64,000 nt of DNA. Origin: a virus (lineage: Duplodnaviria; Caudoviricetes). Position 1 is the first letter of the stretch; the number at the start of each line of letters is the position of its first letter. Below are positions 1 to 64,000 of this stretch, piece by piece. Below the pieces are notes generated by a model. The model worked only from the letters and a program-made list of their open reading frames with translations. It did not search any database and had not been told where the DNA came from. The position numbers were made by a program, and so were the translations under genes. The stretch lies in IMG/VR virus record IMGVR_UViG_2791355120_000002, positions 1 to 64,000 of that record; one strand, written 5' to 3'.

Positions 1-1191
1 ATGCCTTTGACCGACATCCAGTGCCGCAACGCCAAGCCTAAAGCAGACGGATCGCCGTCCAAGTTCGCAGACGGCGGCGGTCTCTTTCTCGCGGTAACGC
101 CGGCCGGTGGCAAATACTGGCGCATGAGTTATCGCTTCGACGGAAAACAGAAGCTGCTCTCGTTGGGCGAGTATCCGGGCGTCTCGCTTGCGCAGGCGAG
201 GGCTTTGCTCGATGCCAACAAGCGGACCTTGAAGGCCGGCAAAGACCCCGCCGAGCACAAGGTAGCCGCGATCATGGGTGGCCTAGACGGCTTCGAAACG
301 GTTGCCCGCGAATGGCTCGAAGCACAGAAGCCGGCGTGGGTTGCCGAGCATTATCAGCGCGTGCTCGGTCGCTTCGAGAACGACGTGTTCCCGGCGATCG
401 GAAAGATGCGCTGCCGCGACATCCAGGCTGCGAAAATCCTCGAAGTGCTGCGCGAGGTTGAGAAGCGCGGTGCGCTCGACGTGACCAAGCGCATCCGCCA
501 GTCAATCAGCAAGGTCTTCCGCTACGCTATCGCAACGGAGCGCGCCGACCGCGATCCTGCTGCCGATCTGGTAGACGCGTTGAAGGCGCAGCCGAAGGTC
601 AAGCACATGGCCGCGCTCGAAGCCGATCAGATCGGCGAGTTCATGACGAAGCTGCAAGCCTATGACGGTGAGCGACAGACGCGCCTGGCCATCGAACTGA
701 TCATGCACACGATGCTGCGCACCAACGAGCTTCGCTTCGGCAAGTGGAGCGAGATCAAGGATGACCACTGGTTGATCGACGCCGAGCGCATGAAGATGTC
801 TCGCGACCACAAGGTTCCGCTGACCAGGCAGAGCAAGGCAATCCTGGCCGAACTGAAAACCATTGCTGGCGACTCTGACTGGATCGTGCCCGGCGCTGGC
901 GGTCAGAAGCCGATCAGCCAAAACACGATGATCTTCGCGCTCTACCGCCTCGGCTACCATAGTCGCCTGACCATCCACGGCTTCCGGTCGACGGCCTCAA
1001 CGGTGCTCAACGAGTCCGGTCTATGGAGCCCCGACGCGATCGAACGGCAGCTTGCTCACGTCCACGGCGACAAAGTGCGATCCGCTTACAATCGCTCAGA
1101 ATATTGGGCCGATCGCGTGAAGATGATGGAGTGGTGGAGCAATTACCTGACCGAGCGCAATTCGAATGACCTGACGGCGCTGCTAGCCTAA
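1..1191 (+). CDS. int: Tyrosine recombinase, P4-like phage integrase
   Basis: N-terminal arm-binding domain (DGGGLFLAV..GGKYWR..YRF.GK), catalytic R (LRTNE), HGFR, LAH and Y (AYNR). Confidence 0.95.
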   Translation: MPLTDIQCRNAKPKADGSPSKFADGGGLFLAVTPAGGKYWRMSYRFDGKQKLLSLGEYPGVSLAQARALLDANKRTLKAGKDPAEHKVAAIMGGLDGFETVAREWLEAQKPAWVAEHYQRVLGRFENDVFPAIGKMRCRDIQAAKILEVLREVEKRGALDVTKRIRQSISKVFRYAIATERADRDPAADLVDALKAQPKVKHMAALEADQIGEFMTKLQAYDGERQTRLAIELIMHTMLRTNELRFGKWSEIKDDHWLIDAERMKMSRDHKVPLTRQSKAILAELKTIAGDSDWIVPGAGGQKPISQNTMIFALYRLGYHSRLTIHGFRSTASTVLNESGLWSPDAIERQLAHVHGDKVRSAYNRSEYWADRVKMMEWWSNYLTERNSNDLTALLA

Positions 1192-1668
1192 CAGGCTGCT
1201 CAGATCGTTCTCCCATCTCGGCCAAAGATTGTCGAAAGGGCGGTCCACCTTCTTGGCATATTTGAGGCAGTTGAAAGTGCCGCCCCATGAGCCGTCCCAA
1301 AGAGCGCACATCTTGTTCGCTCGGTCCACCATCCACTCGTTGCGCTTCTGCATTGCGCGGCTGCCAGGAATATCGCTGACGACGTAGACGGACGCGGCCT
1401 TGGACAGGAGCGCTTCGAGCCGTCGCCGGCTCTCGGGCGGCCACCGCGAATCGTGCCCCTTGAAAGGCACGGCCGCGATGAGCGGAATGCCGAGTTCAAC
1501 AGCACCCTCCGCGAAGGCTTCGTCCCACCCGAGCGCCATGCCGCTGACCGCCTGCTCGGGCAGTTCGGCTGCCAGGTAGTTCATGGCCAGTATGCGCAGC
1601 GCCACGCGAACGTCTTCCCCGTATCCGCCGAGCTTGGGCGGCCGGTGCCCTGTCGCCGCAATGATCAA
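1183..1668 (-). CDS. SLOG/YspA-like (DUF1273) nucleotide-binding protein
   Basis: TGHRP, SGMALGWD, RNEWMVD and ALWDGS.GGT motifs. Confidence 0.85.
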   Translation of the reverse strand: MIIAATGHRPPKLGGYGEDVRVALRILAMNYLAAELPEQAVSGMALGWDEAFAEGAVELGIPLIAAVPFKGHDSRWPPESRRRLEALLSKAASVYVVSDIPGSRAMQKRNEWMVDRANKMCALWDGSWGGTFNCLKYAKKVDRPFDNLWPRWENDLSSLLG

Positions 1669-2330
1669 AGCCGCTCGGCGAACGTGCGGATAACCCTAAA
1701 CGACTCAATGTCTGCCATGCGAACCTCGTAGCCGTTTGCCTTGCGCGTTCCCACCTTCTCGATCGTCGGCCAGTCGAGTTCGTAGATGACGACTTGGAAA
1801 TCCGGCATCGGGATCACACCAAGCGTGACGGTGCCGTTCCGCGTCTCGGGCGGAATGAGGAAATACTCGCGTTCACCGACGATCGGCGTCACGTGCAAGC
1901 GGTAGTGAGCCCCACGGATGATGGCGTACAGGTTAACGTTGTTGTCTTTCGCAACCTGGTCTGTGTCTTCGGGGAAGGACGGGTGGCCACCATCCATCTG
2001 AATGAAGCCGGCCACGACATTGACAGCGCCGCCAGCGACGACGTTTCGAGTTTTGCGCTGAACCTCGCTCAACTCGGGCGAAGTGCCGGCTGCAAGCCAG
2101 CCCGCATCGACCTTCAGTATCTTAGCCAGGGCCGTCTGCGGCGCGCGGCGCGGAAGCGTCTCACCGGCAAACCATTTGCGAACAGTCTCTGCGGCGACTT
2201 CAACGCCGTGCTGAGCGAGTCTTTCGACGAACCAGCCGAGGCGGCCGTAGTTCAGGGGCGGTACATCTGGATTGCCATCGCAGGCCTGTTCCAGGCGGCG
2301 AGCAAAATCAGGGTGTGCGATATCCTTCAA
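1665..2330 (-). CDS. HTH transcriptional regulator, probable prophage repressor
   Basis: FARRL...ETVRKWFAGETLP...LAKILKVDAGWL Xre-like HTH; TTG start with an AAGGAG SD; operator-like site upstream. Confidence 0.75.
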   Translation of the reverse strand: MKDIAHPDFARRLEQACDGNPDVPPLNYGRLGWFVERLAQHGVEVAAETVRKWFAGETLPRRAPQTALAKILKVDAGWLAAGTSPELSEVQRKTRNVVAGGAVNVVAGFIQMDGGHPSFPEDTDQVAKDNNVNLYAIIRGAHYRLHVTPIVGEREYFLIPPETRNGTVTLGVIPMPDFQVVIYELDWPTIEKVGTRKANGYEVRMADIESFRVIRTFAERL

Positions 2331-2400
2331 GCAAATCTCCTTTTCTCAACTCTCGTACCGCCAAATCACTTTCGCCCACTGCATCTGAGTCGAGAAATGT

Positions 2401-2415
2401 GCACATTAAAAGTGA
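2401..2415. promoter_or_regulatory. Operator-like palindrome upstream of the repressor gene
   Basis: GCAC-ATTAAAA-GTGA matches the genome-wide TCAC-N7-GTGA motif. Confidence 0.6.
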
Positions 2416-2418
2416 AAG

Positions 2419-3906
2419 TCAAGTGTGGAGCGTGAAATTTCTGATAATACGGTCCTGCGTTGCATCCTTAGCGTTGAGGATAGTTAACGCACGCTCGTCA
2501 TACGTGCCTTCTGCGATGATCGGATATATCAAAACTTGCTCAGTCTGTCCCGGTCTCGGAAGTCGAGCGTTTGCCTGCAGCCACAACTCAAGCGAGAATG
2601 TGAGACCGTACCAGGCGGCGATGTGTCCTCCGTATTGCAGATTCGTGCCGTGCCCGATAGATGCCGGATGAGCGAGCAGCATCTTGATTTTCCGCTGATT
2701 CCATAGGGTCACAGCGTCCTTGTTCTCATTTGCGACGATCGCATGAGGGTAGCGCTTGCGGATCGCGTCCTTGTCAAACTTAAAGCTGTAGAAAACCAGA
2801 AGGTTCTCCCCCTGAGCGCTCTCAACGAGTTCTTCGAGAGCGCCCATTTTGGCGTCGTGAATGTGCACGACCGAGCGATCTTCCTTATAGAGATGACCAT
2901 TAGCGAATTGCAGAAGCTTGTTCGCAAGCACGCCGTTGGACACCGCTTGAACGTCATACGGTTCACTGAAAAGTGTTTTTTCGAACTCCCGATAATCACG
3001 CATTGCGTGATCCGGCAGCCGCACCTTCATCGGAATGAAGCGCGGATCAGGGACGACCTTTTCCTGCGGGATCGTGACAAGCAGGTCGTGCAGCCGTTCG
3101 AGGATTTCCTTCTCGGCATATGACCGTGGCGTGACTGTGTGCGTACGCTGGTCCTTCTCGAACCAGCGGCGCTCGAAGTCCGACTTGTCGCGGCCGAGGC
3201 GCTGCCCCTGATCGAGCAGATATGCCTGGCCCCACAGGTCTATGAGCCCCTGCGGTGCCGGCGTGCCGGTCAGTTCAACGATGCGGCCTATCTTACGCCG
3301 CGCGGTCGTCATGATCCCGAAGCGCGTCTGCTTGCCGCCCTTGCGAACGCGGATCGTGATCTCGCCAGCCGCGTTGACGGTCTTGACCTTGGTCGCCTTC
3401 GTGCGGCCCTCGCCGCTCTTGAACCGGCTCGACTCGTCGATGACAACTGTGTCCCAGTACCAGTTCTCGACTGTGCGGATGTGCTGCGCGAGCCAGCTAA
3501 GGTTTTCGAAGTTGATGGTGGTGATTTCGGCACGGCGCTTGATGGCCGCAGCACGTTCCTCGGGCTCGCCCACGGCCACCGCATATGAAAGCGCTCGCGT
3601 GTGCTGCCATGCCCCGATCTCGTCAGGCCAGGTATTAGCCGCGACGAAGTAAGGTGCGATGACTAGGACGTGCTGCGCCTCGAACCGGCTTAGCAGGTCA
3701 TAGAGCGCGTCCAGCGTGGCGCCGGTCTTGCCCGAGCCCATGGCCGAGATGACGAGCTTCGCGGAGCTACCTTTGATGATGTCGGAGATTAGCCGCTGCG
3801 TCGCTCGCATGTCGGAGCGCGGGCGGATCGACGGGCCACCATAGTGTCCGATCGACGGCGGCGGCTCGTCGGCGAGCAGGTCCGACAGGTCGAAATCGAA
3901 GTCCAT
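2419..3906 (-). CDS. SNF2-like SF2 helicase
   Basis: MGSGKT Walker A, IDESS, LTGTP, HPASIGHGTNLQ and QANARL.R motifs. Confidence 0.92.
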   Translation of the reverse strand: MDFDFDLSDLLADEPPPSIGHYGGPSIRPRSDMRATQRLISDIIKGSSAKLVISAMGSGKTGATLDALYDLLSRFEAQHVLVIAPYFVAANTWPDEIGAWQHTRALSYAVAVGEPEERAAAIKRRAEITTINFENLSWLAQHIRTVENWYWDTVVIDESSRFKSGEGRTKATKVKTVNAAGEITIRVRKGGKQTRFGIMTTARRKIGRIVELTGTPAPQGLIDLWGQAYLLDQGQRLGRDKSDFERRWFEKDQRTHTVTPRSYAEKEILERLHDLLVTIPQEKVVPDPRFIPMKVRLPDHAMRDYREFEKTLFSEPYDVQAVSNGVLANKLLQFANGHLYKEDRSVVHIHDAKMGALEELVESAQGENLLVFYSFKFDKDAIRKRYPHAIVANENKDAVTLWNQRKIKMLLAHPASIGHGTNLQYGGHIAAWYGLTFSLELWLQANARLPRPGQTEQVLIYPIIAEGTYDERALTILNAKDATQDRIIRNFTLHT

Positions 3907-3913
3907 ACCGTGT

Positions 3914-4456
3914 CTAACCGCTTTTCACCATTGCCACGAAATCGCCCGCGTTGCTTGCAGGCGCTTGACGGCACGCCGGATAGAAGCCCTCGCAGTTGCA
4001 ATAGCGATACGGGTCTTTCTCGCAGGGCTTGAGCGTCAGTGGTTGCTGTCCACCGGCATTCCTCGCTTCCTCCAGCTTCCTGCGCAGGTCTGAGGCTTCG
4101 GCTTCGGAGGCGTCGAGTTTCCTGGCTACGTCAAGCAACCTTTCAAGCGATCTGTCGCGCGACGCTTTAAGCTCATCCCGTTCCGCAGAGAGGCTGGTGA
4201 GGGCGGTGGCGGGAACTAGAGGCACCAGTTCGCCGTGATCGATGTTAGCCAGCCGCTCGGCTGCTTCCCTTTCGATAAAGACGCGCTTCCACCCCAAGCC
4301 CTCAATCAGCCATGCGGCGATCCCCTCTGTCGGTGCCACCGCCTGTGCAGGGGTGGCGTCCGGCAGTGGGAACAACTCAAATCCGGCACCGATCTCACCT
4401 TCATCGCCATCCTCGATGATCTTTTGCTTAAGCCATTCCGGGTCGAGATGAGGCAT
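3914..4456 (-). CDS. Hypothetical protein (coiled-coil segment)
   Basis: 180-aa ORF packed in the operon. Confidence 0.6.
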   Translation of the reverse strand: MPHLDPEWLKQKIIEDGDEGEIGAGFELFPLPDATPAQAVAPTEGIAAWLIEGLGWKRVFIEREAAERLANIDHGELVPLVPATALTSLSAERDELKASRDRSLERLLDVARKLDASEAEASDLRRKLEEARNAGGQQPLTLKPCEKDPYRYCNCEGFYPACRQAPASNAGDFVAMVKSG

Positions 4457-4459
4457 CGG

Positions 4460-5119
4460 TCAGCCCTCCAACTTTGCAAGGGTCAGGTAGCTGTCACGCC
4501 ACCCTTCCCATCGCTGCTGAACGCCATCGTGCTTGTATCGGTGAGTATTTCCCCATTCTCCGTCGAAGGGTGCCAGATCGAAGGTCCGGTTATAGCGATC
4601 CTCAAAGGCTTTGATGACACTGTTGGGGACGAACGGTTCGGCAATATGCCGTTCAACCTCCATGCTGCGTGCCGCCGCCTTCACCGGCACGATGTCCATC
4701 ACGTCTCGTGCATAGTCGCTATCCATCAGATCGGAGGAGGCGGCGAGGGCGGCACGGGCTACGTCTCCACAATCACAGGGCCGACTGCCGTCTTGCTCCT
4801 TCGTAACGGGTATAGCCTTTGGCGTGATGTATGAGGGATCACCATCCCACGATGGCGTGTCGATCCAATTTTCAGGATCGGCGTAAAACTTCAACGCATC
4901 CACCATCGCGAACGACTGCCCCGCAACCATGTGCTGAACCATTTCCGTTGCCTGCGCCGCAGTAAACAGATTGGTGCCGACCGGCCTATGCTTCATCGGA
5001 TGAGCAGTATGCTCGTTAAAATCGGCCTTGAAGCTGATGCCGGCGTCTGGTCTGAAATCTTCCGGCAATCTCCACGCCAGAAAACGGTCTACCATCTTGT
5101 TGATTTGATCTTCGGTCAT
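4460..5119 (-). CDS. Hypothetical phage protein
   Basis: 219-aa ORF with an SD-like GAAGGG, same strand as neighbours. Confidence 0.65.
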   Translation of the reverse strand: MTEDQINKMVDRFLAWRLPEDFRPDAGISFKADFNEHTAHPMKHRPVGTNLFTAAQATEMVQHMVAGQSFAMVDALKFYADPENWIDTPSWDGDPSYITPKAIPVTKEQDGSRPCDCGDVARAALAASSDLMDSDYARDVMDIVPVKAAARSMEVERHIAEPFVPNSVIKAFEDRYNRTFDLAPFDGEWGNTHRYKHDGVQQRWEGWRDSYLTLAKLEG

Positions 5120-5164
5120 TTAACTACCCTTCGATGTTGTGGGTGAAAAGCGGATAGGCATGGT

Positions 5165-5500
5165 TCATACGAGCAGCATCTTGGTCTTCAGAAACTCGAT
5201 GGCTTCGGCGCCTGTATAGAAGACGTGGACGGTCACGCCGACATCGGCCAAGCGCTTGAACTCTTGCTCCTGACCCTTCGACAGTTTGCCGTCGCGCGAG
5301 CGCGTCTTGCCGCGCTTCTTCATCTCGATCGGGATGATATGCCCGTAGCCGAAGAAGAAGCGATCCGGGCAGCTATGGCGGCCCTGATACTGCATCTTTC
5401 GCGCGATCCAGCCGTTGTTCTCGGCCCACGCAACCACGTCGAGTTCTTCATTGGCTTCGAGGGTGCGCGTGCTGAAGTCGAAGTCGTCGAGCACTTTCAT
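5165..5500 (-). CDS. VRR-NUC domain nuclease
   Basis: PDR...IEMK...LS.GQ PD-(D/E)xK pattern; lies between polymerase and helicase as in Chi-like phages. Confidence 0.85.
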   Translation of the reverse strand: MKVLDDFDFSTRTLEANEELDVVAWAENNGWIARKMQYQGRHSCPDRFFFGYGHIIPIEMKKRGKTRSRDGKLSKGQEQEFKRLADVGVTVHVFYTGAEAIEFLKTKMLLV

Positions 5501-5772
5501 GGCATGAACTGCGGCCGTGGCGGGGGAGGCAATTGCACCGCGCAGCGCTCATGTGGCGCTGTTGCTTGCACCTGCCGGCGTGCCAGGAAGTCCTCGGATG
5601 CTCGCCTGTTCATGAAAGCCTTGTTCTTGGCGAGCGACCAACGCGGCGACTGGTAGCCGGATCGATCCCAAATCTTCTTGATCATCTCGTCGGCGAAAGC
5701 TTCCTGCCGACGCCAGTAGGTGATGTCGCTTTGAAGCTGATCGGTGGACCAGTATTTTCTGCTGCTGCTCAT
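5497..5772 (-). CDS. Hypothetical protein
   Basis: ATG start (MSSSRKYW) with ATGA overlaps on both sides. Confidence 0.55.
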   Translation of the reverse strand: MSSSRKYWSTDQLQSDITYWRRQEAFADEMIKKIWDRSGYQSPRWSLAKNKAFMNRRASEDFLARRQVQATAPHERCAVQLPPPPRPQFMP

Positions 5773-5921
5773 GATGACCCCTTCAGTTTTGAAAGGCAGC
5801 GGCGGCAGGTCACTTGCCCAGGGGCACCAGTGCTGATGACTGCCGACATCCAGCGGCGGCCGGGTACACCGCAAAGCGACGAGGCGCCCGCCTTCCGAGC
5901 GTGAACTGCGTTCCTTTTCAT
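5769..5921 (-). CDS. Small putative zinc-finger protein (50 aa; not in the ORF track)
   Basis: Translates as MKRNAVH...SLCG...VTCRRCL; ATGA-coupled to the polymerase stop and to the next start. Confidence 0.55.
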   Translation of the reverse strand: MKRNAVHARKAGASSLCGVPGRRWMSAVISTGAPGQVTCRRCLSKLKGSS

Positions 5922-7954
5922 GCTGCCATCGCCCACGTTGCGTAGAAGGCAATCCGATTGGCCTTCGTCAGGCGAAGCGGTTTGCGAGGTTCAACAATCG
6001 GCCCGTAGAAGCCGAGATCGGTGAGAATGCTTTCCGCCTCGGCGATGTAGCGGGCGTAGTCGATGTCTGCGGGGAACTCGTCGGGCAACCTCATGCACTC
6101 GATGGCGCCCTCGGTTTTCGGCACCTTGGCGAAGTTGCCGGTAGTCTCGTGCGGCTTCGCCTTGAAGATCGGCTCACCGTCGATGCCCCAATAATAGCGC
6201 ACCGTCTTGCCGAGATATTGCCCGCGCCAGGTCGCGCCGCCCGCTGCCTTGATGACCGTGACGAACTGCTTGATGTCGCGGCAGTTTCGAATCGTCACTT
6301 CGACAGGCGTGCCATTCTTGATCTGCATCAGCGCAGCGTCCGAGCAGATCGTCGCCTGCGGGTTCTTCATCAACTGACCGCGCACCGGATCGAAGTCGTC
6401 GATGTGCTCGCTCCATGGATTGCCGAGCGGGCCTTTGCGCTTATGGCCACCGTCCTGCTTGATCGCGAAGTAGGAGTTGACCGACTGGTTGTAGATCGCC
6501 TGGTACTGACCAAATTCGAGATCGAGCGTGGTGTCGCGCTCCCACTGTTCGCAGATATCGGCAAGCAGCGACGACTTCAAACGGTCGCCGTCGACCCCCG
6601 CATAGTGCTCACGCGGGCAATAGAACATGACGCCATCGGTGTTGCCGCTGACGACCTTGATGCCCGCGCGCTCGGCGCGCTCGATCAGCATCAGCAGCGT
6701 CAACTGCCCGGTAAGCGTGACCGAGATCAGCAGGTGCGGCGCGTAGAGCACGCTATGCCGGCTCCCGAGCTTCCCGTACACGCCGTTGAGGGCGATCTTG
6801 AAGCCCTTGTCCTTGACCTTGCAGCTTTCCAGTTCGGCTTCGAGGGCCTTTTTCCGGTCGGGATCGTTGACCTTTTTCAGTTCATCCTTGATTTCCTTGG
6901 ACCGCTTTTTCGCCTTCAGGCGCTCGGCCTTTATCTCGCGATAGACTTCCAGGAAGTGGGCGCCGAGAGCCTTCGGGTAGAGGCCGAGCAGCAGAATGAT
7001 CGCCGGGTACTGCGATGCCACGTCAGCGTCGACTAGGACGTGGGTCTCATTGGACTTGAGAGCCCTGTTGGCCTCGGTCGAGTGGAGCCCGCCGATACCC
7101 ATCTGGTAGGTCGTGTCGCCGATCGTGATGGACGTTTCCGCCAGCCACTTCGGCATGTCGACCTTGCCCTCGTCGGTGATCATGAAATCGGTTTCGCGGA
7201 GCCGATCGACGATCGCCTGCAACTCGGGCGTCTCGAACTTCATGAAGTCGGGGATCGGATAGCGGAACGTCGTGCCGGCCTTGATCGAGGCTTTTTCCGG
7301 CCGGCTGCCGCTCAATTGCTCGACGCGCGTCTTGACGATCATCTCGCCGATCTGCGCGTCCGACTTCGACATGAAGTTCTTGCCGTAGTGCGGCCCGAGC
7401 GCGCGGCGCAGTTCGAGCGGTTCGGCCAGAGCGTTCCAGAGATTGTGCGTGGCGTCGAGATCGGAATGCAGGCAGTAGTTGGCGACGATATCCATCTGCT
7501 CGTCGCTGAGCCGCATGTCTGGGTCGAACGGCAGGTCTTGCAACTGCTTGCCGTGCATCCGCCCGTTGAGCGTCTTGAGGCTGGCAATCGCGTTCGGCTG
7601 CGGCTCAATCAGATCGATGTGACGCTGCTTAAGTTCGAACGGAATGCGGATGCCGAGAAGGTCTTCAACCTCCCACCACGGCACCCTGCCCCGGATGATC
7701 CGATCGGACGCGGCCTTCAACTTCGCAGGCGTCACGTCCTCGTCGAGCGAGTACCAGATCATCGGCAAGTCGTAGGGCAGGCTATTGAAGCCCACCGACG
7801 TGTTGCGCATGAGCACGCTGCGCACATAGGCGCGGTCGTAGTCAGGCCGGCGCCGGCTGTACTCGACCCCGACGCGCTTGCCGTCTTCCTCGCGCTTGAA
7901 GCCGATGTAGAAGAAGTCGTGATAGCACTCAATGTCGGTGAAGATGGTGCTCAA
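5918..7954 (-). CDS. DNA polymerase, family B type
   Basis: Exo I DIE, DADVASQYP (motif A), KIALNGVYGK (motif B), SGNTDG (motif C). Confidence 0.92.
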   Translation of the reverse strand: MSTIFTDIECYHDFFYIGFKREEDGKRVGVEYSRRRPDYDRAYVRSVLMRNTSVGFNSLPYDLPMIWYSLDEDVTPAKLKAASDRIIRGRVPWWEVEDLLGIRIPFELKQRHIDLIEPQPNAIASLKTLNGRMHGKQLQDLPFDPDMRLSDEQMDIVANYCLHSDLDATHNLWNALAEPLELRRALGPHYGKNFMSKSDAQIGEMIVKTRVEQLSGSRPEKASIKAGTTFRYPIPDFMKFETPELQAIVDRLRETDFMITDEGKVDMPKWLAETSITIGDTTYQMGIGGLHSTEANRALKSNETHVLVDADVASQYPAIILLLGLYPKALGAHFLEVYREIKAERLKAKKRSKEIKDELKKVNDPDRKKALEAELESCKVKDKGFKIALNGVYGKLGSRHSVLYAPHLLISVTLTGQLTLLMLIERAERAGIKVVSGNTDGVMFYCPREHYAGVDGDRLKSSLLADICEQWERDTTLDLEFGQYQAIYNQSVNSYFAIKQDGGHKRKGPLGNPWSEHIDDFDPVRGQLMKNPQATICSDAALMQIKNGTPVEVTIRNCRDIKQFVTVIKAAGGATWRGQYLGKTVRYYWGIDGEPIFKAKPHETTGNFAKVPKTEGAIECMRLPDEFPADIDYARYIAEAESILTDLGFYGPIVEPRKPLRLTKANRIAFYATWAMAA

Positions 7955-8280
7955 ACCAGCAAGCCCTCGTCGCTCGAAAGGACGCCTGCGCCGGTCAGGA
8001 CCCGAAGACTTCTGTCATCGATCTCCGGCTCAACAACCTCCCACTCGTAGTTTTTGCGGGTCGGTCCCCATCCACGGCCGAAGTTGAGTATCGAGATCAC
8101 GTCCTCGGTCGACAGGATGCCCGCCTCAGCAAGCCGCTCGATCATCAACCGAGTGGCAAAGACGTGCGCCATACCAACGGTATCGCCCACTGCCTCGAAC
8201 AGGGCGTCGCGGAGGGACATTCCGGGGGAGTTGGAGTAGTCGTCGAGCGGCCGTTGGCGGAACTTCTGCATGGCGGTCAC
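7951..8280 (-). CDS. Hypothetical protein
   Basis: Overlap-coupled ORF in the operon. Confidence 0.6.
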   Translation of the reverse strand: MTAMQKFRQRPLDDYSNSPGMSLRDALFEAVGDTVGMAHVFATRLMIERLAEAGILSTEDVISILNFGRGWGPTRKNYEWEVVEPEIDDRSLRVLTGAGVLSSDEGLLV

Positions 8281-8873
8281 GCAAGCAGGTCTTCGAGCGA
8301 GTCAGCGGCAACCGGCTTCGGTGCAACGTCTCGCTTGCCGCGCAGGGCCTGCCAGTAGAAGGAGACCCACTTGGCCTGGTGGGTGGCATCGTCGAGCGCC
8401 GTGTGTGCGGTGCCTTCCAGAGTGCCTGTGTACTGCGGGCCGTTGGCAGCCAGTTCTTTGATCGTGCGGCAGTCACGCACGTTCCAGAAATCCCACGGCG
8501 CAGGCTTATCGAGAATGCGGCCGAAGGCATATTCGAGAATGGTGATGTCGAACGATGAGCCGTTACCCCACGGCTTAATTCCGGTGCCGTGCTTCCGGCA
8601 GAACTCGTGGAACTTCTCAAACACGAGTTGAGCCGAGTGGCGACCGCGCACGACCTTCTGGCGCGCTGCCTCGCCCTGGTTGAGCCACCATTTCAGCGTT
8701 GAGCCTGAAACGCGGCCGTAGCGCACTGCGTCTTCCAGGTCGATCGCCGCGTCAAAGGTCTCACCAAGGGCGCCCGTATCGGGATCAAAATAGATTGCAC
8801 CGATAGCAACAACAGGCGCATTCGGAGCAGTGCCCATGGTCTCCAAGTCGATCATGCAGTGAGTGAATTTCAT
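8277..8873 (-). CDS. DEDDh 3'-5' exonuclease (Rv2179c/DUF5051-like)
   Basis: MIDLETMG, WGNGSSFD, RDCRT and HTALDDA.HQA motifs. Confidence 0.9.
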   Translation of the reverse strand: MKFTHCMIDLETMGTAPNAPVVAIGAIYFDPDTGALGETFDAAIDLEDAVRYGRVSGSTLKWWLNQGEAARQKVVRGRHSAQLVFEKFHEFCRKHGTGIKPWGNGSSFDITILEYAFGRILDKPAPWDFWNVRDCRTIKELAANGPQYTGTLEGTAHTALDDATHQAKWVSFYWQALRGKRDVAPKPVAADSLEDLLA

Positions 8874-8880
8874 GAGACTT

Positions 8881-8922
8881 TCCCGTTAAACGTGAAAGTT
8901 GGGGCGGCCGAAACCGCCCCAA
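8881..8922 (-). promoter_or_regulatory. Hairpin (possible terminator) followed by an operator-like site
   Basis: TTGGGGCGG/CCGCCCCAA stem at 8899-8922; TCCC-GTTAAAC-GTGA at 8881-8895. Confidence 0.55.
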
Positions 8923-8933
8923 AGTTTCCGGAT

Positions 8934-9599
8934 TCAGAAGTCGAAGTCGTCGGACTTGGGCTTGCTCGACGCGGACGAGCCGCTGTCGAAGCTGTCGTCA
9001 TCCTCCATGTCGTCGAAGTCGTCGGCGTCGACATAGATGCCGCCGCCCATACGCTCGCCTTCCTGGTGAGAACGGATAGCCTCGACCGAGGCAAAGATGC
9101 CGCGCGAGCCCTTATCGGTGCCGAAGAACGACACGATCACGTCGGCGTAGCAGCCGCCGTAGAACACATCGAGAATGTCCTTTTCCTCAACCGGCCGCTT
9201 GTGACGATCGAGAAGTTTCGGACGCTTCTGGCCTGCGGACGGTCCTGACGCCGAGAATGCAAAGTTGCCTTCATAGCCGGCATAAACCTTGTTCTCCTTG
9301 TTCTTGAACTTCTCGCCCTTCTTGAAGCAGACACGCTTCGGATTATCCTCCGCGATGTCCTTGTAGGCATCGGGATTCTTCCACTCCTTTTCGCCGGCCT
9401 TCTTCATAGCGCCGATGATCTTGTCCTGGTTCGCCTTGAAGTGCGGACCCGACGCTTCGTTGATGACGTTCAGGCCGTGCTTCGGCTTCGCATTGGGATC
9501 ATCGCTCGTCTTCTTCTTCTCCAGCAGAGAGTCGGTGAAGGAGAGACGCACGCGCTTCAGTTGGACGGTGCGGCCGTCAGATTTGTCTTCAATTGCCAT
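8934..9599 (-). CDS. Single-stranded DNA-binding protein (DUF2815-like)
   Basis: VRLSF, FYGGCY and GERMGGG motifs; acidic tail ending DDFDF. Confidence 0.85.
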   Translation of the reverse strand: MAIEDKSDGRTVQLKRVRLSFTDSLLEKKKTSDDPNAKPKHGLNVINEASGPHFKANQDKIIGAMKKAGEKEWKNPDAYKDIAEDNPKRVCFKKGEKFKNKENKVYAGYEGNFAFSASGPSAGQKRPKLLDRHKRPVEEKDILDVFYGGCYADVIVSFFGTDKGSRGIFASVEAIRSHQEGERMGGGIYVDADDFDDMEDDDSFDSGSSASSKPKSDDFDF

Positions 9600-9649
9600 A
9601 ATTGTCGGTTTCCTGTTGCTCAGTTTTCAGTAGTTGGTTGCAGCGGTTG

Positions 9650-10855
9650 TCAGTCGAGATCGTCAAACTCATCCTCAATCGGGGTGAGCGCTGGTCGCAC
9701 ATGGTCAGCCGGAACCAATTTTGGCTTCCCCTGTGCTCGATCCACCAGCTTTTGCAGTTTCGCCCATGTCTCTGGGTGGCCCTGCTTTTTGCGTCCCGGC
9801 TTCACCAGTTTTTCGATGTCGGTGATGCCGATGATCTGTCTCGGTTTGAAGGCCTTCTCGCCGAGCGCATCGACGAGCAGCGCTTCGGCCTTCTTTCCGT
9901 CTGTGAAGTAGCGGTCGCCCAGGTCGCCGGCCACGGCCTTCGAGCCCGGATCGGGCGTGCCGTTGATCGCGGCGGCGAGGCTGTCTTCGTGCAGCTTCGC
10001 GAGCCAGGCGCGGATGTCGGGTGCGTGCTTGACGATGTGCCAGCGGCGCTCAGGCGTGATCTCGATCCCGTCGACATCTTGGTCGGTCAGCAGCCGAAGC
10101 AGCAGTTCGACGAACATTTCGAGCAGCCACTTGTTGCGCGCTGCGCAGCCGCCCACCAAGTCTTTGACCGGGCACCAGCGACAAGCCTTATGGCTCGGCT
10201 GAAACTCGACATCTCCGCTCTCGATCTTGCGGTAAACCACCTTCATTTCCTCGCCAAAGGCGAGCAGTTCGTCGAGCGTGACTTCCCAAAACTTCATGCC
10301 GCCAGCGCGCGGCTGGTCGATGTTCAGAACGATCTTGTCGACCTGCGGCCGGCCGAGGAATTCCCAAATGCCGAGCGCGTAGACACGCAACTGTTTGTTG
10401 CCCACGGCATCGACCGGAACGCCGGCACCGTATTTCAAATCGCTGATGTACAGCGTGGTCGTGAACAGCAGATCGCTCAGCCAGCCCGTGTCGCAAGTGC
10501 CGAACTGGCCCGGCAGCCACGAGGATACATCGACGCGGATTTCGACATGCGGACTGCCGGTGTGCTCGCGCACCCAATCGATACCTGGCTGCAGGTGCCC
10601 GGCCATCTCGTCGTCCACGGTGTAGGTGAAGCCATCCGCGCTGATGACGGCGCCGACGAAGTGGTGTGGATCGAGCCCGTACTTCAAGCACATCTCGCGC
10701 ACTTCATGCGCCACAGTGCCCTCGGCAGACCACTCGGACGACTCGCGGTCGCGTATCTCGCCTTCCAGATGCAGACGGTCGATCAGAGCCACTGACGCAG
10801 TGCAGGTGCTCCAACGGTCGCAGCCGGAAGGCGAGAGGCGGGCGTGGGCAGTCAT
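9650..10855 (-). CDS. DUF2800 Cas4-like exonuclease
   Basis: HARLSPS..RW..C, AEGTVAH, FGTCD, DLKYG.G..V, N.QL..YALG and CRWC motifs. Confidence 0.9.
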   Translation of the reverse strand: MTAHARLSPSGCDRWSTCTASVALIDRLHLEGEIRDRESSEWSAEGTVAHEVREMCLKYGLDPHHFVGAVISADGFTYTVDDEMAGHLQPGIDWVREHTGSPHVEIRVDVSSWLPGQFGTCDTGWLSDLLFTTTLYISDLKYGAGVPVDAVGNKQLRVYALGIWEFLGRPQVDKIVLNIDQPRAGGMKFWEVTLDELLAFGEEMKVVYRKIESGDVEFQPSHKACRWCPVKDLVGGCAARNKWLLEMFVELLLRLLTDQDVDGIEITPERRWHIVKHAPDIRAWLAKLHEDSLAAAINGTPDPGSKAVAGDLGDRYFTDGKKAEALLVDALGEKAFKPRQIIGITDIEKLVKPGRKKQGHPETWAKLQKLVDRAQGKPKLVPADHVRPALTPIEDEFDDLD

Positions 10856-11151
10856 TTAACCGCCGCTAGATCATGACGTGCATAAATGGGCTCATCGTTG
10901 CCCGTCAGCACGAGTACGGCCATTGCTTCGCAGCAAGGCCCGCAGGCGTAGAACGTCATGACGATTTTCTCGTCGTTCTCGCGTTCCGTTTGCGCCCTGA
11001 CGCGCGACTTCGGAAGGATCAGCCCTGTGCAGATGCAGCAGGGATGCTCCTTCCGTGTCACGACCATTTTGTTTCTAAAAATCGTCACCTCACTGTCACG
11101 ATCTCCCTGGAAGAGTTCGTAGCAAAGGATGGCCTGATCTTTGGTGATCAT
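10852..11151 (-). CDS. Hypothetical Cys-rich protein
   Basis: RKEHPCCIC...CGPCC; ATGA coupling. Confidence 0.6.
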   Translation of the reverse strand: MITKDQAILCYELFQGDRDSEVTIFRNKMVVTRKEHPCCICTGLILPKSRVRAQTERENDEKIVMTFYACGPCCEAMAVLVLTGNDEPIYARHDLAAVK

Positions 11152-11705
11152 GCGAACACGTCCCTCACGATTTCCCAAAGCGATGCATCAGCCAAAACCC
11201 GATGGCGCACGAAGTCGTTGTCTGGCTTCTTGCCGATCGGGCAGAACACGCGGACGGGGATCGGGCGAACCTCGCCCTTCAGCATCAGCGTCGCTGTCGG
11301 CTGGTTGACGAAGGTCTCGTGGATCATCCCGGCCGGCAGCCGGTAGCTTTCGCCGGCCGGATATACGTGAGCGTGATACGGACCCACGCGAAGCGGCTCA
11401 CCAAAGGGCACGAGAATGGTGTCCTCGCCAGCGCGCGCCAGCGGCGTGTAAACATCGTGGGTGGCTCGTACTATCTCGCAAACAGGCCACGCATGGTAGG
11501 TCGCATTGCACATCGCGCCTCGCAGCACGAAGCTGTAGAAATCGAAGCGATGGTCGTGCAGTTGCGTCGCCACGTTCTGGCGCGGGATCGCCGGATGACC
11601 CCACACGTTGACCCGCTTGTTGTCGGGCAGGTCGATCTGAATGAAGCCGTTGCCGTGGACGCGGATGGCCGAGCCCTGCTTCCTGATCTCGTCGAAGGTG
11701 ATCAT
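11148..11705 (-). CDS. Putative cupin-fold protein
   Basis: LHDHRFDF.S.VLRG...GESY.LPAGMIHE pattern. Confidence 0.6.
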   Translation of the reverse strand: MITFDEIRKQGSAIRVHGNGFIQIDLPDNKRVNVWGHPAIPRQNVATQLHDHRFDFYSFVLRGAMCNATYHAWPVCEIVRATHDVYTPLARAGEDTILVPFGEPLRVGPYHAHVYPAGESYRLPAGMIHETFVNQPTATLMLKGEVRPIPVRVFCPIGKKPDNDFVRHRVLADASLWEIVRDVFA

Positions 11706-11851
11706 TGGAACCACCAGTGCAACAGCGTGGCGCCGAGGATCGCAGTAGCGGCGAACGTGATAGCCGATGCGGCTACGCGATCGACCCACGCAAAGCGGTC
11801 GGGGATGTAATCCGAGCCGACCGTTGGCTTGTAGTAGCGAAGGCGATTCAC
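11702..11851 (-). CDS. Small membrane protein
   Basis: GTG start overlapping the upstream stop; hydrophobic C-terminus. Confidence 0.5.
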   Translation of the reverse strand: MNRLRYYKPTVGSDYIPDRFAWVDRVAASAITFAATAILGATLLHWWFQ

Positions 11852-12054
11852 GGACGGTTCTCCATGTCGCCTTCGGCCGTGAACGGGCCGTCGAACGAAA
11901 CGGTCGGATCGCCCCACTTCTTGCGGGTGTCCTTGTTGAACATGCCGTGCTTGGTCATGAAGGCGTTCGGCGTCTCCTGGATGATCTTCGCAGGGAAACG
12001 CTTCTCGCCGACGATGACGATGTGCCGGTAGTTCGGGAAGATATCGGCGCTCAT
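11848..12054 (-). CDS. Hypothetical protein
   Basis: Coupled ORF (MSADIFPNY...). Confidence 0.55.
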   Translation of the reverse strand: MSADIFPNYRHIVIVGEKRFPAKIIQETPNAFMTKHGMFNKDTRKKWGDPTVSFDGPFTAEGDMENRP

Positions 12055-12404
12055 CAGCGTACAGCCAGGCAACCGAACTGGAACTTGAGCGCGTCGTAGC
12101 TCTGCCCGCTGCGCTCGGCCATCTTCTCGCACGCGGCCTTCTGGCGCTGCGCCTCCTTCACGATGCAGATGTCGCGCCGCATCCGCTTGCGCTGCCCACG
12201 AGTGAAGCCGTCCGAGTACACGCGCGGCTGCTTGGCCGGCACCCGGAAACCCTTACCACCGGTCATCGCAGCCAGGGCGGCCTTGCGAGCCATAAAGGCA
12301 CCGCTGCCCTCGCCGAGCGGGTTGCCGAGGCGTTCGCCGATATCGCGGTTCATGATCTTCGCGAAAGGCGTCTTGCTGAAAAGGGATTTGCCGAAGAAGT
12401 TCAC
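12054..12404 (-). CDS. Hypothetical basic protein
   Basis: GTG start with a GGAGA SD. Confidence 0.6.
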   Translation of the reverse strand: MNFFGKSLFSKTPFAKIMNRDIGERLGNPLGEGSGAFMARKAALAAMTGGKGFRVPAKQPRVYSDGFTRGQRKRMRRDICIVKEAQRQKAACEKMAERSGQSYDALKFQFGCLAVR

Positions 12405-12425
12405 CGTTGTCTCTCCATGGTGTTC

Positions 12426-12549
12426 GAGGCACTTGGGAGACGAGCAGGAGCCGCAGTGAAACAGCCGTGCCTGAGAGCTTGGGAGGCTCTATCTCAGGGC
12501 CTGCTCGCCGCCGAAGCGCCTCCCGGCGCGCTGCCGGGAGGAACTGCGG
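12426..12549 (-). ncRNA. Putative structured RNA element in an intergenic gap
   Basis: Several nested complementary segments (see findings). Confidence 0.4.
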
Positions 12550-12563
12550 TCAGTGGGCCGAGA

Positions 12564-13055
12564 TCAGAGTTCCAGGTCGTCGGACTTCTTCGGTTCGGTC
12601 AGCGCACCCTTCGCCTTCAGCTTGGCGATCTGGTCCTTGAACAGGTCGATGGCGTCTTCCTTGATGTGGTCGACCGCCGTGGCATCGGCGACATCGGCCT
12701 TCTTGACCTTTTCGTGGTTGAGCAGCGCCTTGATCTTCGCCTTGCGCGCCTCGCGTTCCTCGGGCCGGTCGATCTCGACCAGGTAGCCGGCGATCAGTTC
12801 CTTGATGCCCTCGTAGGGGTTCTTGCGATCTTCGCCGCTGGTCGAAATCTGGCCCTTGCCGGCGTCGTCGCCTTTGGTCTCGGTGGTGGTCGTGGCAGCG
12901 GTGTCAGCCTTGCCCTTGGCGCCCTTGCCGCTGTTGTTGACGGCGGCGCTCACCTTGTCGATCGCGTCGTTGCGCAGGGCGAGAAGGTCTTTGGTGGCGG
13001 CGAGAAGGTCTTTCATGACTGCGGTGTTTTCCGCGATGGCAGCTTCGAGGCTCAT
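12564..13055 (-). CDS. Hypothetical phage protein, first gene of the leftward operon
   Basis: ATG (MSLEAAIAENT) with an AGGAG SD. Confidence 0.75.
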   Translation of the reverse strand: MSLEAAIAENTAVMKDLLAATKDLLALRNDAIDKVSAAVNNSGKGAKGKADTAATTTTETKGDDAGKGQISTSGEDRKNPYEGIKELIAGYLVEIDRPEEREARKAKIKALLNHEKVKKADVADATAVDHIKEDAIDLFKDQIAKLKAKGALTEPKKSDDLEL

Positions 13056-13222
13056 AGTGTCTCCTGGACGTTGATTTAAAATCACGCAAAACGTGAATGC
13101 ATCGTCGTTAAAACACGTTTGAAGGCACGTTTCAAGCCCGGTGTGCAAAAATTTCACGTTTAACTTGATTTTATGAAGCCGGGCGTCTAAGGTCGGGTCA
13201 AATCCAGCCAAGGGGATGCGAT
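13056..13222. promoter_or_regulatory. Divergent promoter region with two operator-like sites
   Basis: AT-rich; TCAC-GCAAAAC-GTGA at 13082-13096 and TCAC-GTTTAAC-TTGA at 13154-13168. Confidence 0.7.
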
Positions 13223-13567
13223 TTGGAACCCACCACGCATGAAGCTGCGGCAGCCAAGCCCAACCACACCGGCCGCCCGCGTAAGAATGACGACTTCAAG
13301 CTCTATGAGGGCGATCTGTACAAGGTGCTGCTCGAAAAGCTGCCCTCGAAGTACATCAAATTCGGGCGGCTCGACACCGATGCCATCCGAATCGGCACCG
13401 GCAATGCTCGCTTTACCGTCTACCGGTGGCTGAACGAGCAGAAGCTGTCGAAGAACGCCATCCGAGCGCTGCTCAAGTTGTCGGCCGAGAGCGATGAAGC
13501 CAAGAAGAAGGGCAAGTTGAAGAAGGCGGACCTTATCCCCTTCTTCGATCTCGGCGACGACCTCTGA
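13223..13567 (+). CDS. Small DNA-binding protein (Cro-like position)
   Basis: Basic ORF with an HTH-like ARFTVYRWL segment; divergent from the replication operon; start codon uncertain. Confidence 0.6.
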   Translation: MEPTTHEAAAAKPNHTGRPRKNDDFKLYEGDLYKVLLEKLPSKYIKFGRLDTDAIRIGTGNARFTVYRWLNEQKLSKNAIRALLKLSAESDEAKKKGKLKKADLIPFFDLGDDL

Positions 13568-13589
13568 TTCCCGCAGGGGAAGGCGTAAA

Positions 13590-16097
13590 ATGGCAAGTGC
13601 TCCCACGCTCGACGGCGTGCTCGATTCCGTCCGCCCTCTGATCGAGGCCGGCGCGTCGCTGCATTGGTTGGTCCCCTTTGAGAAGCGGCCGATCGAAAAC
13701 GAATGGTCGAAGGCTCCGTTTCAGGACGAAGCCGCGCTCCGCAAGTCCTATCGTAGCAACGCCAACATCGGCATCCGGCTCGGCGAGCCGTCGAAGACCG
13801 ATATTGGCTACCTGCATCTGATCGACCTGGACATCCGCAAACCGGAACTCGCCGCCGAGGCGTGGGCAAAGCTGCTCGAACTCTGGCCGGCAGCGCGGTC
13901 GTTCCCCACTGGCATCAGCGGATCAGGCGGCGAAAGCCGCCATATCTATTTTCTGACCGACAAGCCGTTCCCAAAGAAGAAGCTCGCCAAGTCCACCAAC
14001 TTCACGATGGTGTGGGACGCGCAGAAGGAGCGCGAGGTTCGCAAATACGATTGGGAGATCGACCTTTACGGCACTGGCGCGCAAGCGGTGCTGCCACCTT
14101 CGATCCATCCGAATACCCGCCTGCCCTATCGTTGGGAACGGCCGCTCGAACTCGATTTCCCGATGATGATGGAGATCGGCTCGTCACAGGTCGAAGCATG
14201 GGGCGTCAGCGCCGCGTCGGCGCAGCCGGAAGACGATGAGGACGACCTTTTCGCGCTCTTGCGCGCAACGCCGATGGACCTGGCGCCCGAGAAGATCGAC
14301 GAGATCATGCGCGATCTGCCGGCCGATTGGGTCGACGATCGTGACCAGTGGTTGACAGTCGGCGCCGCGCTGCATCACCAGTTCGAGGGAGCCAACGCGG
14401 GCTTCGAGCGGTGGAACGAATGGGCGAAGCAGTCGCCGAAGTTCGACGCCAAGGACTCGGCGCGCGTTTGGAAGTCCTTCAAGGGCTCAAAGAATCCCGT
14501 CCGCATGGCGACGCTGATCCAGGCGGTGCAGACGAAGAAGCTCGCTCTCGACCTCGGTCTCGACGACGATGACGACGGTTTCGATTTGCCAGCCATCATT
14601 CCCGCCGCGTCGAGCAACGACCTTTCCGACTTGCTCGGCACCGACACCAATGACCTTTCCGACCTGCTCGGCGGCTCCCCCCAACCTGCCGCGAAAGCGG
14701 ACAAAAAGGATGCCGTTGACCCTGACTGGTTGAGCAAGCTGCACCGCAACGAGGAAGGCGAGATCAAGAGCACCCTTCCGAACGTCGCCCTGATCGTTGA
14801 TTGCGATCCGCGCACGCGCGGCATTGTCGCCTTCAGCGAGTTCAAGCAGACGGTTGTGCTGCGTGGCACCGGTCGCAAGGCATCACGGAAGCGCGACTCA
14901 GGACACGATCCGGTCAATCTCGACGGCCGTCTGTGGGAAGTGCAGGATGAACTCAACGGAGACAGTTGGAGCGACAGCCACGACTTCGCGGTGCGCGCCC
15001 TTATCGAGAGCAAGACGCAGTTGAAGGGCTACGGGATCAAGGTCACTGACCGCGATCTCAAGGGCGGCATCGATATGGCCGCGCAGCGGCGCCGCTTCCA
15101 TCCGGTCAAAGAACTGATCGAATCGGTAACATGGGACGGCACCCCGCGCGCCGAGACCCTGTTCATCGACTATCTCGGCTGCGACGACAACCCCTATTAC
15201 CGCCAGGCGTCGTTGATGACCCTAGTTGGCGCTATCGCCCGCGTATATCGCCCCGGCCACAAGTTCGATTTCGTGCCGATCCTCGAAGGCGTGCAGGGCA
15301 AAGGCAAATCCACTTTCATCGAAATTCTCGGCCTGCACTGGTACAACGAACTCACTGGTGAGATCAGCGATCCGAAGCAGATGATCGAGGCCATGCAGGG
15401 CTCGTGGATACTGGAAATCGGCGAACTTTCAGCAATGCAGCGCTCGGAAGTCAACGACCTCAAGGCGTTCGTCAGCCGCACCCATGACAAGGCCCGCCTT
15501 GCCTTTGCCAAGCGCGTTCAGGAATACCCGCGCCAGTGCATCTTTATCGGCTCGACCAATGACCGCGAGTACCTGCGCGACGCGACTGGTGGTCGACGCT
15601 TCTGGCCGATCGTCTGCAACCTGGAAGGCCAAATCGATAATCCCCGGCTGCGCCGGGAAATTTTGCAGGTGTGGGCCGAGGCGCTGCAAATCTTCCGCGA
15701 CATGGAGAAGCGCTACCAGGGCGCACCGTTGCCGCTATTCCTGACCGACGAGGCGGCCAAGACGGCACTCGTCATGCAAGAAAGCCGCCGCGTCGAGAGC
15801 GCGGAAGACATCCTTGCTGGCCAGATTGCGGCTTGGCTCGAACAGCCGATCGGCACCGATGAGCGATTCGACGATCTGGACGTGGACGCCCCGAAGGTCT
15901 ATCGCCAGGAGACCTGCATTCGGGAGATTTGGGAGGCCATGCTAGGCCGCGACGGCGCGATTCCGCAGACCGAGAACGTGAAGATCGGCCGCGCCATGCT
16001 TCAAGTCGGCTGGCCGCGCTCTGCCGGCGTCCTGCACGGGCGGGAAATCAACAAAAAATGGGGCAATTGTCGCGTCTACACGAGACCTGAGAAATAG
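13590..16097 (+). CDS. Primase-polymerase / PriCT-2 / VapE-type helicase
   Basis: NIGIRLG, DLD, H.YF and LPPSIHP (prim-pol); DRDQWL.VG.ALH (PriCT-2); LEGVQGKGKST, EIGEL, GSTN and TGGRRFWP (VapE). Confidence 0.92.
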   Translation: MASAPTLDGVLDSVRPLIEAGASLHWLVPFEKRPIENEWSKAPFQDEAALRKSYRSNANIGIRLGEPSKTDIGYLHLIDLDIRKPELAAEAWAKLLELWPAARSFPTGISGSGGESRHIYFLTDKPFPKKKLAKSTNFTMVWDAQKEREVRKYDWEIDLYGTGAQAVLPPSIHPNTRLPYRWERPLELDFPMMMEIGSSQVEAWGVSAASAQPEDDEDDLFALLRATPMDLAPEKIDEIMRDLPADWVDDRDQWLTVGAALHHQFEGANAGFERWNEWAKQSPKFDAKDSARVWKSFKGSKNPVRMATLIQAVQTKKLALDLGLDDDDDGFDLPAIIPAASSNDLSDLLGTDTNDLSDLLGGSPQPAAKADKKDAVDPDWLSKLHRNEEGEIKSTLPNVALIVDCDPRTRGIVAFSEFKQTVVLRGTGRKASRKRDSGHDPVNLDGRLWEVQDELNGDSWSDSHDFAVRALIESKTQLKGYGIKVTDRDLKGGIDMAAQRRRFHPVKELIESVTWDGTPRAETLFIDYLGCDDNPYYRQASLMTLVGAIARVYRPGHKFDFVPILEGVQGKGKSTFIEILGLHWYNELTGEISDPKQMIEAMQGSWILEIGELSAMQRSEVNDLKAFVSRTHDKARLAFAKRVQEYPRQCIFIGSTNDREYLRDATGGRRFWPIVCNLEGQIDNPRLRREILQVWAEALQIFRDMEKRYQGAPLPLFLTDEAAKTALVMQESRRVESAEDILAGQIAAWLEQPIGTDERFDDLDVDAPKVYRQETCIREIWEAMLGRDGAIPQTENVKIGRAMLQVGWPRSAGVLHGREINKKWGNCRVYTRPEK

Positions 16098-16129
16098 CCT
16101 CATTTAGATCATCATCCCTGTTCGATTTG

Positions 16130-16150
16130 ACCCGCTTCGGCGGGTTTTTT
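16130..16150 (+). terminator. Rho-independent terminator
   Basis: ACCCGC-TTCG-GCGGGT followed by a T tract, after the primase gene. Confidence 0.85.
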
Positions 16151-16237
16151 CGTGCAAATGAGATACAGAGCATTTGTCGCGAAGATCGAACGTATCGCAT
16201 CTACGAAAATGGGCTCAAATCGATTTCGTGTGGCCCA

Positions 16238-16461
16238 TTATACACTCTATACAGGACATACACACTTTACACGGGGTTCCATACTCGTATCGTCGACCAC
16301 GACTCCCACGTGTTCGGGCTTCAGCCCACTCCTTGCATCCCTATCTTATTTCAGTCTCTCTACAAACCAAGTGTATAGAGTGTATAGAGTGTATTCGGTC
16401 AACAAAATCAACGCCTTACAGCTATGCAGTCTCCTATACAGTCTCAAAGTCAAGTGTATAG
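16238..16461. repeat. Iteron-like repeats; putative replication origin
   Basis: AGTGTATAG about x3 in tandem at 16370-16396; inverted TATACACTCTATACA at 16239-16253; further copies near 16434 and 16454; AT-rich. Confidence 0.6.
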
Positions 16462-16564
16462 CCGTTTCACCGCCGAAAAATTCATCACCAACCGGTTATC
16501 AGATAGGAATATTTGCCTCGCCACTCGTTTCGCTGCCGGGATTTTCAAATTTTGCGTGAATCGC

Positions 16565-16608
16565 GCTCAGCGCCTCTCGCCCATCCGGCGACCCCGCGGG
16601 AAGGACCC
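16565..16608 (-). other. Putative cos packaging site (cosQ plus cosN)
   Basis: Minus strand reads GGGTCCT (lambda cosQ sequence), 25 nt, then GAGGCGCTGAGC (9/12 identical to the Chi cohesive end as recalled). Confidence 0.6.
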
Positions 16609-16857
16609 TGAGCGCCCAAGCCTTTGACTTCATTCGCTTTTTCGATGTCGAGCGGCAAATGCGATACGTTCAACTTGCATCGTCGACCATGATGCAACGC
16701 ATTGAAACGACTAGGGAACTGCGGCCTAAGCGATCATGCGATACGCGCAACCGGGCAGGCCTGCCGCACGCAACGTGCAATTGTGCCTATCCAATCGCCT
16801 TTGATGCATGACGCGGGCAGCACGGGCGCCGGGCAGCTTGCCACGGGCAGGCCGGCT

Positions 16858-16920
16858 GCAGGGCTTCGCCGAGCGGCGGCTGCAGCACGGCAGCACGGCA
16901 GGGCTTCGCCGAGCGGCGGC
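16858..16920. repeat. 23-bp perfect direct repeat x2
   Basis: GCAGGGCTTCGCCGAGCGGCGGC at 16858-16880 and 16898-16920; GCAGCACGG also repeated nearby. Confidence 0.85.
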
Positions 16921-16976
16921 AGCACGGGAAGGAATCCCGCGCACGCGAGGCAGCTTGACGGCGCGACCTGGCACGC

Positions 16977-17010
16977 TTGACAATGGGTCAGAGTTTCACC
17001 TAAAACGTGA
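16977..17010 (+). promoter_or_regulatory. Sigma70-like early promoter overlapped by an operator
   Basis: TTGACA at 16977; TCAC-CTAAAAC-GTGA at 16996-17010 covers the -10 region. Confidence 0.7.
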
Positions 17011-17036
17011 AAGACTAACGCGGGAGACCTGAGACC

Positions 17037-17255
17037 ATGAGCATTCATACCTGGAAGGCGCGCGATAAAGCGGCACGCATGGGTGGCTACGCTGGTAGAG
17101 ATAGCGCGGCGCCGCTGTGGGAGATGTCCAAGCGCGAATTGATCGAGATCGCAACGCGACTCGGCGAGATTTGCAGCGACGAAGGCGGCGCCGATAACGG
17201 CATTGCCCGCGCTATCGAGGAACACGGCATATTGAAGCAAAACGCGATCATTTAG
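17037..17255 (+). CDS. Hypothetical early protein
   Basis: First ORF after the promoter. Confidence 0.65.
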   Translation: MSIHTWKARDKAARMGGYAGRDSAAPLWEMSKRELIEIATRLGEICSDEGGADNGIARAIEEHGILKQNAII

Positions 17256-17257
17256 CC

Positions 17258-17494
17258 ATGACGATGCAATTTGAGTTTCACGCATACCACGACGGCTTGC
17301 GGGCTGATATCACAACTGAGCGGCTGCAAAGTGATAGCGCGGCAAGGGCAAAGGCCGGCCGCATGGCGAAGCGGTGCAATGGTCCGGTTGACCTTGCCCG
17401 AGCCGGCGCCGCGCCATGGGATGAGCGCTATATCACCACGGCCAGCCCGAGCCAGTTTCACGCAAGCGGCTATCGATTGGAGCGGCTGGCGTAA
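17258..17494 (+). CDS. Hypothetical early protein
   Basis: Adjacent same-strand ORF. Confidence 0.6.
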   Translation: MTMQFEFHAYHDGLRADITTERLQSDSAARAKAGRMAKRCNGPVDLARAGAAPWDERYITTASPSQFHASGYRLERLA

Positions 17495-17500
17495 AGCCGC

Positions 17501-17533
17501 TTGACTCGGCTGCTAGTTTCACGTTTAATGTGA
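17501..17533 (+). promoter_or_regulatory. Promoter plus operator
   Basis: TTGACT-17-TTTAAT; TCAC-GTTTAAT-GTGA at 17519-17533; nearly identical to 19607-19650. Confidence 0.75.
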
Positions 17534-17559
17534 AAGTCACGAAACAACGGGATTACGCA

Positions 17560-17775
17560 ATGTCCGCTTTGATCGCTTTCGCCGCTGCCAATCCTGAGAC
17601 CGCTTTTCAGCTTGTCATGCTTGCGCTTTGCGGCGTTGTCGCCCTGGCAATGGCCGTTGCTGGCTTGCTCTATCTCACGGAAGCCGAGCGGCGCCGCAAC
17701 CGTTCCAACCGTCGCCGCGACAAGCGCCGCGCTGCCCGCATGGCAGCTTTCCGGCGCCGCGTGCGCTCGGCTTAA
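17560..17775 (+). CDS. Small membrane protein with Arg-rich tail
   Basis: One hydrophobic helix followed by an Arg-rich C-terminus. Confidence 0.6.
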   Translation: MSALIAFAAANPETAFQLVMLALCGVVALAMAVAGLLYLTEAERRRNRSNRRRDKRRAARMAAFRRRVRSA

Positions 17776-17802
17776 CTTTCACTTCTAACGGGAGAATCAC
17801 CA

Positions 17803-18054
17803 ATGCTTGCCAAATTGCTTGCAGCCACGGTTGCCACGGGAGTCGGCAGCTTCGCCATTGCCTGCAGCCTGCCCGCTCAGCCCGAGCCGGCGCCGCGCTT
17901 CGAAATACGCGTCACGACCTATGACGGGCAGTTGTTCATCGCGGGCAGCGGCGACGATTGCCTGAGCGCATGGGAAGGCGCCCGCGTGCCGCATGGCTGG
18001 CAATCGATCGAATGTGTCGACGCCACGGCGCCGCGCTTCGCCTTTCACTTTTAA
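17803..18054 (+). CDS. Small exported protein
   Basis: GGGAG SD; hydrophobic N-terminus. Confidence 0.6.
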   Translation: MLAKLLAATVATGVGSFAIACSLPAQPEPAPRFEIRVTTYDGQLFIAGSGDDCLSAWEGARVPHGWQSIECVDATAPRFAFHF

Positions 18055-18069
18055 CGGGAGAATCACGCT

Positions 18070-18288
18070 ATGGATATCGAGTCCATGTTCTACCATGTCG
18101 AGTCGGCTCGGGCTGCCATGCGGGCAGGCCTGCCGATAACTGCGGCCGTTCACATGCGGCACGCGTTGCAGTGCGCCAATGCGCTCAAAAGCCCGCGCTT
18201 GCGGTCTCGAGTTTTCCGAATCCGAAACAAGCTTCGGCCGCTGGCCGAGCATCACACAAGAATTATCGCCGCTCAGATTGCGGCCTAA
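18070..18288 (+). CDS. Hypothetical early protein
   Basis: GGGAG SD within an operator-like site. Confidence 0.6.
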   Translation: MDIESMFYHVESARAAMRAGLPITAAVHMRHALQCANALKSPRLRSRVFRIRNKLRPLAEHHTRIIAAQIAA

Positions 18289-18302
18289 CGGGAGTCCCTG
18301 CC

Positions 18303-18623
18303 ATGTCAAAATACTTCCACATCATGACCGGCTTGCGCGGTTGCTACATGCCCGACAATGCCTATGTCATCCGCGTCGACACTAGGCGCGAACTAAAAGC
18401 CGCAATCGAAGATGAGGCACGGCTTTGCCGCGACTCTGGCTTTGTCGGCTGCAGCAAATCGGCCGTAGCCAGCCTGGCCGCTGCCGCGTGGCGCGAAGCA
18501 CACAAGCGCAATCCTTCGATCTATCCCCACGTTGCGCCATACGGCAGCCGCGACAATCGTCATTCGGCGATTCATGTGTCTACCGCGACGCGTGCCGAAT
18601 ATCTGGAATTCGAGTCGGCCTAA
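18303..18623 (+). CDS. Hypothetical early protein
   Basis: GGGAG SD; MSKYFHIMTGLRGCYMPD. Confidence 0.65.
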   Translation: MSKYFHIMTGLRGCYMPDNAYVIRVDTRRELKAAIEDEARLCRDSGFVGCSKSAVASLAAAAWREAHKRNPSIYPHVAPYGSRDNRHSAIHVSTATRAEYLEFESA

Positions 18624-18710
18624 GCCGTGGCGCCCGATCACATAGCAGAAATCGCACTAATCGAGATGTCACGGCTGCAGCGTGCGGCCATAGCTATTCA
18701 GGAGTCGACC

Positions 18711-19610
18711 ATGAATGAAGCTCTTTTGAACGCGTTCCGGTTTCATTTCCGCAACGCCACGGCAGGCTACATCAACGCGAATTGCGCTAAAGCCGGTCCT
18801 GCCAAATGGGCGATTGCAGCCGCTCGGCAAGATGTCGCGGCAGGTAAAGCACGATATCCGCGCGGCCAATATGCGGCCGTCACCTGGCAGCCGCGCGACG
18901 ACAGTTCTAGGCGCGCCGAGCGGCTTGCGTTTGTGGAAGATGTCGCGGGCGCCGGCTTGCGGTTTGTCGGCAAGGTGGAAGCTGACACGCCACGCGGCCA
19001 GATTTGGAGCGACCGCGACTCGTGCGGCTGGTATAGCGATCTCGATCAATCGGAAACGATTTATGGAGTCGTGTATCAACTGCCCGGCCGCGACGGCAAA
19101 GCGCGCTTTGTGGCAGGCTATGCCAGCGACGACGATTGCGACGGGCTGCCGACTCTCGATCTCGGCCATATCTTCGAAAGCGATTCCTGCCGTGGGGACT
19201 ATTACGGCAACGTGCAAGAGCATGACGACGCGCGCGACGCTGCCCGAGCGGCCGATAGCATGGCGCAACGTGCGGCCGAGCAAGAGCGGGAATACAAGGC
19301 CGCATGGCAGGCCGGCCAGCGCTATAGCGAACTCGCAGACGAAATTGCGGCAGATAGGAAGGTAGCGCTTGAACTGCTTTCCGAGCGACGGGCAGCACGC
19401 GGCAACGGCGTCACTTTCCCTGCCATTTGCGCGACCATACGGCAACGCGTCGCCGAGATAATGCACGGGATTGCAGACGCTCGGGCAAAACGTGAAAAGC
19501 TGGCCGAAGGTGATTTTATCTCGGATTGGTTGCCGAGTTGGAATTCCAGTGACAAGCGGCTGCAGGCCGCGTTTAACGACGGCGCCGGGCAGACTATTTT
19601 TACCTGTTGA
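18711..19610 (+). CDS. Hypothetical early protein
   Basis: AGGAG SD; 299-aa ORF. Confidence 0.7.
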   Translation: MNEALLNAFRFHFRNATAGYINANCAKAGPAKWAIAAARQDVAAGKARYPRGQYAAVTWQPRDDSSRRAERLAFVEDVAGAGLRFVGKVEADTPRGQIWSDRDSCGWYSDLDQSETIYGVVYQLPGRDGKARFVAGYASDDDCDGLPTLDLGHIFESDSCRGDYYGNVQEHDDARDAARAADSMAQRAAEQEREYKAAWQAGQRYSELADEIAADRKVALELLSERRAARGNGVTFPAICATIRQRVAEIMHGIADARAKREKLAEGDFISDWLPSWNSSDKRLQAAFNDGAGQTIFTC

Positions 19611-19639
19611 CTCGCCTCGCACTTTCACGTTTAATGTGA
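19607..19639 (+). promoter_or_regulatory. Promoter plus operator
   Basis: TTGACT-17-TTTAAT; TCAC-GTTTAAT-GTGA at 19625-19639. Confidence 0.75.
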
Positions 19640-19685
19640 AAGTCACGAAACGACGTGACGGCATAGCAGCAAAGGAGTCATCCCT

Positions 19686-19802
19686 ATGAAATACGAATCC
19701 CCTTACCGTCGCGGCGATTTTGCCAACACGCGGGAAGGCCGCGTGAGGCGCGAAAACCGGCTGGCGCGTATCGCTGCCAAGCGCTCTTTTTTCCAGGGCT
19801 GA
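19686..19802 (+). CDS. Small basic protein (38 aa; not in the ORF track)
   Basis: AAGGAG SD; MKYESPYRRGDFANTREG... Confidence 0.5.
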   Translation: MKYESPYRRGDFANTREGRVRRENRLARIAAKRSFFQG

Positions 19803-19805
19803 CCT

Positions 19806-20051
19806 ATGACCGCGCAATTTGATACACTAGGTTACGCTCAGGCGCTGAAAAGCGCTGGCGTGCCTGCCAAGCAGGCCGAAGCACATGCAAAGGTCGCGCG
19901 GGAATACCTAATGCCGGAACTCGCAACAAAGGCCGATATTGCCGAACTGCGGCATTTGATTGAGCGGCAAACGTTGCAGCTTACCGTGCGACTCGGCGGA
20001 ATCATCGTCGTGGGCATTGGTGTTCTAGCAGCGCTCAAATTGCTGCCGTGA
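19806..20051 (+). CDS. DUF1640/CCDC90-like membrane-anchored protein
   Basis: FDTL.YA..L..AG....QAEA, LATKADI and a C-terminal TM helix. Confidence 0.8.
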   Translation: MTAQFDTLGYAQALKSAGVPAKQAEAHAKVAREYLMPELATKADIAELRHLIERQTLQLTVRLGGIIVVGIGVLAALKLLP

Positions 20052-20154
20052 TCTAGCGCGGCTTAACGGCCGCGCCTTTCCATCTCTCAAAATCAACCGG
20101 GCTTTGCGCCGCGCTTTTCAGCGCCACGGCCGAGCCATGTCTAAGGAATCTCAC

Positions 20155-21510
20155 ATGACCACGATTAGCGCCACTTACAGCCCGGAAGACAACAAAATCC
20201 GGCTCTATGCATCGTCAAGGCTCGACTCCGAAACCTATGAGCGAGTCAAGGCTGCCGGCTTCGCGTGGGCGCCGCGTCAGGAACTTTTCGTAGCGCCCAA
20301 ATGGTCGCCGAAACGGGAAGACCTGGCGCTTGAACTTGCGGGCGAAATCGAGCCGGAAGAAATGACCCTGGCCGAGCGGGCGCAAGCCAAAGCTGAGCGA
20401 CTCGACGAACTGGCGCACAAGCGTCACCGGCAGGCTAATGCCTATAATCGCGCGGCTCAAGAATTGTCCGAAGCCTTTTCGAACGGCCAGCCTATTCTAG
20501 TCGGACATCATTCCGAAGCCAAAGCCCGTAAGACGCAAGCCCGGATGCATTCGGCCATGACCAATGCAAACAAGGCTGCAAAACTGGCCAATTACTGGCT
20601 TTACCGTGCCGAAGGAGTCGAGCGGCACGCGAATTATAAGAACGATCCCCGAGTCCGTGCCGGCCGGATTAAGACGTTGCTTGCCGAGTTGCGCGACATG
20701 CAACGCGACATCAACCACGGCCATTTGTGCTTGCAGGTATGGGAAAAGATTACTCAGGATGAGGCAATCAAGGTTGCGCTCGGCCGCGCCATTAGCACGG
20801 GTTCGCTTGCGCCGTGGGATTTGTGGGGCAAGGTTGATAAAGGAGAAGTGTCGCCGCAAGAGGCGCGGCAGCAATGTATTGACGCAGCAAATCGGACCAT
20901 CAAGAGCGATTATCGGCGCCGCTATATCGAGCACACGCTAAACCGGCTCAGCTATGAACGCGAATTGCTCGGCCCGGTTACTAGGTTCGAAGGCGAGTTG
21001 ACTCCCGTCATCTTGCAGGCCTTTGCCCGTGAGCATGGCGCCCACAAGCCAGAAGGCCGGAAAATCGACGCTGAGACCTTCGTTATTGAAAGCTCGGCCG
21101 TGCTGCCGTTGCACTTGGCAAACGATACCGTTTTGGAGCTTTCCGGCGACGAATGGCGCGACCTGATGCAATCGGCTGGATATGAAGTGCCAGCGAAGAA
21201 AGACGGCTTGCCGCCAATCCTGAATCTCAAGTGCAAAAGCCTGCAGGCCAAGCACCGCTATCACCGGGATCAGGTCGAGACTTTCCCCGTGGTCGAGATG
21301 ACCAAAGCCGAATATGGGAAAATCTATTCTGAGCAACGCGGGACTCGCCTTTCCCTTTGCGGTGAATTCCGTTTCAAGATTTGCCCGAACCCGCGTCACG
21401 ACGGGCCGCGCTACATGGCCGGATGGTGTGCGGTATTCTTGACGGACTCGAAAGCTCATCCGCTGCCCGACTCGGTCGCGGCACTGGAAAGCGCGGAGTC
21501 GGTAGCGTGA
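20155..21510 (+). CDS. DUF3560 domain protein
   Basis: ATYSPEDNK.RLY, GF.WAP and GQPILVGHHSE motifs. Confidence 0.85.
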   Translation: MTTISATYSPEDNKIRLYASSRLDSETYERVKAAGFAWAPRQELFVAPKWSPKREDLALELAGEIEPEEMTLAERAQAKAERLDELAHKRHRQANAYNRAAQELSEAFSNGQPILVGHHSEAKARKTQARMHSAMTNANKAAKLANYWLYRAEGVERHANYKNDPRVRAGRIKTLLAELRDMQRDINHGHLCLQVWEKITQDEAIKVALGRAISTGSLAPWDLWGKVDKGEVSPQEARQQCIDAANRTIKSDYRRRYIEHTLNRLSYERELLGPVTRFEGELTPVILQAFAREHGAHKPEGRKIDAETFVIESSAVLPLHLANDTVLELSGDEWRDLMQSAGYEVPAKKDGLPPILNLKCKSLQAKHRYHRDQVETFPVVEMTKAEYGKIYSEQRGTRLSLCGEFRFKICPNPRHDGPRYMAGWCAVFLTDSKAHPLPDSVAALESAESVA

Positions 21511-22109
21511 ACCGGCCGGCGATATATTCCAGGCCGGCGAAGCCTATGCGCATTGAAGTCAAGCGCCGCGACGACTTCGCCAAACTGGCAGCGCCGCAGA
21601 TTGTCGAGCCCGTGACGGTTGACAAGTTCACGGAATGCCATGTGACGCCTAGCGACGTTGCCGCGCGCATGGTCGACTATCTCGGGCCGCAAGGGGACTA
21701 TTTGACCTTAGAGCCGAGCGCGGGAACCGGGCAGCTTTCTAGGGCGCTGCTAGCTGCCGGGCATAGCAAGTTTGAGCTTGTGCAGGTCGAGCGGCACAAT
21801 TCCCTAGCGTCGCGGCTGCACTCATTCGGTAGCGTTGTGAACCGCTGCTTTCTGGAATGGTCAGGGGAAGTTGCGGGCAAGGTCGAGTTTCCGCGCATAA
21901 TCATGAATCCGCCTTTTAGCGACGTGCGAAAGCACGTTGCAGCGGCCGTTAGCTTGCTCGGGCGCCATGGTCACACGGAAGCGCCGACTCTTGTCGCGCT
22001 AGTTCCTATCACCTTTGAACGCGGCGACGCTGAGACGTTGGAAACGCTTCCGGCTGACACGTTCGTCACGGCCAAAGTTCACACGAAGATTATCCGAATC
22101 CGTCGCTAA
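21507..22109 (+). CDS. SAM-dependent (adenine-type) methyltransferase-like protein
   Basis: LEPSAGTG and IMNPPF motifs; GTGA-coupled to the DUF3560 gene. Confidence 0.8.
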   Translation: MNRPAIYSRPAKPMRIEVKRRDDFAKLAAPQIVEPVTVDKFTECHVTPSDVAARMVDYLGPQGDYLTLEPSAGTGQLSRALLAAGHSKFELVQVERHNSLASRLHSFGSVVNRCFLEWSGEVAGKVEFPRIIMNPPFSDVRKHVAAAVSLLGRHGHTEAPTLVALVPITFERGDAETLETLPADTFVTAKVHTKIIRIRR

Positions 22110-22142
22110 CCCACGATTTCACTTTTAACGGGAGTTTCACCA

Positions 22143-22640
22143 ATGCCCGAGTTTATTCTAGAGTCTTCCGGCCGCGTCGACATGCCGGCCGCGTCGCTCA
22201 GCTTCAGCGACCTGGACGAATTCACACAAGGCTATATCGAGGCGCTCTTTTTCACTTCCGAGTGCCCGCAAGTCGCAACGGAAGAATTCAAAACGGCCGA
22301 GCATCAAGAGGCAATGCGGGAAGGCGCGGCGGATGGAGTCCTGCCGTGCGATGTCGGCTTTGCTGATCTGGCGCCCGAGACCCTGCAAGCGATCATTGCC
22401 GATTGCCGCGCCTTTCAGGAAAAGAACGCGGCCGATTTGGAAGCGGCTTATTCCCACATCCTGCAACCCGACTATGACGCGGCAGCGGCCGGCCGTGACT
22501 TTTGGTACACGCGCAACGGCCATGGAGTCGGCTTTTGGGATCGAGGACTCGGCCAAGTCGGCGACAAGCTCAGCGCCGCGTGCCGCTACCGCGAACTCAA
22601 TCCCTATTTCGGCGACGACGAAAAGGTTTATCTGTCATGA
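22143..22640 (+). CDS. Acidic hypothetical protein
   Basis: GGGAG SD; GRDFWYTRNGHGVGFWDR motif. Confidence 0.75.
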   Translation: MPEFILESSGRVDMPAASLSFSDLDEFTQGYIEALFFTSECPQVATEEFKTAEHQEAMREGAADGVLPCDVGFADLAPETLQAIIADCRAFQEKNAADLEAAYSHILQPDYDAAAAGRDFWYTRNGHGVGFWDRGLGQVGDKLSAACRYRELNPYFGDDEKVYLS

Positions 22641-23182
22641 CCTGGCACACGTTCAACCGCGCTGAGCTTGACGCGTTCAAAGCGACCTGGCATTGCCACG
22701 GGCTGCCCGACTCGCTCAATTCCCTATCCTTCGAATTCGCCAGCAATGGCGATTTGGTCGACATCGAAGCTAAAGCCCGCAACGGCCGGCCGCTCGACTC
22801 GGCAGACTTTGACGGACCGGCCATGGTCGCGCTTGCCGAAGATGCAAAGCGGCTGGCAGCCGAGCCGATAACTCCCGTTCTATTCCGCGTTCATCGTGCG
22901 CCTAAGACACACGGCGACGACGTGACGGCCGTTTTCCCTGCCGAGCCACACGACCTAACCGGCCGCTATATGACCTGTTACGCTCATATCGGGCAGCACG
23001 GCGCGTGCGGTTGGGAATGGTATCGCCGCACGCGGCCGGCGACTCCTGCCGAGTATGCCAGTTTGAAGGCTGAGCTTGAGTCGGCGCCCTATGGCTACCG
23101 CTTGAAAGTTTGCCAGCGGATTCAGCGCGACCATCGCAAAGCCTTTGACGCGGAATTGCAGCGGCTCAGGCGCACCGCATGA
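22637..23182 (+). CDS. Hypothetical protein
   Basis: ATGA-coupled; AVFP...CYAHIGQH...PATP.EY. Confidence 0.7.
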   Translation: MTWHTFNRAELDAFKATWHCHGLPDSLNSLSFEFASNGDLVDIEAKARNGRPLDSADFDGPAMVALAEDAKRLAAEPITPVLFRVHRAPKTHGDDVTAVFPAEPHDLTGRYMTCYAHIGQHGACGWEWYRRTRPATPAEYASLKAELESAPYGYRLKVCQRIQRDHRKAFDAELQRLRRTA

Positions 23183-24339
23183 GTCAGCTTCCACTCGGCA
23201 ACGGCGCCGCGATTCCGTGGCGCTATCTCACGCGGCATATCGGCATTTTCGGCGCCACGGGCTCGGGCAAAACAACGACTCTCGGCGCCATTGCCGAGCG
23301 GGCGCCATGTCCGACTCTTATCCTGGACGCTAAAGGCGATTTGGCTTCGCTCGGGCAGCGGCTTCTAAGGCCTACCATGCGAGTCGACGCAATGGGCGCC
23401 GACTTGATCGCACGGGCTTTAGACCTGAGCGAAGCGCAAGCCGGCGCCTTGCAAATCGCTATGGCGTGGGCGGAAGATTCCGGCCGCGCCATTGTCACGT
23501 TGGCAGACTTGCGCGACCTGCTAAACGCGGCGCTGCAGCATGATCTAAGCGCGCGATATGGTCTCATCTCCCCTGTTAGCGTCGCGGCCGTTCAACGGGC
23601 TTTGTTGCGCCTGGAACGCGGCGCGCCATGGGCTTTCGACCTGCCGAGCCATAACCCTATCGACACAACGGGAATCACGGTTTACGCGGCAGCCGAGTTA
23701 ACCGCGCTGCCCGGCCTATATGGCGCCTTTGCCGCGCATGTGTTGGAACGGCTTTATCAGGGGCTCGGCGAAATCGGCGACGTTGCCGCGCCTGGACTCC
23801 TTGTGCTGATAGATGAGGCTCATCTAATCTTTGACGGCGCCACGGCCGCAATCGTGCGGCGAATAGAGCAAATCACACGACTCATTCGATCGAAGGGAGT
23901 CGGGCTAATTTTCGTGACGCAATCCCCTAGCGATCTCCCGCATATTGTTTCCGGTCAGCTTGCGACGCGGATTCAGCACGCATTGCGCGCTTCCACTCCA
24001 ATGCATCACAAGGCCTTGAAAGCGGCAGCCGAGACCATGCCGGGCAATATCAGCGCGGCAAGCATTCTCGGGCTAGCAACCGGGCAGGCAATCGTTAGCA
24101 CGCCAGATTGCACGGGCAAGCCGCTACCTGGCCGCGTCGTCGCAATCCAGCGCGGCCGGCTGCCGTTGCACGCGGTTGAATTGCCAGCGCCCACGGCGCG
24201 ACGGCAGCGCCCGAGAATGCCCGAGCCGAGCCGAGCGGCGCCGGCAGCGCCACGGCCGCGCCCGTGGTATTTCTGGCCGCTATTGTGTCTCGCGGCGCTA
24301 TGGGGCGCCGTGCTGCTAGGCTATGTGTCGCCGCACTAG
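23179..24339 (+). CDS. HerA/FtsK-like ATPase (DUF853-like) with a C-terminal TM helix
   Basis: RHIGIFGATGSGKT, DAKGDL, IDEAHLIF and RLIRSKGVG..FVTQSP.D motifs. Confidence 0.85.
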   Translation: MSQLPLGNGAAIPWRYLTRHIGIFGATGSGKTTTLGAIAERAPCPTLILDAKGDLASLGQRLLRPTMRVDAMGADLIARALDLSEAQAGALQIAMAWAEDSGRAIVTLADLRDLLNAALQHDLSARYGLISPVSVAAVQRALLRLERGAPWAFDLPSHNPIDTTGITVYAAAELTALPGLYGAFAAHVLERLYQGLGEIGDVAAPGLLVLIDEAHLIFDGATAAIVRRIEQITRLIRSKGVGLIFVTQSPSDLPHIVSGQLATRIQHALRASTPMHHKALKAAAETMPGNISAASILGLATGQAIVSTPDCTGKPLPGRVVAIQRGRLPLHAVELPAPTARRQRPRMPEPSRAAPAAPRPRPWYFWPLLCLAALWGAVLLGYVSPH

Positions 24340-24342
24340 ATC

Positions 24343-24371
24343 AAAGCCCGGTTAAGCCGGGCTTTTCTTTT
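24343..24371. terminator. Bidirectional terminator
   Basis: AAAGCCCGG-TTAAG-CCGGGCTTT plus a T tract, between convergent genes. Confidence 0.8.
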
Positions 24372-24394
24372 GCCGCTCGGCAGGTCTCGGGCAG

Positions 24395-24721
24395 CTATCC
24401 CCTAATGCATTCATGCTTGATCGAGTCGGCGAAATTGCGGGCAGCCAATGCCCTATCGCCGCTGGCCGCTATCGGCTCGGCATAGGCACGGGAAACGATG
24501 CTCTCCGCGTCGCCGCTTGCCTGGCGCATGGCAACGGACTCGGCCGTTCCTAGCTGCCGCAATGCCATTGCCGCGCTAGCGATCTCGGCAAGCCGGTTAC
24601 ACCTGGCGAAATCGATATCATGCGGCGCGGCCGATTGCATGGCAGGTCGCGGATTCACCATGGCATTGGCAACCGCGACGGCTGCCGCGCCAATCAACGC
24701 AATTCCGATCAATCGCCGCAT
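24395..24721 (-). CDS. Small exported protein
   Basis: Signal-peptide-like N-terminus, GGGGAG SD, Cys pair. Confidence 0.6.
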   Translation of the reverse strand: MRRLIGIALIGAAAVAVANAMVNPRPAMQSAAPHDIDFARCNRLAEIASAAMALRQLGTAESVAMRQASGDAESIVSRAYAEPIAASGDRALAARNFADSIKHECIRG

Positions 24722-24745
24722 GTGATCTCCCCTGCCCGGTTGAAA

Positions 24746-24789
24746 TGACGGGCAAGGGCAGGCGGCAACCTGTTATCCCTTGCCCGTCA
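24746..24789. repeat. 13-bp perfect inverted repeat (hairpin)
   Basis: TGACGGGCAAGGG ... CCCTTGCCCGTCA, with an inner CAGG/CCTG stem. Confidence 0.8.
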
Positions 24790-24987
24790 CAAGGTCGCGC
24801 GTTGCAGCGCGCAACTCCCAATCATCAAAGCCATAGCACAAGCTTTGACGGGCTTTCCGTAGCACGACCGCGCGGACAGCGCGAGTCCGTAATGTTATTA
24901 CATGACTATAGGAAAATCGTCCTATTGACGGGATCGGTCGCGCGATTCCGGGCTCGATCGACCGGGCGGCCGGCGCCAGGACCACCC

Positions 24988-25101
24988 GGAGAAATAGGTC
25001 TCAGAGAAATAGACCGACTCGGCCCCAGAGAAAATTACACGTTATCCGTTCGTAAAATCACGTCAAACGTGATACAGAGAAAATCAGCCACGGAGAAATA
25101 G
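24988..25101 (+). repeat. Cluster of RGAGAAAW direct repeats plus an operator
   Basis: Copies at 24988, 25003, 25027, 25076 and 25092; TCAC-GTCAAAC-GTGA at 25058-25072. Confidence 0.7.
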
Positions 25102-25103
25102 AT

Positions 25104-25649
25104 TTGAAAGCGACCGTCACTCCAGCCGAACTGCAACGAAATTTCATCTACGATCCTCATACCGGCTTCATCTACAAACGCTTGGGCGACGGCATCTGGT
25201 CAGCGCGCGGTAAACGCTGCTTCGAAACAGACAACAAGGGCATCTATAAGCAAGGCACCTTTCGCAGGCAGAGTTTCTTTGCACACCGGGTCGTGTGGGC
25301 CATCCACTATGGTGAGTGGCCGGCTGATGGCTATGAAATCGATCACATTAACGGCGACGGGAAAGACAATCGGATCGAAAACCTGCGACTCGTTTCCCAT
25401 CTCGAAAACTGCCGCAACCTCGGTCGTCGATTGCCGAAAAACCCCGAGCGTGACAGTGGCGTAAATGGTGTCTACTGGCACAAGCAGTCGAGGAAATGGA
25501 TGGCCAGGATCAAGATCAACGGAAAGTGGATTTATCTCGGCACATACAGCCATCTCGACGAGGCGGTGAGGATACGCAAGGATGCCGAGAAAGCCTACGG
25601 ATTCCACGCCAACCATGGGGCTCGACCGGCTAAGCAAAAAGCCGCGTAG
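25104..25649 (+). CDS. HNH homing endonuclease with an AP2-like domain
   Basis: AHRVVW, IDHINGD..DNRIENLR and SGV.GVYW...KW.ARI motifs. Confidence 0.9.
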   Translation: MKATVTPAELQRNFIYDPHTGFIYKRLGDGIWSARGKRCFETDNKGIYKQGTFRRQSFFAHRVVWAIHYGEWPADGYEIDHINGDGKDNRIENLRLVSHLENCRNLGRRLPKNPERDSGVNGVYWHKQSRKWMARIKINGKWIYLGTYSHLDEAVRIRKDAEKAYGFHANHGARPAKQKAA

Positions 25650-25679
25650 GAGAAAATCACACAGGGCTCGTTATTTCAC

Positions 25680-25712
25680 TTGACCGGGTGCAGATATTCA
25701 CGTTAAAAGTGA
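25680..25712 (+). promoter_or_regulatory. Promoter plus operator
   Basis: TTGACC-17-TTAAAA; TCAC-GTTAAAA-GTGA at 25698-25712. Confidence 0.65.
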
Positions 25713-25733
25713 AACCAGAACAGGGAGACGTTG

Positions 25734-28431
25734 ATGCCATACAGCCGAACCGCCGAGAAACTGATGCTTGCCAAGCGGCTTCTGATGGAAGCCTACAAGG
25801 CGGCCGAGGAAGAACGGCTGCCGCTGGCCATGGTCCGGCAGATCGACTCCCTCGCAGGAAGGGCCGAGGGTCTTCAAAATCGAATCGAGCAGAGGGGGTC
25901 TAAGCGGAAATGAAAGAGATGTTGAAACTTGCCAGGGCTGCGATCGATGCCGGCCAAGATCGGTCCAGCTTCGCGCAGGAAGCCGAGGCTGCTTTCGACG
26001 AGGCCTCACAGGAATGCAAGCACGCTTGGGAGCGCAGTTGGGGTTTTGGCGCCCCGATTATCCACTGCAAGACGTGCGGGCATTGGGAATACGACTAGAA
26101 TGCCCTTCAACTCGGACACGTACTACGCCAACAAGTACAGCCGCGCGGCATGGGACTATCTCGCCCAAGCTCGCGAGATCAAGCGCAGGATCGCGGCCGG
26201 TGAAAAGCTGCCGCACGCAATCGCCGCGCAGGTTGAGTCCTTCGCAAAGTTGGCTCGGAGTTGCATGCACCTGAGCATCAGTAGGAGACGGGTCGCGGCG
26301 ATGGGAAAGAGGAAATGACCAACAACCTGGCCGAGAAGATGAACCGTTGCATCGCCATCATGGATGAGCGCGGCGAGGACAACGAATTCGTGCTGCGTTT
26401 CATGGATTTTCCAGAATGGACCGCCAAGAATACCGGGGTTGTTACTCCGCGCAGGCGAGTGTGGAGCGCGGAGCTTTCCAATCCCTCGCAGCATGTTTGC
26501 CTCGGTGAAATCGAAGCCGTCTACAACTTCGAAGGCAGCACGCCTGACGAGGCTGTTGACGCGCTGCTGATACATCTCGACGAGCTACGACGGGAGATGC
26601 GCTGATGGGACAGTGGGGCCAACCAATCGTCCGCGACGGCGTGACCTTTCTGCCGCATTACGACACTGGCAGCGATCCGTTCGCGCCCATCGGGCCGGCA
26701 TCGAAGGTCGACAGCGTTCAGGTGACGGACATCCGCTGCCCGAAGTGTGGCATCCCGATCGAGTTCGACCAGATCGAGTATGTGACGCAGGTGGTCGACC
26801 ATCCGTTGCCGCGCCGCGAGCACACGGGCGAAATCATCGTCACGCTATCCTGCCACGGCGAGACCTGGCGCGTGTCGAGCAAGCGAGGGAAGCTGCCGAA
26901 TGGCTGAGAACGTACTGCCCAAGCGCGGTCCCTGTCAGCACTTGGAGATCGAGCCTGACAAGCGCGGCAGGCTGGTAATGCGCGATCGGGCTTATCGTTG
27001 CCTGTGGCCTGTCCCTGAGCTTCCTACGCTGCCGGTCAGCATTACCAGTTCGAACTTATTCAAGTGGCCTCCCTACCGTAGTTCGGTCTGGAAGGACGAC
27101 TGCGCCAAGTGCCCCTGCCATGTCGAGAGAGTCAAAGCATGACTCGCAGCTTTCTGCCCAAGCCGAAACGGCCGCTCGGCGAACGCATCGAGGATGCGGA
27201 GGAACGCGGAAACCGCTACTTGGCCGACGCGAACGAGGCTGCCGAAAAAGGGCAGAGGGCCAAGGCGGAAAAGCTCTACGACAAGGGCCAGTTCTGGCTC
27301 GATCGAGCGAACAAGTTGAGAGGTTGGAATTGATGAGCGAGATCACCATCACCTACCGAGGTGTCGAGATTCGGTGCAGCAAGGAGAAATTCGCCGAGGC
27401 CAAAGCGAAGGTCGACAAGGAGTTGGACAGCGGCAAGCCGCGCTACATCGTTTGGCGAGAGGACAAGAACGAAGGATTCGTCACTCTCGATAAGCAGTTG
27501 GCCAACCATGCGCGCAAAGGCGCCGACTCGAATTGCTACTATCCCGATGGTACACTGTCCCATCTGGCGGTGTCCTTCTGCCTACTCACGGGTGACGAAA
27601 TCTGCACAACAGAGGTCTCGCCGACCTACGCTGATGCTGTGGCTCCTTACGCTGCCGCAATCCGAATGATCCGCGAGGCGGTCGAAGAAATCTTCGGCCC
27701 GGCCGCCAATCTCGAAAGCGAGGAAGCCGTTTTGCTGCGCGGCCCGGAGCCGCATCATGACGCGGAAGCCATCATCGCCGCCCTGCAAAGAGTAGCTGAG
27801 CGCCGTGTCGCGCCAGAAGTCCTCGCAATGGTCGTTGCAGCCGCTGGCGGCAAGGTCGAAGTGGATCGGCACCAAAACATCCAGCGCGAGATCGTCACCT
27901 ATGAGGATCACAGCAAAAACTGCATCGTCTACAAGGTGAACCAATGACTGCCTACATGCTGCAGCAGCGCGAAGGCGAGAGGACCGTGAAGCACGGTCGT
28001 CGCCGGCCGAAGACGACCACCCTCAAGAGCTATGACGTGCTCAACGCCGAGGGGAAGGTTATCGGCAGGGTGATGCATGAGATGGCGACGTTCGAGCGTA
28101 AGCCGCGCGGCCAGATGTGGGTCACGAGCCGCTGGCACTCGCCGCGCTGGTTCTATCAGCCGGCCAGCCAATGGAAGCGCAGCATCGAATACACGTCGCG
28201 CAAGCAGGCGATCGAGGCGCTGTTGTTGGACGTCGCCTCAAAGGAGGCTGTCGAATGAGCGGCGACAGGCTGACCGAGGACCAGTTGCTGCTGCTTCGCC
28301 TGGCCAGGTTTATTCCGCCCGATGGATGGATTGCGCGCTGGTTCCTGCCGAGTGAAGCGCGAGTCGCATATGCGCAGCGCGTGATTCTGTGGAGCGAAGA
28401 TCGGGAGCGGATCGAGCGTTCCAAGGTTTAA
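25734..28431 (+). other. Run of ten small coupled hypothetical genes (25734-25913, 25910-26098, 26100-26318, 26315-26605, 26605-26907, 26900-27142, 27139-27333, 27333-27947, 27944-28258, 28255-28431)
   Basis: Successive stop/start overlaps on the + strand; several carry CxxC motifs. Confidence 0.65.
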
Positions 28432-28450
28432 TTTTTTTCTTGCTCCACTT

Positions 28451-28490
28451 TCACGTTTAAATTGACATTCACCAAGAAACGTGTGAATTA
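28451..28490 (+). promoter_or_regulatory. Operator overlapping a -35 element
   Basis: TCAC-GTTTAAA-TTGA at 28451-28465; TTGACA at 28462. Confidence 0.65.
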
Positions 28491-28511
28491 GAGACATCAA
28501 CGGAGACAGCC

Positions 28512-28619
28512 ATGTACGGCGTCGAGATAGCAGCAGCCCTCATCATCTTCGGCGTGATTGCCATCAACGCGCTCGCCGCGCTCGCCATCTGCCAGGCCAC
28601 GGAGAAGTGGGATGATTAG
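28512..28619 (+). CDS. Small membrane peptide (35 aa)
   Basis: GGAG SD; single hydrophobic helix. Confidence 0.5.
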   Translation: MYGVEIAAALIIFGVIAINALAALAICQATEKWDD

Positions 28620-28806
28620 TCCTGCTAAGAAGATCAAATGCAAAGACTGCAACGGCGCCGGCTTCTACTTGAAGCACGAAGGCCACGGCTACTATCGCGA
28701 CGGCAGTTTCGGCCACAACGAATGGGAAGACTGCCGTCCCTGCGGCGGCACTGGCGATGCCCGCGAGCGCTTGGATTTCAAACCCGAGGCGGTTGAAAAT
28801 GCGTAA
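28612..28806 (+). CDS. Small DnaJ-type zinc-finger protein
   Basis: CKDCNGAG and CRPCGGTG motifs. Confidence 0.65.
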   Translation: MISPAKKIKCKDCNGAGFYLKHEGHGYYRDGSFGHNEWEDCRPCGGTGDARERLDFKPEAVENA

Positions 28807-29317
28807 GCTCATCCTCGCCACCGCCTTCCTTTCGAGCCTCACCACGGCCGCCCACGGCAAGGAGATCGCCTTCCTGGTCGACGGCGACACTGGCGGCAAG
28901 ACCAAACTCTACGAGGAAAAGGCGCAGGCGATCGGCCGATCCAAGGTGATCATTGACGGCCTGTGCCTGTCGGCCTGCACCATGTTCCTGCGCAAGGATT
29001 GGGCGCTTGATGTCTGCTACACGGAAAGCGCGCTGTTCGGCTTTCACAAGCCGTTCCAGTGGGACAAGGATCACGTCGTCACCGGTATCTCCGCGATCAC
29101 GCAGGCTGACACTGATTGGCGCGTGATGTTCTTCGAGCAGATGCCATCTCGAGTCCAGGCCTTGCTCACCGGCAAACAGATACCCGCGCCCGCTGCCGGC
29201 GATCCGACCAGCCGCTTCGTTTACGTCAAGGCCCGCGATCTGCGCGGCGCTGTGAAGCGCTGCGAGCCCAACTGGTCCGCGAAATACGACCTGATCAATG
29301 TCGAGGATGTCTACTGA
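28799..29317 (+). CDS. Exported protein with a ClpP/crotonase-like motif
   Basis: Signal peptide; D.GG, IDGLCLSACT and FGFH motifs. Confidence 0.65.
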   Translation: MRKLILATAFLSSLTTAAHGKEIAFLVDGDTGGKTKLYEEKAQAIGRSKVIIDGLCLSACTMFLRKDWALDVCYTESALFGFHKPFQWDKDHVVTGISAITQADTDWRVMFFEQMPSRVQALLTGKQIPAPAAGDPTSRFVYVKARDLRGAVKRCEPNWSAKYDLINVEDVY

Positions 29318-29496
29318 TGGCGCGCATCAAGATCACGCCGAAGCCACTGCTCGATTTTGCGACCACCGTCATGGCTGACAATGGGAAGCCCGAGCCCGCT
29401 TATCACCAGGCCAATGGTTGGGTCTGCAAGGTCTGGTTCGATGAGCGCAACGCCATCGCCAATCACATCATGCGAGAAGGAATTTTCCTCCCATGA
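29317..29496 (+). CDS. Hypothetical protein
   Basis: Coupled ORF. Confidence 0.55.
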   Translation: MARIKITPKPLLDFATTVMADNGKPEPAYHQANGWVCKVWFDERNAIANHIMREGIFLP

Positions 29497-30011
29497 CTTG
29501 CATCATCGGACTCATCGACAAGGGTCGCGTCTGGATGGGCGCGGACAGTTCCGCCAACTTCGAAGGCGACGAGATCGAGACGTGGGTCAATCCGAAGGTC
29601 TTCCCGAGCGGAGAGTACCTGATCGGCTTCACCGGCTCGTTCCGCGTCGGCCAGCAATTGCAGCACGGCAACCATTTCAAGCCGCTGCCGGCTGGCCACG
29701 ACATCATGGCGCACCTGGTCACGGTGGTGATGCCCGACCTGAAGAAGGTCGTCGGCAAATCTGCGCCTGATGAAATGCTCATCGCCCACGGCGGCAGGCT
29801 GTTCAAGGTGGGTGCCGAGTATGTCGTGTCCGAGCACACCAACTATGCGGCCGTTGGCACGGGCAAGACGTGGGCTCAGGGAAATATGCATGGCGGCAGC
29901 GGAGAGCCCTCATCGCGCTTGCGGCGCGCCCTGTCAGCCGCGCAGGCGCATTGCAGCAGCGTGCGCGAGCCATTCGTTGTGCAGGTATCAACCAAGGAGA
30001 CGGACCAATGA
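29493..30011 (+). CDS. HslV/proteasome-beta-like Ntn-hydrolase
   Basis: N-terminal (M)TCIIG, MGADS, PKVF, IGFTGS and AVGTG; size close to HslV. Confidence 0.75.
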   Translation: MTCIIGLIDKGRVWMGADSSANFEGDEIETWVNPKVFPSGEYLIGFTGSFRVGQQLQHGNHFKPLPAGHDIMAHLVTVVMPDLKKVVGKSAPDEMLIAHGGRLFKVGAEYVVSEHTNYAAVGTGKTWAQGNMHGGSGEPSSRLRRALSAAQAHCSSVREPFVVQVSTKETDQ

Positions 30012-30136
30012 TGCAAGTTCTCGAATTCTACGTGTCGGGTTTCTGGACCTGGCTCGGCATAACCATAGGCCTCGGCATGATCTGTGGTGGCGCCCGCAAC
30101 GCACTGGTCTTCGGCCTGAACGTGTGGCGCTCATGA
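30008..30136 (+). CDS. Small membrane peptide
   Basis: AAGGAG SD; hydrophobic. Confidence 0.5.
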   Translation: MMQVLEFYVSGFWTWLGITIGLGMICGGARNALVFGLNVWRS

Positions 30137-30561
30137 TTCTTGATCGCTACTGCGCACCGCCGCCACCTGTCCCCGCGCGGCCGAAGAAGCCGCCGACCAT
30201 CGATATCGAACGGGAGAACCGCAACATGCATTTCATTTTCGACTGCGACGGCGTGCTGCTCGACTGGACGCGCGGCTTCCGTCATTGGGTCTTCGCCGCC
30301 CACGGGATCAAGCCGAGCGCCAGCGGGCCGCGCTCATGGTCTCTGTTCAGTTGGCTTGGACTGCCCGAGGCGCGCTGCTTCGAACTCATCCAAGAGTTCA
30401 ACGCTTCGCAGGCCTTCGGGGAACTCTACGCCCTGCCCGGCGCGAATGACTGCATCGCCAAACTCAAAGCGCGCGGCGGCTGGACAGTGAGCAAATCGAT
30501 CGCGGGTGCCGGCAACGTGGCCGAATACCGGCTTGAAGCGCGCCCAAACATTCACGTTTAA
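30133..30561 (+). CDS. HAD-family 5'-nucleotidase-like protein, apparently truncated or fused
   Basis: FIFDCDGVLLDW motif I; later HAD motifs absent. Confidence 0.6.
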   Translation: MILDRYCAPPPPVPARPKKPPTIDIERENRNMHFIFDCDGVLLDWTRGFRHWVFAAHGIKPSASGPRSWSLFSWLGLPEARCFELIQEFNASQAFGELYALPGANDCIAKLKARGGWTVSKSIAGAGNVAEYRLEARPNIHV

Positions 30562-30566
30562 CGTGA
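30552..30566. promoter_or_regulatory. Consensus operator palindrome
   Basis: TCACGTTTAACGTGA. Confidence 0.75.
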
Positions 30567-30583
30567 TTTACAAGGAAACAACT

Positions 30584-31003
30584 GTGAAGTCCAAACCTGA
30601 ATTCCACCACCCTGGCCTGAGCGAAACCGAGTTGAAGGCCTTCGAGGGCCTGCGCGCCGCGCAGCAGCTTGCGCACGAGACCGCCACCAACGCCGGCTGG
30701 TACACCGACCGGGAAACCGGGCAGCCGATCGAGCGCAACTTCGGCGAAGTGGTCGCGCTCATGCACTCGGAACTGTCCGAGGCGCTTGAGGCCGATCGCA
30801 AGGGCAAGCGGCAGGACGACAAGCTGCCGTGGCGCAATGCCGTCGAAGTCGAACTGGCCGATTGCGTCATTCGCATCTTCGACACGGCGGCAGCGCGTGG
30901 CTACGACCTGGCCGCCGCCATTCTCGACAAGAATCGCTTCAACCGCGAGCGGGCCGACCACAAGTTGGAGAACCGGCTGCTGCAAGGCGGGAAACGCTAT
31001 TGA
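30584..31003 (+). CDS. MazG-like nucleotide pyrophosphohydrolase
   Basis: ALMHSELSEALEA.RK, EVELADCVIRIFD and K..FN..R motifs. Confidence 0.85.
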   Translation: MKSKPEFHHPGLSETELKAFEGLRAAQQLAHETATNAGWYTDRETGQPIERNFGEVVALMHSELSEALEADRKGKRQDDKLPWRNAVEVELADCVIRIFDTAAARGYDLAAAILDKNRFNRERADHKLENRLLQGGKRY

Positions 31004-31233
31004 TGCGCCGCTACCTCGCCAACATCAAGCGGCTCTGGCGCGGCCGTCGCGACTTCCTGATCGCCCTGCGCCCCGTGCTCGTGGCCTACGCCTGGCACGC
31101 CTTTTGGGTCGCGCTGCTGACCTTCGTGCTGGCCGGCCACTTCGTCACCGCCGCGATCGTCTGGCTGCTGCTCTGCAACGCCGGCCGCGACGCCGCGCTC
31201 GGCTACGGCTTCATCAATCAACGCCAACTCTGA
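31003..31233 (+). CDS. Small membrane protein
   Basis: Coupled ORF with hydrophobic helices. Confidence 0.55.
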   Translation: MRRYLANIKRLWRGRRDFLIALRPVLVAYAWHAFWVALLTFVLAGHFVTAAIVWLLLCNAGRDAALGYGFINQRQL

Positions 31234-31245
31234 GGGAGACACGAC

Positions 31246-31416
31246 ATGAGCATCAAGCATCTCTGGATCATCGGCGCCCTGCTGCTCGCGGCCGGCTGCG
31301 CCAACCATCGCACGACCTACGGCAACCGCGACTACACCAACACGTCGTTCCAGGGTGGAGGCGTCAACCAGGATGTCTTCTTGCCGGGCAACTACGTCAA
31401 CCCGCATTCCTTCTGA
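31246..31416 (+). CDS. Small lipoprotein (56 aa; not in the ORF track)
   Basis: GAGGGAG SD; MSIKHLWIIGALLLAAG-C lipobox. Confidence 0.6.
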   Translation: MSIKHLWIIGALLLAAGCANHRTTYGNRDYTNTSFQGGGVNQDVFLPGNYVNPHSF

Positions 31417-31425
31417 GGCGGCGTC

Positions 31426-31653
31426 GTGAGCGAGACATTTGATTTCACCGTCGCCCTGAGTCGCATGAAGACCGAAGGTGCGAGGGTCAGACGCCGCGCG
31501 TGGAAGCCAAACAAATACGTTTGGATCAAGCCGGCCACGGCCGACAGCATGTCCTACCCCGAACTCGTCTACATCGACGGCAGCGGGCGCAGGGCTCCTT
31601 GGGGCGTCACCCGCTGCGATCTTCTCGAAGATGATTGGGAGTTCGCAGCATGA
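31426..31653 (+). CDS. DUF2829/Tad2-like protein
   Basis: F..AL..MK..G.RV.R.AW ... PW.....DLL.DDW pattern. Confidence 0.7.
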   Translation: MSETFDFTVALSRMKTEGARVRRRAWKPNKYVWIKPATADSMSYPELVYIDGSGRRAPWGVTRCDLLEDDWEFAA

Positions 31654-32336
31654 CCAAGAAGAAGTCGATCTCCGTTCTGCTCGAAGAAGCGAAGGCTCAC
31701 ATCGCAGCGATGTCACCTGAAGAACGCGAAGCCATGTGGCAGGCGCAGCGCGAGAGTTGGGTGCGCGGTGAGATGGCGATGGGCGAGTCGAGCCTCGTTC
31801 TCAAAGCCCACGGGCCGAGCGGGGAAATGCGAAACACGCATCTGCTCGACTGGCTATCGGATGGCTACACCCACTGCAGCTACGGCACGAAGGAATGGTG
31901 CGAGCGTTATCTGAACAACGCACGGGCGGTGATCATCGCGCAGGATCGCACCCTCTCCACCGCCGTGGCCTTGTGCGACTGGCACATAAACTCGGCCGTG
32001 CGGTGCAAGGACGCCTACAAGAACGGCGTGCCCATGGACATCGTGATCCAGGACTATCGGGAACTGCGCGAGAGCATCGCGGCGCTCGGCGACAAGCTGG
32101 AGCCATGGGTGCCCGAGCCGCCTTCCGGCTGGTTCTTGAAGCGCGCTGCCCACGAGCACACGCCCATCATCTTCAACGGCGACACGCACAAGCCGGTGCC
32201 CCATTCGGAAGGCCCGTGGCTCGTCGAGTTTCAACGTCTGCCTCACGGCGGCTGGCTGACCGAGGGTCGCGGCCGAACGTTCGGTGAGGCGTGGGAGCGT
32301 GCCTGCGCTGCCGTGGCGCGGAGGGCAGCGGCATGA
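31650..32336 (+). CDS. Hypothetical protein
   Basis: Coupled ORF. Confidence 0.6.
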   Translation: MTKKKSISVLLEEAKAHIAAMSPEEREAMWQAQRESWVRGEMAMGESSLVLKAHGPSGEMRNTHLLDWLSDGYTHCSYGTKEWCERYLNNARAVIIAQDRTLSTAVALCDWHINSAVRCKDAYKNGVPMDIVIQDYRELRESIAALGDKLEPWVPEPPSGWFLKRAAHEHTPIIFNGDTHKPVPHSEGPWLVEFQRLPHGGWLTEGRGRTFGEAWERACAAVARRAAA

Positions 32337-32605
32337 GCGAGTACCATATGGCCATTCATCGCTGCGCTGAGCGCTATCGTGACATGCAGATCGCTGCCGG
32401 CGTACCGAGTACCGATCCGCTCTGGAAGTTCAACATGGAACTCATGTTCGGGTGCCGAGACGGCTTGCCCATCATGAAGTTGAACCGCTGGCTCGGCTAC
32501 ATCCAAGGGGTGCTTATCGAGCGAGGCCTGACGACTGTTCAAGCCGAGCGGGATTGGACTCGCCCACTATTCCGGCCGCTGGACTTCCCCTCGGAGGCGG
32601 CATGA
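32333..32605 (+). CDS. Hypothetical phage protein
   Basis: KLNRWLGYIQGVL...ERDWTRPLF motif. Confidence 0.7.
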   Translation: MSEYHMAIHRCAERYRDMQIAAGVPSTDPLWKFNMELMFGCRDGLPIMKLNRWLGYIQGVLIERGLTTVQAERDWTRPLFRPLDFPSEAA

Positions 32606-32793
32606 ACATCACCGTAACGCTCCAATGGTGGCTTCTCCCATTGGTCACGACGATCGTCCTGTTCACCTGGACCTTCGCCACGCCACCGGAGCCGTCCAGC
32701 GGCTACGGTTTCGATCTGATGCCGCTCATCCGCTTCGGCATATCGGCGATCATATCGTTGGCCGCGTGGCTCATTTGGGCCTTGCTGACGTGA
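32602..32793 (+). CDS. Small two-TM membrane protein
   Basis: GGAGG SD; two hydrophobic helices. Confidence 0.6.
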   Translation: MNITVTLQWWLLPLVTTIVLFTWTFATPPEPSSGYGFDLMPLIRFGISAIISLAAWLIWALLT

Positions 32794-32795
32794 GC

Positions 32796-33032
32796 CTACT
32801 CAGCCCGCCAAACCTTGGCCTCTTTCGCGGCAGCCTCAAAGGCCAGGCGCGCCTCGTCTACTGTGTGCTTGCCCTCCATGACCCCATAGCAGATCGGATA
32901 GGCCGCCTTCAGCATCGGTCCTTTGCGCGGCCAGGTCTGCATCTGCTCGATCGCCGTCTCAACCGATTTCACACCAAGCGTGTGGCCGGTCGCCAATTCC
33001 TTCACGCATACGGCCGGCCAGAACCAAAGCAT
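32796..33032 (-). CDS. DUF982 family protein
   Basis: WF.P.V....V.SVE.A...WP...G....A...C......AR.AF.AAA.EA pattern. Confidence 0.75.
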   Translation of the reverse strand: MLWFWPAVCVKELATGHTLGVKSVETAIEQMQTWPRKGPMLKAAYPICYGVMEGKHTVDEARLAFEAAAKEAKVWRAE

Positions 33033-33081
33033 CCCTAATATTTGCGCCGGCCGTTGCGGCTGGCAAGACCATGAGGAAAAG

Positions 33082-33633
33082 TTGCCTAAAACTCCACGAT
33101 CGGCGCGACGCAAAGAGCAGGATCGCGCATACCGCAAGACACACGCTGATGAGCGGCGAGAGTACAATAGGCAATATTGCAACGACAACCGTGAGCATGT
33201 GCGTCAATACATGAAAGATTACAAAAAGAACAATGTCGAAAAGCTCCGTGCGTATGCCCGAGAATACTCACGCCGCAAAAGAGCCGCGACTGATCCCGCC
33301 GAACTAAAAGCGGCGAAACGGAAGCATTATCTCGCAGGCGGATGGTTGACATCGGTTCTGAACGCAGCCCGGCACCGCGCCGCTGCGGCCGGCCTTGAGT
33401 TCACCATCACCAAAGCAGACGTGGTTGTGCCCGAGCGATGTCCGGTGTTCGGGACACTTCTTTGTGTCGGCGCCAATAGCAACGACAGCCCTAGTCTCGA
33501 CAGAGTCGACAACACAAAAGGCTACATACCGTCCAACGTCCGCGTAATCAGCAAGCGGGCCAATAGGATGAAAGGTGATGCCTCACTCGAAGACCTGCAG
33601 AAACTGATCCAGTACATCAAAGGTGAAATATGA
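33082..33633 (+). CDS. Phage HNH-like endonuclease
   Basis: CPVFG...SPSLDRVDNTKGY...NVRVIS.RAN.MK; TTG start with a GAGGA SD. Confidence 0.75.
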   Translation: MPKTPRSARRKEQDRAYRKTHADERREYNRQYCNDNREHVRQYMKDYKKNNVEKLRAYAREYSRRKRAATDPAELKAAKRKHYLAGGWLTSVLNAARHRAAAAGLEFTITKADVVVPERCPVFGTLLCVGANSNDSPSLDRVDNTKGYIPSNVRVISKRANRMKGDASLEDLQKLIQYIKGEI

Positions 33634-34169
33634 GCGAGAAGAACGGCAATCCAAAAGATTCTATCGGAGCCCGCAAGTGGCGCCAGTACGCTACCGTCCC
33701 CGCCACAGTGGCTGTCGAAGTCGGAGTCGCCATGCTGGAAGGTGCCGCGAAATACGGCAGGCACAACTACCGCGTGGCTGGCGTCCGCGCCTCGGTCTAC
33801 GTGGACGCGGCGAAGGGGCATATCGACTCGTGGTGGGAAGGCGAGGACTACGATCCCGACGTGCCCGGCCAGCGCCTGTCGCACATCACCAAGGCAATCG
33901 CCAGCCTGGTCGTTCTCCGCGACGCGATGATCCAGAACATGCTGACCGACGATCGGCCACCGAAAGCGAATCTCGACAAGGTGCGCGCCGACATGCAGGT
34001 CACAGTTGAGGCGATTCTGGACAAATACCCCGAGCCCAAGGCCGCATTCACCGAACTCAACAGGTTCGACAACGTGGAGAACTTTGGCGATGGGCTCTCA
34101 CTGAGCGACGCTCGGAAGATCGTGGCAGCATCAAAGTCCAGCCTCGAAGCTGGTAGGAATCTGCGCTGA
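33630..34169 (+). CDS. dATP/dGTP diphosphohydrolase domain protein (DUF5664-like)
   Basis: NPKD.IG..K, AMLEGAAKYG..NYR, Y.DA...H...W.EGED.D and SH..KA motifs. Confidence 0.8.
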   Translation: MSEKNGNPKDSIGARKWRQYATVPATVAVEVGVAMLEGAAKYGRHNYRVAGVRASVYVDAAKGHIDSWWEGEDYDPDVPGQRLSHITKAIASLVVLRDAMIQNMLTDDRPPKANLDKVRADMQVTVEAILDKYPEPKAAFTELNRFDNVENFGDGLSLSDARKIVAASKSSLEAGRNLR

Positions 34170-34414
34170 TGCGCCCGCGTCCCTTCAAAGACCTTGCCCG
34201 CCGCTTCCTGATCCGCCGCTACGGCATATCGGTGAACTGGAACTGCACCTATCGAGAGATCGCGCAAGTCACCGGCATACCGGAAGCTCGCGTCTCCCGC
34301 ATCTGCCGGCAGCACGGCTACCCCGTCGAGCACGACAACCAGCGGCCGGTCCCCTACATGCCGGTTGACAAATTTTTCGCTCTGCCGAACTCGGTCGCTC
34401 GCAATTTGTATTGA
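34169..34414 (+). CDS. Small HTH-like protein
   Basis: TYREIAQVTGIPEARVSRIC. Confidence 0.6.
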   Translation: MRPRPFKDLARRFLIRRYGISVNWNCTYREIAQVTGIPEARVSRICRQHGYPVEHDNQRPVPYMPVDKFFALPNSVARNLY

Positions 34415-34440
34415 CGTGCGTAATTTCACGTTTATAGTGA
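34411..34440 (+). promoter_or_regulatory. Promoter plus operator
   Basis: TTGACG...TATAGT; TCAC-GTTTATA-GTGA at 34426-34440. Confidence 0.65.
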
Positions 34441-34464
34441 CTTTCACTTAGGAGGCACCACCGC

Positions 34465-34746
34465 ATGGCATACCCCAAGAACAGCGACGATGACGATCTG
34501 ACCGACACGAGCCAGACCGTCGCTGCCGGCCAGCTTCGCGCGATCATCGAGCGCATCGAGCGGCTTGAGGAAGAAAAGAAGACGATCGCCGATGACATCA
34601 AGGACATCTACGCCGAGGCCAAGGGCACCGGCTTCGACACCAAGGCGATCCGCACAATCATTCGCGAGCGCAAGAAGGACCAGGCCGAGCGGCAGGAGTT
34701 CGAGTCTATTCTCGATCTCTACAAAGCCGCGCTCGGCATGATCTGA
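34465..34746 (+). CDS. GapR-like nucleoid-associated protein (DUF2312/UPF0335)
   Basis: [35 protein letters not shown]...LY..ALGM. Confidence 0.93.
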
Positions 34747-34783
34747 GCGCCACCCACCGCCATCCCAACATCTCGGAGACACC

Positions 34784-35161
34784 ATGAAACTCGGCGAACT
34801 GCGCGCGGCCATCCGCAAGACCAAGGGCAATCCTTGGTTCGACTGCTACCCCTTCCCCGGCACCGACAAGACGTTCCGCTTCTACCTGCAGAAGACGCCA
34901 CTGCTCGAAGAACTGGAAAAGGCCTATCCGGGCGGCAAGGGCGCTGAGACGCAACTGAGCTTTGACGCGGAGACCGGCCAACTCAAGCCCGAGAAGCATG
35001 ACTTCCAGGGCATCAGCAAGGACAACCCGGCAATCAAGACGCCGGCACCGCCGCATGAGGACGGCCCCGCCCCGAAGAACGATGACGATCTGCTGCTCGA
35101 CGACGAGCCCGCAGCCGCGCCTGCCAAACCTACCGACGATCTCAGCGACCTTCTGGTGTGA
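34784..35161 (+). CDS. Hypothetical protein ending DDLSDLLV
   Basis: GGGAG SD; acidic Pro-rich tail. Confidence 0.75.
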   Translation: MKLGELRAAIRKTKGNPWFDCYPFPGTDKTFRFYLQKTPLLEELEKAYPGGKGAETQLSFDAETGQLKPEKHDFQGISKDNPAIKTPAPPHEDGPAPKNDDDLLLDDEPAAAPAKPTDDLSDLLV

Positions 35162-35577
35162 CCATGGACGACGCGGAACTCGGCCTGCGACTGGTCAAGG
35201 CGCTGCGTGCCGCCACGGCTTCTAGGTTGCCCAACGGCAATCCGATCAAGGGCAAGCTGATGAGCCTTGCCCTGAACATCACGCCCGAGGATTGGCAGGT
35301 CATCGGCCAGTTCTGGTTTACGCATCACTGCAACGTCCAGTGCAGCAAAGACCCCGCTACCGCGCTGCTGACGGTGCTCGAAGCACCGCCAAACCTGACC
35401 GATCCCTATGACCCAAAGCAGCGGCTGCTGATGGCTAAGCCGGTGCTGCGGGAGCACGTCGAGTTCGTCACCGGGAAGCGTGAGCCCGAACCGTCACCGG
35501 CGCCGCAGCCGGCGCTGGCTAACTATCCGACAGCGCAGGAAGACGATGTGCTCGACCTGAGCGAACTGCTCGTGTGA
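35158..35577 (+). CDS. Hypothetical protein ending DLSELLV
   Basis: GTGA-coupled. Confidence 0.7.
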   Translation: MTMDDAELGLRLVKALRAATASRLPNGNPIKGKLMSLALNITPEDWQVIGQFWFTHHCNVQCSKDPATALLTVLEAPPNLTDPYDPKQRLLMAKPVLREHVEFVTGKREPEPSPAPQPALANYPTAQEDDVLDLSELLV

Positions 35578-35825
35578 TGCAACGCTACTCCTACGAGTGG
35601 GTAGACCCCGACAGCGGCGAGGAACATTTCAGCGATGAACTCTGTGCCATCTACGATGCGAAGCGCGGCCTTGAATTTCCCATTGCTTGGGCATGGGACC
35701 GGGACGGCGCCGAACTCATCGTTGATGCGCTGAACCAGGCTCACGAGATGACAGGCAGGGCCGCCACGCTGGTTGCGCTGGCGGTCCATCGAGACAAGTA
35801 CGATCTGAGCGATTTGCTCGGCTGA
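35574..35825 (+). CDS. Hypothetical protein ending DLSDLLG
   Basis: GTGA-coupled. Confidence 0.7.
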   Translation: MMQRYSYEWVDPDSGEEHFSDELCAIYDAKRGLEFPIAWAWDRDGAELIVDALNQAHEMTGRAATLVALAVHRDKYDLSDLLG

Positions 35826-35856
35826 CGTTTCACTTTTTACGGGACAATCACGAAAC

Positions 35857-37179
35857 ATGGGCGGCGCAGTCACACTTCATGCCGGCGACAATCGCCTGAG
35901 CCTGCGCCGGCTCATCGACCAGGGCGTGCGCGTCCATTCGGTCGTGAGCGATCCGCCCTATGCGCTCACCAGTATCACCAAGCGCTTCGGCAAGGCCGGC
36001 GCGGCTGCGGCTCGCACGCAGGGCAACGACGGCAGCTTCGCGCGCCTGTCGAAGGGCTTCATGCAAAAAACTTGGGACGCCACAGGCATCGAGCGCGATC
36101 CTGAGTTCTGGCGCCTGGTCTATGACATCCTTCTGCCAGGCGGCTACGTCTTCGCCTTCTCTGGCGCCCGCTCTGGCCACTGGCAGGCCTGTGCCATGGA
36201 GACGGCCGGCTTCATCATGCACCCGATGCATGGATGGGTGTACGGTCAGGGCTGGCCGAAGCCCACCTACATCAAGGGCCTGCCCGAGTGGGAAGGATGG
36301 GGCTACGGCACGCAGTCGCAGAAGCCAGCGCTCGAACCTATCTACCTCGGCCAGAAGCCCTTCAGCGAGAAGACCGGGCCGGCGAACGTCCTGAAACACG
36401 GCGTCGGCGCATTCAACATCGGCGGCTGCACAGTCGACGACGGGGAGAACGGTCGTAGGCCGGCCAATCTGATCCTGGACGGATCGTCCGAGGTGATCGA
36501 CCTGTTCCCGTACACGCGCAGCGGCGCGCCGGGCGTCATGCGGAAGGGCACGAACGACGGTGCAACCTACGGCGCCGAGAGCCGCGCTCCTGGCACGCCT
36601 ATGACCGGCTACGGCGATGAGGGCTCGGCCGCTCGCTTCTTCCACCAGTTCCCGCTTACCGAGGCCGACTACCGGTGGGCAATCGACGCAGGGCTCATCG
36701 GAACCGATCTCGGCGATGCGACTATCTACAATGCCAAAGCGAGCAAACAGGATCGTTTAGGCAGCAAGCACCCAACCGTTAAGCCAGTGGCCTTGTTGCA
36801 GTATCTCATCCGCCACATCACACCACCTGGCGGCGTCGTCCTCGATATGTTTGCCGGAAGCGGCACCACCGCAGAAGCCGCGCGGCGCGAGGGTTTCGAC
36901 TGCATTCTGATGGAAGCCGAGCCCGAATATCTCGACTTCCTGTGTTCACGCTTCGTTCTCAACCCGGAATATGCTATAGGAATAGATGCCTACAGCACGG
37001 TTAACGGAGCGAGAATCAATTCTACTGTATCAAAATTAGACATAACTAATGTAGCGAATAAAGAGTTGTGTCTACTTGACATCCTGGGTGATCTGGCGGC
37101 TGTAGAAAAGCGCGAGGTTCAAGTCCCCGGTACGTTTAGATCGTACTCAGGCTACGATCTGACGGAGTTGTTGTCGTAA
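35857..37179 (+). CDS. N6/N4 DNA methyltransferase (beta class)
   Basis: SDPPY precedes HPTVKP and VLDMFAGSGTT; operator-like site at 35830-35844. Confidence 0.9.
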   Translation: MGGAVTLHAGDNRLSLRRLIDQGVRVHSVVSDPPYALTSITKRFGKAGAAAARTQGNDGSFARLSKGFMQKTWDATGIERDPEFWRLVYDILLPGGYVFAFSGARSGHWQACAMETAGFIMHPMHGWVYGQGWPKPTYIKGLPEWEGWGYGTQSQKPALEPIYLGQKPFSEKTGPANVLKHGVGAFNIGGCTVDDGENGRRPANLILDGSSEVIDLFPYTRSGAPGVMRKGTNDGATYGAESRAPGTPMTGYGDEGSAARFFHQFPLTEADYRWAIDAGLIGTDLGDATIYNAKASKQDRLGSKHPTVKPVALLQYLIRHITPPGGVVLDMFAGSGTTAEAARREGFDCILMEAEPEYLDFLCSRFVLNPEYAIGIDAYSTVNGARINSTVSKLDITNVANKELCLLDILGDLAAVEKREVQVPGTFRSYSGYDLTELLS

Positions 37180-37206
37180 ATGCCTGCGTCTCAGGGAAAG
37201 GTCGAA

Positions 37207-37476
37207 ATGCCGAAGCTTGCTAAACTATCTTTTACTGGAGTGGATTCCAGTGGTGAATACCCTAAGGTTGTACCGTGGCAACCTAAGCGTTCAGGGGACT
37301 ACTCGCAGGATTGCGCGGCTGGCCGCGCCTACTATGCCGAGCTTCTTGACCTGATGCGGCAAGAGAACAACCCGACGTTCCTATGCCGCGTTTTGAGCGC
37401 GCAAGTAAAGGGCGGTGTGTGGGATGCAGTCGAGATCGGCTTCACCCAAGCTATGGCCGAACGCCTGGTGGCCTAG
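37207..37476 (+). CDS. Hypothetical protein
   Basis: ORF followed by a terminator; start may be 37180. Confidence 0.6.
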   Translation: MPKLAKLSFTGVDSSGEYPKVVPWQPKRSGDYSQDCAAGRAYYAELLDLMRQENNPTFLCRVLSAQVKGGVWDAVEIGFTQAMAERLVA

Positions 37477-37506
37477 TGCATGGCCGTTCGAGGGGGACGC
37501 ACACGC

Positions 37507-37546
37507 GGCTCATCGAGAGTGGAACGCTCGGTGAGCCTTTTCTTTT
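37507..37546 (+). terminator. Rho-independent terminator at the early/late convergence
   Basis: GGCTCATCGAG/CTCGGTGAGCC stem plus TTTTCTTTT. Confidence 0.8.
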
Positions 37547-37553
37547 GCCAGTC

Positions 37554-38819
37554 TTAGAAGAATTCTGTGAACCTCGCCCGCTGGCCTAGCTGCGGATGAT
37601 AGAGGAAGCATTCGACCGCCTGGCGATTCACATACCCGTTTCTATCATGCCAGCTATCCGGCGCCGATGGTGATCGGACGTATTCGATGTTGACGTGCTC
37701 ACCCTCAAATTGGGGCTTGCCGCTGATGAGCGCCGTCATGCCGTTGTGATCCTTCTCACGAAGGAAGGGCAGTTCACCGCGCGTCTTGCGATCTTTGTGA
37801 TGCACGTGATGGAGCAGCCAGTAGAGGTTTTTGCATCGCGAGATGTAGTCGCGCGCCTCCTGGACCATCAGACCGTAAAGCTTTTCCTCCTTCGCGCCAT
37901 CACCGTGGCTAAGGCCGAGCAAATTAGACTCGTAGCAATAGTACTTCCGGTGACGTTCGCTGAGATTGTAGTCACTCGCGCGGATGCGCGCGTTGACCTG
38001 GTTCCGGTACGGCGCGGCGATCGTCTGCGACAATGCCCATCCCATTAGCCAGTCATGATTCGACATGCAGTGCAGCAGATCGACGTTGGCGATCTTAGCT
38101 GCCTCGCCGATCGCCTCGTTGTAGGCCACGGCTGCGTCCATGAAGCCTTGGAAGATCGTCCCATCACTGTCCTGGAAGGTGCCGCTGGTCGTAGTCGAAC
38201 GCGGCCCGTCCACATGGAGAGCATCGTTGCCGAGGACGAACAGCACCTGGCCGATACCCATGGGCTCTGCCATGCGCAGGAGCGACTTGGTGCCTTCGAC
38301 GACGCGGTGACGGGCGACCTCGCGATTGTACTCAAAGCCGGTCTCCGTGCGCACCGCGAGCTTGAGGAAATGAACGTCGGCCAGGTCTATAACCAGTAGA
38401 TGCTCATTGTCCGCTCGCGGCCGGGGCGGCAGCGCCAACGGCTTGGCAACCGACATGCCCTCGATCGCCTCGCGCACCATGTCGGCAACAGATACGTTCT
38501 GGCCGGTGCGGGGGTTTTTCACGAACAGCGAATAGCCGCTGCCGGTATCGTCCTTCACGATCTTCCAGAAGTGGGAGAGATTGCGCGGGTCTTCGATGCC
38601 GCCAGCCTGTGCAGCTTCCAAAATTGCCGCGTCGTCGACTGTCTGCTCGCGGGCCGACTCGGCGCCGAGCATTCCACGCTCTCGGGCGCGCAGCAGCCGG
38701 TTCTTGTAGGTCTTGAGATCGAGCCCGAGCGCGTTTGCCGCGTCAACTGCTGATCCGTGGAGAAGCATGGCTTCGGCAGCAGCCTTGGCCAATTCATCGG
38801 ACAATCGTGGTGTTGGCAT
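37554..38819 (-). CDS. Calcineurin-like metallophosphoesterase with an N-terminal HTH
   Basis: ADVH, GND.LH, SNHD, HGD and HHVHH motifs. Confidence 0.8.
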   Translation of the reverse strand: MPTPRLSDELAKAAAEAMLLHGSAVDAANALGLDLKTYKNRLLRARERGMLGAESAREQTVDDAAILEAAQAGGIEDPRNLSHFWKIVKDDTGSGYSLFVKNPRTGQNVSVADMVREAIEGMSVAKPLALPPRPRADNEHLLVIDLADVHFLKLAVRTETGFEYNREVARHRVVEGTKSLLRMAEPMGIGQVLFVLGNDALHVDGPRSTTTSGTFQDSDGTIFQGFMDAAVAYNEAIGEAAKIANVDLLHCMSNHDWLMGWALSQTIAAPYRNQVNARIRASDYNLSERHRKYYCYESNLLGLSHGDGAKEEKLYGLMVQEARDYISRCKNLYWLLHHVHHKDRKTRGELPFLREKDHNGMTALISGKPQFEGEHVNIEYVRSPSAPDSWHDRNGYVNRQAVECFLYHPQLGQRARFTEFF

Positions 38820-39058
38820 CAGTGGCCCTTGATGTTCGCCCAAATGAGCCCGAGAACGGCCAGGGTGATCATGCCCACGGCCGCCATGAGGCTTTGGCGC
38901 TGGATTGCATCGGCGCCGGTTCGCGTCTTGCGGACAAACCGCATGTCGGCCTGCGCTTCGAGCGGGTCGTCAGGATCGAGACCGAGCGTCAGGAAGGTCT
39001 CCTTGACCGCTTCCTGTGCCGCGCGGCGCGCGATCTCGTGGATTTCAGCGTCGGTCAC
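38819..39058 (-). CDS. Small membrane protein in the lysis cassette
   Basis: C-terminal TM helix; coupled. Confidence 0.65.
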   Translation of the reverse strand: MTDAEIHEIARRAAQEAVKETFLTLGLDPDDPLEAQADMRFVRKTRTGADAIQRQSLMAAVGMITLAVLGLIWANIKGH

Positions 39059-39414
39059 GGCTTCGGCTCCCTGGCGTCGTAGTTTTTGGCGTACCAGGAG
39101 GCACACCAGAGGATTTGGTCGTTGGCTGCGCCGAGGGCGATGTCGCCCTTCTCATTCGCCACGTCGAGACGATCGTTGAGCTTCACGCCGCTGCGGTGAG
39201 TCTGCTTGCAGTAGTCGGGGTAGACCGGCATCCGGCGAGCTTCCTGGACGCGCTTCTCGGCCACCGCGAGCGCGGTTTCAGCGGCCTCGGCACGTGCCTT
39301 GTCGGAGTAGGCCTGTTCGAGCCGGAACTTATTTGTTGCGCATCCGGTTAAACAGAAACTCGTCAACACGGCAGCCGTCAGGAAGCGCCCTCGCTTCGAT
39401 CTGAACCAGGTCAT
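39055..39414 (-). CDS. o-spanin (Rz1-like lipoprotein)
   Basis: LTG-C lipobox; overlaps the 3' end of the i-spanin gene. Confidence 0.75.
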   Translation of the reverse strand: MTWFRSKRGRFLTAAVLTSFCLTGCATNKFRLEQAYSDKARAEAAETALAVAEKRVQEARRMPVYPDYCKQTHRSGVKLNDRLDVANEKGDIALGAANDQILWCASWYAKNYDAREPKP

Positions 39415-39757
39415 CTTTTCTCTTTCGATTATCGAGGCGGGATAGGTTGGACTGCTTTTCCAGGTCTTCGCGCGCCTGGCGGTCGATCTCGGCAAGCCGG
39501 TTGGTCTCGTCGACCTTCGCCTCGGCCCACTGGCGGATGCGCCGTTCCTCGGTGAGCTTGGCGTTCAGTGCCTCGAGCTCGGCGCCGGCAACGAGCTTGG
39601 TGACGGCCTGGTTCACGGCCGTGCGGATCGCGGAAGCCTTGTCGAAGTAGAGCCAGGTGCCGGCGATCAAGAACGCCCACACGGGAAGCGTGATGCCGAA
39701 AGAAAGAACTGGCCACACCCATTTGCGCAACCAGGCGATGGCAATGGCGGCGGTCAT
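39329..39757 (-). CDS. i-spanin (Rz-like)
   Basis: N-terminal TM plus coiled coil, downstream of the endolysin. Confidence 0.75.
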   Translation of the reverse strand: MTAAIAIAWLRKWVWPVLSFGITLPVWAFLIAGTWLYFDKASAIRTAVNQAVTKLVAGAELEALNAKLTEERRIRQWAEAKVDETNRLAEIDRQAREDLEKQSNLSRLDNRKRKDDLVQIEARALPDGCRVDEFLFNRMRNK

Positions 39758-39870
39758 GGGAGATAACTCCACCAGATGGCGCCAAGGCCGGCGACGATCA
39801 GTGCGAAGATCACACAGGCCTCAGCCGCGTAGTCTTCGATGATGGCGGTCCAGAGTTCGTTCCAGCCCAT
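39754..39870 (-). CDS. Small membrane peptide
   Basis: 38 aa, one TM helix, coupled on both sides. Confidence 0.5.
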   Translation of the reverse strand: MGWNELWTAIIEDYAAEACVIFALIVAGLGAIWWSYLP

Positions 39871-40283
39871 CAGCAATCCCTCAGCACGCCGTGATGAAGG
39901 AAGCCGTGGAAACCGGGCACGGCTATCGACCCGGCGCCGGCAGCGCACGTCTTGCCATTCTTATCGACATGGACGGTCTCGCCGATGGTGCCATGGCGCA
40001 CCCAACAGCGGTGCTCTTTGTCGTCAGGCAGGGTGCAGTTGCTCGCCTGCGAATCGATGTGCCACCAGGTGTATCCCCGATTGCCTTCCCGAGGGATGAT
40101 GCACACTACCGACAAGCCGTCAGGCCCTTTCGGTCCACGGTCATCCACGAACAGTGCGCCGATCGGCAACTGTGAGGTTTCCGCACCGGTATCGCGATTG
40201 CGATAAATGCGCTTCGAAACGCCATCCTCGAACGGCGCGTTTCGACCGGTGTCTTCCCACCAGGTGCAGCGGTACTCAGCCAT
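39870..40283 (-). CDS. Hypothetical Cys/His protein (DUF6527-like C-terminus)
   Basis: H.CW.RHG...SI....FHGFL..GVL. Confidence 0.6.
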   Translation of the reverse strand: MAEYRCTWWEDTGRNAPFEDGVSKRIYRNRDTGAETSQLPIGALFVDDRGPKGPDGLSVVCIIPREGNRGYTWWHIDSQASNCTLPDDKEHRCWVRHGTIGETVHVDKNGKTCAAGAGSIAVPGFHGFLHHGVLRDC

Positions 40284-40957
40284 CAGTTCAGCCCCGAGAT
40301 ACAAAGCTCGGCCTCCCCGATGCGGTGGGCGTCGCCCATCTTGCGGCGCTTATCCAAGCCTTCAAGAACGATGCCACCGGCTCGATTGAAGGCGGTCTGC
40401 GCGATGCAGGCTTCTTTGTACTGTCGCTTGCCGACGAACTCGGCCGCCTTGGACTTCTTCTGCCGCGCGACCCCGTAATTGTATGCGCCCGAGGTCATCG
40501 CGGCCTGAAGCGAGATGGGCGCCTCGGCAAAGCCGGGCACGCCATCGACCAGCGGCAGATAGTAGTCGTAGAGCACTCGCTGGATCAGCTTGTCCCGACA
40601 CTGCTCTGGCGTGAACTTCATGCCCTTCTTGACGCCGAGCGTATCGCCGTAGCAGACGGTCCAGACCGGAACCTTCGGCAGTCGATCGAGATACGCGGTC
40701 GTGCGCAATCCTTCCCACGGGCCGATAAGCTGCTCGACGGCCAGCTTGACGGCGGGCGGGATGTAACCCTTGTCGATCGCCCGGTGGATTTCCATGGCCG
40801 GGGTGACGACCATCTGGTGAACCGCAGGCGCCGGCACGGTCGCGTGCTGCTGTGCGACGTAGGCGCTGTAGCCGCTGGCGCCTGCGAAGACGATCGCCGC
40901 AGCGACGGCGTTACGACCGCGCAGCGTCGCCTTGATCTTGCTTATCGGTAACGGCAT
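40283..40957 (-). CDS. Endolysin, GH24 lysozyme, possible SAR/signal N-terminus
   Basis: WEGLRTTAYLD...WTVCYGDT, AYNYG and GL.KRR motifs; Ala/Gly-rich hydrophobic N-terminus. Confidence 0.9.
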   Translation of the reverse strand: MPLPISKIKATLRGRNAVAAAIVFAGASGYSAYVAQQHATVPAPAVHQMVVTPAMEIHRAIDKGYIPPAVKLAVEQLIGPWEGLRTTAYLDRLPKVPVWTVCYGDTLGVKKGMKFTPEQCRDKLIQRVLYDYYLPLVDGVPGFAEAPISLQAAMTSGAYNYGVARQKKSKAAEFVGKRQYKEACIAQTAFNRAGGIVLEGLDKRRKMGDAHRIGEAELCISGLN

Positions 40958-41204
40958 CGGGTGCTCCCGAGAGTTGGTTCGAAATGACGAAGCGCGCCGG
41001 CAGCGCCAGGCCCGAGAACAGGCCGGCGAGGATGGCGAACAGGACGGGTGGGATCGGCACGTAGCCGGCCAGGAACGGCCAGGCGCTGTCGAGCATGAGG
41101 ACGACAAGGCAGAGGAAGGCGAGCGCGTTGAAGTGGAAGCTGCGCGAGTGCTTGGCGACCTTGACGACGTTCGGCACCAGGAACGGGCGGATGAGGTTCA
41201 TCAT
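40911..41204 (-). CDS. Putative holin
   Basis: Two TM helices, immediately upstream of the endolysin. Confidence 0.7.
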   Translation of the reverse strand: MMNLIRPFLVPNVVKVAKHSRSFHFNALAFLCLVVLMLDSAWPFLAGYVPIPPVLFAILAGLFSGLALPARFVISNQLSGAPDAVTDKQDQGDAARS

Positions 41205-41395
41205 GCGCGGCCGTCCTTGATCGAGTGCCACTTGGCCAATTGCAGCGCGCAGTGGTTGGGTTCGATCAGACGCGATACGATGCGGCAGAAAAGGCATTGG
41301 GTGCCGCGCTTCTCGGCGACGCGGGCGCACAGGGTCTGGTCTCCGCGTCCACCGCAGAGCCGGTTCAAGAGTCCTGAAAGCCGATAGAAAGTCAC
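41201..41395 (-). CDS. Small Cys-rich protein
   Basis: LN.LCGG..DQTLCAR...C..C...HC. Confidence 0.55.
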   Translation of the reverse strand: MTFYRLSGLLNRLCGGRGDQTLCARVAEKRGTQCLFCRIVSRLIEPNHCALQLAKWHSIKDGRA

Positions 41396-41433
41396 GGGGC
41401 GCCCGCCACGGTTAGGTGGAAGGCCTATCTATC

Positions 41434-41467
41434 GCACGTCTAAACGTGATTATCAAGTTAAACGTGA
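41434..41467. promoter_or_regulatory. Tandem operator-like sites
   Basis: GCAC-N8-GTGA and TCAA-GTTAAAC-GTGA. Confidence 0.6.
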
Positions 41468-41543
41468 TTTTGATTGATGCAGTCGACAATTGCTCGCGCG
41501 CAGAATACAGAAGCGAAATTCCAACCGACAAAAAAAGGGCACA

Positions 41544-41711
41544 ATGAACAGAGCAGAAAAGCGATGGACCGACGCGCAGGAGCGATTTGAAAGCGAAGAA
41601 GAACCGCTAATCGCTGCCGCCGATCCCATTATGTCAGCCTTATATGAGGTGCGTCTAATATTATGGCTCTGCTTCGCTGTCCTCTGCATCATCGCCTGGC
41701 GCGTTTGGTGA
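41544..41711 (+). CDS. Small membrane protein opposite the late operon (moron-like)
   Basis: AT-rich upstream region, AAGGG SD, C-terminal TM helix. Confidence 0.55.
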   Translation: MNRAEKRWTDAQERFESEEEPLIAAADPIMSALYEVRLILWLCFAVLCIIAWRVW

Positions 41712-41712
41712 T

Positions 41713-42555
41713 TCAGAAGGTCAGGAACATCCCACCTGTATTGCCGGGGGTATATGTCACAATGATAATGCCCTGCGCGCCAGCGCCCGAGCCGTTGTCC
41801 TGACTACCCGCGACGCCCCCGCCACCACCACCGTACAGCCCACCTGCTCCCGGCGCGCCACCAGTTGATGCGTCAAAGCCGGCCGACCCGCCGCCTGAAC
41901 CGGCCGTGCCACCGGCCGTAGCCGTATATTCGGCACCTGCCCCACCATTGGCAGTCGTGTTAGCGGTCGCCCCGGCTCCACCGAGACCATTGTCACCAGC
42001 CCCACCGGCGCTGAACGTACCGGCCGTGGTGAGATTCCCGGCGCTGATACCGTTTCCAGAGGCACCGCCTGCGCCGCCGCCGCCCGTGCAGGTTCGCCCG
42101 TTGCCAGGTGCCGAAGTGACTGAGCCGCCTGCGCCGCCAGAGCTTTTTGTGCTTCCAATCCCGCTTGCCGCTGCACCGCCAGCGCCGCCCGACTGCGTAG
42201 AATTGGTGAGGGTTCCAGCGCCTGCGCCGCCACCTTTTGCGCCAACACTGCTGGCCGCGAGGGAGGCACCGTTGAACCAGGTATCTCCACCAGCGTTGCC
42301 GGCTGACACGCCCGTGACCGAGGCACCACCTGCGCCGATTTGATACTGGATCGCACCCGAGAGAGCCAGGTTCGACACGGACGAAAACGCGCCGCCGCCG
42401 CCGCCAGTTCCGATCTTGGCAGCGGAGGTGCCTACGAACGCCGAGCCGCCCGAGCCACCGCCTCCGATAGCTGCAACGCTGTTGTCGCTGTTGTTCCAAT
42501 CTGCCGGGGTGTTGAAACTGGTCCCCGAGGTCAGGAAAACGACAGTAGCTACCAT
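41713..42555 (-). CDS. Glycine-rich tail fibre-associated protein
   Basis: GGGGG/GAGG repeats; GAQGIIIVTY C-terminus. Confidence 0.8.
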   Translation of the reverse strand: MVATVVFLTSGTSFNTPADWNNSDNSVAAIGGGGSGGSAFVGTSAAKIGTGGGGGAFSSVSNLALSGAIQYQIGAGGASVTGVSAGNAGGDTWFNGASLAASSVGAKGGGAGAGTLTNSTQSGGAGGAAASGIGSTKSSGGAGGSVTSAPGNGRTCTGGGGAGGASGNGISAGNLTTAGTFSAGGAGDNGLGGAGATANTTANGGAGAEYTATAGGTAGSGGGSAGFDASTGGAPGAGGLYGGGGGGVAGSQDNGSGAGAQGIIIVTYTPGNTGGMFLTF

Positions 42556-42791
42556 AGGATGGTCCTCAAAGGCTGAGCGAGTTTGTGCGCGAGTACGCGC
42601 ATCGCAATTCCAGAATCAGGGACCTTGCGATCTCCCGTCGTCACGAGGACATTTTCGTCTGTGATCAGAAGGTTCTCACCAGGCGCAACATGGGCGGGAA
42701 AGGTGTGCCTCTCACCATGCACGTATCGAAGGATGGCGGGCGTGCCATCGCCCTCCAGCTTGAACACGATGCCGATTCCTATTGGGCTCAT
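42549..42791 (-). CDS. Hypothetical protein
   Basis: Coupled ORF in the tail module. Confidence 0.5.
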   Translation of the reverse strand: MSPIGIGIVFKLEGDGTPAILRYVHGERHTFPAHVAPGENLLITDENVLVTTGDRKVPDSGIAMRVLAHKLAQPLRTILW

Positions 42792-43867
42792 ATGTTGCCA
42801 ACCTTCGCGACGACATCCCATTTCGAGTCGGCCGCGTTGTAGACGAAGCCGAGGTACATCGTTTTGCCGGCAACAGTTGCTGTCGGAAGCTGAACGTCGG
42901 TGCCGGCCCGATAGATCGCGTTCCAGGCGAGCGCCTGAGATGCGCCGTTGTCCTTGATGCGAATCGTCAGGCGCTGACCATCGGTCGGCGTTCCCGAAGG
43001 TGCTGCAAACGTTCCGCCAACCGCGAGCGCGGTGACATTGTACTGATCGTTGCTGTCGCCCACGGGGGTTACGGAGGCAGCACTGGCGACCGTCCCGATG
43101 CGCGGTGTAACGCGCTTGTTCGTCAGCGTAGCAACAGCAGAGTTCTTGGTCGCGTCAGACGTGTTGTCGACGTTACCAAGCCCTACGTCGCCCTTGACGA
43201 GTGACAGCAACGTCTTCATCGCCGCGTAGTTGGCAGCCTGAATGAACGAACGCCCGTTGGCCGACGCATCGGTGATGTCGGCTGCCGCAATCGCAAGCGC
43301 AGTTTTAAGAGCCGCCGCCGTAATGGCGCCCGTAAGACCTGCCACGGACAGCACCGCGTCCGTAGGTGTCAGAAGCTCCTTCCAGTCGGCCAGAGTCGAT
43401 GGCGAGTTGGTTTGAAGGACAAAGGACTTGTTGAGGTCCGTTCGAATGCAGATGTCGCCCTTTTGCGCGGTGAGCGCGAGCATCGCGGCCTGGGTCGAGA
43501 CAACGAACGTATCCGTTATCGCCACGGCCGGCAGGACCGACGTATCCAGCAAGCCGCCAGCATCGAGCACCGGAACTTGGCCAGCGGCCGTGCCGGTGTC
43601 CTTGCTCGCGGCCGTGCCGAGCGTCGGCTTGCCGGTGAGATCGCTGTACGCGCCTGTGGACGCGACCGTCGACAGCGTGGGCTTACCGCTCAGATCGGCA
43701 TAGGCGCCCGTCGTCGCAACAGTGGCAATGTCCTCCGCGAGCTTGGCGCTGTCGGCAAGGTCTTTGACCCGCTGACGGATGTCGGCCGGCGAAATGTCGC
43801 CGGTCGTATTATCGGGAAGATAGGTATCGGCGTCGCTGTTAAGCTGAGCCCTGGTGCGTGCAGTCAT
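42788..43867 (-). CDS. Tail fibre-like protein
   Basis: VATTGAYADLSGKP repeat, VLSVAGLTG and DVGLGNVDNTSD motifs. Confidence 0.8.
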   Translation of the reverse strand: MTARTRAQLNSDADTYLPDNTTGDISPADIRQRVKDLADSAKLAEDIATVATTGAYADLSGKPTLSTVASTGAYSDLTGKPTLGTAASKDTGTAAGQVPVLDAGGLLDTSVLPAVAITDTFVVSTQAAMLALTAQKGDICIRTDLNKSFVLQTNSPSTLADWKELLTPTDAVLSVAGLTGAITAAALKTALAIAAADITDASANGRSFIQAANYAAMKTLLSLVKGDVGLGNVDNTSDATKNSAVATLTNKRVTPRIGTVASAASVTPVGDSNDQYNVTALAVGGTFAAPSGTPTDGQRLTIRIKDNGASQALAWNAIYRAGTDVQLPTATVAGKTMYLGFVYNAADSKWDVVAKVGNI

Positions 43868-43873
43868 GGTTGA

Positions 43874-44260
43874 TTAGTCCTGCGAGATGTCGAGTTCGCC
43901 GATCGGGAAGTCCAGCGTGTCGCCATTGTTGATGGCGATCGGAATGATGTCGTCCCAGGACAGCAGATTGCCGCCCGTTGCCGCGTCGAAGATGCCGACG
44001 TGGGTAATGGTGCCGAAGTTGCCGCCGACTGCCGTGAAGCTCACCACGCCCGTGTTCGAGACGACGCCACCTGAGGCAGCCGTGGCCATGGGAATGGCTT
44101 GCCGCGCGTAGCCGTTGCCCGCAACCTCGGTGCCGCCACCGGCATCCGTGGGCGCTGCGGTGTAGAGCGCCAGGTAGACCGCTGCGGGCGGCGTGAATGC
44201 CTGGCCACGGAAGAAGACATCCAGAATTTTGTTTTCGAGGTAGTCAGAAAATCCAGCCAT
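43874..44260 (-). CDS. Minor tail/fibre protein
   Basis: SDYLENKILD...YLALYTAAP...YARQ...FDAATGGNLL. Confidence 0.8.
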   Translation of the reverse strand: MAGFSDYLENKILDVFFRGQAFTPPAAVYLALYTAAPTDAGGGTEVAGNGYARQAIPMATAASGGVVSNTGVVSFTAVGGNFGTITHVGIFDAATGGNLLSWDDIIPIAINNGDTLDFPIGELDISQD

Positions 44261-44281
44261 CGTTTCGATCCTTGGGAGTGA

Positions 44282-46843
44282 TTAGCGGAAGCCGGCATCG
44301 AAGCCGGCATCGAAGCCGCGTGCGGCTATCGCGCGCAGCGAACCGACGCCGGCAAACGCTGCCGAACGCCTGATCGTCTTGGTGTAGTTGGCCGACGTGG
44401 CGCCCGAGCCGGTGAAGGTGACTGACGAGATGCGCCTGACGGTGTAGCCGGCAGCCATGCCACCAGCACCCATGAACAAGGCGCTGCTCGATAGGCGCTC
44501 ACGCTTCGACGCGGCGGCCATCATGCTGCCGGCGCCCACGAAGCTGGCCGTCGTGAAGAAGCGCGTGATCAGCTTCGCCATAAGCTCGTAGGCTTGCAGC
44601 GATTCGTTGCCGTCCTTCTCGGCGACAACCGAGATCAGGACGCGTTTCTGCCCTGCCACGTCGGTCAGCGGAATGACCTTCGAAGTGCCAGTGAGCCCCG
44701 CGTAGGTTTGCAGCGGCGTGCCGTCGAGCATCGACACAACGACCTTGGAGGTTTGCCCCGCCTCCCCTGCCACGTCGGCATCGGTCCACTTCATCGCCTG
44801 CGTGGACTCGAGTATGCGGTTGCGGTTCGCCCACGTGACGGTGAGTTCGGTTGCCTCGTTCGCGTCCACGTCGCCGAAGCCAACGCCGTTGACCTTCACG
44901 TCGGCCGGTCGGTTGGGCAGGTAAGGGCGCTCGCTCAGCGTCACGTTGACCTGCGGCGCGCTTGCCAGTGGGAGCACGCCGCCTGTGGTCCGCGTCAAAA
45001 TCCAATAGGGCGTATCTTCGAAGGCCGAGCGGATGGTCGGGTCAACCACCAAGGTCGACGGCGGGATCACGAAGGCGCGGGTGCCGATCGGCCAGGCGCG
45101 CGGGATCGTGTCGAGCATACCGCGATTGAGATGGAAGCCATCTTCGTCCACGGCCTGCACCGTGGCGATCTCGGTGTACTCATCCGGGCCGGTGCCGATT
45201 AGAACGAAGTCGCCGGACACTGGCTCGGAACCGCGCAGGCCGGGCAGCGTCGAGACCGTGGTCTGCGCTTCGGCGACGAGCGGCGTTAGGAAGGCCCATG
45301 TGCCGCGATATGCGCTTGTGCCGAGGACCGATTGCGAGGGCGTGCCGTTCACATCGGTGACGTTCGACACTAGGTCGTAGTTCACGTCGTCGTCGCTGTC
45401 AGCGCCTACGGTCACGGCGCTGAGCACTTCGGGGTAGACCAGTTCGGACGGATCGGTGAGTTGGAGCGCTGCGGCCGTCATGAACGCCGGCGCGGTGCCC
45501 AACTGGTAATAGGTTGCCGGCGTGGGTGGCTGCGACGGGTTCTGCCACTGCGAGCCGCCCGGCGTCAGGTAGCTCGCCTGGTCGAGACCGAAGATGTCCT
45601 CGTAGAGCGACAGTTCGACGGTGTGATCCGTGAGGTTCACTTCCGAGACGCGGAAGATGATCTGATCAATGTTCCGCTCGGGCCAGGAGAGCTTGACCAC
45701 GTTGCTGGCGGTGGTTTTCCAGAACTCCCGCGTCACCGTCGCTTGCAAGGTGGCGATCGGGGCCACCATCATGGCCAGGTCGCGGTCAGCCAGTTTGATG
45801 GCCAGTGCCTCATGCGACACGCCATAGTAGTTCTGCGAGGTAGAAACGATGCCGCCCTGAGCCGCGATGCCGGCCAGGTCTTGTGAGGTTACAGTCGCTT
45901 CCTTGCCGGTCTCGGCATTGGTGTAGGTGACGACGACTTCGTTCGAGATTTCGCCCCACGTCTTGCGCTTGAAGGACGACAGCTTGGCGTTGCTCGGATT
46001 GATCTCGGGCAGCACGTCGAAATCATAGTCGGCGCGCAGCAGCTTCATCGTGTGCTTGCCGGTCGACGGATTGACGAACACAGCCGATTGAATGTGCGTG
46101 CTGATCTCGCCGATGAACTTTCCGACTTCGGTCTGCCGCATCCACAACATGGTCAGGCCAAAGCCTTCATCGTAGAGCGTCTGCGCGGAAGCTTCGAACG
46201 AAGCCTTGTCGATCGCGCTGGTCGGCTCACCCAAGCCCCAATCCGTGTTGGTGAGGCATTCGTAGGTCATGTGGCCGGGGTTCGAGGCGTACTGCGCGTT
46301 GCCGTTCGAATCGTCGGGAATGCGGATGAGCGCTATGGCGGGATTGAGCCCGATCGACGGGCGCCGCACGCGCGCCGACAGGGTGCGCAGATACGGATTG
46401 TTGGCGCCGAGGTAGAAGCCAGCCTTGTTGTTGCCAGGATTGCCCATGAGGCCGGCGAGAATGCCGCTGGACCACCACGGCGGATTGCTCGGCTCGGCAG
46501 CTTCCTTAGTGCCGGTGAGAAAGAAGCTCGACAGTCCACGGAAGCCAGGGCAGGTGGCGCTGGTGAGCCCGAGGCGCTTTGCCAGTGTTTCCGGCATCGA
46601 CTGGTCGGACTTGCCCGGCAGCCACCAGAGCAGGCCCTTGACGCCGCCTTCCTTCTTGATGCCGCCGAACAGATCAGGCTTGTTGATCGAAAAGACGCCC
46701 TGGTCCGCAGCCTCGCCGCGCCAGATTTCCTTGTCGCCGTAATTGAGCGCGATTAGCTGAAGCCCATCGCCGGCCGCGCAGATGCCCACATGCAGGGACA
46801 TCGAATATTCGTGAACTTCTACCTTTCCGCCAGATTTACCCAT
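44282..46843 (-). CDS. Tail tip / central tail hub protein
   Basis: LFGG.KKEGG, NP.H..YE.LTN..WG, RGMLDT.P and W..RNR motifs. Confidence 0.85.
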   Translation of the reverse strand: MGKSGGKVEVHEYSMSLHVGICAAGDGLQLIALNYGDKEIWRGEAADQGVFSINKPDLFGGIKKEGGVKGLLWWLPGKSDQSMPETLAKRLGLTSATCPGFRGLSSFFLTGTKEAAEPSNPPWWSSGILAGLMGNPGNNKAGFYLGANNPYLRTLSARVRRPSIGLNPAIALIRIPDDSNGNAQYASNPGHMTYECLTNTDWGLGEPTSAIDKASFEASAQTLYDEGFGLTMLWMRQTEVGKFIGEISTHIQSAVFVNPSTGKHTMKLLRADYDFDVLPEINPSNAKLSSFKRKTWGEISNEVVVTYTNAETGKEATVTSQDLAGIAAQGGIVSTSQNYYGVSHEALAIKLADRDLAMMVAPIATLQATVTREFWKTTASNVVKLSWPERNIDQIIFRVSEVNLTDHTVELSLYEDIFGLDQASYLTPGGSQWQNPSQPPTPATYYQLGTAPAFMTAAALQLTDPSELVYPEVLSAVTVGADSDDDVNYDLVSNVTDVNGTPSQSVLGTSAYRGTWAFLTPLVAEAQTTVSTLPGLRGSEPVSGDFVLIGTGPDEYTEIATVQAVDEDGFHLNRGMLDTIPRAWPIGTRAFVIPPSTLVVDPTIRSAFEDTPYWILTRTTGGVLPLASAPQVNVTLSERPYLPNRPADVKVNGVGFGDVDANEATELTVTWANRNRILESTQAMKWTDADVAGEAGQTSKVVVSMLDGTPLQTYAGLTGTSKVIPLTDVAGQKRVLISVVAEKDGNESLQAYELMAKLITRFFTTASFVGAGSMMAAASKRERLSSSALFMGAGGMAAGYTVRRISSVTFTGSGATSANYTKTIRRSAAFAGVGSLRAIAARGFDAGFDAGFR

Positions 46844-47048
46844 TGGCGGCGTCCCTGGCCTTGATCATCGCGACTGCGCGATCAACCTGTGCATCGAGCC
46901 CATAGCCGCGCAGTTCGGAAGCCTTTGCGCCCTCCTTGATGAACCTGGCGAAGTCCAAGCCAGCCTCGTCCATGTGCTTCTTGACGCCCTTCACGCAGTA
47001 GAGGACGCGCAGATCGGCGATCGTCAGATGCGGATCGTCGGCGCTCAC
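46836..47048 (-). CDS. Small tail assembly protein
   Basis: YC..G.....GLDF..F...G pattern, by position. Confidence 0.7.
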   Translation of the reverse strand: MSADDPHLTIADLRVLYCVKGVKKHMDEAGLDFARFIKEGAKASELRGYGLDAQVDRAVAMIKARDAANG

Positions 47049-47287
47049 GCGTCGACCTCCCGCGTCGTCGTTGCCTTGTCGCCGAACCAGAGGATGTTGA
47101 GGCCGTTTATGATCGGCTCTCCGAACGGCACCGGAATGGGACGGCCGCCCTCGGCGGTTGGGTTGTCCATGTCGGTGACTTCCTCAGACTTCGTGCTCTT
47201 GGGCTTGGGCATCAGCAGATAGCCGAGCGCCTGCAGCCCGACGCCGATGATGAGATTGATCAGCAGTGGGAGCAGGAAGAACGGCAT
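47045..47287 (-). CDS. Small tail assembly protein
   Basis: PTAEGGRPIPVPFG...NILWFGD. Confidence 0.75.
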   Translation of the reverse strand: MPFFLLPLLINLIIGVGLQALGYLLMPKPKSTKSEEVTDMDNPTAEGGRPIPVPFGEPIINGLNILWFGDKATTTREVDA

Positions 47288-47319
47288 AGGTCCACTAATC
47301 GCACGTTTTTAAGGGTTTG

Positions 47320-47334
47320 TCACGTTAAACGTGA
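47320..47334. promoter_or_regulatory. Consensus operator palindrome inside the late operon
   Basis: TCACGTTAAACGTGA. Confidence 0.7.
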
Positions 47335-47337
47335 TTA

Positions 47338-48243
47338 TCAATAAAACTGGTTCTTCTGCGAGAGGGGATTTTCCAGCGGTATCCACGGCTGGCCACCGTA
47401 GTTCTTGATGTTTGGGCCGCCCGCCACGCTGTCGGTGTGCTGGTTGCAGCCGGTCATCAGGTGATTGCAGCCCCGGATCACCGACAGCGGCGTCCCTGCG
47501 GCCAGGCCGCGAGCAATGCCACGGATGGTGATTTCGAGGCCATCAGCGCGCACGGACGAGATCGTGCGAAGCTCCTTCCGGCCGTTGTCCGAGTTCGCCC
47601 ATTGCAGCAGACCGCCGACGTAGCGGCTCGCAGTGTCGCCGAGTGTCGTGTCGAGCGTGATCTTGTTGCGGGTGACGGAGGCCACCTGGCGCGCCACGGT
47701 CGCGGCAGCCTTGCTCGCCCGACACTGGTCGCCGAACAGAACGTGGGGACAGCCAACCTGGTAGTTCCGCCGCAGGCCCGGCCGCTTGATTGAAGTCGAG
47801 ACCGGGACGCAGGACAGTTCCTGCTCGTTCGAATCGTTGTCCGCGCTCGACGTGATGCGGCCCATCCAGATCGCCGGGAAGTTTTCCTCGGTCACGTCGT
47901 CGCCGATATGCCCCTCGAAGATCGTCAGGTTGACCACCTGCGAAGGCGGATAGGCGAGGAACAGATCATCCATCTCCGAGCCAAACGCCATGGTGATGGT
48001 GATGTCGGACTTGTCGAGCGTGCCGTCGTGCGAGATGTTGCTGTTCTTGATGGGCCACGGATCAAACTGAATGTTGACCGGATTGCCGTTCGCATCGAGC
48101 ACCGGGCGCGTGATCGGCGCCTCGCCATTGTTGTAGGCGAACGGGCCGAGCGGCACATCGTCATCCGTGTCCGCGCCTTGGATCAGGTAGAGCCTGATCG
48201 GCTGCCCACGGTAGCGACTGGACTCGCGTGTATCCATGCTCAT
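47338..48243 (-). CDS. DUF2163/BR0599-family tail protein
   Basis: YQ.GCPH.LFG.QC, GC.H...C and NYGGQPWIP motifs. Confidence 0.85.
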   Translation of the reverse strand: MSMDTRESSRYRGQPIRLYLIQGADTDDDVPLGPFAYNNGEAPITRPVLDANGNPVNIQFDPWPIKNSNISHDGTLDKSDITITMAFGSEMDDLFLAYPPSQVVNLTIFEGHIGDDVTEENFPAIWMGRITSSADNDSNEQELSCVPVSTSIKRPGLRRNYQVGCPHVLFGDQCRASKAAATVARQVASVTRNKITLDTTLGDTASRYVGGLLQWANSDNGRKELRTISSVRADGLEITIRGIARGLAAGTPLSVIRGCNHLMTGCNQHTDSVAGGPNIKNYGGQPWIPLENPLSQKNQFY

Positions 48244-48255
48244 TGAGATGTTCCT

Positions 48256-49875
48256 TTAGAGGCTGTCAGGGATGCCGAAGACGTAGTATCGGAGGCCGAG
48301 CGCCGTTGCTTGATGCATAGAGCCATCCCAATATCGATTATAAGTTGTTCCCCCTGCATTATCCGCAGTTTGCGGATTTGCTCCGGATAGATAGAAATCA
48401 ACCGCGCTTTCGTCGGAATGAACCATCGCCCAAGTACTGTCGGCACTCGCGCGGCCGGTCCAACCGGCAGCGTCGGTGAATACCTTGTGATAGTTCCAGC
48501 GGCAGGAAAGCGGGCTTGTCCTACTATCGTAAACGACGCCTTGTTTTACGAATAGCTTTAGCGATGGCGACGGGTTATTTACCATCACCGTTGCCATTCT
48601 TTCGCCTTTGAACTTATTAGGCGACGCAACGACGGTTGGGAAATCACTTGTCCAATTCAAAAATCCTTCCGCAAGAATCGGCAAATATGCCAAGCGAGTA
48701 TCAACGATGATGTCGTTGAGATTTGGCGCAACATCGGACGAACCGGGACGCTTGATTTGAATGAAATCGTGTATCCCGTCGTTACCCTTGAGCAACACTT
48801 TCTTTCCGCCCGTCGTATGTACGTCTTCGCTATCCGCAAAGATAACATATCGAATAGTAAGCGCCGTGGCTTTCTGGTTCGTTATTGTGACCTTCTGGTT
48901 AGCAACGTCGATGAAATATACGAATTTCAATGACTTATCGGAGGCGATACTGTCATAATACGGCGGGTTCCAAAATTCGGTATCGGTCTGCCGTTTGATC
49001 ATAAAGTCCATGTAAGTGAGCGGTGTAATCGGCAACGGACAGTGAATGTCCGCTGTGCCGGATGCTGCTACGGTAATGTCCCCCGCCGCCATGATCTTGG
49101 CGGGAATTTTGTCTTCATGAAAAATGAAATGGTCCGGATTACTATCGGCGACCGTGCGGCCGGGCAGCGCGAGACGCGCCGTTGTTGGGGCGATTAGCAA
49201 TACCTCCTGTCCACTTACGGGAGACGTGGAAAAATCAGGCAATGCGTCGTCGCGCGCCGGCAATTGTAGGACCGATGTTTGATAACGAACGGTAGTGCCG
49301 AATTGTCTTGTCGGTTGTACGTAAAACTCCCGCGAACCATTGGAACCGTACAAGTTGGAATCAATATACGCGGTCATCATGCTTCTAAATCCGGAGAAGC
49401 TTTCGACAAAGCCGTTTGAAGTTGCAAAACTGTCGTAATTAACAATCGCTCCGGTGTATGTATTTGCGGCTAGAGCAGGATCGATAAACCGCCATTCCAT
49501 AATCGGCATGTAGCCAAACGGAAACCATCCTTCCGGGATGTATTTAGTTTGCGTCCCGCTTCCGCCGGTAAGATAAATAATCATCGCTTTACACGTCGTT
49601 CCGATATTGGACGCCGTATACGGATGATCCCAATCCCCCTCCGTTGTGAAAAACCAATAGTTTGTATTCCAGCCGCCGCCCGACGCGTAGCGGCTGTCAT
49701 AGCTTCCCTTTTCGCCGATATCATAGACGTAACTGAGCTTGGTCCCGCTCAGACTGTCGAGCTTCATCTTGCCGGGATTCGATGCCGGCTCAGTACGGAG
49801 ATCGGTCGCGTTGTTAAATGCTACCCTCAGCGCAGGAACGTTGCCCGCCGTCAGACCGAAACCAAGCTTTGGCAT
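48256..49875 (-). CDS. Tail-associated protein, lower GC, candidate receptor-binding protein
   Basis: ATG (MPKLGFG) coupled to the upstream stop; visibly AT-richer codons. Confidence 0.7.
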   Translation of the reverse strand: MPKLGFGLTAGNVPALRVAFNNATDLRTEPASNPGKMKLDSLSGTKLSYVYDIGEKGSYDSRYASGGGWNTNYWFFTTEGDWDHPYTASNIGTTCKAMIIYLTGGSGTQTKYIPEGWFPFGYMPIMEWRFIDPALAANTYTGAIVNYDSFATSNGFVESFSGFRSMMTAYIDSNLYGSNGSREFYVQPTRQFGTTVRYQTSVLQLPARDDALPDFSTSPVSGQEVLLIAPTTARLALPGRTVADSNPDHFIFHEDKIPAKIMAAGDITVAASGTADIHCPLPITPLTYMDFMIKRQTDTEFWNPPYYDSIASDKSLKFVYFIDVANQKVTITNQKATALTIRYVIFADSEDVHTTGGKKVLLKGNDGIHDFIQIKRPGSSDVAPNLNDIIVDTRLAYLPILAEGFLNWTSDFPTVVASPNKFKGERMATVMVNNPSPSLKLFVKQGVVYDSRTSPLSCRWNYHKVFTDAAGWTGRASADSTWAMVHSDESAVDFYLSGANPQTADNAGGTTYNRYWDGSMHQATALGLRYYVFGIPDSL

Positions 49876-51800
49876 CAGGGCACCGAGATCGAGATGAAGC
49901 CGTTGGTCAGGTCTATGACCATGGAGCCCGAGGCGTTTTGCATCAGGCCTGCCGTCACGGTGCCGAGATTGGCATTGATAGCCGACAGGCTCGCGACGTT
50001 GAGCATGGTCGCGGTGATGGAACCGGCGATCAGGATGCTCGTGCGGAAGGACGTGATGTCTGCCTGAGTGGCGGTGATCGAGCCCGTCTTGATCTGCGAA
50101 CCGTCGATGATCGTGCGGCCGTAGTCGTTGACCAGATCGATGCCGCCTTTGTAGGTGGCCAGCACGACCCGATCGGACTGGAAGGCGGTAGCCACCGTGG
50201 CAGAAGCAGCGAGCGTCGTGCTGCCCTTCACATAGTAGACGTAGAGCGTTCCGGTCGACCAGGTGGCGTTGCCGGCTGTGATGTTGAAGGTGGCAATATT
50301 GCCATCGTCGCCGATGTACTTGATCGTGCCAGCGGTCCACGAGACCTTGTTGGTGGTCGGGCTGTTCGCCTGGAACTCAAGCCCCTCAAGCGTGATGCCG
50401 CGCTGGCCGAACACAGCCTTCTCGGCAGTAATCGAGCCCGTGGCGATCGAGGCACCGTTGATGGACGTGCCATCGCCGGCAATCCAGTTGAACAGCGTCG
50501 TGCCGCCCGAGATGCTGATCTGGCCGGGCACGATCTTGGTGGTGCCTGCGTTGACGGCAGCGGCCGGGTTATCGAGGCTGAAATTGCCGTAGCTGCCCGC
50601 AACCACGATGTCGCCTGTCATGATGCTGCCGGCGATGAGCTTCGAGGCGTCGAGATCGACGATATGCGCGTCCTCGATCACCGCCGACGCGATCTGAGCG
50701 GCGCCTGTGATGACGGCCGCATTGGTGACAAGCTGGTTGGCGCCGATCGTCTGCGCGAGGATCAGGCCGCCATCCATGAAGGCCTTGCCTTCGACAAGCT
50801 GGAAGTCGTTGCCGCCTTTGTAGATGCCGAGGATCACGGAGTCGGCCGCGTAGAGCGCTGTCAGCGACGCGGTGGTGGTGATCTCCGTGTCGCCTGGCGT
50901 GTAGCGGACGTAGATCGTGCCAGCGGTCCAATCGACCTGGCCGGCCGGCAGCGCCTGAAGCGTGGGCACGTCGCCGGCAACACCGTAGCTGATCTGCCCT
51001 GCGGTCCAAGTCAAGCGGTTGCCGCTATCCTGTCCCGGCTGGAAGGTGATGCCGATCAGCGCGACCTTGATCTCGCCACGTATTTTGCCGGTCTCGGCGT
51101 TAGTCTCGGTCGACCAGGGCGATACGTTGCCCGAGGTATCGACGGCGCGCACCCAAAAATACAGGTGGGTTTCCATGTCGAGACCGGCGCGAACGAAGTT
51201 GTTGGCGAGTGTCGCGTGCGACGGCGTTGCCGTTTCGAGTGGCGTTGTGTCGCTCGCGCTCTCGTAAATCTCGTAACGCGCCAGATCGGCCTCGGTGTTC
51301 GCCGTCCAACTGATCCAGATGGACTCGAGTCCCGCCTTTGATGTGATCCCGATCGGCATGGCAGGCGGGATCGTGTCGCGCGCCGTGGTGTGCGTGACCA
51401 CAGCCGAATAGACGGATGCATTGCCGCTCTTGTCCACGGCGCGCAGCTTGGCGCTGTAGGTGACATTGGGCTTGGCGGCGGTAGCGTAGGTCTCGGCGGC
51501 GGTCTGGAAACCAACCCAATCGCCACTGCCCTCCTTCACCTGAAGGTCATAGTAGAGGAAATCTTCCTCGCCGTTGAAGTCCCATGTGATCGTGAGGTAG
51601 GTCTGACCGTCCACCACGTTCGAGGACAGCAAGAGGCCACTCGGCACCGCAGGCGGATCGTGGTCGAACATCGCTGCGATTTCTTCCGGGCTCACCGAGC
51701 CCAAGGTGCCCGCAGCCGCGCCCGCGATGAGCAGGTTCAACTTCTCCCTGACGCTCAGGCCAGCTTCGCCGTTCTCGATTGGTGGGATGGTGACTGGCAT
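49875..51800 (-). CDS. Tail fibre/host-specificity protein with FN3 domains
   Basis: Two RAVD.SGN.S FN3 repeats; C-terminal LSAINANLGTVTAG. Confidence 0.8.
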   Translation of the reverse strand: MPVTIPPIENGEAGLSVREKLNLLIAGAAAGTLGSVSPEEIAAMFDHDPPAVPSGLLLSSNVVDGQTYLTITWDFNGEEDFLYYDLQVKEGSGDWVGFQTAAETYATAAKPNVTYSAKLRAVDKSGNASVYSAVVTHTTARDTIPPAMPIGITSKAGLESIWISWTANTEADLARYEIYESASDTTPLETATPSHATLANNFVRAGLDMETHLYFWVRAVDTSGNVSPWSTETNAETGKIRGEIKVALIGITFQPGQDSGNRLTWTAGQISYGVAGDVPTLQALPAGQVDWTAGTIYVRYTPGDTEITTTASLTALYAADSVILGIYKGGNDFQLVEGKAFMDGGLILAQTIGANQLVTNAAVITGAAQIASAVIEDAHIVDLDASKLIAGSIMTGDIVVAGSYGNFSLDNPAAAVNAGTTKIVPGQISISGGTTLFNWIAGDGTSINGASIATGSITAEKAVFGQRGITLEGLEFQANSPTTNKVSWTAGTIKYIGDDGNIATFNITAGNATWSTGTLYVYYVKGSTTLAASATVATAFQSDRVVLATYKGGIDLVNDYGRTIIDGSQIKTGSITATQADITSFRTSILIAGSITATMLNVASLSAINANLGTVTAGLMQNASGSMVIDLTNGFISISVP

Positions 51801-51803
51801 CGG

Positions 51804-53105
51804 TCAGTCCTCCCACGCCGAGCCGTCCTGCCACTGGCCGGTGTCGCGCCAGTGGCCGGTCGCCAGAATCCAGTTGTTGCCGAAGCTTTCCTCAGCAGCC
51901 AGGTTGGCGAGCGTCGTGAAGGACATGGCGATGTTGGCCACGCCGTTCGTCACCCAATTGATCGTGAAGGTGTCGCTCGCGAAGCGGGCAACAAACATCC
52001 ACGAGATAAGCTCGATCTCATCTGCGGTCGCACCGATCGGCGTCTCGGTGGCAATCAGCGTGTCGCCGCTGTCGATCTGCCAAGCGCTGATCTCGTGCGG
52101 GATGAGCGTGCCGTCCTTTTTGCGGATCAGGATCGACTGGTGCGCGGGATCAGCTTGGTAGGCGTCGTAGAAGTCGGTGCCGGCGAACCGGATGTTCGAA
52201 CCCGACATGCTCTTGATCGCCGGGAAGTCGTTGCCCCACGTCGGCACGTAGATTTCGCCTGCGCGACCGCGAGCACGAAGGAAGACATCGAGCATCGCCA
52301 TCGCATCGGCGTGGCTCATGGCCATGTAGGTCGCGGTCAGCGTGCGCGATACCAGCGGGACAGGCGTGAAGGTCTTAGTGACGCCTCGGTCATAATCAAC
52401 CGTCTCGAAGCCCATGTTGAAGGCCATCTGCGGCTGCTGCACGTAGTTGGGCTTCCGCAGCAGCACATAGCGGCCATAGAACAGGCCGGCCGGCCCGAAG
52501 ATTTGCGTCGTTTCGCCGGTCGGGCCGTCGTCGAAGGGCAGCGGATCAGCTTCGCGAACAACGGTGCCAGGCTCGACTTCGAGCTTTAGCGACGACGTGG
52601 CGACAGCGGTGGTGTAGATCGAGAGCGTGGTCGCCTTGCCAAGACACGCGGGCAACAGCGGCAGCAGCGTTGCCCCCTGCCCCACGGCGCCGACAACGCC
52701 ACTGGTCAGCACGACCTGGTTGCCGGAAACGAAGTCGATCGTGATCTTGCGCGACTTGCGGCCGGTCAGCAGCACGCAGGACATGCTGCCAGTCAGCCAT
52801 GCGGGGACGCGATCAACGGTCAGCACCGTGCCGCCATCGGCGACGGTCTGTGTCAAGATCGCGCTGTCAGCCGAGAAGTCGCCGATCGTTACCTTGCCGT
52901 CGCGCGCCAGGTGCAGCGCGTCGTTGAAGCTGCGCAGCCGGTCGCCGTCGAGCAGAATAGCCGCCTCGATCGTGCGTCGCGGGTTGACGCGTTCGCCCCG
53001 ACGCTGTTCCGTGCCATTGCGGCTCGTGAACACGTTGGTCTTGAACTCGTAGGTGTCGCGGACACCGTTCTGCCAATTGGGGACGATGGGAAGAAAAACG
53101 GCCAT
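51804..53105 (-). CDS. Distal tail protein
   Basis: PNW...V...YEFKT....GTEQR...PRR; follows the tape measure gene. Confidence 0.75.
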   Translation of the reverse strand: MAVFLPIVPNWQNGVRDTYEFKTNVFTSRNGTEQRRGERVNPRRTIEAAILLDGDRLRSFNDALHLARDGKVTIGDFSADSAILTQTVADGGTVLTVDRVPAWLTGSMSCVLLTGRKSRKITIDFVSGNQVVLTSGVVGAVGQGATLLPLLPACLGKATTLSIYTTAVATSSLKLEVEPGTVVREADPLPFDDGPTGETTQIFGPAGLFYGRYVLLRKPNYVQQPQMAFNMGFETVDYDRGVTKTFTPVPLVSRTLTATYMAMSHADAMAMLDVFLRARGRAGEIYVPTWGNDFPAIKSMSGSNIRFAGTDFYDAYQADPAHQSILIRKKDGTLIPHEISAWQIDSGDTLIATETPIGATADEIELISWMFVARFASDTFTINWVTNGVANIAMSFTTLANLAAEESFGNNWILATGHWRDTGQWQDGSAWED

Positions 53106-53159
53106 GTTGCCCTTCACGTATTGGCGTGAATCTACCGTTTAACGTGATTTTGTGCAACG

Positions 53160-56100
53160 CTAATTGTTGAGAGCGCCCGACACCTTCCGAGAGTTGCGCG
53201 TTAGCCAATTCATCATGATCCGCTCGCCGGCCGTGCTCGCAAGCGCGTTCTCCAAAACGTCGTTGGGATCGAAGACGTTTACGTTCTTGAGGTTGACCGC
53301 CACCCGGCCGCCGCCATTCTTGCTGTGGCGTGCATCATCCTCGGTCAGAACTTCCTCGCCCTTAAGAGCGACGATCGGAACTTCGTCTGGCTTGAGGCCG
53401 ACGATGCCGCCGCCATGGTGGCGTTGCGCATTGGCGAAGATAGCCGGATTGACCATGCGAGCGCCGGAAGCCGATGCCTGGCCGACGATACCGCCTTCGT
53501 GGAACAGCGACGTGATCCAGCCGGCAATCGAGCCGCCGAGGCCGCCGCTGCCACCAGCGCCCGCGCCGCCAGAGATCGCGTTGAACAGCGCCTGCTTGAC
53601 GATTGCCTTGCCAATCTCAATCAAGAAGTCAGCGATACCCTGCCGCAGCGCATTGAAGAATGCCGTCGCTGCGTTCTCGCCTTGCGCGATCGACTGCGCA
53701 AACGCGCTGAATGCATTGCCGCCGATGTCGGCGATTTCCTCGTTGAGTTGCTGAGCCTGCGGCAGGAACTGCTTGTCAATCTTCTGCAGCGTCTGGCCAA
53801 TACCTTCCTGCAACGCTTGCAGCTTCGCGATCTGCTGATCAGCCGCCGCGCCGCCGATCGCCTGCCAGAATGCAATGGCGGCCGGGATTGCGCTTTTCAG
53901 CTTTTCTTCGATCTGGCCAATCTGGTCGATCGCGCTGGCAACCTTCCCTTGGTCGCCGGCAGCCTGGGCGATCTGCAAGCTCTGGAACAGCGCCGTGCGC
54001 TGCTCGACGAGCCGGTTCACTTCGTCGTTAGCGTGGGCGCGGTCGAACTCGGCAGCGGCCGTTTCCTTCACCAGGTCGCGCTGCTGTTGCGAAAGCTCGA
54101 CGCCGGCCTTCTTTGCCTTGATTTCCTCGTCGGTGATGGCCTTGGCGATGAAGGCTTCGCGGTTCTCTTTGATCTTGTAATCGAGTTCCGCCTTCGCGGC
54201 ATCCATGCGGGCCGTGAAGTCCTTCTCGTATTCCTGCGTCTTCTTTGCCTGCTCGGTGATGCCGGCATAGGCTGCCAGGATGCCCTCGGCCTTGGCCTTG
54301 TGATCATCCATCTGCCCCGACACCTTGTCGAGCACCGTGCCAGGCGCGCCGCCGTTCTTCTCGTCGGACGCATTGATGTTCTTCGCGTTGCCGGCGTTAA
54401 TCGCGGCGTAGATTTGCAGCAGCCCGTCGCCGGCCTTCACACCAGCGTCGACCAGGTACTTGGCCATCGCCTCCATCTGCGCCTGGACCGATGAATCCTG
54501 GCTGATGCCATACCGCTGCTGCGCAGCCGGGCCGGCTTGAAACAGGCCCACATACTGATTGCCCGCGCCGCCACGGATGGACGGGTTGAAGGTGCCCCCG
54601 GTCTCGTAGGAGATCGCCGTCAGGATGTCCTTCACGTCGACCTTCAACTGATCGGCGATGATTGTTGCGAACCGAACGATGTCGGCCATCTGCGCGGCTG
54701 ACGCCGAGCCCGAGTTGCGCTGCGCGGTATACTCGGCTTCGTAGTTCTTGTGCGTCGCATCGTAGGCCATGCCCGCCTGCGCGCGAATTTGGTTCGTCTG
54801 CTCGGCGGTGAGCCCGAGAATATCCTGGTTGAGCCGCTTGGCTTCTTCGAGCGCGGCGTTCTTCGCCTTGAGCAGTTCGCCTTCGATGTACCGTTCGCGG
54901 TTGGTCAGGTTCGCCTGGCGCGTCTCGTCGGTCAGCGCCTTGCCCTGTTTGTCGATCACCGCCTGAATGTCGAGCCGTGCCTTCTTGTCGGCCTCGGTCT
55001 GCGCAGCCACATCCTTCTGCGCAGCGTCGCCGTCCTTGATGGCCTGCAACTCGGCTTGCCGCTTGTCGACGATATCCTGCAACAGCGCACGCTGCGCTTC
55101 CAAAGCGCTCGTGTCAGCGTAGACAGTCTGACCGGCTTCCAGAAGCTTCGCCTGTTCGGCGATCTGGCCGTTGATCTCTGCGAGCTTCGCCCTCACTGCC
55201 TCAAGGTTGTTGGTGTCCACCCCGCCACCAAAGCCACTGGTGACGCTGCGAACCTTGTCGGCGACAGCCTCAACCTTTCCAGCAATATTCGCCATGGTGT
55301 TGGCGGCGTTCTCGGTTTCACGTCCGAGCTTTTGAAGCAGGCCTGACTTTTCGATGATGTCGAGCAAATCACTCCACGCGCGACCAGCGGCTTTCGCGGC
55401 TTCGGCCCACGAGGAAGTCGTATCGGCACCGCTCGCCAATTTCTGCGCGAGAATGTCTTGCGCGAGCGACATGGCGCCGGCCGAGTTGCCAGCCTTCGAC
55501 ATAGCCTCAATCTGCGCGTACTGATCGGCAGTGAGGAAGTTCAGTTCCTTGTCGAGATCGCGGACGCCGCTAACCGTGCCGCTGAACGCCGCCGAAAGCT
55601 TCTTGCCGGCCTCCGCAACATCGTCGCCCGTGATGGCGCTCAGACGCTGCGCCATTTGGGCGAGCGGGGCGAAGTCCTTCTGGTCGATGCCGTCTTTGAC
55701 GAACTGCTTGACCAGATCACGAGCCTTGTCGGTCGCAATGCCGAACTCGCCCATCTGCTGCGTGATCTTGACCAGTTCCTGCGCGCTGTATCGGCTGCCG
55801 TCAGCCGAGAGTGCCAGTTCCTTATTGAAGAGATCGAGCGAGTCGGCGGCGGTCTTCAGGCGTAACGCCGTCGCGATGAACGGCGCGAGCACGGCAGTGA
55901 CGCCGGCAATGATAGGGATCGAGCGTGCCAGGACCGACATGGCGCCCGGCCAAATCTGAATGAACTGACCCGCCTGTTGCGCGAGAATCTGCATCGGTCG
56001 CTGGCCCGCAGCCAGGCCAGAGATCACGTCGTTGACCTGGTAGCCGAGATTGGTCAACTGGTATGGCTTGAGGCCGAAGGCAGCGATGCTCTGCGCCTCG

Positions 56101-56678
56101 CCCTTCGTGGAACTCAGCGACGTGCTGTTGCGAAGCGCGGTCTGCTTCTTCGCCAGCGTGTCCTGCGCCTTCGCAGCGGTGTTCGAGGCTGCGGTGAGCT
56201 TGTTCAACTGCGTCGTCTGCGCGACGATCGCGGCGCTTTCCTCGGTCGCGGCGACAGCGCCTTTCTCCATCGCCGTCGCGAGGCGATTGAATGCAGCGTA
56301 GCCGTTCTTGCTGGCCTCGCCGTTAAGCTGATTGAGCGCAGTGCGATGACGGTTGAGCGTGTCGATCGCTTCCAGCGACCGCTTGCGCGTCAAGGCGATC
56401 GTCTCGCCAAGCTCGCGCTGTTCATCAGCGCTCAGCGAGCCCGACTTTCGCCCGTTGTCGAGTGCGGCCTGATAGCGTGCAACTTGGTCGGTGAGACGCT
56501 TGTAGTCGGCAACGGCGGTGTCGATGTCGCCCTTAGCCGCGCCGAGCACAGCGCGCCGATTAGATGCCTGAGCAGACGCAGAGAGCTTGTTCTGCGTCTG
56601 CTCGATGTTCTTGAGAACCTTCGAGTATTCGTCGCGAGCCTTTACGGCAAATTCTACGACTCTCTCGTTACTCGCCAT
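53160..56678 (-). CDS. Tape measure protein with a putative transglycosylase-like domain
   Basis: NLGYQVNDV...GQ.P..IL.QQ.GQ; ISYETGG.F...YVGLFQ; FHEGG.VG/HGGG C-terminus. Confidence 0.92.
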   Translation of the reverse strand: MASNERVVEFAVKARDEYSKVLKNIEQTQNKLSASAQASNRRAVLGAAKGDIDTAVADYKRLTDQVARYQAALDNGRKSGSLSADEQRELGETIALTRKRSLEAIDTLNRHRTALNQLNGEASKNGYAAFNRLATAMEKGAVAATEESAAIVAQTTQLNKLTAASNTAAKAQDTLAKKQTALRNSTSLSSTKGEAQSIAAFGLKPYQLTNLGYQVNDVISGLAAGQRPMQILAQQAGQFIQIWPGAMSVLARSIPIIAGVTAVLAPFIATALRLKTAADSLDLFNKELALSADGSRYSAQELVKITQQMGEFGIATDKARDLVKQFVKDGIDQKDFAPLAQMAQRLSAITGDDVAEAGKKLSAAFSGTVSGVRDLDKELNFLTADQYAQIEAMSKAGNSAGAMSLAQDILAQKLASGADTTSSWAEAAKAAGRAWSDLLDIIEKSGLLQKLGRETENAANTMANIAGKVEAVADKVRSVTSGFGGGVDTNNLEAVRAKLAEINGQIAEQAKLLEAGQTVYADTSALEAQRALLQDIVDKRQAELQAIKDGDAAQKDVAAQTEADKKARLDIQAVIDKQGKALTDETRQANLTNRERYIEGELLKAKNAALEEAKRLNQDILGLTAEQTNQIRAQAGMAYDATHKNYEAEYTAQRNSGSASAAQMADIVRFATIIADQLKVDVKDILTAISYETGGTFNPSIRGGAGNQYVGLFQAGPAAQQRYGISQDSSVQAQMEAMAKYLVDAGVKAGDGLLQIYAAINAGNAKNINASDEKNGGAPGTVLDKVSGQMDDHKAKAEGILAAYAGITEQAKKTQEYEKDFTARMDAAKAELDYKIKENREAFIAKAITDEEIKAKKAGVELSQQQRDLVKETAAAEFDRAHANDEVNRLVEQRTALFQSLQIAQAAGDQGKVASAIDQIGQIEEKLKSAIPAAIAFWQAIGGAAADQQIAKLQALQEGIGQTLQKIDKQFLPQAQQLNEEIADIGGNAFSAFAQSIAQGENAATAFFNALRQGIADFLIEIGKAIVKQALFNAISGGAGAGGSGGLGGSIAGWITSLFHEGGIVGQASASGARMVNPAIFANAQRHHGGGIVGLKPDEVPIVALKGEEVLTEDDARHSKNGGGRVAVNLKNVNVFDPNDVLENALASTAGERIMMNWLTRNSRKVSGALNN

Positions 56679-57000
56679 CCGTCAGTTCCTTCAATTGCTG
56701 CTTCAAGACGTTGGCAGCGTTCCTGGTGGCGGCGGGCTTTACGCTCTTGTTCGGGATGCTGGAGAGCGCCAACTGCAGAAGCGAGATTTCGGCGGCCAAC
56801 TGAGCGTTGATGCGTCGGACCACCAGGCTTGCTTCTGCGAACACCTTCCAGATTGGATAGCTAAATGCGTTGGGATGTCCGTGGTCGAGCAATAGGCTGA
56901 CCTGGCGACGGACGCCCTCTATCCAATCGTCGAGTGTTCCGGGGATGTCAGCTTCGCTGCCGACATGGCCACCTTCGTGACGATCTCCATCAGTTTTCCC
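56668..57000 (-). CDS. Tail assembly chaperone gpT-like portion (-1 frameshift product)
   Basis: The -1 frame is open from slippery GGGAAAA (56994-57000) to the stop at 56668. Confidence 0.75.
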   Translation of the reverse strand, partial: GKTDGDRHEGGHVGSEADIPGTLDDWIEGVRRQVSLLLDHGHPNAFSYPIWKVFAEASLVVRRINAQLAAEISLLQLALSSIPNKSVKPAATRNAANVLKQQLKELTDGE

Positions 57001-57353
57001 AAGCCGCCTTCTGCCTCCACCGTCAGCCGGAAAATCTTGGCCAGGGCATCGGCCTGAACCGCAAGCGGCAGGTTGATCTTTGCCAACCGCTCGGCGCTCT
57101 CGGGCTCACCCAATCCGCACGCGATGACCAGCGAAACGAGCGGCGCGAAGTCGTCGATGATCGACACCGCGATTTCCTCGGCGCTCGCCGGCAAGGTGCC
57201 GCTGATGGCCTGCGTGTAGAGGTTCGCCACCACCTCGCGATGATGGCGAACGATGAAGGTGATGTGCGTTAGGCTGAGCCCGTAGACCTTCAGCGTGTTG
57301 GCGCCGAAGGTCACGGTCTCGGACGGAATGATCAGTGTCTCCAACTGGCTCAT
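56919..57353 (-). CDS. Tail assembly chaperone (gpG-like)
   Basis: Between the tail tube and tape measure genes; contains G GGA AAA. Confidence 0.8.
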   Translation of the reverse strand: MSQLETLIIPSETVTFGANTLKVYGLSLTHITFIVRHHREVVANLYTQAISGTLPASAEEIAVSIIDDFAPLVSLVIACGLGEPESAERLAKINLPLAVQADALAKIFRLTVEAEGGLGKLMEIVTKVAMSAAKLTSPEHSTIG

Positions 57354-57362
57354 TGTCGCGCC

Positions 57363-58148
57363 TTACGCTGCCGGGCGGCCGTCGCGCAGAGCGAGAGGCA
57401 GCGTGCCCTTCTTGAGCGCGGAGATGTTCAGACCCATCGTCTGCCAGGCCGGCGAAGAAGCATCGGTCACGAGCGCCATGTCGCCGTTCGGGATGAGCCG
57501 GCAGCGCGGGATCGTGATATCGGACTGAGCGCCGAACGGGTTGATCGAGAAGAACTTCATCTCGCCCTCAACTGCCGAGATGCCGGTCGCGATCTGCGTG
57601 CGGGTCGAGACCTGCGTGTCGTAGTTGGCCACCAGCTTCGGCTTGTCGGTCAGGATGAACAGGAGGCCGAGTTCGAGATCGACGGTGTAGTCCGTGTCGA
57701 GCACGAAGGTGGCCGGCGTACCGGCAGCGCCATCATCGCAGGAGACGTTCGTCAGCTTGCGCGCGCCAGACGGATTGGCGGTCGTGCGGCCAAGCTGGAA
57801 CACGTCGCCGGCCTTGACGAGCAGGAAGGTTTCCGACAGGTCGGTGACAGCCGTGGCTGAAATGGTCGCCACATCACCCATCCACCAGTAGGAGATGTTT
57901 TCCGGCCGCATGTCGTCGGTCGACAGAGCGCCGTTCATGGTCGCGTCGATCGGAATTTCCTCGTCCAGGGTTTTGAGGCCACCCATCGCGCCGTAGTGCG
58001 GCAAGGTCTCAGCGCTGCGGGTCAGCGTGAACTCGGGGCAGTTGCCAAGTTCGCGGAGCGGACCAGGGTTTTGCGTGCCGGCGAGATACTTGGCAAAGTA
58101 GGCCTTGCCCTTCGGCACGACGAGGTTCTTGGACTGAGTGTCGAACAT
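57363..58148 (-). CDS. Major tail tube protein
   Basis: KGKAYF...LGNCPEF...DYTVD...G; position; AAGGAG SD. Confidence 0.85.
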   Translation of the reverse strand: MFDTQSKNLVVPKGKAYFAKYLAGTQNPGPLRELGNCPEFTLTRSAETLPHYGAMGGLKTLDEEIPIDATMNGALSTDDMRPENISYWWMGDVATISATAVTDLSETFLLVKAGDVFQLGRTTANPSGARKLTNVSCDDGAAGTPATFVLDTDYTVDLELGLLFILTDKPKLVANYDTQVSTRTQIATGISAVEGEMKFFSINPFGAQSDITIPRCRLIPNGDMALVTDASSPAWQTMGLNISALKKGTLPLALRDGRPAA

Positions 58149-58174
58149 TGCGATTTCTCCTTCTTACGTGACTA

Positions 58175-58189
58175 TCACGTATAACGTGA
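58175..58189. promoter_or_regulatory. Operator palindrome inside the late operon
   Basis: TCACGTATAACGTGA. Confidence 0.7.
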
Positions 58190-58196
58190 TTTTAGA

Positions 58197-58730
58197 TTAA
58201 GCGAAAGGTGTCTCAAGGTTTTCTGCTAGGGTTAGCGTCACCGGAACCAGAAAATATGCGACGGCGGAAACGTCATCGTCGGGCGGCCGATGAACGGGTT
58301 CTCCGATCGATAGGCCGATCACGCAGGGCGCGACGTTGCCGAGATCGAGGAAATTGTAGTCCCGAACCTTCTTCGCCTTCACTAGTGCCGTGATCACGTC
58401 GGCCGAGGCATAGTAGGCGGGATCGAGCGGATTATCCTTGTCGTCCTGAACGAAGCCTTGGATCAGAAGTCGGAATTCGTTCACCGCGTTTCCCGACGTG
58501 ATGTTCGAGGCGCCGGGCTCACGCGAGCGAGGGTCTTCCAGAACCGAAAGCATCGGCAGCGGATCGCCCTCACCGAACACTGTGCGGCCACGGAACACTC
58601 GCGCGGCCGAGCGGCCGGCTTCGTCGGTGAAATCGGAGAAGTCGTGTTGGTAGCCGTTGGTGGGAGTGATCGATTTGAGCACGTTGTTGCAGATCGCCTT
58701 GGCGACGCGCAGGCGGAAAGGATCAGCCAT
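58197..58730 (-). CDS. Tail terminator/completion protein
   Basis: I.PTNGY..D...VFRGR..FG..DPLP; position. Confidence 0.75.
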   Translation of the reverse strand: MADPFRLRVAKAICNNVLKSITPTNGYQHDFSDFTDEAGRSAARVFRGRTVFGEGDPLPMLSVLEDPRSREPGASNITSGNAVNEFRLLIQGFVQDDKDNPLDPAYYASADVITALVKAKKVRDYNFLDLGNVAPCVIGLSIGEPVHRPPDDDVSAVAYFLVPVTLTLAENLETPFA

Positions 58731-59337
58731 TTCTCAGAAGCTCCATCTGGCGGTTGAATTCTTCCTCCACGTCGTCCAGCGTTTCCTGGCTCATGTCTTC
58801 GAAGACACCGCCATCGCGTGACGCGGCGCTCAACGCCTGATCGACGGACGGGCCATAGAGCAGCCACAGGTTCTTGCCGATCGGCTTCGGCTTATATGCG
58901 CCAGCCGGCGCCTCGCCATTGGTGCGCACCGCCAGGCCGATGTTGTCGTTCTTCAGGCGCATGATGAAGGCGCGCGAGATCGATTTCGTCTGGCCGGGCT
59001 TCACCGTCACATTGATCTTGCCGCCGCGATGGCGGGCACCACCAGTCAGAACAGTCTGCCGGCTGAAGCGGGCGAGCGATGTAGCCTGACCACGACCCTC
59101 GATCATGGCAATGAGTGCGCCACGGCGGGCGCGGGTCTTGACCCACAGTTTCTTGCTCGACGGCGACACGTAAGACGCGGGGAAAGCAACCTGATCGCGC
59201 ACCAGTCTCGCTGCGCGCGTGCGACCCTTGTCGGCGGCCTTGTTCAGCGCGCGCACCAGCGCCGTCTCAATCTCGGCTGTCACTTCGCCGATGGCTGGCA
59301 GTTGCGCGAACTCGACGATGACCAGCGCCGCGCTCAA
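58723..59337 (-). CDS. Neck/tail completion protein (gpZ-like)
   Basis: RALNK...LYGPSVDQ; basic; start codon uncertain. Confidence 0.7.
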   Translation of the reverse strand: MSAALVIVEFAQLPAIGEVTAEIETALVRALNKAADKGRTRAARLVRDQVAFPASYVSPSSKKLWVKTRARRGALIAMIEGRGQATSLARFSRQTVLTGGARHRGGKINVTVKPGQTKSISRAFIMRLKNDNIGLAVRTNGEAPAGAYKPKPIGKNLWLLYGPSVDQALSAASRDGGVFEDMSQETLDDVEEEFNRQMELLRNG

Positions 59338-59741
59338 CTGAGGATACCTTCCCAAACGTCGCCGGTGGCATCCACGCCAGTCAGGAATTCGGTCAGATCA
59401 GCTTGGGAAACCTCGGATACCTCGGAATAGAGGTAGCCTTCCCGCCACGGCTTTCCAGGGCCGGTGCGATAGGCTTCGGAGTTTCCAAAGATGACGTAAC
59501 TGTTGATGAGAACCTTCGGCAGTTGGGTCTGCTGAAAGACGATACGATTCGTTAGATCGAGCACCGTGGCGCCGTTGCGGAAGTCGTCGGCCTGGTTCTG
59601 CGAGGCCACCTGCGCCTTATGCAAACGGACGGTGACGCGAACAGGCGTCCCTGCGGCGTGCGTGAGGTACACCGCAGGAATCTCGAAAGTCGCGTGGACG
59701 TGTCCAAGCGACTTTCGCTTCTGTTCGCGCCAGCCGGCCAT
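59334..59741 (-). CDS. Head-tail joining protein
   Basis: VH.TF.IPAVY...VRLH; position. Confidence 0.7.
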   Translation of the reverse strand: MAGWREQKRKSLGHVHATFEIPAVYLTHAAGTPVRVTVRLHKAQVASQNQADDFRNGATVLDLTNRIVFQQTQLPKVLINSYVIFGNSEAYRTGPGKPWREGYLYSEVSEVSQADLTEFLTGVDATGDVWEGILS

Positions 59742-60277
59742 TAGACGAGCGACTCGTCGTCGGCAGCCTTCTTGCCGCCCTTCTTCTTGGCAGCATCGGC
59801 GGCAGCTTTGTCAGCCGCTTCCTTCTCAGCCGCGTCAGCAGCAGCCTTGTCGGCAGCGTCCTTCTCGGCCTGCTCCTTGGCAGCCTTCTCGGCCGCTTCA
59901 GCTTGTTCCTGAGCAAGCTTCTCAGCCGCGTCAGCAGCAGCCTTGTCGGCAGCGTCCTTCTCGGCCTGCTCCTGAGCAAGCTTCTCAGCCGCGTCAGCAG
60001 CAGCCTTGTCGGCAGCGTCCTTCTCGGCCTGCTCCTTGGCGGCCTTCGCGGCGGCCTCAGCAGCAGCGCGCTCAGCTTCCTCGGCCTCGTGATCGACAGG
60101 CTTCTTGATGCCGGCCTTCACCAGGTCTTCCTCGCTGGCCTCAACAGCCGCGAGGACATCGGGCCGCAGAACGTAGTCGAGTTCGTCGCCTTCCAGGTCC
60201 GCGACCTGGCCGGGATACACGACCGGGGGTTTCGTCTTCGGGTCGCGCTGAATGGTGTGGATTGCTTTGATGTACAT
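59741..60277 (-). CDS. Ala/Glu/Lys-rich repeat protein downstream of the capsid gene
   Basis: EQAEKDAADKAAADAAEK x3. Confidence 0.75.
   Translation of the reverse strand: MYIKAIHTIQRDPKTKPPVVYPGQVADLEGDELDYVLRPDVLAAVEASEEDLVKAGIKKPVDHEAEEAERAAAEAAAKAAKEQAEKDAADKAAADAAEKLAQEQAEKDAADKAAADAAEKLAQEQAEAAEKAAKEQAEKDAADKAAADAAEKEAADKAAADAAKKKGGKKAADDESLV
59822..60036. repeat. 56-bp perfect repeat x3
   Basis: 59822-59877, 59918-59973 and 59981-60036. Confidence 0.85.
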
Positions 60278-60294
60278 GAGATCGTCTCCGTTGA

Positions 60295-60325
60295 GAAAAC
60301 GGCCCGACAGGGTTTGCCGGGCCGT
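60295..60325 (-). terminator. Terminator after the major capsid gene
   Basis: ACGGCCCG/CGGGCCGT stem followed by T residues on the minus strand. Confidence 0.65.
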
Positions 60326-60346
60326 GGGGTTCTCTCGTGTCCTGGC

Positions 60347-61441
60347 TTACGCCAGCACGCGAGCCTTGAAAGTGCGGTTCGGGTAGAGCGGAACCGGCAG
60401 GGGCGAGGCCTGATGCATCAGGAAGTCGTCGCCCGGATCGTCGGTCTTGAACTGCTTGGCGAAGATGCGGGCGTTTTGCAGACCGCTCTTGATCGCCTCG
60501 TTGTCGAAGATCGCACCGTAGCACTTGACGCCCGTGGCACCCGGAGCGACGAGCAGGATGTCCTTCTCGTTGAACAGGTCCACCTTCGTGGTGCCGCCAG
60601 AGCCATCCGGCACATCGACGGTATCCTTGTAGGCCCAAACGCTGAGACCATCGGCAAGCTGGCCGATATAGGTCAGCGGCTGCTCCTGCCGCATGATGCC
60701 GAGCGAGATCGACACCGTGTCGTTGCCACGGTAGCGAGTGTCGAGCGCGTCCTTGATGCCGGCATTCTTGCGGAACACGGGAGCCACCTGCGCACCTACG
60801 ATCAACTGCGCGGCCGAGCCGCCGCCGTTGGCCAGGTACATGGTGTTCATCCACGTCTGCAGATCGCCAAGGATGTCGGCGGCCGGATCGCTCCAGAAGC
60901 CCGAGGACTTGACGACGGTGTGACCGGCCGCGCGGCCAAAGTCGAGCAGGACGGACGGATTCTTGGCGCCCTGGTCGCGGTCATAATCGATCTGCACCTT
61001 GGCGTCGATGAAGGCTCGCGCCGCCATCCACGCCTCGCGCACGTCGATCGCGCGAGTGTGCATTTCGGTGATCTCAGCCACGCGCATGTCGTACCTCTCG
61101 GCGAGCGTGGGCTGACGGCCGGCGTTGATGAAGACTTCCGAAGGACGGATGTTCTTCAGGTCGGTCGCGCGCACCGCATTCTTGAGCTTGATATACGGCG
61201 CGGTGATCTCCGAGATCGACTCGCTCTTGGCGTTCTGCATCGGCCGGCCCTGTTCGTAAGGCAGGACGAAGGGCGCCAGGAAGCGAGTGGAGGCCGGCAG
61301 GTCCGCGAAGCGGATCGCGCCGTCTTCCGAGAAGTGCATCTGCGTGAAGAACGTGTCCAGGAAGTAGGACGGAATCGCCTTGTAGCGATCGTCCTGACGC
61401 AGAGCGTAGAGGTCTTTGGGAGTCCAGAGTTCGATACCCAT
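60347..61441 (-). CDS. Major capsid protein (lambda gpE family)
   Basis: FLDTFF, LAPFV.P, PYIK.K, RE.WMAA, YGAI.D and SPLPVP motifs. Confidence 0.92.
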   Translation of the reverse strand: MGIELWTPKDLYALRQDDRYKAIPSYFLDTFFTQMHFSEDGAIRFADLPASTRFLAPFVLPYEQGRPMQNAKSESISEITAPYIKLKNAVRATDLKNIRPSEVFINAGRQPTLAERYDMRVAEITEMHTRAIDVREAWMAARAFIDAKVQIDYDRDQGAKNPSVLLDFGRAAGHTVVKSSGFWSDPAADILGDLQTWMNTMYLANGGGSAAQLIVGAQVAPVFRKNAGIKDALDTRYRGNDTVSISLGIMRQEQPLTYIGQLADGLSVWAYKDTVDVPDGSGGTTKVDLFNEKDILLVAPGATGVKCYGAIFDNEAIKSGLQNARIFAKQFKTDDPGDDFLMHQASPLPVPLYPNRTFKARVLA

Positions 61442-61485
61442 GGATGCTTTTCCTTCGAGAGTTCGGGGCTAACGAGCCTTCGGGG

Positions 61486-61938
61486 TTACGGGGCCGCCAC
61501 GGTCGAGCCGAAGTAAACTTCGCGAACGACGATGTTGGTCGGGGTGGGTGCGCCAGCGAACGCCGCGAACTTCTCGGCGTCGGTGTCGAAGCTCGCCGGC
61601 CAGGCGATCATGTGCTTGGCAAGGCAGCCGCTGCGCAGGATCGGGAGACCGGGGTTCTGTCCGACCGGGATCACGATCTTGAAAAGCGTGATGCCGATGG
61701 CCTTGATGTCGTCGGCCGGATCGACGCTCCCGACGAGAGCCGGAACCAGATTGCCCGAGTCGTCGAAGCCGACAGGGGTGTAGGGTTCCAGCGTCTGGTT
61801 GGCCGCAGCCTTCAAGTCCTGTACGACGACAGCCGGCGTTTCGCCGACGATCAGGCCTTCCAAGACGGGGTTGATGGTATCGGTCCACTGCGACGGCGTG
61901 CCAGCGGAAGGACCGAGGTTCGGAAGATTGATGTCCAT
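61486..61938 (-). CDS. Head decoration protein (gpD-like)
   Basis: Position between protease and capsid; AIGI...SG.....IAWP. Confidence 0.75.
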   Translation of the reverse strand: MDINLPNLGPSAGTPSQWTDTINPVLEGLIVGETPAVVVQDLKAAANQTLEPYTPVGFDDSGNLVPALVGSVDPADDIKAIGITLFKIVIPVGQNPGLPILRSGCLAKHMIAWPASFDTDAEKFAAFAGAPTPTNIVVREVYFGSTVAAP

Positions 61939-61976
61939 TCGACTCTCTCCTTAGTCTACGGTTGAGCCTCGGGCCG

Positions 61977-63230
61977 TTAGCCCTTGACCATTGCGAGCGT
62001 CTTTGCGGCGCGGCTCACTTCCGTTTTGTCGGCTTCCTCATCGGCAGAGGCCTCGATGCCGGGATTGCCCGAGCCGCGCATGGCGTCCTTGAGCATTCCC
62101 TTCGGCGCGCCGGCACCAGCCTCGGGCGCAGATTCCTCGGCCAGTTCGCCGATGAAGGCCGCAGCTTCCTCGGCCGACATGCTGGTCTTGAGAGCGGCAT
62201 TGAGTGCCGCCTTCGGCCGCTTCTTGCCGGCTTCGGAGCCGAGGATCGCGGTGATGCGAGCAAGGGCCTCGGTGGCGCCCTGCTTGATGCCTTCTGCCAG
62301 GCCTTCGGTTTTGCCGGCTGCCTTAGCGGTGTCGAGATCGGCCTGGGTGAGTTCGGCCATTTGTTCATCTCCTTCTGAGAATGTGGCCTCAAAGGCCGTG
62401 ATAGCGTCGTCCAGGGCTCCGATTGCGTCAGCCAAGCCGTTGTCGATCGCCTGTTGAGCCATGAAAGTATGTGCGTCGGTTGCGTCGACCGCTTCCGCCT
62501 TCATGTCCCGGTTTCTCGCCACCGAAGCGACGAATTGCTCGTGGAATGCATCCACGCGCTCCTGAATCCGCTCGCGCGCCCCCTCGGACAATTTCTCGTA
62601 GGGGTTGCCCTCCATCTTGTCGGGCTTGGAGCGGATGATGTTGGCCGTGATGCCCGCTGCATCGAGCATCTTGGAATACTCGATGGCGACCACGACGACG
62701 CCGATCGAACCGACGCCACCGCTGCGGGAGACGGTGATGCCGTTAGGATCGGCGGCCGAAATGACGTTGTAGGCTGCCGAGTAAGCGTGCTCCGCAAAGC
62801 CGCGAATGGGCTTCTTGCCACGCAGGGCATACAGCCTATCCACTAGGTCGAAGTTGCCCGCGACCAGGCCACCGCCCGAATTGACAATGTAGGCGATGCC
62901 TTTGACGTTGGAGTCGTCCACGCCGCGCTTGACGGCCTGGTAGATGTACTCGTAGCCGGTTGCGTAGACACCGAAGGCCCACGGGAAATCGTTCAGCAGC
63001 ACGCCCTTAACCGGGACGTGCAGGATGCCGTTCTTCACGACGTAGGGACGATAGCGCGAACGGTAATCGTCCTCGGGAAACCAGAAATCGGCTGCGGCCG
63101 ACTCGGCGGTCATCTTCTCGATTTCATCAATGCGGGCGCCGAGCGCCAGGAGCGATGACTGCAGCCATGCGCCCTGCCCCTCGTCGATGAGCGCCGGCTG
63201 GTCCTGAAACTGAGCGATGATCGGGTTCAT
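61977..63230 (-). CDS. Capsid maturation protease (S49 family) with a scaffold-like C-terminus
   Basis: NSGGG, AYSAAY, GSIGV and GLAD.IG motifs; internal AAGGAG-ATG (MAELTQ) suggests a nested scaffold start. Confidence 0.9.
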   Translation of the reverse strand: MNPIIAQFQDQPALIDEGQGAWLQSSLLALGARIDEIEKMTAESAAADFWFPEDDYRSRYRPYVVKNGILHVPVKGVLLNDFPWAFGVYATGYEYIYQAVKRGVDDSNVKGIAYIVNSGGGLVAGNFDLVDRLYALRGKKPIRGFAEHAYSAAYNVISAADPNGITVSRSGGVGSIGVVVVAIEYSKMLDAAGITANIIRSKPDKMEGNPYEKLSEGARERIQERVDAFHEQFVASVARNRDMKAEAVDATDAHTFMAQQAIDNGLADAIGALDDAITAFEATFSEGDEQMAELTQADLDTAKAAGKTEGLAEGIKQGATEALARITAILGSEAGKKRPKAALNAALKTSMSAEEAAAFIGELAEESAPEAGAGAPKGMLKDAMRGSGNPGIEASADEEADKTEVSRAAKTLAMVKG

Positions 63231-64000
63231 TGTTTCTTGCCTCCGTCGCTCGGCGTCGCTGACAGCGAATTCATCAGGTTCGGGTCGGCCTGGTCGTAGA
63301 TCGACGGGTTGCCGTACTTCTCGTCGAGCGCGCGTTCGCGAGCGATTTGACGGGCGATCTTTCGCCAGTCGCCGCCCGACATTTTCGCGATCTCGATTTC
63401 CTTGGTGGACAGGCCGCTCTTGATCTTGAGGACCGCAGCCTGCGTTTCCTTCAGCGGATCAATCTGACCCTGACCGGCACCGATCCACTCGCACGCGCTG
63501 AACGCTTCGGCGTTGAGGCCATCGTAGAAGCGGGGCACGCCACGCCGCTTGAAGCATTCGAGTTCGTTGTAGTTGATCGCTTCCTCAAGCCAGAGGCGGT
63601 AGATGAAATTGGCCACCTTGTCGGCAACGATGCGCTTGAGCGACATCATCGTCTTGTAGGTCTCGCCGAGAGCCGCGCGCGCCGACGAGTAGTTGGTCTG
63701 CGTGAAGTCGCGAGACAACTGCTCGTAGGAGACGTTTAGTGCGGCTGCGATATAGCGCAGCAAGCTCTGCTCGAACTTGTCACCGGCCGGGCTGTTCGCA
63801 CCCGGATTTTGAATCTTGAGCTTGGTGCCGGGCGCAAAGATCGGAATCTTCGCACCGTCCATGTGCAGATTCTTGGCGGCGCCCGCATACTCGGCGATAG
63901 CCGATAGATACGCCTGCATCCAGGTCGTCGTCGCGTTGCCTTCACCGGCACCGGCACCCAGGGCGGCCGTCACATCCTGCGGGATTTCCGATTCGATCGA
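63227..64000 (-). CDS. Portal protein, lambda family (5' part outside the window)
   Basis: IAAAL.VSYEQLS.D...NYSSAR, WLEEA and IDPLKE motifs. Confidence 0.92.
   Translation of the reverse strand, partial: SIESEIPQDVTAALGAGAGEGNATTTWMQAYLSAIAEYAGAAKNLHMDGAKIPIFAPGTKLKIQNPGANSPAGDKFEQSLLRYIAAALNVSYEQLSRDFTQTNYSSARAALGETYKTMMSLKRIVADKVANFIYRLWLEEAINYNELECFKRRGVPRFYDGLNAEAFSACEWIGAGQGQIDPLKETQAAVLKIKSGLSTKEIEIAKMSGGDWRKIARQIARERALDEKYGNPSIYDQADPNLMNSLSATPSDGGKKQ

Follow-up and report, generated by a model that had tools for sequence, protein, structure and literature searches.

Distribution of the tag

Why should one short peptide recur on a series of unrelated proteins of a single phage, and what could read it? 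The question is raised by the locus analyzed here, a window of 64,000 nucleotides from a 77-kb provirus of a root-nodule-type bacterium, the phage being temperate and Casjensviridae-like. The peptide, D-L-[ST]-x-L-L-x, is an acidic, leucine-rich tag of seven residues with L-x-x-L-L spacing. It was reproduced by a six-frame scan combined with ORF calling, and its carriers comprise the integrase, an SNF2 helicase, the primase, a proofreading-type exonuclease, a VRR-NUC nuclease, a DNA methyltransferase, a SLOG protein, three small proteins, the portal and the small terminase.

The original prediction placed the motif at the exact C-terminus of six proteins, all of which were reproduced. ORF calls and the motif scan located it at 1168..1188 (+) in the tyrosine integrase (gene 1-1191) and at 1186..1206 (-) in the SLOG/YpsA-like protein (gene 1183-1668), the final 9 nt of the latter gene overlapping the integrase end on the opposite strand. 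The motif scan located the remaining four on the + strand, at 35138..35158, 35554..35574 and 35802..35822 in the small proteins 34784-35161, 35158-35577 and 35574-35825, respectively, and at 37156..37176 in the N6/N4 DNA methyltransferase (gene 35857-37179). A degenerate upstream copy (an acidic run, L-L-L and D-D-E-P) lies at 35081..35110 (+) in the disordered tail of 34784-35161. The predicted variant and non-terminal copies were also recovered. The DnaQ/Rv2179c-like exonuclease (gene 8277-8873) ends in the variant D-S-L-E-D-L-L-A (8280..8303, -), while the motif scan found the tag at residues 6-12 of the SNF2-type helicase (gene 2419-3906; 3871..3891, -), directly preceded by a D-F-D-F motif. 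Two internal copies, with Asp codons at 14619 and 14652, occupy the primase linker between the Prim-Pol and VapE domains (gene 13590-16097) at 14619..14639 (+) and 14652..14672 (+, motif scan). The weak forms predicted for two further proteins are present as an L-L-V end on the VRR-NUC nuclease (gene 5165-5500; 5168..5176, -) and an E-G-L-L-V end on protein 7951-8280 (7954..7968, -). D-F-D-F is also found near the N-terminus of the VRR-NUC nuclease.

The claim that structural proteins are free of the motif holds inside the window but fails beyond it. The portal gene (63227..64000, -, continuing to 64921 of the record) encodes the tag at residues 7-13, beyond the window, and the small terminase (record about 68118) carries it at the N-terminus. 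This occurrence on the portal and small terminase N-termini, as read from their sequences, is new here. The carriers therefore extend beyond replication enzymes, and the claim that all of them act on DNA or nucleotides has to be widened to these packaging proteins.

Could such recurrence arise from chance or composition, or simply follow from a repeat in the DNA? High GC content and an abundance of Leu, Asp and Ala mark the genome, and two of the V-ends coincide with the GTG start codon of the following gene, both of which would favor such an origin. However, the motif is the exact C-terminus in 6/86 called ORFs of the provirus against a composition expectation of 4e-4, and at any position the strict motif was observed 11 times in the 86 ORFs against 0.09 expected from composition. 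When the last 30 residues were shuffled (n = 20000), a single C-terminal match appeared in 11 shuffles and more than one in none, so that the comparison with shuffled tails went the way of the original prediction. Furthermore, synonymous codons vary from copy to copy, which means that the tag is not a DNA repeat and agrees with the earlier view that conservation lies at the protein level. Together with the counts and shuffles above and the conservation across diverged orthologues described below, these codon differences refute an origin by chance, composition or a DNA-level repeat, the probability of which is practically negligible.

Conservation in related genomes

An acidic L-L tail is present on the integrase orthologues of 8/8 related genomes, and the N-terminal tags of the portal and of the small terminase are each found in 8/8 orthologues, as anticipated for a motif that homologues keep. 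The primase linker motif is retained in 6/8 orthologues and the helicase tag in 2/8, while 5/6 VRR-NUC orthologues end in L-L or L-L-V. In RcMrWorf, the exonuclease orthologue ends in E-L-L-I and another protein shares the E-G-L-L-V ending of 7951-8280. The orthologues of 35158-35577 in AR07 and G006 end in D-D-L-L-V. The tag also ends methyltransferase-like ORFs of the relatives L019, G006 and AR07, that of AR07 giving no tblastn match to the methyltransferase gene of the window. Across the window and its relatives the residue following L-L is variable (A, G, V, S, N, Y) or missing, some tags of relatives terminating directly in L-L. By the conservation among orthologues and the codon differences between copies, the analysis shows the tag to be under selection at the protein level.

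The 34784-35161 family illustrates how the tag is presented. Of its homologues, 55/63 have an acidic L-L(V) tail at the C-terminus, with D122, L123 and L124 nearly invariant, and the linker is hypervariable, differing in both length and sequence. The pLDDT of the AF2 model is 85-95 for residues 1-70, 64 for residues 71-80 and 46-61 for residues 81-125, and the model thus shows the tag at the end of a predicted disordered linker.

The tag does not appear to belong to the host. In a related host genome, that of Mesorhizobium sp. AR07, the back-translated pattern gave 6 matches versus 12 for the reversed control, and only 2/6 of the matches lay at called-ORF ends, both inside the prophage. The host scan that had been proposed therefore confines gene-end copies in AR07 to the prophage and, at the level of pattern matching, shows the tag to be phage-specific. 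Its position is free. In the related phage Enc34, the SSB and primase have one acidic tail (a D/E run plus V) in common with four further proteins, and this family tail is C-terminal on the small terminase, where the clade studied here has an N-terminal tag. The occurrence at opposite termini of one protein, as compared in sequence, shows the tag to be portable between N-terminus, C-terminus and internal linkers.

The tag is a local, more elaborate form of a habit of the phage family, in which acidic tails of the SSB type, hydrophobic at the tip, occur on many proteins. D-L-V (8), D-L-L (6) and L-L-G (6) are common ends in a set of 150 representatives of the T7-type SSB family, and an SSB and primase with a common tail also occur in several loci. 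In the polymerase-module loci with at least two acidic tails (n = 31), the last residue was common to 27/109 within-locus pairs versus 13.4 +/- 3.4 in shuffles, a value reached in 8/10000 shuffles, for ORFs crudely called and loci related to each other. This sharing of tail tips suggests a genome-specific reader. An acidic run with a hydrophobic end at the extreme C-terminus characterizes 7-9 C-terminal copies, but not those on the portal, terminase, helicase and primase.

Comparison with known terminal peptides

On balance, the tag is probably a short linear docking motif on flexible tethers, a common handle for unrelated DNA-transaction proteins. The tags would bind in trans to one receptor, which would concentrate the tagged proteins on phage DNA during replication and packaging, as clamp-binding ends do in T4 and acidic tails in T7. 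The original prediction had offered a docking motif or a degron; the docking part is supported, with a tag that is selected, portable and borne on variable linkers, whereas the degron part, as far as it turns on the phage HslV-like peptidase, is not.

A degron for a host AAA+ protease (ClpXP, ClpAP, Lon or HslUV) would schedule the removal of the carriers. Ends of the ssrA type are nonpolar C-termini, which the nonpolar L-L-A, L-L-V and L-L-G of the C-terminal copies loosely resemble. Most carriers are early or regulatory proteins, and A-A ends are also enriched (8 ORFs versus 1.1 expected), which suggests that the phage uses terminal signals. Such a function is nevertheless unlikely, since the motif is conserved at the N-termini of the portal, a stable virion protein, and of the small terminase, as well as within the primase linker, and since the residue after L-L is so changeable. 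N-terminal and linker copies, together with tags ending in L-L, argue against any reader that requires the C-terminal carboxylate in a fixed register.

The same reasoning bears on the idea that the tag is an HslU-type activation tail read by the host HslV or by the phage peptidase. The likeness is close: host-type HslU ends in T-D-L-S-R-F-I-L, with D-L-S, one free residue and then two hydrophobic residues, and the stretch from Asp to the C-terminus measures seven residues in both. According to PMC4106860, the octapeptide E-D-L-S-R-F-I-L from the E. coli HslU end is alone able to activate HslV. Moreover, an Ntn peptidase in which T2, D18 and K35 are invariant is encoded in the window, and its model (pLDDT 90.7) best matches BPH and HslV. 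However, position -3, where PMC4106860 calls an aromatic residue strictly conserved in prokaryotic HslU, is Leu in 7/7 C-terminal tags of the window, the last residue is variable, and the N-terminal, internal and L-L-ending copies have no carboxylate in register. The peptidase was not found in the RcMrWorf or AR07 genomes (for AR07, by one query), although both bear tags, and tags occur in only 2/80 viral loci of the peptidase family, both close relatives. With two tagged relatives in which the peptidase was not found and 78/80 loci untagged, the tag and the peptidase show no co-occurrence, and a role of the phage HslV-like peptidase as the hub is not supported. The HslU-type function is very improbable, and the attractive link between the tag and a phage proteasome-like peptidase is corrected here as unsupported.

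For the docking motif, the closest parallels come from T4 and T7. The statement that the tag is not a described system holds only in part, since hydrophobic-acidic terminal epitopes common to several proteins are known in T4 (clamp) and T7 (polymerase). According to PMC2988020, a review on T4, the hydrophobic-acidic C-termini that bind one clamp can be exchanged for one another and sit on linkers that vary. The epitopes of gp43, gp55 and gp33, which bind gp45, are likewise short terminal peptides on unrelated proteins, joined by divergent flexible linkers like the hypervariable, low-pLDDT linker of the 34784 family, and the gp33 end T-L-D-F-L-L has the L-x-x-L-L spacing of the tag. They differ in having an aromatic residue, missing from the tag; here, the clients also include the integrase, methyltransferase, portal and small terminase, and copies lie at N-termini and in a linker. 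No gp45-like clamp or loader was detected in the window proteins that were scanned with Pfam/PHROGs, several of which received no assignment.

In T7, the acidic C-terminal tails of gp2.5 (SSB) and gp4 (helicase-primase) dock on the gp5 polymerase. These tails end in an aromatic residue and require a free C-terminus; here, the leucine pair is the anchor and position is free. The phage has an SSB of the T7 gp2.5 type (PF10991; 8934..9599, -), a class whose structural homology is stated in PMC5686142. Its acidic tail, the reference for this type of tail, ends in D-D-F-D-F, and the C-terminus of the primase bears no tag, so a tail common to SSB and helicase-primase does not occur in the window. 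Because of this different SSB end, the T7/Enc34 logic of a tail shared with the SSB is not strictly valid here. The T4 gp32 end, D-L-D-D-L-L-N-D-L, closely approaches the consensus of the tails in the 34784 family, with the difference that this stretch belongs to the SSB itself. In gp32, PMC11551737 assigns Dda binding to a helix at residues 248-270 and not to the tip.

The bacterial beta-clamp motif has the consensus Q-L-[SD]-L-F or Q-L-x-L-x-L. It is similarly a short leucine-rich peptide, found at N-termini, C-termini and internally on many DNA-enzyme clients. The tag differs in lacking Gln, in having one more residue between the hydrophobic positions and in its acidic flanks; the distinction drawn earlier is upheld by the absence of Gln and the different spacing. 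The canonical clamp pattern gave only 3 matches, none of them in phage replisome proteins.

Candidate receptors and possible action in cis

From the distribution of the tag and the above analogies, we infer a common hub for the carriers. The phage DNA polymerase (phrog_1252; 5918..7954, -) is tentatively ranked first, at a low probability, since it is the only core replisome protein that is never tagged (tag in 0/8 orthologues) and by analogy with T7 gp5. The host beta clamp follows as a somewhat more doubtful candidate, and the groove of the T7-type SSB is more doubtful still; the rest of the probability falls to the large terminase or another protein. There is no obvious reason for the portal, small terminase and integrase to dock on the polymerase or SSB.

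Alternatively, each acidic tail might work in cis, on the DNA-binding surface of its own protein, and need no common receptor. The tags would then be autoinhibitory DNA mimics that fold back and sharpen specificity. All carriers assigned to a family act on DNA or nucleotides, the three small ones belonging to no known family, and a basic R-G-R-P stretch lies about 20 residues past the small terminase tag. For the Enc34 SSB, PMC5686142 reports that ssDNA/dsDNA discrimination is lost without the tail, which occupies the groove of a neighbor in the crystal, and PMC11551737 assigns the extreme acidic C-terminus of T4 gp32 to an ssDNA-binding function. However, mimicry of DNA in general would not call for a fixed D-L-S-D-L-L, its leucines nearly invariant, on proteins of unrelated fold, and the within-genome sharing of tail tips is easier to explain with one reader. 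Autoinhibition in cis is accordingly considered rather improbable.

Biological significance

The replisomes of T4 and T7 are wired by shared terminal peptides, but the number of proteins concerned is no more than two or three. In this phage, about a dozen, from integration, replication, repair, DNA modification and packaging, carry one defined peptide, conserved across a clade of Rhizobiales and Rhodobacterales phages. If docking does take place on one partner, that partner would organize the whole infection cycle, and the peptide would serve both to find it, as an affinity handle, and to bring cargo to phage DNA, as a portable tag. A further, speculative step is that one receptor gathers the proteins of replication, recombination, methylation, integration and packaging, with the portal and small terminase among them, into a single DNA-bound factory, with the phage polymerase, the host beta clamp or a protein still to be recognized as the possible reader of the tag. 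If true, such a factory would represent a phage-wide address system, wider than the T4 clamp toolbelt, physically coupling replication to packaging and to the machinery of lysogeny.

Recurrence of the Tag in the Provirus

A seven-residue acidic, leucine-rich peptide, D-L-[ST]-x-L-L-x, recurs on unrelated proteins, and every tag listed in the original prediction was reproduced by a six-frame scan combined with ORF calls. The exact motif forms the C-terminus of six ORFs, the exonuclease ends in a variant of it, the helicase opens with it at the N-terminus, the primase linker contains two copies, and two further proteins end in weaker L-L-V. The window covers the first 64 kb of a 77-kb IMG/VR provirus. 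In the 86 ORFs called over this full length, the strict motif was observed 6 times in the C-terminal register against 4e-4 expected, and 11 times at any position against 0.09 expected. These 11 copies are distributed over C-termini (6), the primase linker (2) and N-termini (3). The proposed comparison with shuffled tails placed the motif far above chance, as no trial with shuffled 30-residue tails gave more than one match and 11 of 20000 trials gave that one. Moreover, synonymous codons vary among the copies. Chance recurrence is given a negligible probability. Two of the three N-terminal strict copies lie beyond the window end, one in the portal, encoded at 63227-64921, and one in the small terminase. 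The carriers are therefore not only DNA-metabolism enzymes, and the earlier view of them has to be widened to take in packaging proteins.

Gene overlaps were also observed at tagged ends. In two tags the terminal valine codon, GTG, serves at the same time to start the gene that follows, within a GTGTGA overlap at 35158 and 35574, which may explain valine as the last residue of those two tags. The integrase and SLOG genes are convergent with a 9-nt overlap (1183-1191), where the same bases are read on both strands, each encoding leucine, then alanine or glycine, and a stop codon.

Relatives and Conservation

The replication module of the provirus is of the Casjensviridae-like siphovirus type, comprising a Prim-Pol/VapE primase, an HTH protein, a DUF2800 Cas4-like nuclease, a T7 gp2.5-type SSB (PF10991), a DnaQ-like exonuclease, a polymerase (phrog_1252), a VRR-NUC nuclease, an SNF2 helicase, a repressor, and an integrase. 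Among cultured phages, those of Rhodobacter capsulatus are the closest, for example RcMrWorf (polymerase identity 69%); among genomic sequences, the closest is a prophage in Mesorhizobium sp. AR07 (77%). The host is probably Mesorhizobium, because homologues of several window proteins carry that name. A dATP/dGTP diphosphohydrolase N-domain (PF18909; 33630-34169, plus strand) and a MazG-like pyrophosphatase (30506-31003, plus strand) are also encoded, which may reflect nucleotide-pool editing or modified DNA.

Protein clusters were built from eight related genomes; besides the record of the window these are the AR07 prophage, RcMrWorf, and five proviruses from IMG/VR. All eight integrases have an acidic L-L C-terminus, and D-[LF]-x-D-L-[LIMF] is present at the N-termini of both the portal and the small terminase in all eight. 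The motif is kept in the primase linker in 6/8 and at the helicase N-terminus in 2/8, while VRR-NUC ends in L-L(V) in five of six; the polymerase is tagged in none of the eight. An acidic L-L(V) C-terminus is found in 55 of 63 database homologues of the small tagged protein at 34784-35161 (plus strand). In the alignment of this family the terminal Asp-Leu-Leu is near-invariant and the preceding linker varies in length and sequence. Furthermore, the AF2 model of 34784-35161 gives pLDDT 85-95 for residues 1-70 and 46-61 for residues 81-125, so the family tail is built like a short linear motif attached by a flexible tether. The N-terminal domain of this family is well folded, yet a PDB search at E up to 0.001 gave no match to it. 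In Enc34, a more distant family member, a D/E run followed by E-V ends six proteins (primase, ORF3, Cas4-like nuclease, SSB, small terminase, and ORF51). The small terminase bears the tail of this phage family at the C-terminus in Enc34 and at the N-terminus in this clade, a portability that would be expected if the tag is read in trans. That the tags act in cis, as DNA-mimic tails of the proteins bearing them, is considered rather unlikely.

Outside the phage, the back-translated C-terminal pattern matched 6 times in the 8.7-Mb AR07 genome against 12 for the reversed control. Only two of these matches lie at called-ORF ends, both in the prophage, where they end the integrase and a methyltransferase-like ORF. 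The proposed search for tag-like gene ends in the host, run on this related host genome, therefore returned prophage ORFs only, with a pattern that does not admit Ile at position -2. For this reason it missed HslU, whose C-terminus (T-D-L-S-R-F-I-L) is the only similar one among host proteins. A DNA-pattern search of IMG/VR for wider distribution gave 12 stretches, about chance level, of which one (L163) belongs to the clade and three share an out-of-frame ORF.

Peptidase, HslU and Other Terminal Motifs

One form of the protease branch of the original prediction centres on a phage HslV-like peptidase. This proteasome-like Ntn peptidase (29493-30011, plus strand) retains invariant Thr2, Asp18, and Lys35 in the alignment and is predicted from them to be catalytically intact. 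Its model has a pLDDT of 90.7, with BPH (betaproteobacterial proteasome homologue) and HslV as the best PDB fold matches, and its family has at least 215 relatives in IMG/VR; no AAA+ partner was found near the gene. The peptidase is rejected as the hub, that is, the common receptor of the tag, since no copy is detectable in the tag-bearing RcMrWorf or AR07 and tags occur in only 2 of 80 viral loci encoding the family, both close relatives. A degron function of the tag is regarded as quite improbable.

A mimicry of HslU directed at host HslV was also considered. According to PMC4106860, HslV is activated by the HslU octapeptide alone, the register of which is that of the tag. However, two further results speak against a link of the tag to either peptidase: every one of the seven C-terminal tags in the window has Leu in place of an HslU aromatic residue described in the same paper as strictly conserved in prokaryotes, and the carboxylate is missing from the register in the N-terminal and internal copies and in relatives' tags ending directly in L-L. 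Such mimicry is thus held to be highly improbable.

Other terminal motifs recur as well. A-A C-termini occur on 8 of 86 provirus ORFs (1.1 expected), for example 5918-7954 (minus), 18070-18288, 25104-25649, and 31426-32605 (all plus), and on 8 of 78 in RcMrWorf (0.9 expected); they may be ssrA-like protease signals. Many A-A ends are also seen in the unrelated peptidase-bearing phages L021-L023, where a helicase-like ORF ends in D-D-[DES]-I-P-F. D-F-D-F lies at the C-terminus of SSB (8934-9599) and at or near the N-termini of VRR-NUC (5165-5500) and helicase (2419-3906), all on the minus strand; it immediately precedes the tag in helicase and is also present at VRR-NUC N-termini of relatives. 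The HTH protein beside the primase (13223-13567, plus) ends in D-L-I-P-F-F-D-L-G-D-D-L and its orthologues in I-P-F-L-P-I-P or L-I-P-F-F-G-L, the I-P-F core being similar to the bacterial SSB tail. A separate conserved tail, D-x-F-[DE]-D-L-D, marks the Cas4-like nuclease (9650-10855, minus); it is the exact C-terminus in 7/8 genomes and is followed by four more residues in the eighth (G006).

Proposed Docking and Candidate Receptors

The tag resembles known tails. T4 gp33 ends in T-L-D-F-L-L and T4 gp32 in D-L-D-D-L-L-N-D-L, and hydrophobic-acidic T4 C-termini are described in PMC2988020 as bound by one sliding clamp and interchangeable on divergent linkers. The Enc34 SSB is a structural homologue of T7 gp2.5, and its crystal shows the acidic tail lodged in the groove of a neighbouring molecule (PMC5686142). 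The commonest C-termini of the T7 gp2.5-type SSB family are D-L-V, D-L-L, and L-L-G (150 representatives); therefore, the tag would be a tail of SSB type carried by other proteins. We lean towards the tag being a trans-acting docking tag, by which the tagged proteins would dock on one common receptor at the phage DNA.

Of 78 polymerase-module loci, 31 carried two or more acidic tails, and the last residue was common to 27 of 109 within-locus tail pairs, where shuffling across loci gave 13.4 +/- 3.4 (27 reached in 8 of 10000 shuffles), a count treated as a hint only, with crude ORF calls and mutually related loci. It hints that the reader is genome-specific and hence would be phage-encoded. As the only core replisome protein that is never tagged, the polymerase would fit the T7 model as receptor, by analogy. 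The host beta clamp (DnaN) would account for the freedom of position and for the range of clients, but as a clamp motif the tag is non-canonical; no canonical beta-clamp motif was found in the replisome proteins. A third candidate is the groove of the SSB. Two possible phage clamps were rejected: the conserved family at 12564-13211 shows in alignment a low-complexity centre and an acidic tail, which do not suggest a clamp, and the "processivity factor" of Klebsiella phage Kmi2C, adjoining a related polymerase, has no Pfam family and ends in D-D-D-I-P-F in a phage without tags.

Shared tails as a kind are already known from T4, T7, and SSB tails. The six-letter motif string had no match in the literature searched, supplementary files being outside its scope. 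New here are the definition of the peptide as an L-x-x-L-L motif, its conservation at the portal and small terminase N-termini and in the primase linker, the rejection of the peptidase link, and the wide client list, which extends beyond DNA metabolism to packaging proteins.

What the first reader, a model, noticed from the sequence alone, without database searches (positions are those of the whole stretch)
16610..24975. Sharply bounded 8.4 kb block at the predicted genome end avoids many short motifs
Seen (approximate hand counts, both strands): CCTC/GAGG about 11, ACCC/GGGT about 10, CACC/GGTG about 18 and GATC about 28 in this block. By comparison, 6-8 kb alone has about 14 CCTC/GAGG and about 26 GATC. 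Normally rare CTAG is frequent. The bias spans about 14 unrelated genes and the intergenic DNA, starts at the cos candidate and stops abruptly near 24975. Established: in lambda the last-packaged end enters the cell first, and T5 and T7 have early-entering segments. Inference: this is a first-injected leader purged of restriction or BREX-type target sites, so its small unknown genes are strong anti-defence or host-takeover candidates. Shared operators show the block is wired into the phage regulon rather than being a recent foreign insert.
Basis: partly seen in the sequence, partly recalled or inferred. Interest (0 to 1): 0.82.

Follow-up and report, generated by a model that had tools for sequence, protein, structure and literature searches.

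The report
Recoded DNA block beside phage cos
An 8.5-kb set of early genes next to the packaging cut site of a rhizobial prophage is written in a different short-word "dialect" of DNA from the rest of the phage, its relatives keep the same dialect at the same place, and this resembles the first-entering segment of phage T5.

Summary
The hand counts are exact. The block (about 16.35-24.95 kb) has the same G+C as the rest but a different dinucleotide, tetranucleotide, codon and amino-acid make-up. CCTC/GAGG, CACC/GGTG, ACCC/GGGT and ACAG/CTGT stay 2-5-fold depleted after synonymous-codon shuffling. GATC and CTAG are explained by codon usage. GANTC is enriched.

The shift is reverse-complement symmetric, so it acts on double-stranded DNA. 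The same signature lies across cos from the primase gene in 6 of 6 clade relatives examined. A plasmid gene pair with 75% and 64% protein identity lacks it. This rules out a recent foreign insert and plain codon bias.

The restriction-purge reading is only partly supported. Classic palindrome avoidance is genome-wide and lineage-specific, whereas the block's words are shared across host genera. Entry order is untested. T5's first-step-transfer DNA is a compositional island of similar size and strength.

The scan's earlier notes report early cassettes purged of one dinucleotide in other phages.

The parts
16129..16146 (+). Intrinsic terminator after the primase/polymerase gene (13590-16097)
   Evidence: 7-bp stem, T run; gene identified by tblastn to RcPeripeteia and RHph_X2_30 primase/polymerase
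16239..16461 (.). Cluster of GTGTATAG/CTATACAC repeats in an AT-richer gap left of cos. They may be terminase (cosB-like) sites or replication iterons; this is undecided
   Evidence: Relative L007 has a different repeat (TGAGA) at the same place (by eye)
16586..16620 (.). cos candidate: CGGCGACCCCGC...GGAAGGACCC
   Evidence: Aligned by eye to the first bases of the RHph_X2_30 record and to L007; by synteny to the mapped RcD ends. No virion-end data for this phage
16610..24975 (.).
16996..17010 (.). Operator-like palindrome TCAC-N7-GTGA, the first of three exact copies in the block (the others start at 17519 and 19625)
   Evidence: 14 exact matches in the 77-kb record, none beyond 68.5 kb
17037..18288 (+). 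Five small genes with no family match: 17037-17255, 17258-17494, 17530-17775 (one TM helix plus an Arg-rich tail), 17803-18054 (signal or lipoprotein-like N-terminus), 18070-18288
   Evidence: some are shared with L006, L007 and L008
18627..19610 (+). 327-aa protein, phrog_8188, function unknown
   Evidence: E 3.7e-45; 95% identical in L006
19806..20051 (+). 81-aa protein with a hydrophobic C-terminus (by eye), phrog_17872
20104..21510 (+). DUF3560 protein, a gene typical of conjugative plasmids
   Evidence: PF12083, 1.2e-24; at least 5000 plasmid records, 3845 of them conjugative; best hit 75% identity on Aminobacter pUSP4
21381..22109 (+). Partner gene of DUF3560, with a methyltransferase-like N-terminal region. 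It is the same gene pair as on pUSP4, where an ArdC-like zincin gene follows. The true start is probably later than 21381
   Evidence: 64% identity; MTase_II, 2.2e-6
22143..22640 (+). Acidic 165-aa protein (pI 4.3), phrog_1915, widespread in alphaproteobacterial phages; confident model, no solved fold match
22637..23182 (+). 181-aa conserved protein; its gene is the only stretch of the block with a nucleotide match to RHph_X2_30; no family or fold match
23179..24339 (+). HerA/FtsK-superfamily P-loop ATPase (HerA_C / DUF853, YjgR-like), the conserved anchor gene of the block
   Evidence: PF05872, 1.4e-69; 51-53% identity to the RcD AAA-ATPase
24343..24365 (.). Strong hairpin terminator (10-bp stem) serving the convergent genes on both sides
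24395..24721 (-). Minus-strand 108-aa gene with a signal-peptide-like N-terminus; moron-like, and still in block composition
   Evidence: Read from the sequence and the ORF table; a matching stretch exists in L007 and L006; no family hit
24989..25101 (+). Inner boundary gap: three GAGAAATAG repeats (24989, 25004, 25093), two variants, and the operator at 25058. It lies upstream of the next transcription unit
   Evidence: the same repeats sit at the block edge in L006 (7150, 7165, 7184) and L007 (11709, 11724)
25104..25649 (+). HNH_3 + AP2 homing-type endonuclease, the first gene outside the block

Best explanation
The stretch is the cos-proximal early accessory module (the 'leader') of a temperate Casjensviridae-type prophage, probably of Mesorhizobium. 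It lies between the cohesive-end site and a repeat-rich promoter gap. It holds about 12 plus-strand genes under the phage-wide operator and one convergent minus-strand gene.

Shown:
- Its double-stranded sequence is held in a word composition unlike both the rest of the phage and the flanking host-like DNA.
- A set of asymmetric short words, above all CCTC/GAGG and CACC/GGTG, is removed on both strands. The removal works through context-dependent codon choice and through amino-acid shifts.
- CcrM sites (GANTC) are enriched about 4-fold.
- The same signature sits at the same map position in all six clade relatives examined.
- Genes shared with plasmids carry the signature only in the phage.

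Inferred: the force is selection on DNA that must work as naked, not yet protected DNA immediately after entry. On this view the block is the last-packaged, first-injected end, and it works like the first-step-transfer DNA of T5. T5's first-step DNA is a compositional island of similar size and strength, with partly overlapping word biases.

It is probably not a strain-specific type II restriction enzyme. It is more likely something common to all these phage-host pairs: either a conserved class of host nuclease or defence system that reads short asymmetric words, or an enzyme made by the phage itself from this block.
For: (1) The island is real and sharp: chi-square 340-481 against about 150, with edges at 16.35 and 24.93 kb from an independently trained model. 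Karlin delta* for block against rest is 136, compared with 30-36 between other parts of the phage.

(2) It is not codon or amino-acid usage. Synonymous shuffles give CCTC/GAGG 8 vs 42.4, CACC/GGTG 17 vs 37.9, ACCC 8 vs 28.0 and ACAG 7 vs 28.4, each 0 of 500 as low. Glu before a G is GAA 29: GAG 6, but GAA 48: GAG 62 otherwise (Fisher p 6.9e-5).

(3) It acts on double-stranded DNA. Sense-strand log-ratios of a word and of its reverse complement correlate at r = 0.65; the 8 controls range from -0.17 to 0.32.

(4) It is conserved. Block/rest log-ratio vectors correlate at r = 0.79 (RHph_X2_30) and 0.61 (RcPeripeteia); the 7 controls range from -0.31 to 0.25. Blocks were found in 6 of 6 clade relatives: X2_30, RcPeripeteia (weaker), vB_RpoS-V18, L006, L007 and L008. 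CCTC/GAGG observed/expected is 0.25-0.61 in the blocks and 0.75-1.2 outside them.

(5) It depends on context. The DUF3560 gene pair has 75% and 64% protein identity to a plasmid pair, yet over 2112 aligned nt the phage has 2 CCTC/GAGG against 23 in the plasmid, 7 CACC/GGTG against 22, and 18 GANTC against 3. HerA-like orthologues score +48 to +168 bits/kb in 5 of 6 clade phages (RcPeripeteia -43) and -44 to -153 in three loci outside the clade (Gemmobacter L011, Klebsiella phage L010, Paracoccaceae L030).

(6) It lies at a physical end. RcD relatives have mapped 12-nt overhang ends at this position (PMC8601537). The X2_30 record start aligns to window position about 16586.

(7) Comparator. T5's first-step DNA (annotated in the record) has chi-square 299-689 against 109-219 and delta* 185 against 34. 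Six of its 10 most depleted words are among the 25 most depleted of 136 here.

(8) Precedent. In Autographiviridae only the first-injected region needs to lack a Type I motif (PMC12455610, abstract).
Against: - Entry order and packaging direction are not known for any member of this clade.
- The operon points away from cos here and in X2_30 and L007, but towards cos in RcD and V18. A T7-like transcription-coupled entry is therefore not general.
- The depletion is flat across the block, with a step at the edge and no gradient.
- The same words are affected in phages of different host genera. Restriction-type palindrome avoidance is genome-wide: CCGCGG, GACGTC, CCCGGG, CAGCTG, GAGCTC, GGATCC, GGGCCC and GCATGC are each 0 against 8-38 expected outside the block. 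It is also lineage-specific: GTAC in RcD, and CCGCGG avoided here and in L006/L007 but not in X2_30.
- The block has no overall palindrome deficit (165 vs 147 expected).
- The enrichments (GANTC, GCAA/TTGC, CGGC) are not explained by avoidance.
- Codon usage is less host-like (GC3 0.65 vs 0.78). This is the opposite of plasmid leading regions (10.1101/2025.04.03.647016, abstract).
- No known anti-defence family was recognised.
- The T5 comparison rests on top-word lists only, and T5's first-step DNA also holds repeats.
Confidence: 0.42

Rival explanations
1. The signature is a cis-acting or epigenetic code of the module, independent of entry order. The early operon is kept dense in CcrM (GANTC) methylation sites, in short A/T runs and in G/C runs. 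This would make the module a preferred substrate for factors found in all alphaproteobacteria or encoded by the phage, such as GcrA with RNA polymerase on methylated DNA, the phage's GapR-like nucleoid protein, or MucR-type silencers. The depleted words would then be the price of that design.
For: - GANTC is enriched above random expectation, not merely un-avoided. GASTC per kb in block against rest: 5.26 vs 0.92 (own), 3.54 vs 1.05 (X2_30), 3.26 vs 1.09 (RcPeripeteia), 8.12 vs 1.60 (V18).
- The sites are balanced between the strands, as a palindromic methylase site would be (counted by eye: 21 and 23).
- The promoters at 17500 and 19606 carry GACTC in the -35 element TTGACTC (by eye).
- A/T runs of 4 or more are about twice as frequent in the blocks of all 5 phages.
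- These phages encode a GapR-like protein (homologues in X2_30 and RcPeripeteia) and an N6_N4 methylase. X2_30 has a GcrA-like gene next to its block.
- The signature follows the module when its orientation flips.
Against: - This phage has no GcrA gene.
- Most GANTC sites lie inside genes, where promoter control does not need them.
- This reading does not explain the near-absence of CCTC/GAGG. Observed/expected given trinucleotides is 0.25, the strongest outlier.
- T5, whose host lacks CcrM, shows a similar island.
- No binding or methylation data exist.
Confidence: 0.25
2. The signature is a regional evolutionary regime rather than a function. The cos-adjacent arm is a recombination-prone, high-turnover accessory region whose genes circulate in a gene pool of their own and are under weak translational selection. 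Its composition then reflects that pool, or a local strand-symmetric mutation bias.
For: - Gene content is mosaic. Some genes are 95-100% identical to L006, while others, including the DUF3560 pair, are absent from all the viral relatives compared.
- The RcD paper reports repeats and gene diversity at this end (PMC8601537, section 13).
- Conserved junction sequences (TAACGGGAG..TCAC) could serve as recombination linkers.
- Codon bias is flatter and the proteins are rich in Ala and Arg.
Against: - The HerA-like anchor diverges in step with the core genes: 53% against 58-69% for primase, polymerase and terminase versus RcPeripeteia. It has therefore been co-inherited for a long time in the same hosts without drifting to their composition.
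- CCTC/GAGG lies far below, and GANTC above, any neutral expectation.
- Context-dependent codon choice indicates selection on words.
- The nearest relatives of the imported gene pair have ordinary host-like composition.
Confidence: 0.15
3. A phage enzyme made early, from this block or acting on it, reads the banned words. It could be a nuclease that attacks host or competitor DNA, as Davison proposed for T5 protein A1. Or it could be a DNA-modifying enzyme whose mark must be kept off the early genes. The block is then the part of the phage genome that has to lack the enzyme's sites.
For: - This would explain why the same words are banned whatever the host, why the ban is strand-symmetric, and why it ends at a sharp module edge.
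- The idea is in print for T5 first-step DNA (10.1101/866236, sections 13 and 31, passages read).
- Earlier notes of this scan propose self-modification escape for dinucleotide-free early cassettes in other phages (unchecked leads).
Against: - No nuclease or modification enzyme was identified in the block.
- No TGT/DpdA, QueC, Vut_1 or PurZ family is present in this genome (0 of 4 families).
- A temperate phage is not expected to destroy host DNA.
- The rest of the phage genome carries the words at normal density and would need separate protection.
Confidence: 0.1
4. The signature is an ordinary foreign insert or a codon-usage artefact.
For: Composition is atypical, GC3 is lower, and a homing-type HNH gene lies at one edge.
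Against: - The signature is present at the same position in 6 of 6 clade relatives.
- The block carries the phage's own operator.
- The bias survives synonymous shuffling.
- Relatives of the kind a donor would be lack the signature.
Confidence: 0.03

Closest known systems
First-step-transfer (pre-early) DNA of phage T5 and BF23
   Same: - It is a terminal segment of similar size (T5 about 9.6 kb, 7.9% of the genome; here about 8.5 kb, roughly 12% of a prophage of about 69 kb).
- It is full of small genes of unknown function, some with transmembrane segments.
- An HNH endonuclease lies in or beside it.
- It ends in an untranslated, repeat-rich gap next to terminators (record annotation).
- It is a compositional island at unchanged G+C (delta* 185 vs 136) with overlapping depleted words (ACAG, CAGA, CTTC, GAAC, AGGA, GAGA) and enriched words (GCGC, CGCG, CGGC, CCGC).
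- Restriction and CRISPR act on T5 only through first-step DNA (10.1101/866236, section 26).
   Different: - T5 is virulent and has long terminal repeats. This phage is temperate, with lambda-type head genes and (by homology) 12-nt cohesive ends.
- No protein named as A1, A2 or Dmp turned up in the family scans.
- Two-step entry is not shown here.
- GANTC enrichment is specific to this clade; AGTC is depleted in T5 first-step DNA.
Early-injected region of Autographiviridae (T7; Murciavirus, PMC12455610)
   Same: Only the leading region has to lack a defence motif. The region is hypervariable and is reported to carry anti-defence genes (abstract).
   Different: - There, one defined Type I motif of one host is involved. 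Here many words are affected and they are shared across host genera.
- Here the operon orientation relative to the end is not conserved.
- No Ocr-like protein was recognised.
Leading regions of conjugative plasmids
   Same: They are the first DNA to enter and are enriched in anti-defence and establishment genes. The DUF3560 gene and its methyltransferase-like partner from this block sit next to an ArdC-like zincin gene and an N6 methylase on Aminobacter pUSP4. DUF3560 matches at least 5000 plasmid records, 3845 of them conjugative.
   Different: - Plasmid leading regions enter single-stranded. They show more, not less, host codon adaptation, and only some palindrome depletion (10.1101/2025.04.03.647016, abstract).
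- The plasmid copy of the shared gene pair has ordinary composition.
Genome-wide restriction-site avoidance in phages and broad-host-range plasmids (for example RP4; recalled, not read here)
   Same: This phage shows it strongly: eight hexamer palindromes are absent from the 39 kb of non-block genes tested.
   Different: That avoidance covers the whole genome and differs between lineages. The block signature is local, mostly non-palindromic, and shared between lineages.
Dinucleotide-purged early cassettes noted earlier in this scan (e1-5916866, e1-5687819, e1-5769485, e1-5960410 and others)
   Same: They are early gene units of phages, rewritten at the DNA level and at the cost of amino-acid composition; some lie beside packaging sites (AI notes that I did not check).
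   Different: Those are 1-3 kb units with a near-total ban on one dinucleotide. This is an 8.5-kb unit with graded shifts of many words plus enrichments.

Membership tests
T5-type first-step-transfer leader | Lies at the genome end that enters the cell first | not testable with these tools
   Adjacency to cos is inferred from homology and synteny. Entry order is unknown. No usable sequencing runs were found.
T5-type first-step-transfer leader | A discrete cis-acting stop signal (repeats or palindromes in an untranslated gap) at the inner edge | tested here: inconclusive
   There is a 380-bp gap with five GAGAAA(A)T-type repeats, hairpins and an operator. The gap is conserved in L006 and L007. 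Its function is untested, and it could simply be the next promoter region.
T5-type first-step-transfer leader | Pre-early proteins A1 and A2 required for the second step | tested here: inconclusive
   No block protein hit a family named as such in Pfam, PHROGs, NCBIfam or PADLOC. I made no direct comparison with the A1 or A2 sequences.
T5-type first-step-transfer leader | The leader is compositionally distinct or poor in sites relative to the rest | tested here: met
   delta* is 136 here and 185 in T5, with internal controls of 30-36 and 34.
T5-type first-step-transfer leader | Long terminal direct repeat containing the leader | tested here: not met
   The block's composition occurs once in the 77-kb record. 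I made no repeat search for a second copy. Relatives have 12-nt cohesive ends.
Restriction-motif-free early-injected region (Autographiviridae type) | A host defence motif is absent from the leader but present elsewhere in the genome | tested here: inconclusive
   Several asymmetric words fit the pattern. The hosts' recognition motifs are unknown, no REBASE copy was available, and the words are shared across host genera.
Restriction-motif-free early-injected region (Autographiviridae type) | Encodes a recognised anti-restriction protein (Ocr, ArdA or similar) | tested here: inconclusive
   No family hit. The acidic 165-aa protein (pI 4.3) and the DUF3560 pair are only candidates.
Horizontally acquired genomic island | Patchy presence among close relatives | tested here: not met
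   A block at the same position in 6 of 6 clade relatives.
Horizontally acquired genomic island | Composition matches that of donor-type relatives | tested here: not met
   The plasmid orthologues (75% and 64% identity) have host-like words.
Plasmid-type leading region | Higher host codon adaptation of the first-entering genes | tested here: not met
   GC3 is 0.65 vs 0.78, and A/T-ending codons are 2-3 times more frequent. I did not compute a codon adaptation index.

The most novel reading that the evidence does not exclude
This clade of lambda-like, cos-ended temperate siphoviruses delivers its DNA in two steps, as T5 does. The 8.5-kb recoded leader enters first and pauses at the repeat array at 24.99-25.10 kb. 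It is expressed from fully GANTC-methylated DNA. The HerA/FtsK-family ATPase that every member encodes in the leader then pulls in the rest of the chromosome. The banned words would mark the sites of whatever acts on DNA during the pause.
Probability: 0.1. Interest if true: 0.9.

Novelty: new variant of a known kind. Interest (0 to 1): 0.7.

Why it matters
If the leader reading holds, genome composition alone could reveal which end of a cos phage enters first, and which genes act before any protection exists. That would apply to a family (Casjensviridae) and a host group (rhizobia, Rhodobacterales) where no entry biology is known.

The block is also a clean natural experiment in DNA-level selection. 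An imported plasmid gene pair has been rewritten while its protein was kept. The banned and favoured words therefore point to an unidentified reader of short DNA words that is shared across alphaproteobacterial phage-host pairs.

The dozen conserved proteins of unknown function, two of them with confident models and no solved fold match, become prioritised candidates for anti-defence or establishment functions.

T5's first-step DNA shows the same kind of island. I found no report of this in the papers I read, which suggests the signature may be general.

Tried and rejected
- cos-mimic avoidance. I tested whether the banned words are those of the cos site, purged to prevent premature terminase cutting late in packaging. 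The 60-nt windows around cos are not unusually rich in block-avoided words in any of 4 phages; 0.32-0.84 of genome windows score as low or lower. Rejected.
- Internal Shine-Dalgarno or anti-SD avoidance at the mRNA level. Sense-strand CCTC is 1 against 25.6 expected and GAGG 10 against 33.4, and the whole shift is reverse-complement symmetric. None of the 10 remaining GAGG is a ribosome-binding site. Rejected as the main cause.
- Chi-like protective octamers. No strongly strand-biased enriched 6-8-mers were found, apart from junction or RBS repeats. Rejected.
- Repeated elements as the source of CTAG, GAGTC and similar words. The sites sit in varied contexts. Rejected.
- Local G/C-skew damping. 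It is present here, in X2_30 and in L007, but not in RcPeripeteia. It is descriptive only.
- Self-modification by 7-deazaguanine or diaminopurine. No TGT, QueC, Vut_1 or PurZ family in the record.
- A GcrA gene in this phage: none found.
- Rfam families in 15.9-25.8 kb: none at gathering score.
- Sigma-70 consensus scan: 3 sites against 3.9 expected, so uninformative.
- Fold searches of two block proteins: Foldseek best E 1.5 and 0.053; VIA-align best Z 4.2 and 4.8. No inference drawn.
- Protein atlas for the acidic protein: only unnamed viral clusters. PDB sequence search: only E 0.07.
- Scan of bacterial genomes with the HerA-like protein: the best hit was 46% identity (Gemmobacter). No close prophage relative was found among species representatives.
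- Sequencing runs: only small-share contig holders and no RNA holder listed.
- DUF3560 literature: 5 papers hold the term and 4 were listed; none was read.
- Not in print, as far as these searches show: searches returned no paper describing a compositional block at the end of Casjensviridae or RcD genomes. The RcD paper mentions only repeats and gene diversity there. Supplementary files, for example S5 Fig of PMC8601537, were closed and may bear on this.
- Limits. Gene starts in the block are approximate. RcPeripeteia's signal is weaker: the best segment is only 64.4-66.5 kb and its HerA gene scores -43. Whether the record starts of X2_30 and V18 are physical ends is not stated in anything I read.

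Full report
WHAT THE WINDOW IS. The window is the first 64 kb of a 77,120-bp single-contig IMG/VR provirus record. By protein similarity and gene order it is a temperate siphovirus of the Casjensviridae kind. It is related to the Rhodobacter capsulatus RcD-cluster phages (terminase 65%, DNA polymerase 69% and primase/polymerase 58% identity to RcPeripeteia). It is more distantly related to Rhizobium phage RHph_X2_30 (49%, 46% and 41%). The closest named homologues of two block proteins come from Mesorhizobium sp. (94% and 89%), so the host is probably a Mesorhizobium.

The layout is as follows. Integrase lies at 1-1191. Leftward replication genes run to about 13.2 kb. The primase/polymerase gene is at 13590-16097 (+). 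Then come the block, further rightward genes to about 37 kb, and leftward tail, head and terminase genes to 68.2 kb. The phage-wide operator-like palindrome is absent beyond 68.5 kb. The last 8 kb is therefore probably host flank.

THE OBSERVATION. All the hand counts were reproduced: CCTC/GAGG 11, ACCC/GGGT 9, CACC/GGTG 19, GATC 28 and CTAG 21 in 8366 bp; 14 CCTC/GAGG and 26 GATC in 6-8 kb. One-kb counts over the whole record show that the depletion is flat from 17 to 25 kb and ends in a step. CCTC/GAGG is 1, 1, 2, 2, 0, 3, 1, 0 and then 10.

Tetranucleotide chi-square against the genome mean is 340-481 across the block, against mostly 90-266 elsewhere. A log-likelihood model trained only on RHph_X2_30 picks out 16340-24915 as the best segment of this genome.

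G+C is unchanged, but the following differ:
- GC3 is 0.65 instead of 0.78.
- A/T-ending codons are 2-3 times more frequent.
- Ala is 15.7% against 11.5%, and Arg 9.2% against 6.0%.
- The dinucleotide signature differs: GC 1.48 against 1.18, GA/TC 0.95 against 1.20, AC/GT 0.70 against 0.85, TA 0.69 against 0.51. Karlin delta* is 136, against 30-36 between other parts of the phage.

IS IT MORE THAN CODON USAGE? With amino-acid sequence and each gene's codon usage held fixed (500 shuffles), CCTC/GAGG is 8 against 42.4, CACC/GGTG 17 against 37.9, ACCC/GGGT 8 against 28.0, ACAG/CTGT 7 against 28.4 and CATC/GATG 33 against 53.1. None of the 500 shuffles was as low for any of these.

GATC (20 against 25.9; 29 of 500 as low) and CTAG (17 against 12.9) follow from the codon usage. 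GANTC (50 against 24.3) and GCAA/TTGC (143 against 91.6) are enriched.

Codon choice depends on context. Glu before a G-initial codon is GAA 29: GAG 6, but GAA 48: GAG 62 otherwise (p 6.9e-5). In the rest of the phage the effect is weak. Given trinucleotide frequencies, CCTC/GAGG is the strongest outlier (11 against 44). Of the 11 remaining sites, 10 are GAGG (8 of them GAGGC), one is CCTC, and none is a ribosome-binding site.

AT WHICH LEVEL DOES IT ACT? Words and their reverse complements are affected alike on the coding strand: CCTC 1 and GAGG 10 against 25.6 and 33.4 expected; GGTG 7 and CACC 12 against 38.4 and 44.0. Over all non-palindromic tetranucleotides the two log-ratios correlate at r = 0.65. 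Eight control partitions of the other genes give -0.17 to 0.32. This points to a property of double-stranded DNA, not of the mRNA or the proteins.

IS IT PECULIAR TO THIS GENOME? No. RHph_X2_30 has the same island in record positions 1-6000 (chi-square 401-462 against 90-265). RcPeripeteia has a weaker one at its right end (58-66.3 kb; 254-777). Block/rest log-ratio vectors correlate at 0.79, 0.61 and 0.60 between the three phages, against -0.31 to 0.25 for seven control segments.

Three IMG/VR contigs whose HerA-like protein is 73-87% identical each have a sharply bounded block. In L007 it starts about 0.5 kb after the primase gene, as here. Two more distant contigs (46% and 40% identity) have none. 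Ruegeria phage vB_RpoS-V18 has the island in its first 4.5 kb or so: CCTC/GAGG is 4, 6, 2 per 1.5 kb against about 22, and GANTC is 19, 16, 14 against about 4. So 6 of 6 clade relatives examined carry it, always across the genome end from the primase gene.

For the RcD cluster that end is experimentally mapped as a 12-base 5' overhang (PMC8601537, Table 3 and sections 13 and 24). The first bases of the X2_30 record align by eye with window position about 16586, and L007 conserves the same sequence. The operon's direction is not conserved. It points away from cos here and in X2_30 and L007, and towards cos in RcD and V18.

IMPORTED OR IMPOSED? The DUF3560 gene and its neighbour (20104-22109) have orthologues of 75% and 64% protein identity on Aminobacter plasmid pUSP4, where they sit beside an ArdC-like zincin gene and an N6 methylase. 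The plasmid copy has ordinary host-like composition. Over 2112 aligned nucleotides, phage against plasmid counts are: CCTC/GAGG 2 against 23, CACC/GGTG 7 against 22, ACAG/CTGT 1 against 15, GATC 2 against 12, GANTC 18 against 3.

The HerA-like gene scores +48 to +168 bits/kb on the block model in five of the six clade phages (RcPeripeteia -43). It scores -44 to -153 in three other contexts.

The HerA-like protein diverges about as much as the core proteins. The module has therefore been inherited with the phage for a long time without drifting to host composition. It also carries the phage's own operator, with exact copies at 16996, 17519 and 19625. A recent foreign insert and a passively inherited donor signature are therefore both unlikely.

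IS IT RESTRICTION AVOIDANCE? The phage shows classic restriction avoidance, but everywhere. Eight hexamer palindromes (CCGCGG, GACGTC, CCCGGG, CAGCTG, GAGCTC, GGATCC, GGGCCC, GCATGC) are absent from 39 kb of non-block genes, where 8-38 copies of each are expected. Six of them (all but GGATCC and GGGCCC, which were not among the rows printed) also have 0 copies in the block's genes.

That avoidance differs between lineages. X2_30 has CCGCGG at 54 against 41 expected. RcPeripeteia instead lacks GTAC (1 against 52).

The block shows no general palindrome deficit (165 against 147), and some palindromes are enriched (GGCGCC 28 against 8.7). The block-specific words are mostly asymmetric and are shared across host genera. 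A reader common to all these phage-host pairs fits better. I tested and rejected three specific ideas: cos mimicry, Chi-like motifs and mRNA-level Shine-Dalgarno effects.

A COMPARATOR. T5's first-step-transfer DNA is annotated in its record as entering first. It turns out to be an island of the same kind. Chi-square is 299-689 in the first 10 kb against 109-219 beyond (one further window reaches 394). Delta* is 185 against 34, at similar G+C.

Six of its ten most depleted tetranucleotides (CTTC, ACAG, CAGA, GAAC, AGGA, GAGA) are among the 25 most depleted of 136 here. Four of its eight most enriched (GCGC, CGCG, CGGC, CCGC) are among the 25 most enriched here. It also has 0 GAATTC, and 1 CCWGG against 40 in the next 40 kb.

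Davison's preprint records that EcoRI and CRISPR act on T5 only through first-step DNA. It proposes that this DNA lacks the sites of a phage nuclease (10.1101/866236, passages). In Murciavirus only the first-injected region must lack a Type I motif (PMC12455610, abstract).

ANATOMY OF THE EDGES AND GENES. Left of cos lies an AT-richer gap with GTGTATAG repeats. L007 has other repeats at the same place. If these are terminase-binding sites, packaging would start towards the primase gene and the block would be packaged last. This is a weak inference.

The HerA-like gene ends at a strong two-way terminator (24343-24365). A convergent minus-strand gene for a small signal-peptide protein follows (24395-24721). 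Then comes a 380-bp gap with GAGAAATAG repeats and an operator, ahead of an HNH homing-type endonuclease. The repeats recur at the block edge in L006 and L007.

The block proteins are mostly without a family. Two conserved ones gave confident models (pLDDT 95 and 94) with no solved structural relative. The HerA-like ATPase belongs to the DNA-translocase superfamily: PF05872 at 1.4e-69, plus weak partial hits to CedD, VirB4 and TrwB.

VERDICT. The most likely reading (about 0.4) is a conserved, selection-maintained leader that works like first-entering DNA. Its word code has an unknown reader that is not strain-specific. A methylation or nucleoid-protein code of the module (about 0.25), a regional evolutionary regime (about 0.15) and a phage-own enzyme (about 0.1) remain open. 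Entry order is the decisive unknown.

Noticed in passing
whole record (tested on 34 genes outside the block, 39 kb): Eight 6-bp palindromes are completely absent where 8-38 copies are expected: CCGCGG, GACGTC, CCCGGG, CAGCTG, GAGCTC, GGATCC, GGGCCC, GCATGC. CCCAG/CTGGG is also about 12-fold depleted (9 vs 111.8). This is very strong genome-wide restriction-site avoidance.
   Followed up: partly
L004+L005 (RcPeripeteia, OP009284): GTAC is almost absent genome-wide (1 vs 52 expected given trinucleotides). RHph_X2_30 does not avoid CCGCGG (54 vs 41). Avoided palindromes therefore differ by lineage.
   Followed up: partly
L094:1-10219 (phage T5, NC_005859): T5's first-step-transfer DNA is itself a tetranucleotide and dinucleotide island (delta* 185 vs 34). 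It has 1 CCWGG against 40 in the next 40 kb, and no GAATTC. I did not see this stated in the passages I read.
   Followed up: partly
window 34465-34746 (+): Phage-encoded GapR-like nucleoid-associated protein (PF10073, 3.3e-34). It is conserved in RHph_X2_30 (17247-17474) and in RcPeripeteia (52437-52688, annotated there as DsbA-like).
   Followed up: no
window 33630-34169 (+): A protein with the N-terminal domain of dATP/dGTP diphosphohydrolases (PF18909, 8e-19). No PurZ-type adenylosuccinate synthetase is present in the record, so a diaminopurine genome is not indicated.
   Followed up: partly
window 24989-25101 and 16089: GAGAAATAG occurs exactly at 24989, 25004, 25093 and 16089, that is, at both ends of the block region. 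Arrays of it mark the block edge in L006, L007 and L008.
   Followed up: partly
window 17779-17805, 18045-18072, 22119-22145: A repeated gene-junction sequence, TCACTT-N-TAACGGGAG(A/T)(A/T)TCAC, supplies the ribosome-binding site (GGGAG) of three block genes. Block RBSs use GGAG or GGGAG and never GAGG.
   Followed up: partly
window 24395-24721 (-): A convergent small gene for a protein with a signal-peptide-like N-terminus. It has its own upstream gap and a shared terminator, so it looks like a lysogenic-conversion (moron) gene.
   Followed up: no
window 48001-50340: A separate compositional anomaly: G+C 0.52, chi-square 609, overlapping a 694-aa minus-strand ORF with GC3 0.55 among the tail genes. 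It is not block-like.
   Followed up: no
G000 69.3-77.1 kb (beyond the window): No operator palindromes and no similarity to either relative. Composition is close to the phage's non-block DNA (delta* 63) and far from the block (149). It is probably host flank of the provirus.
   Followed up: partly
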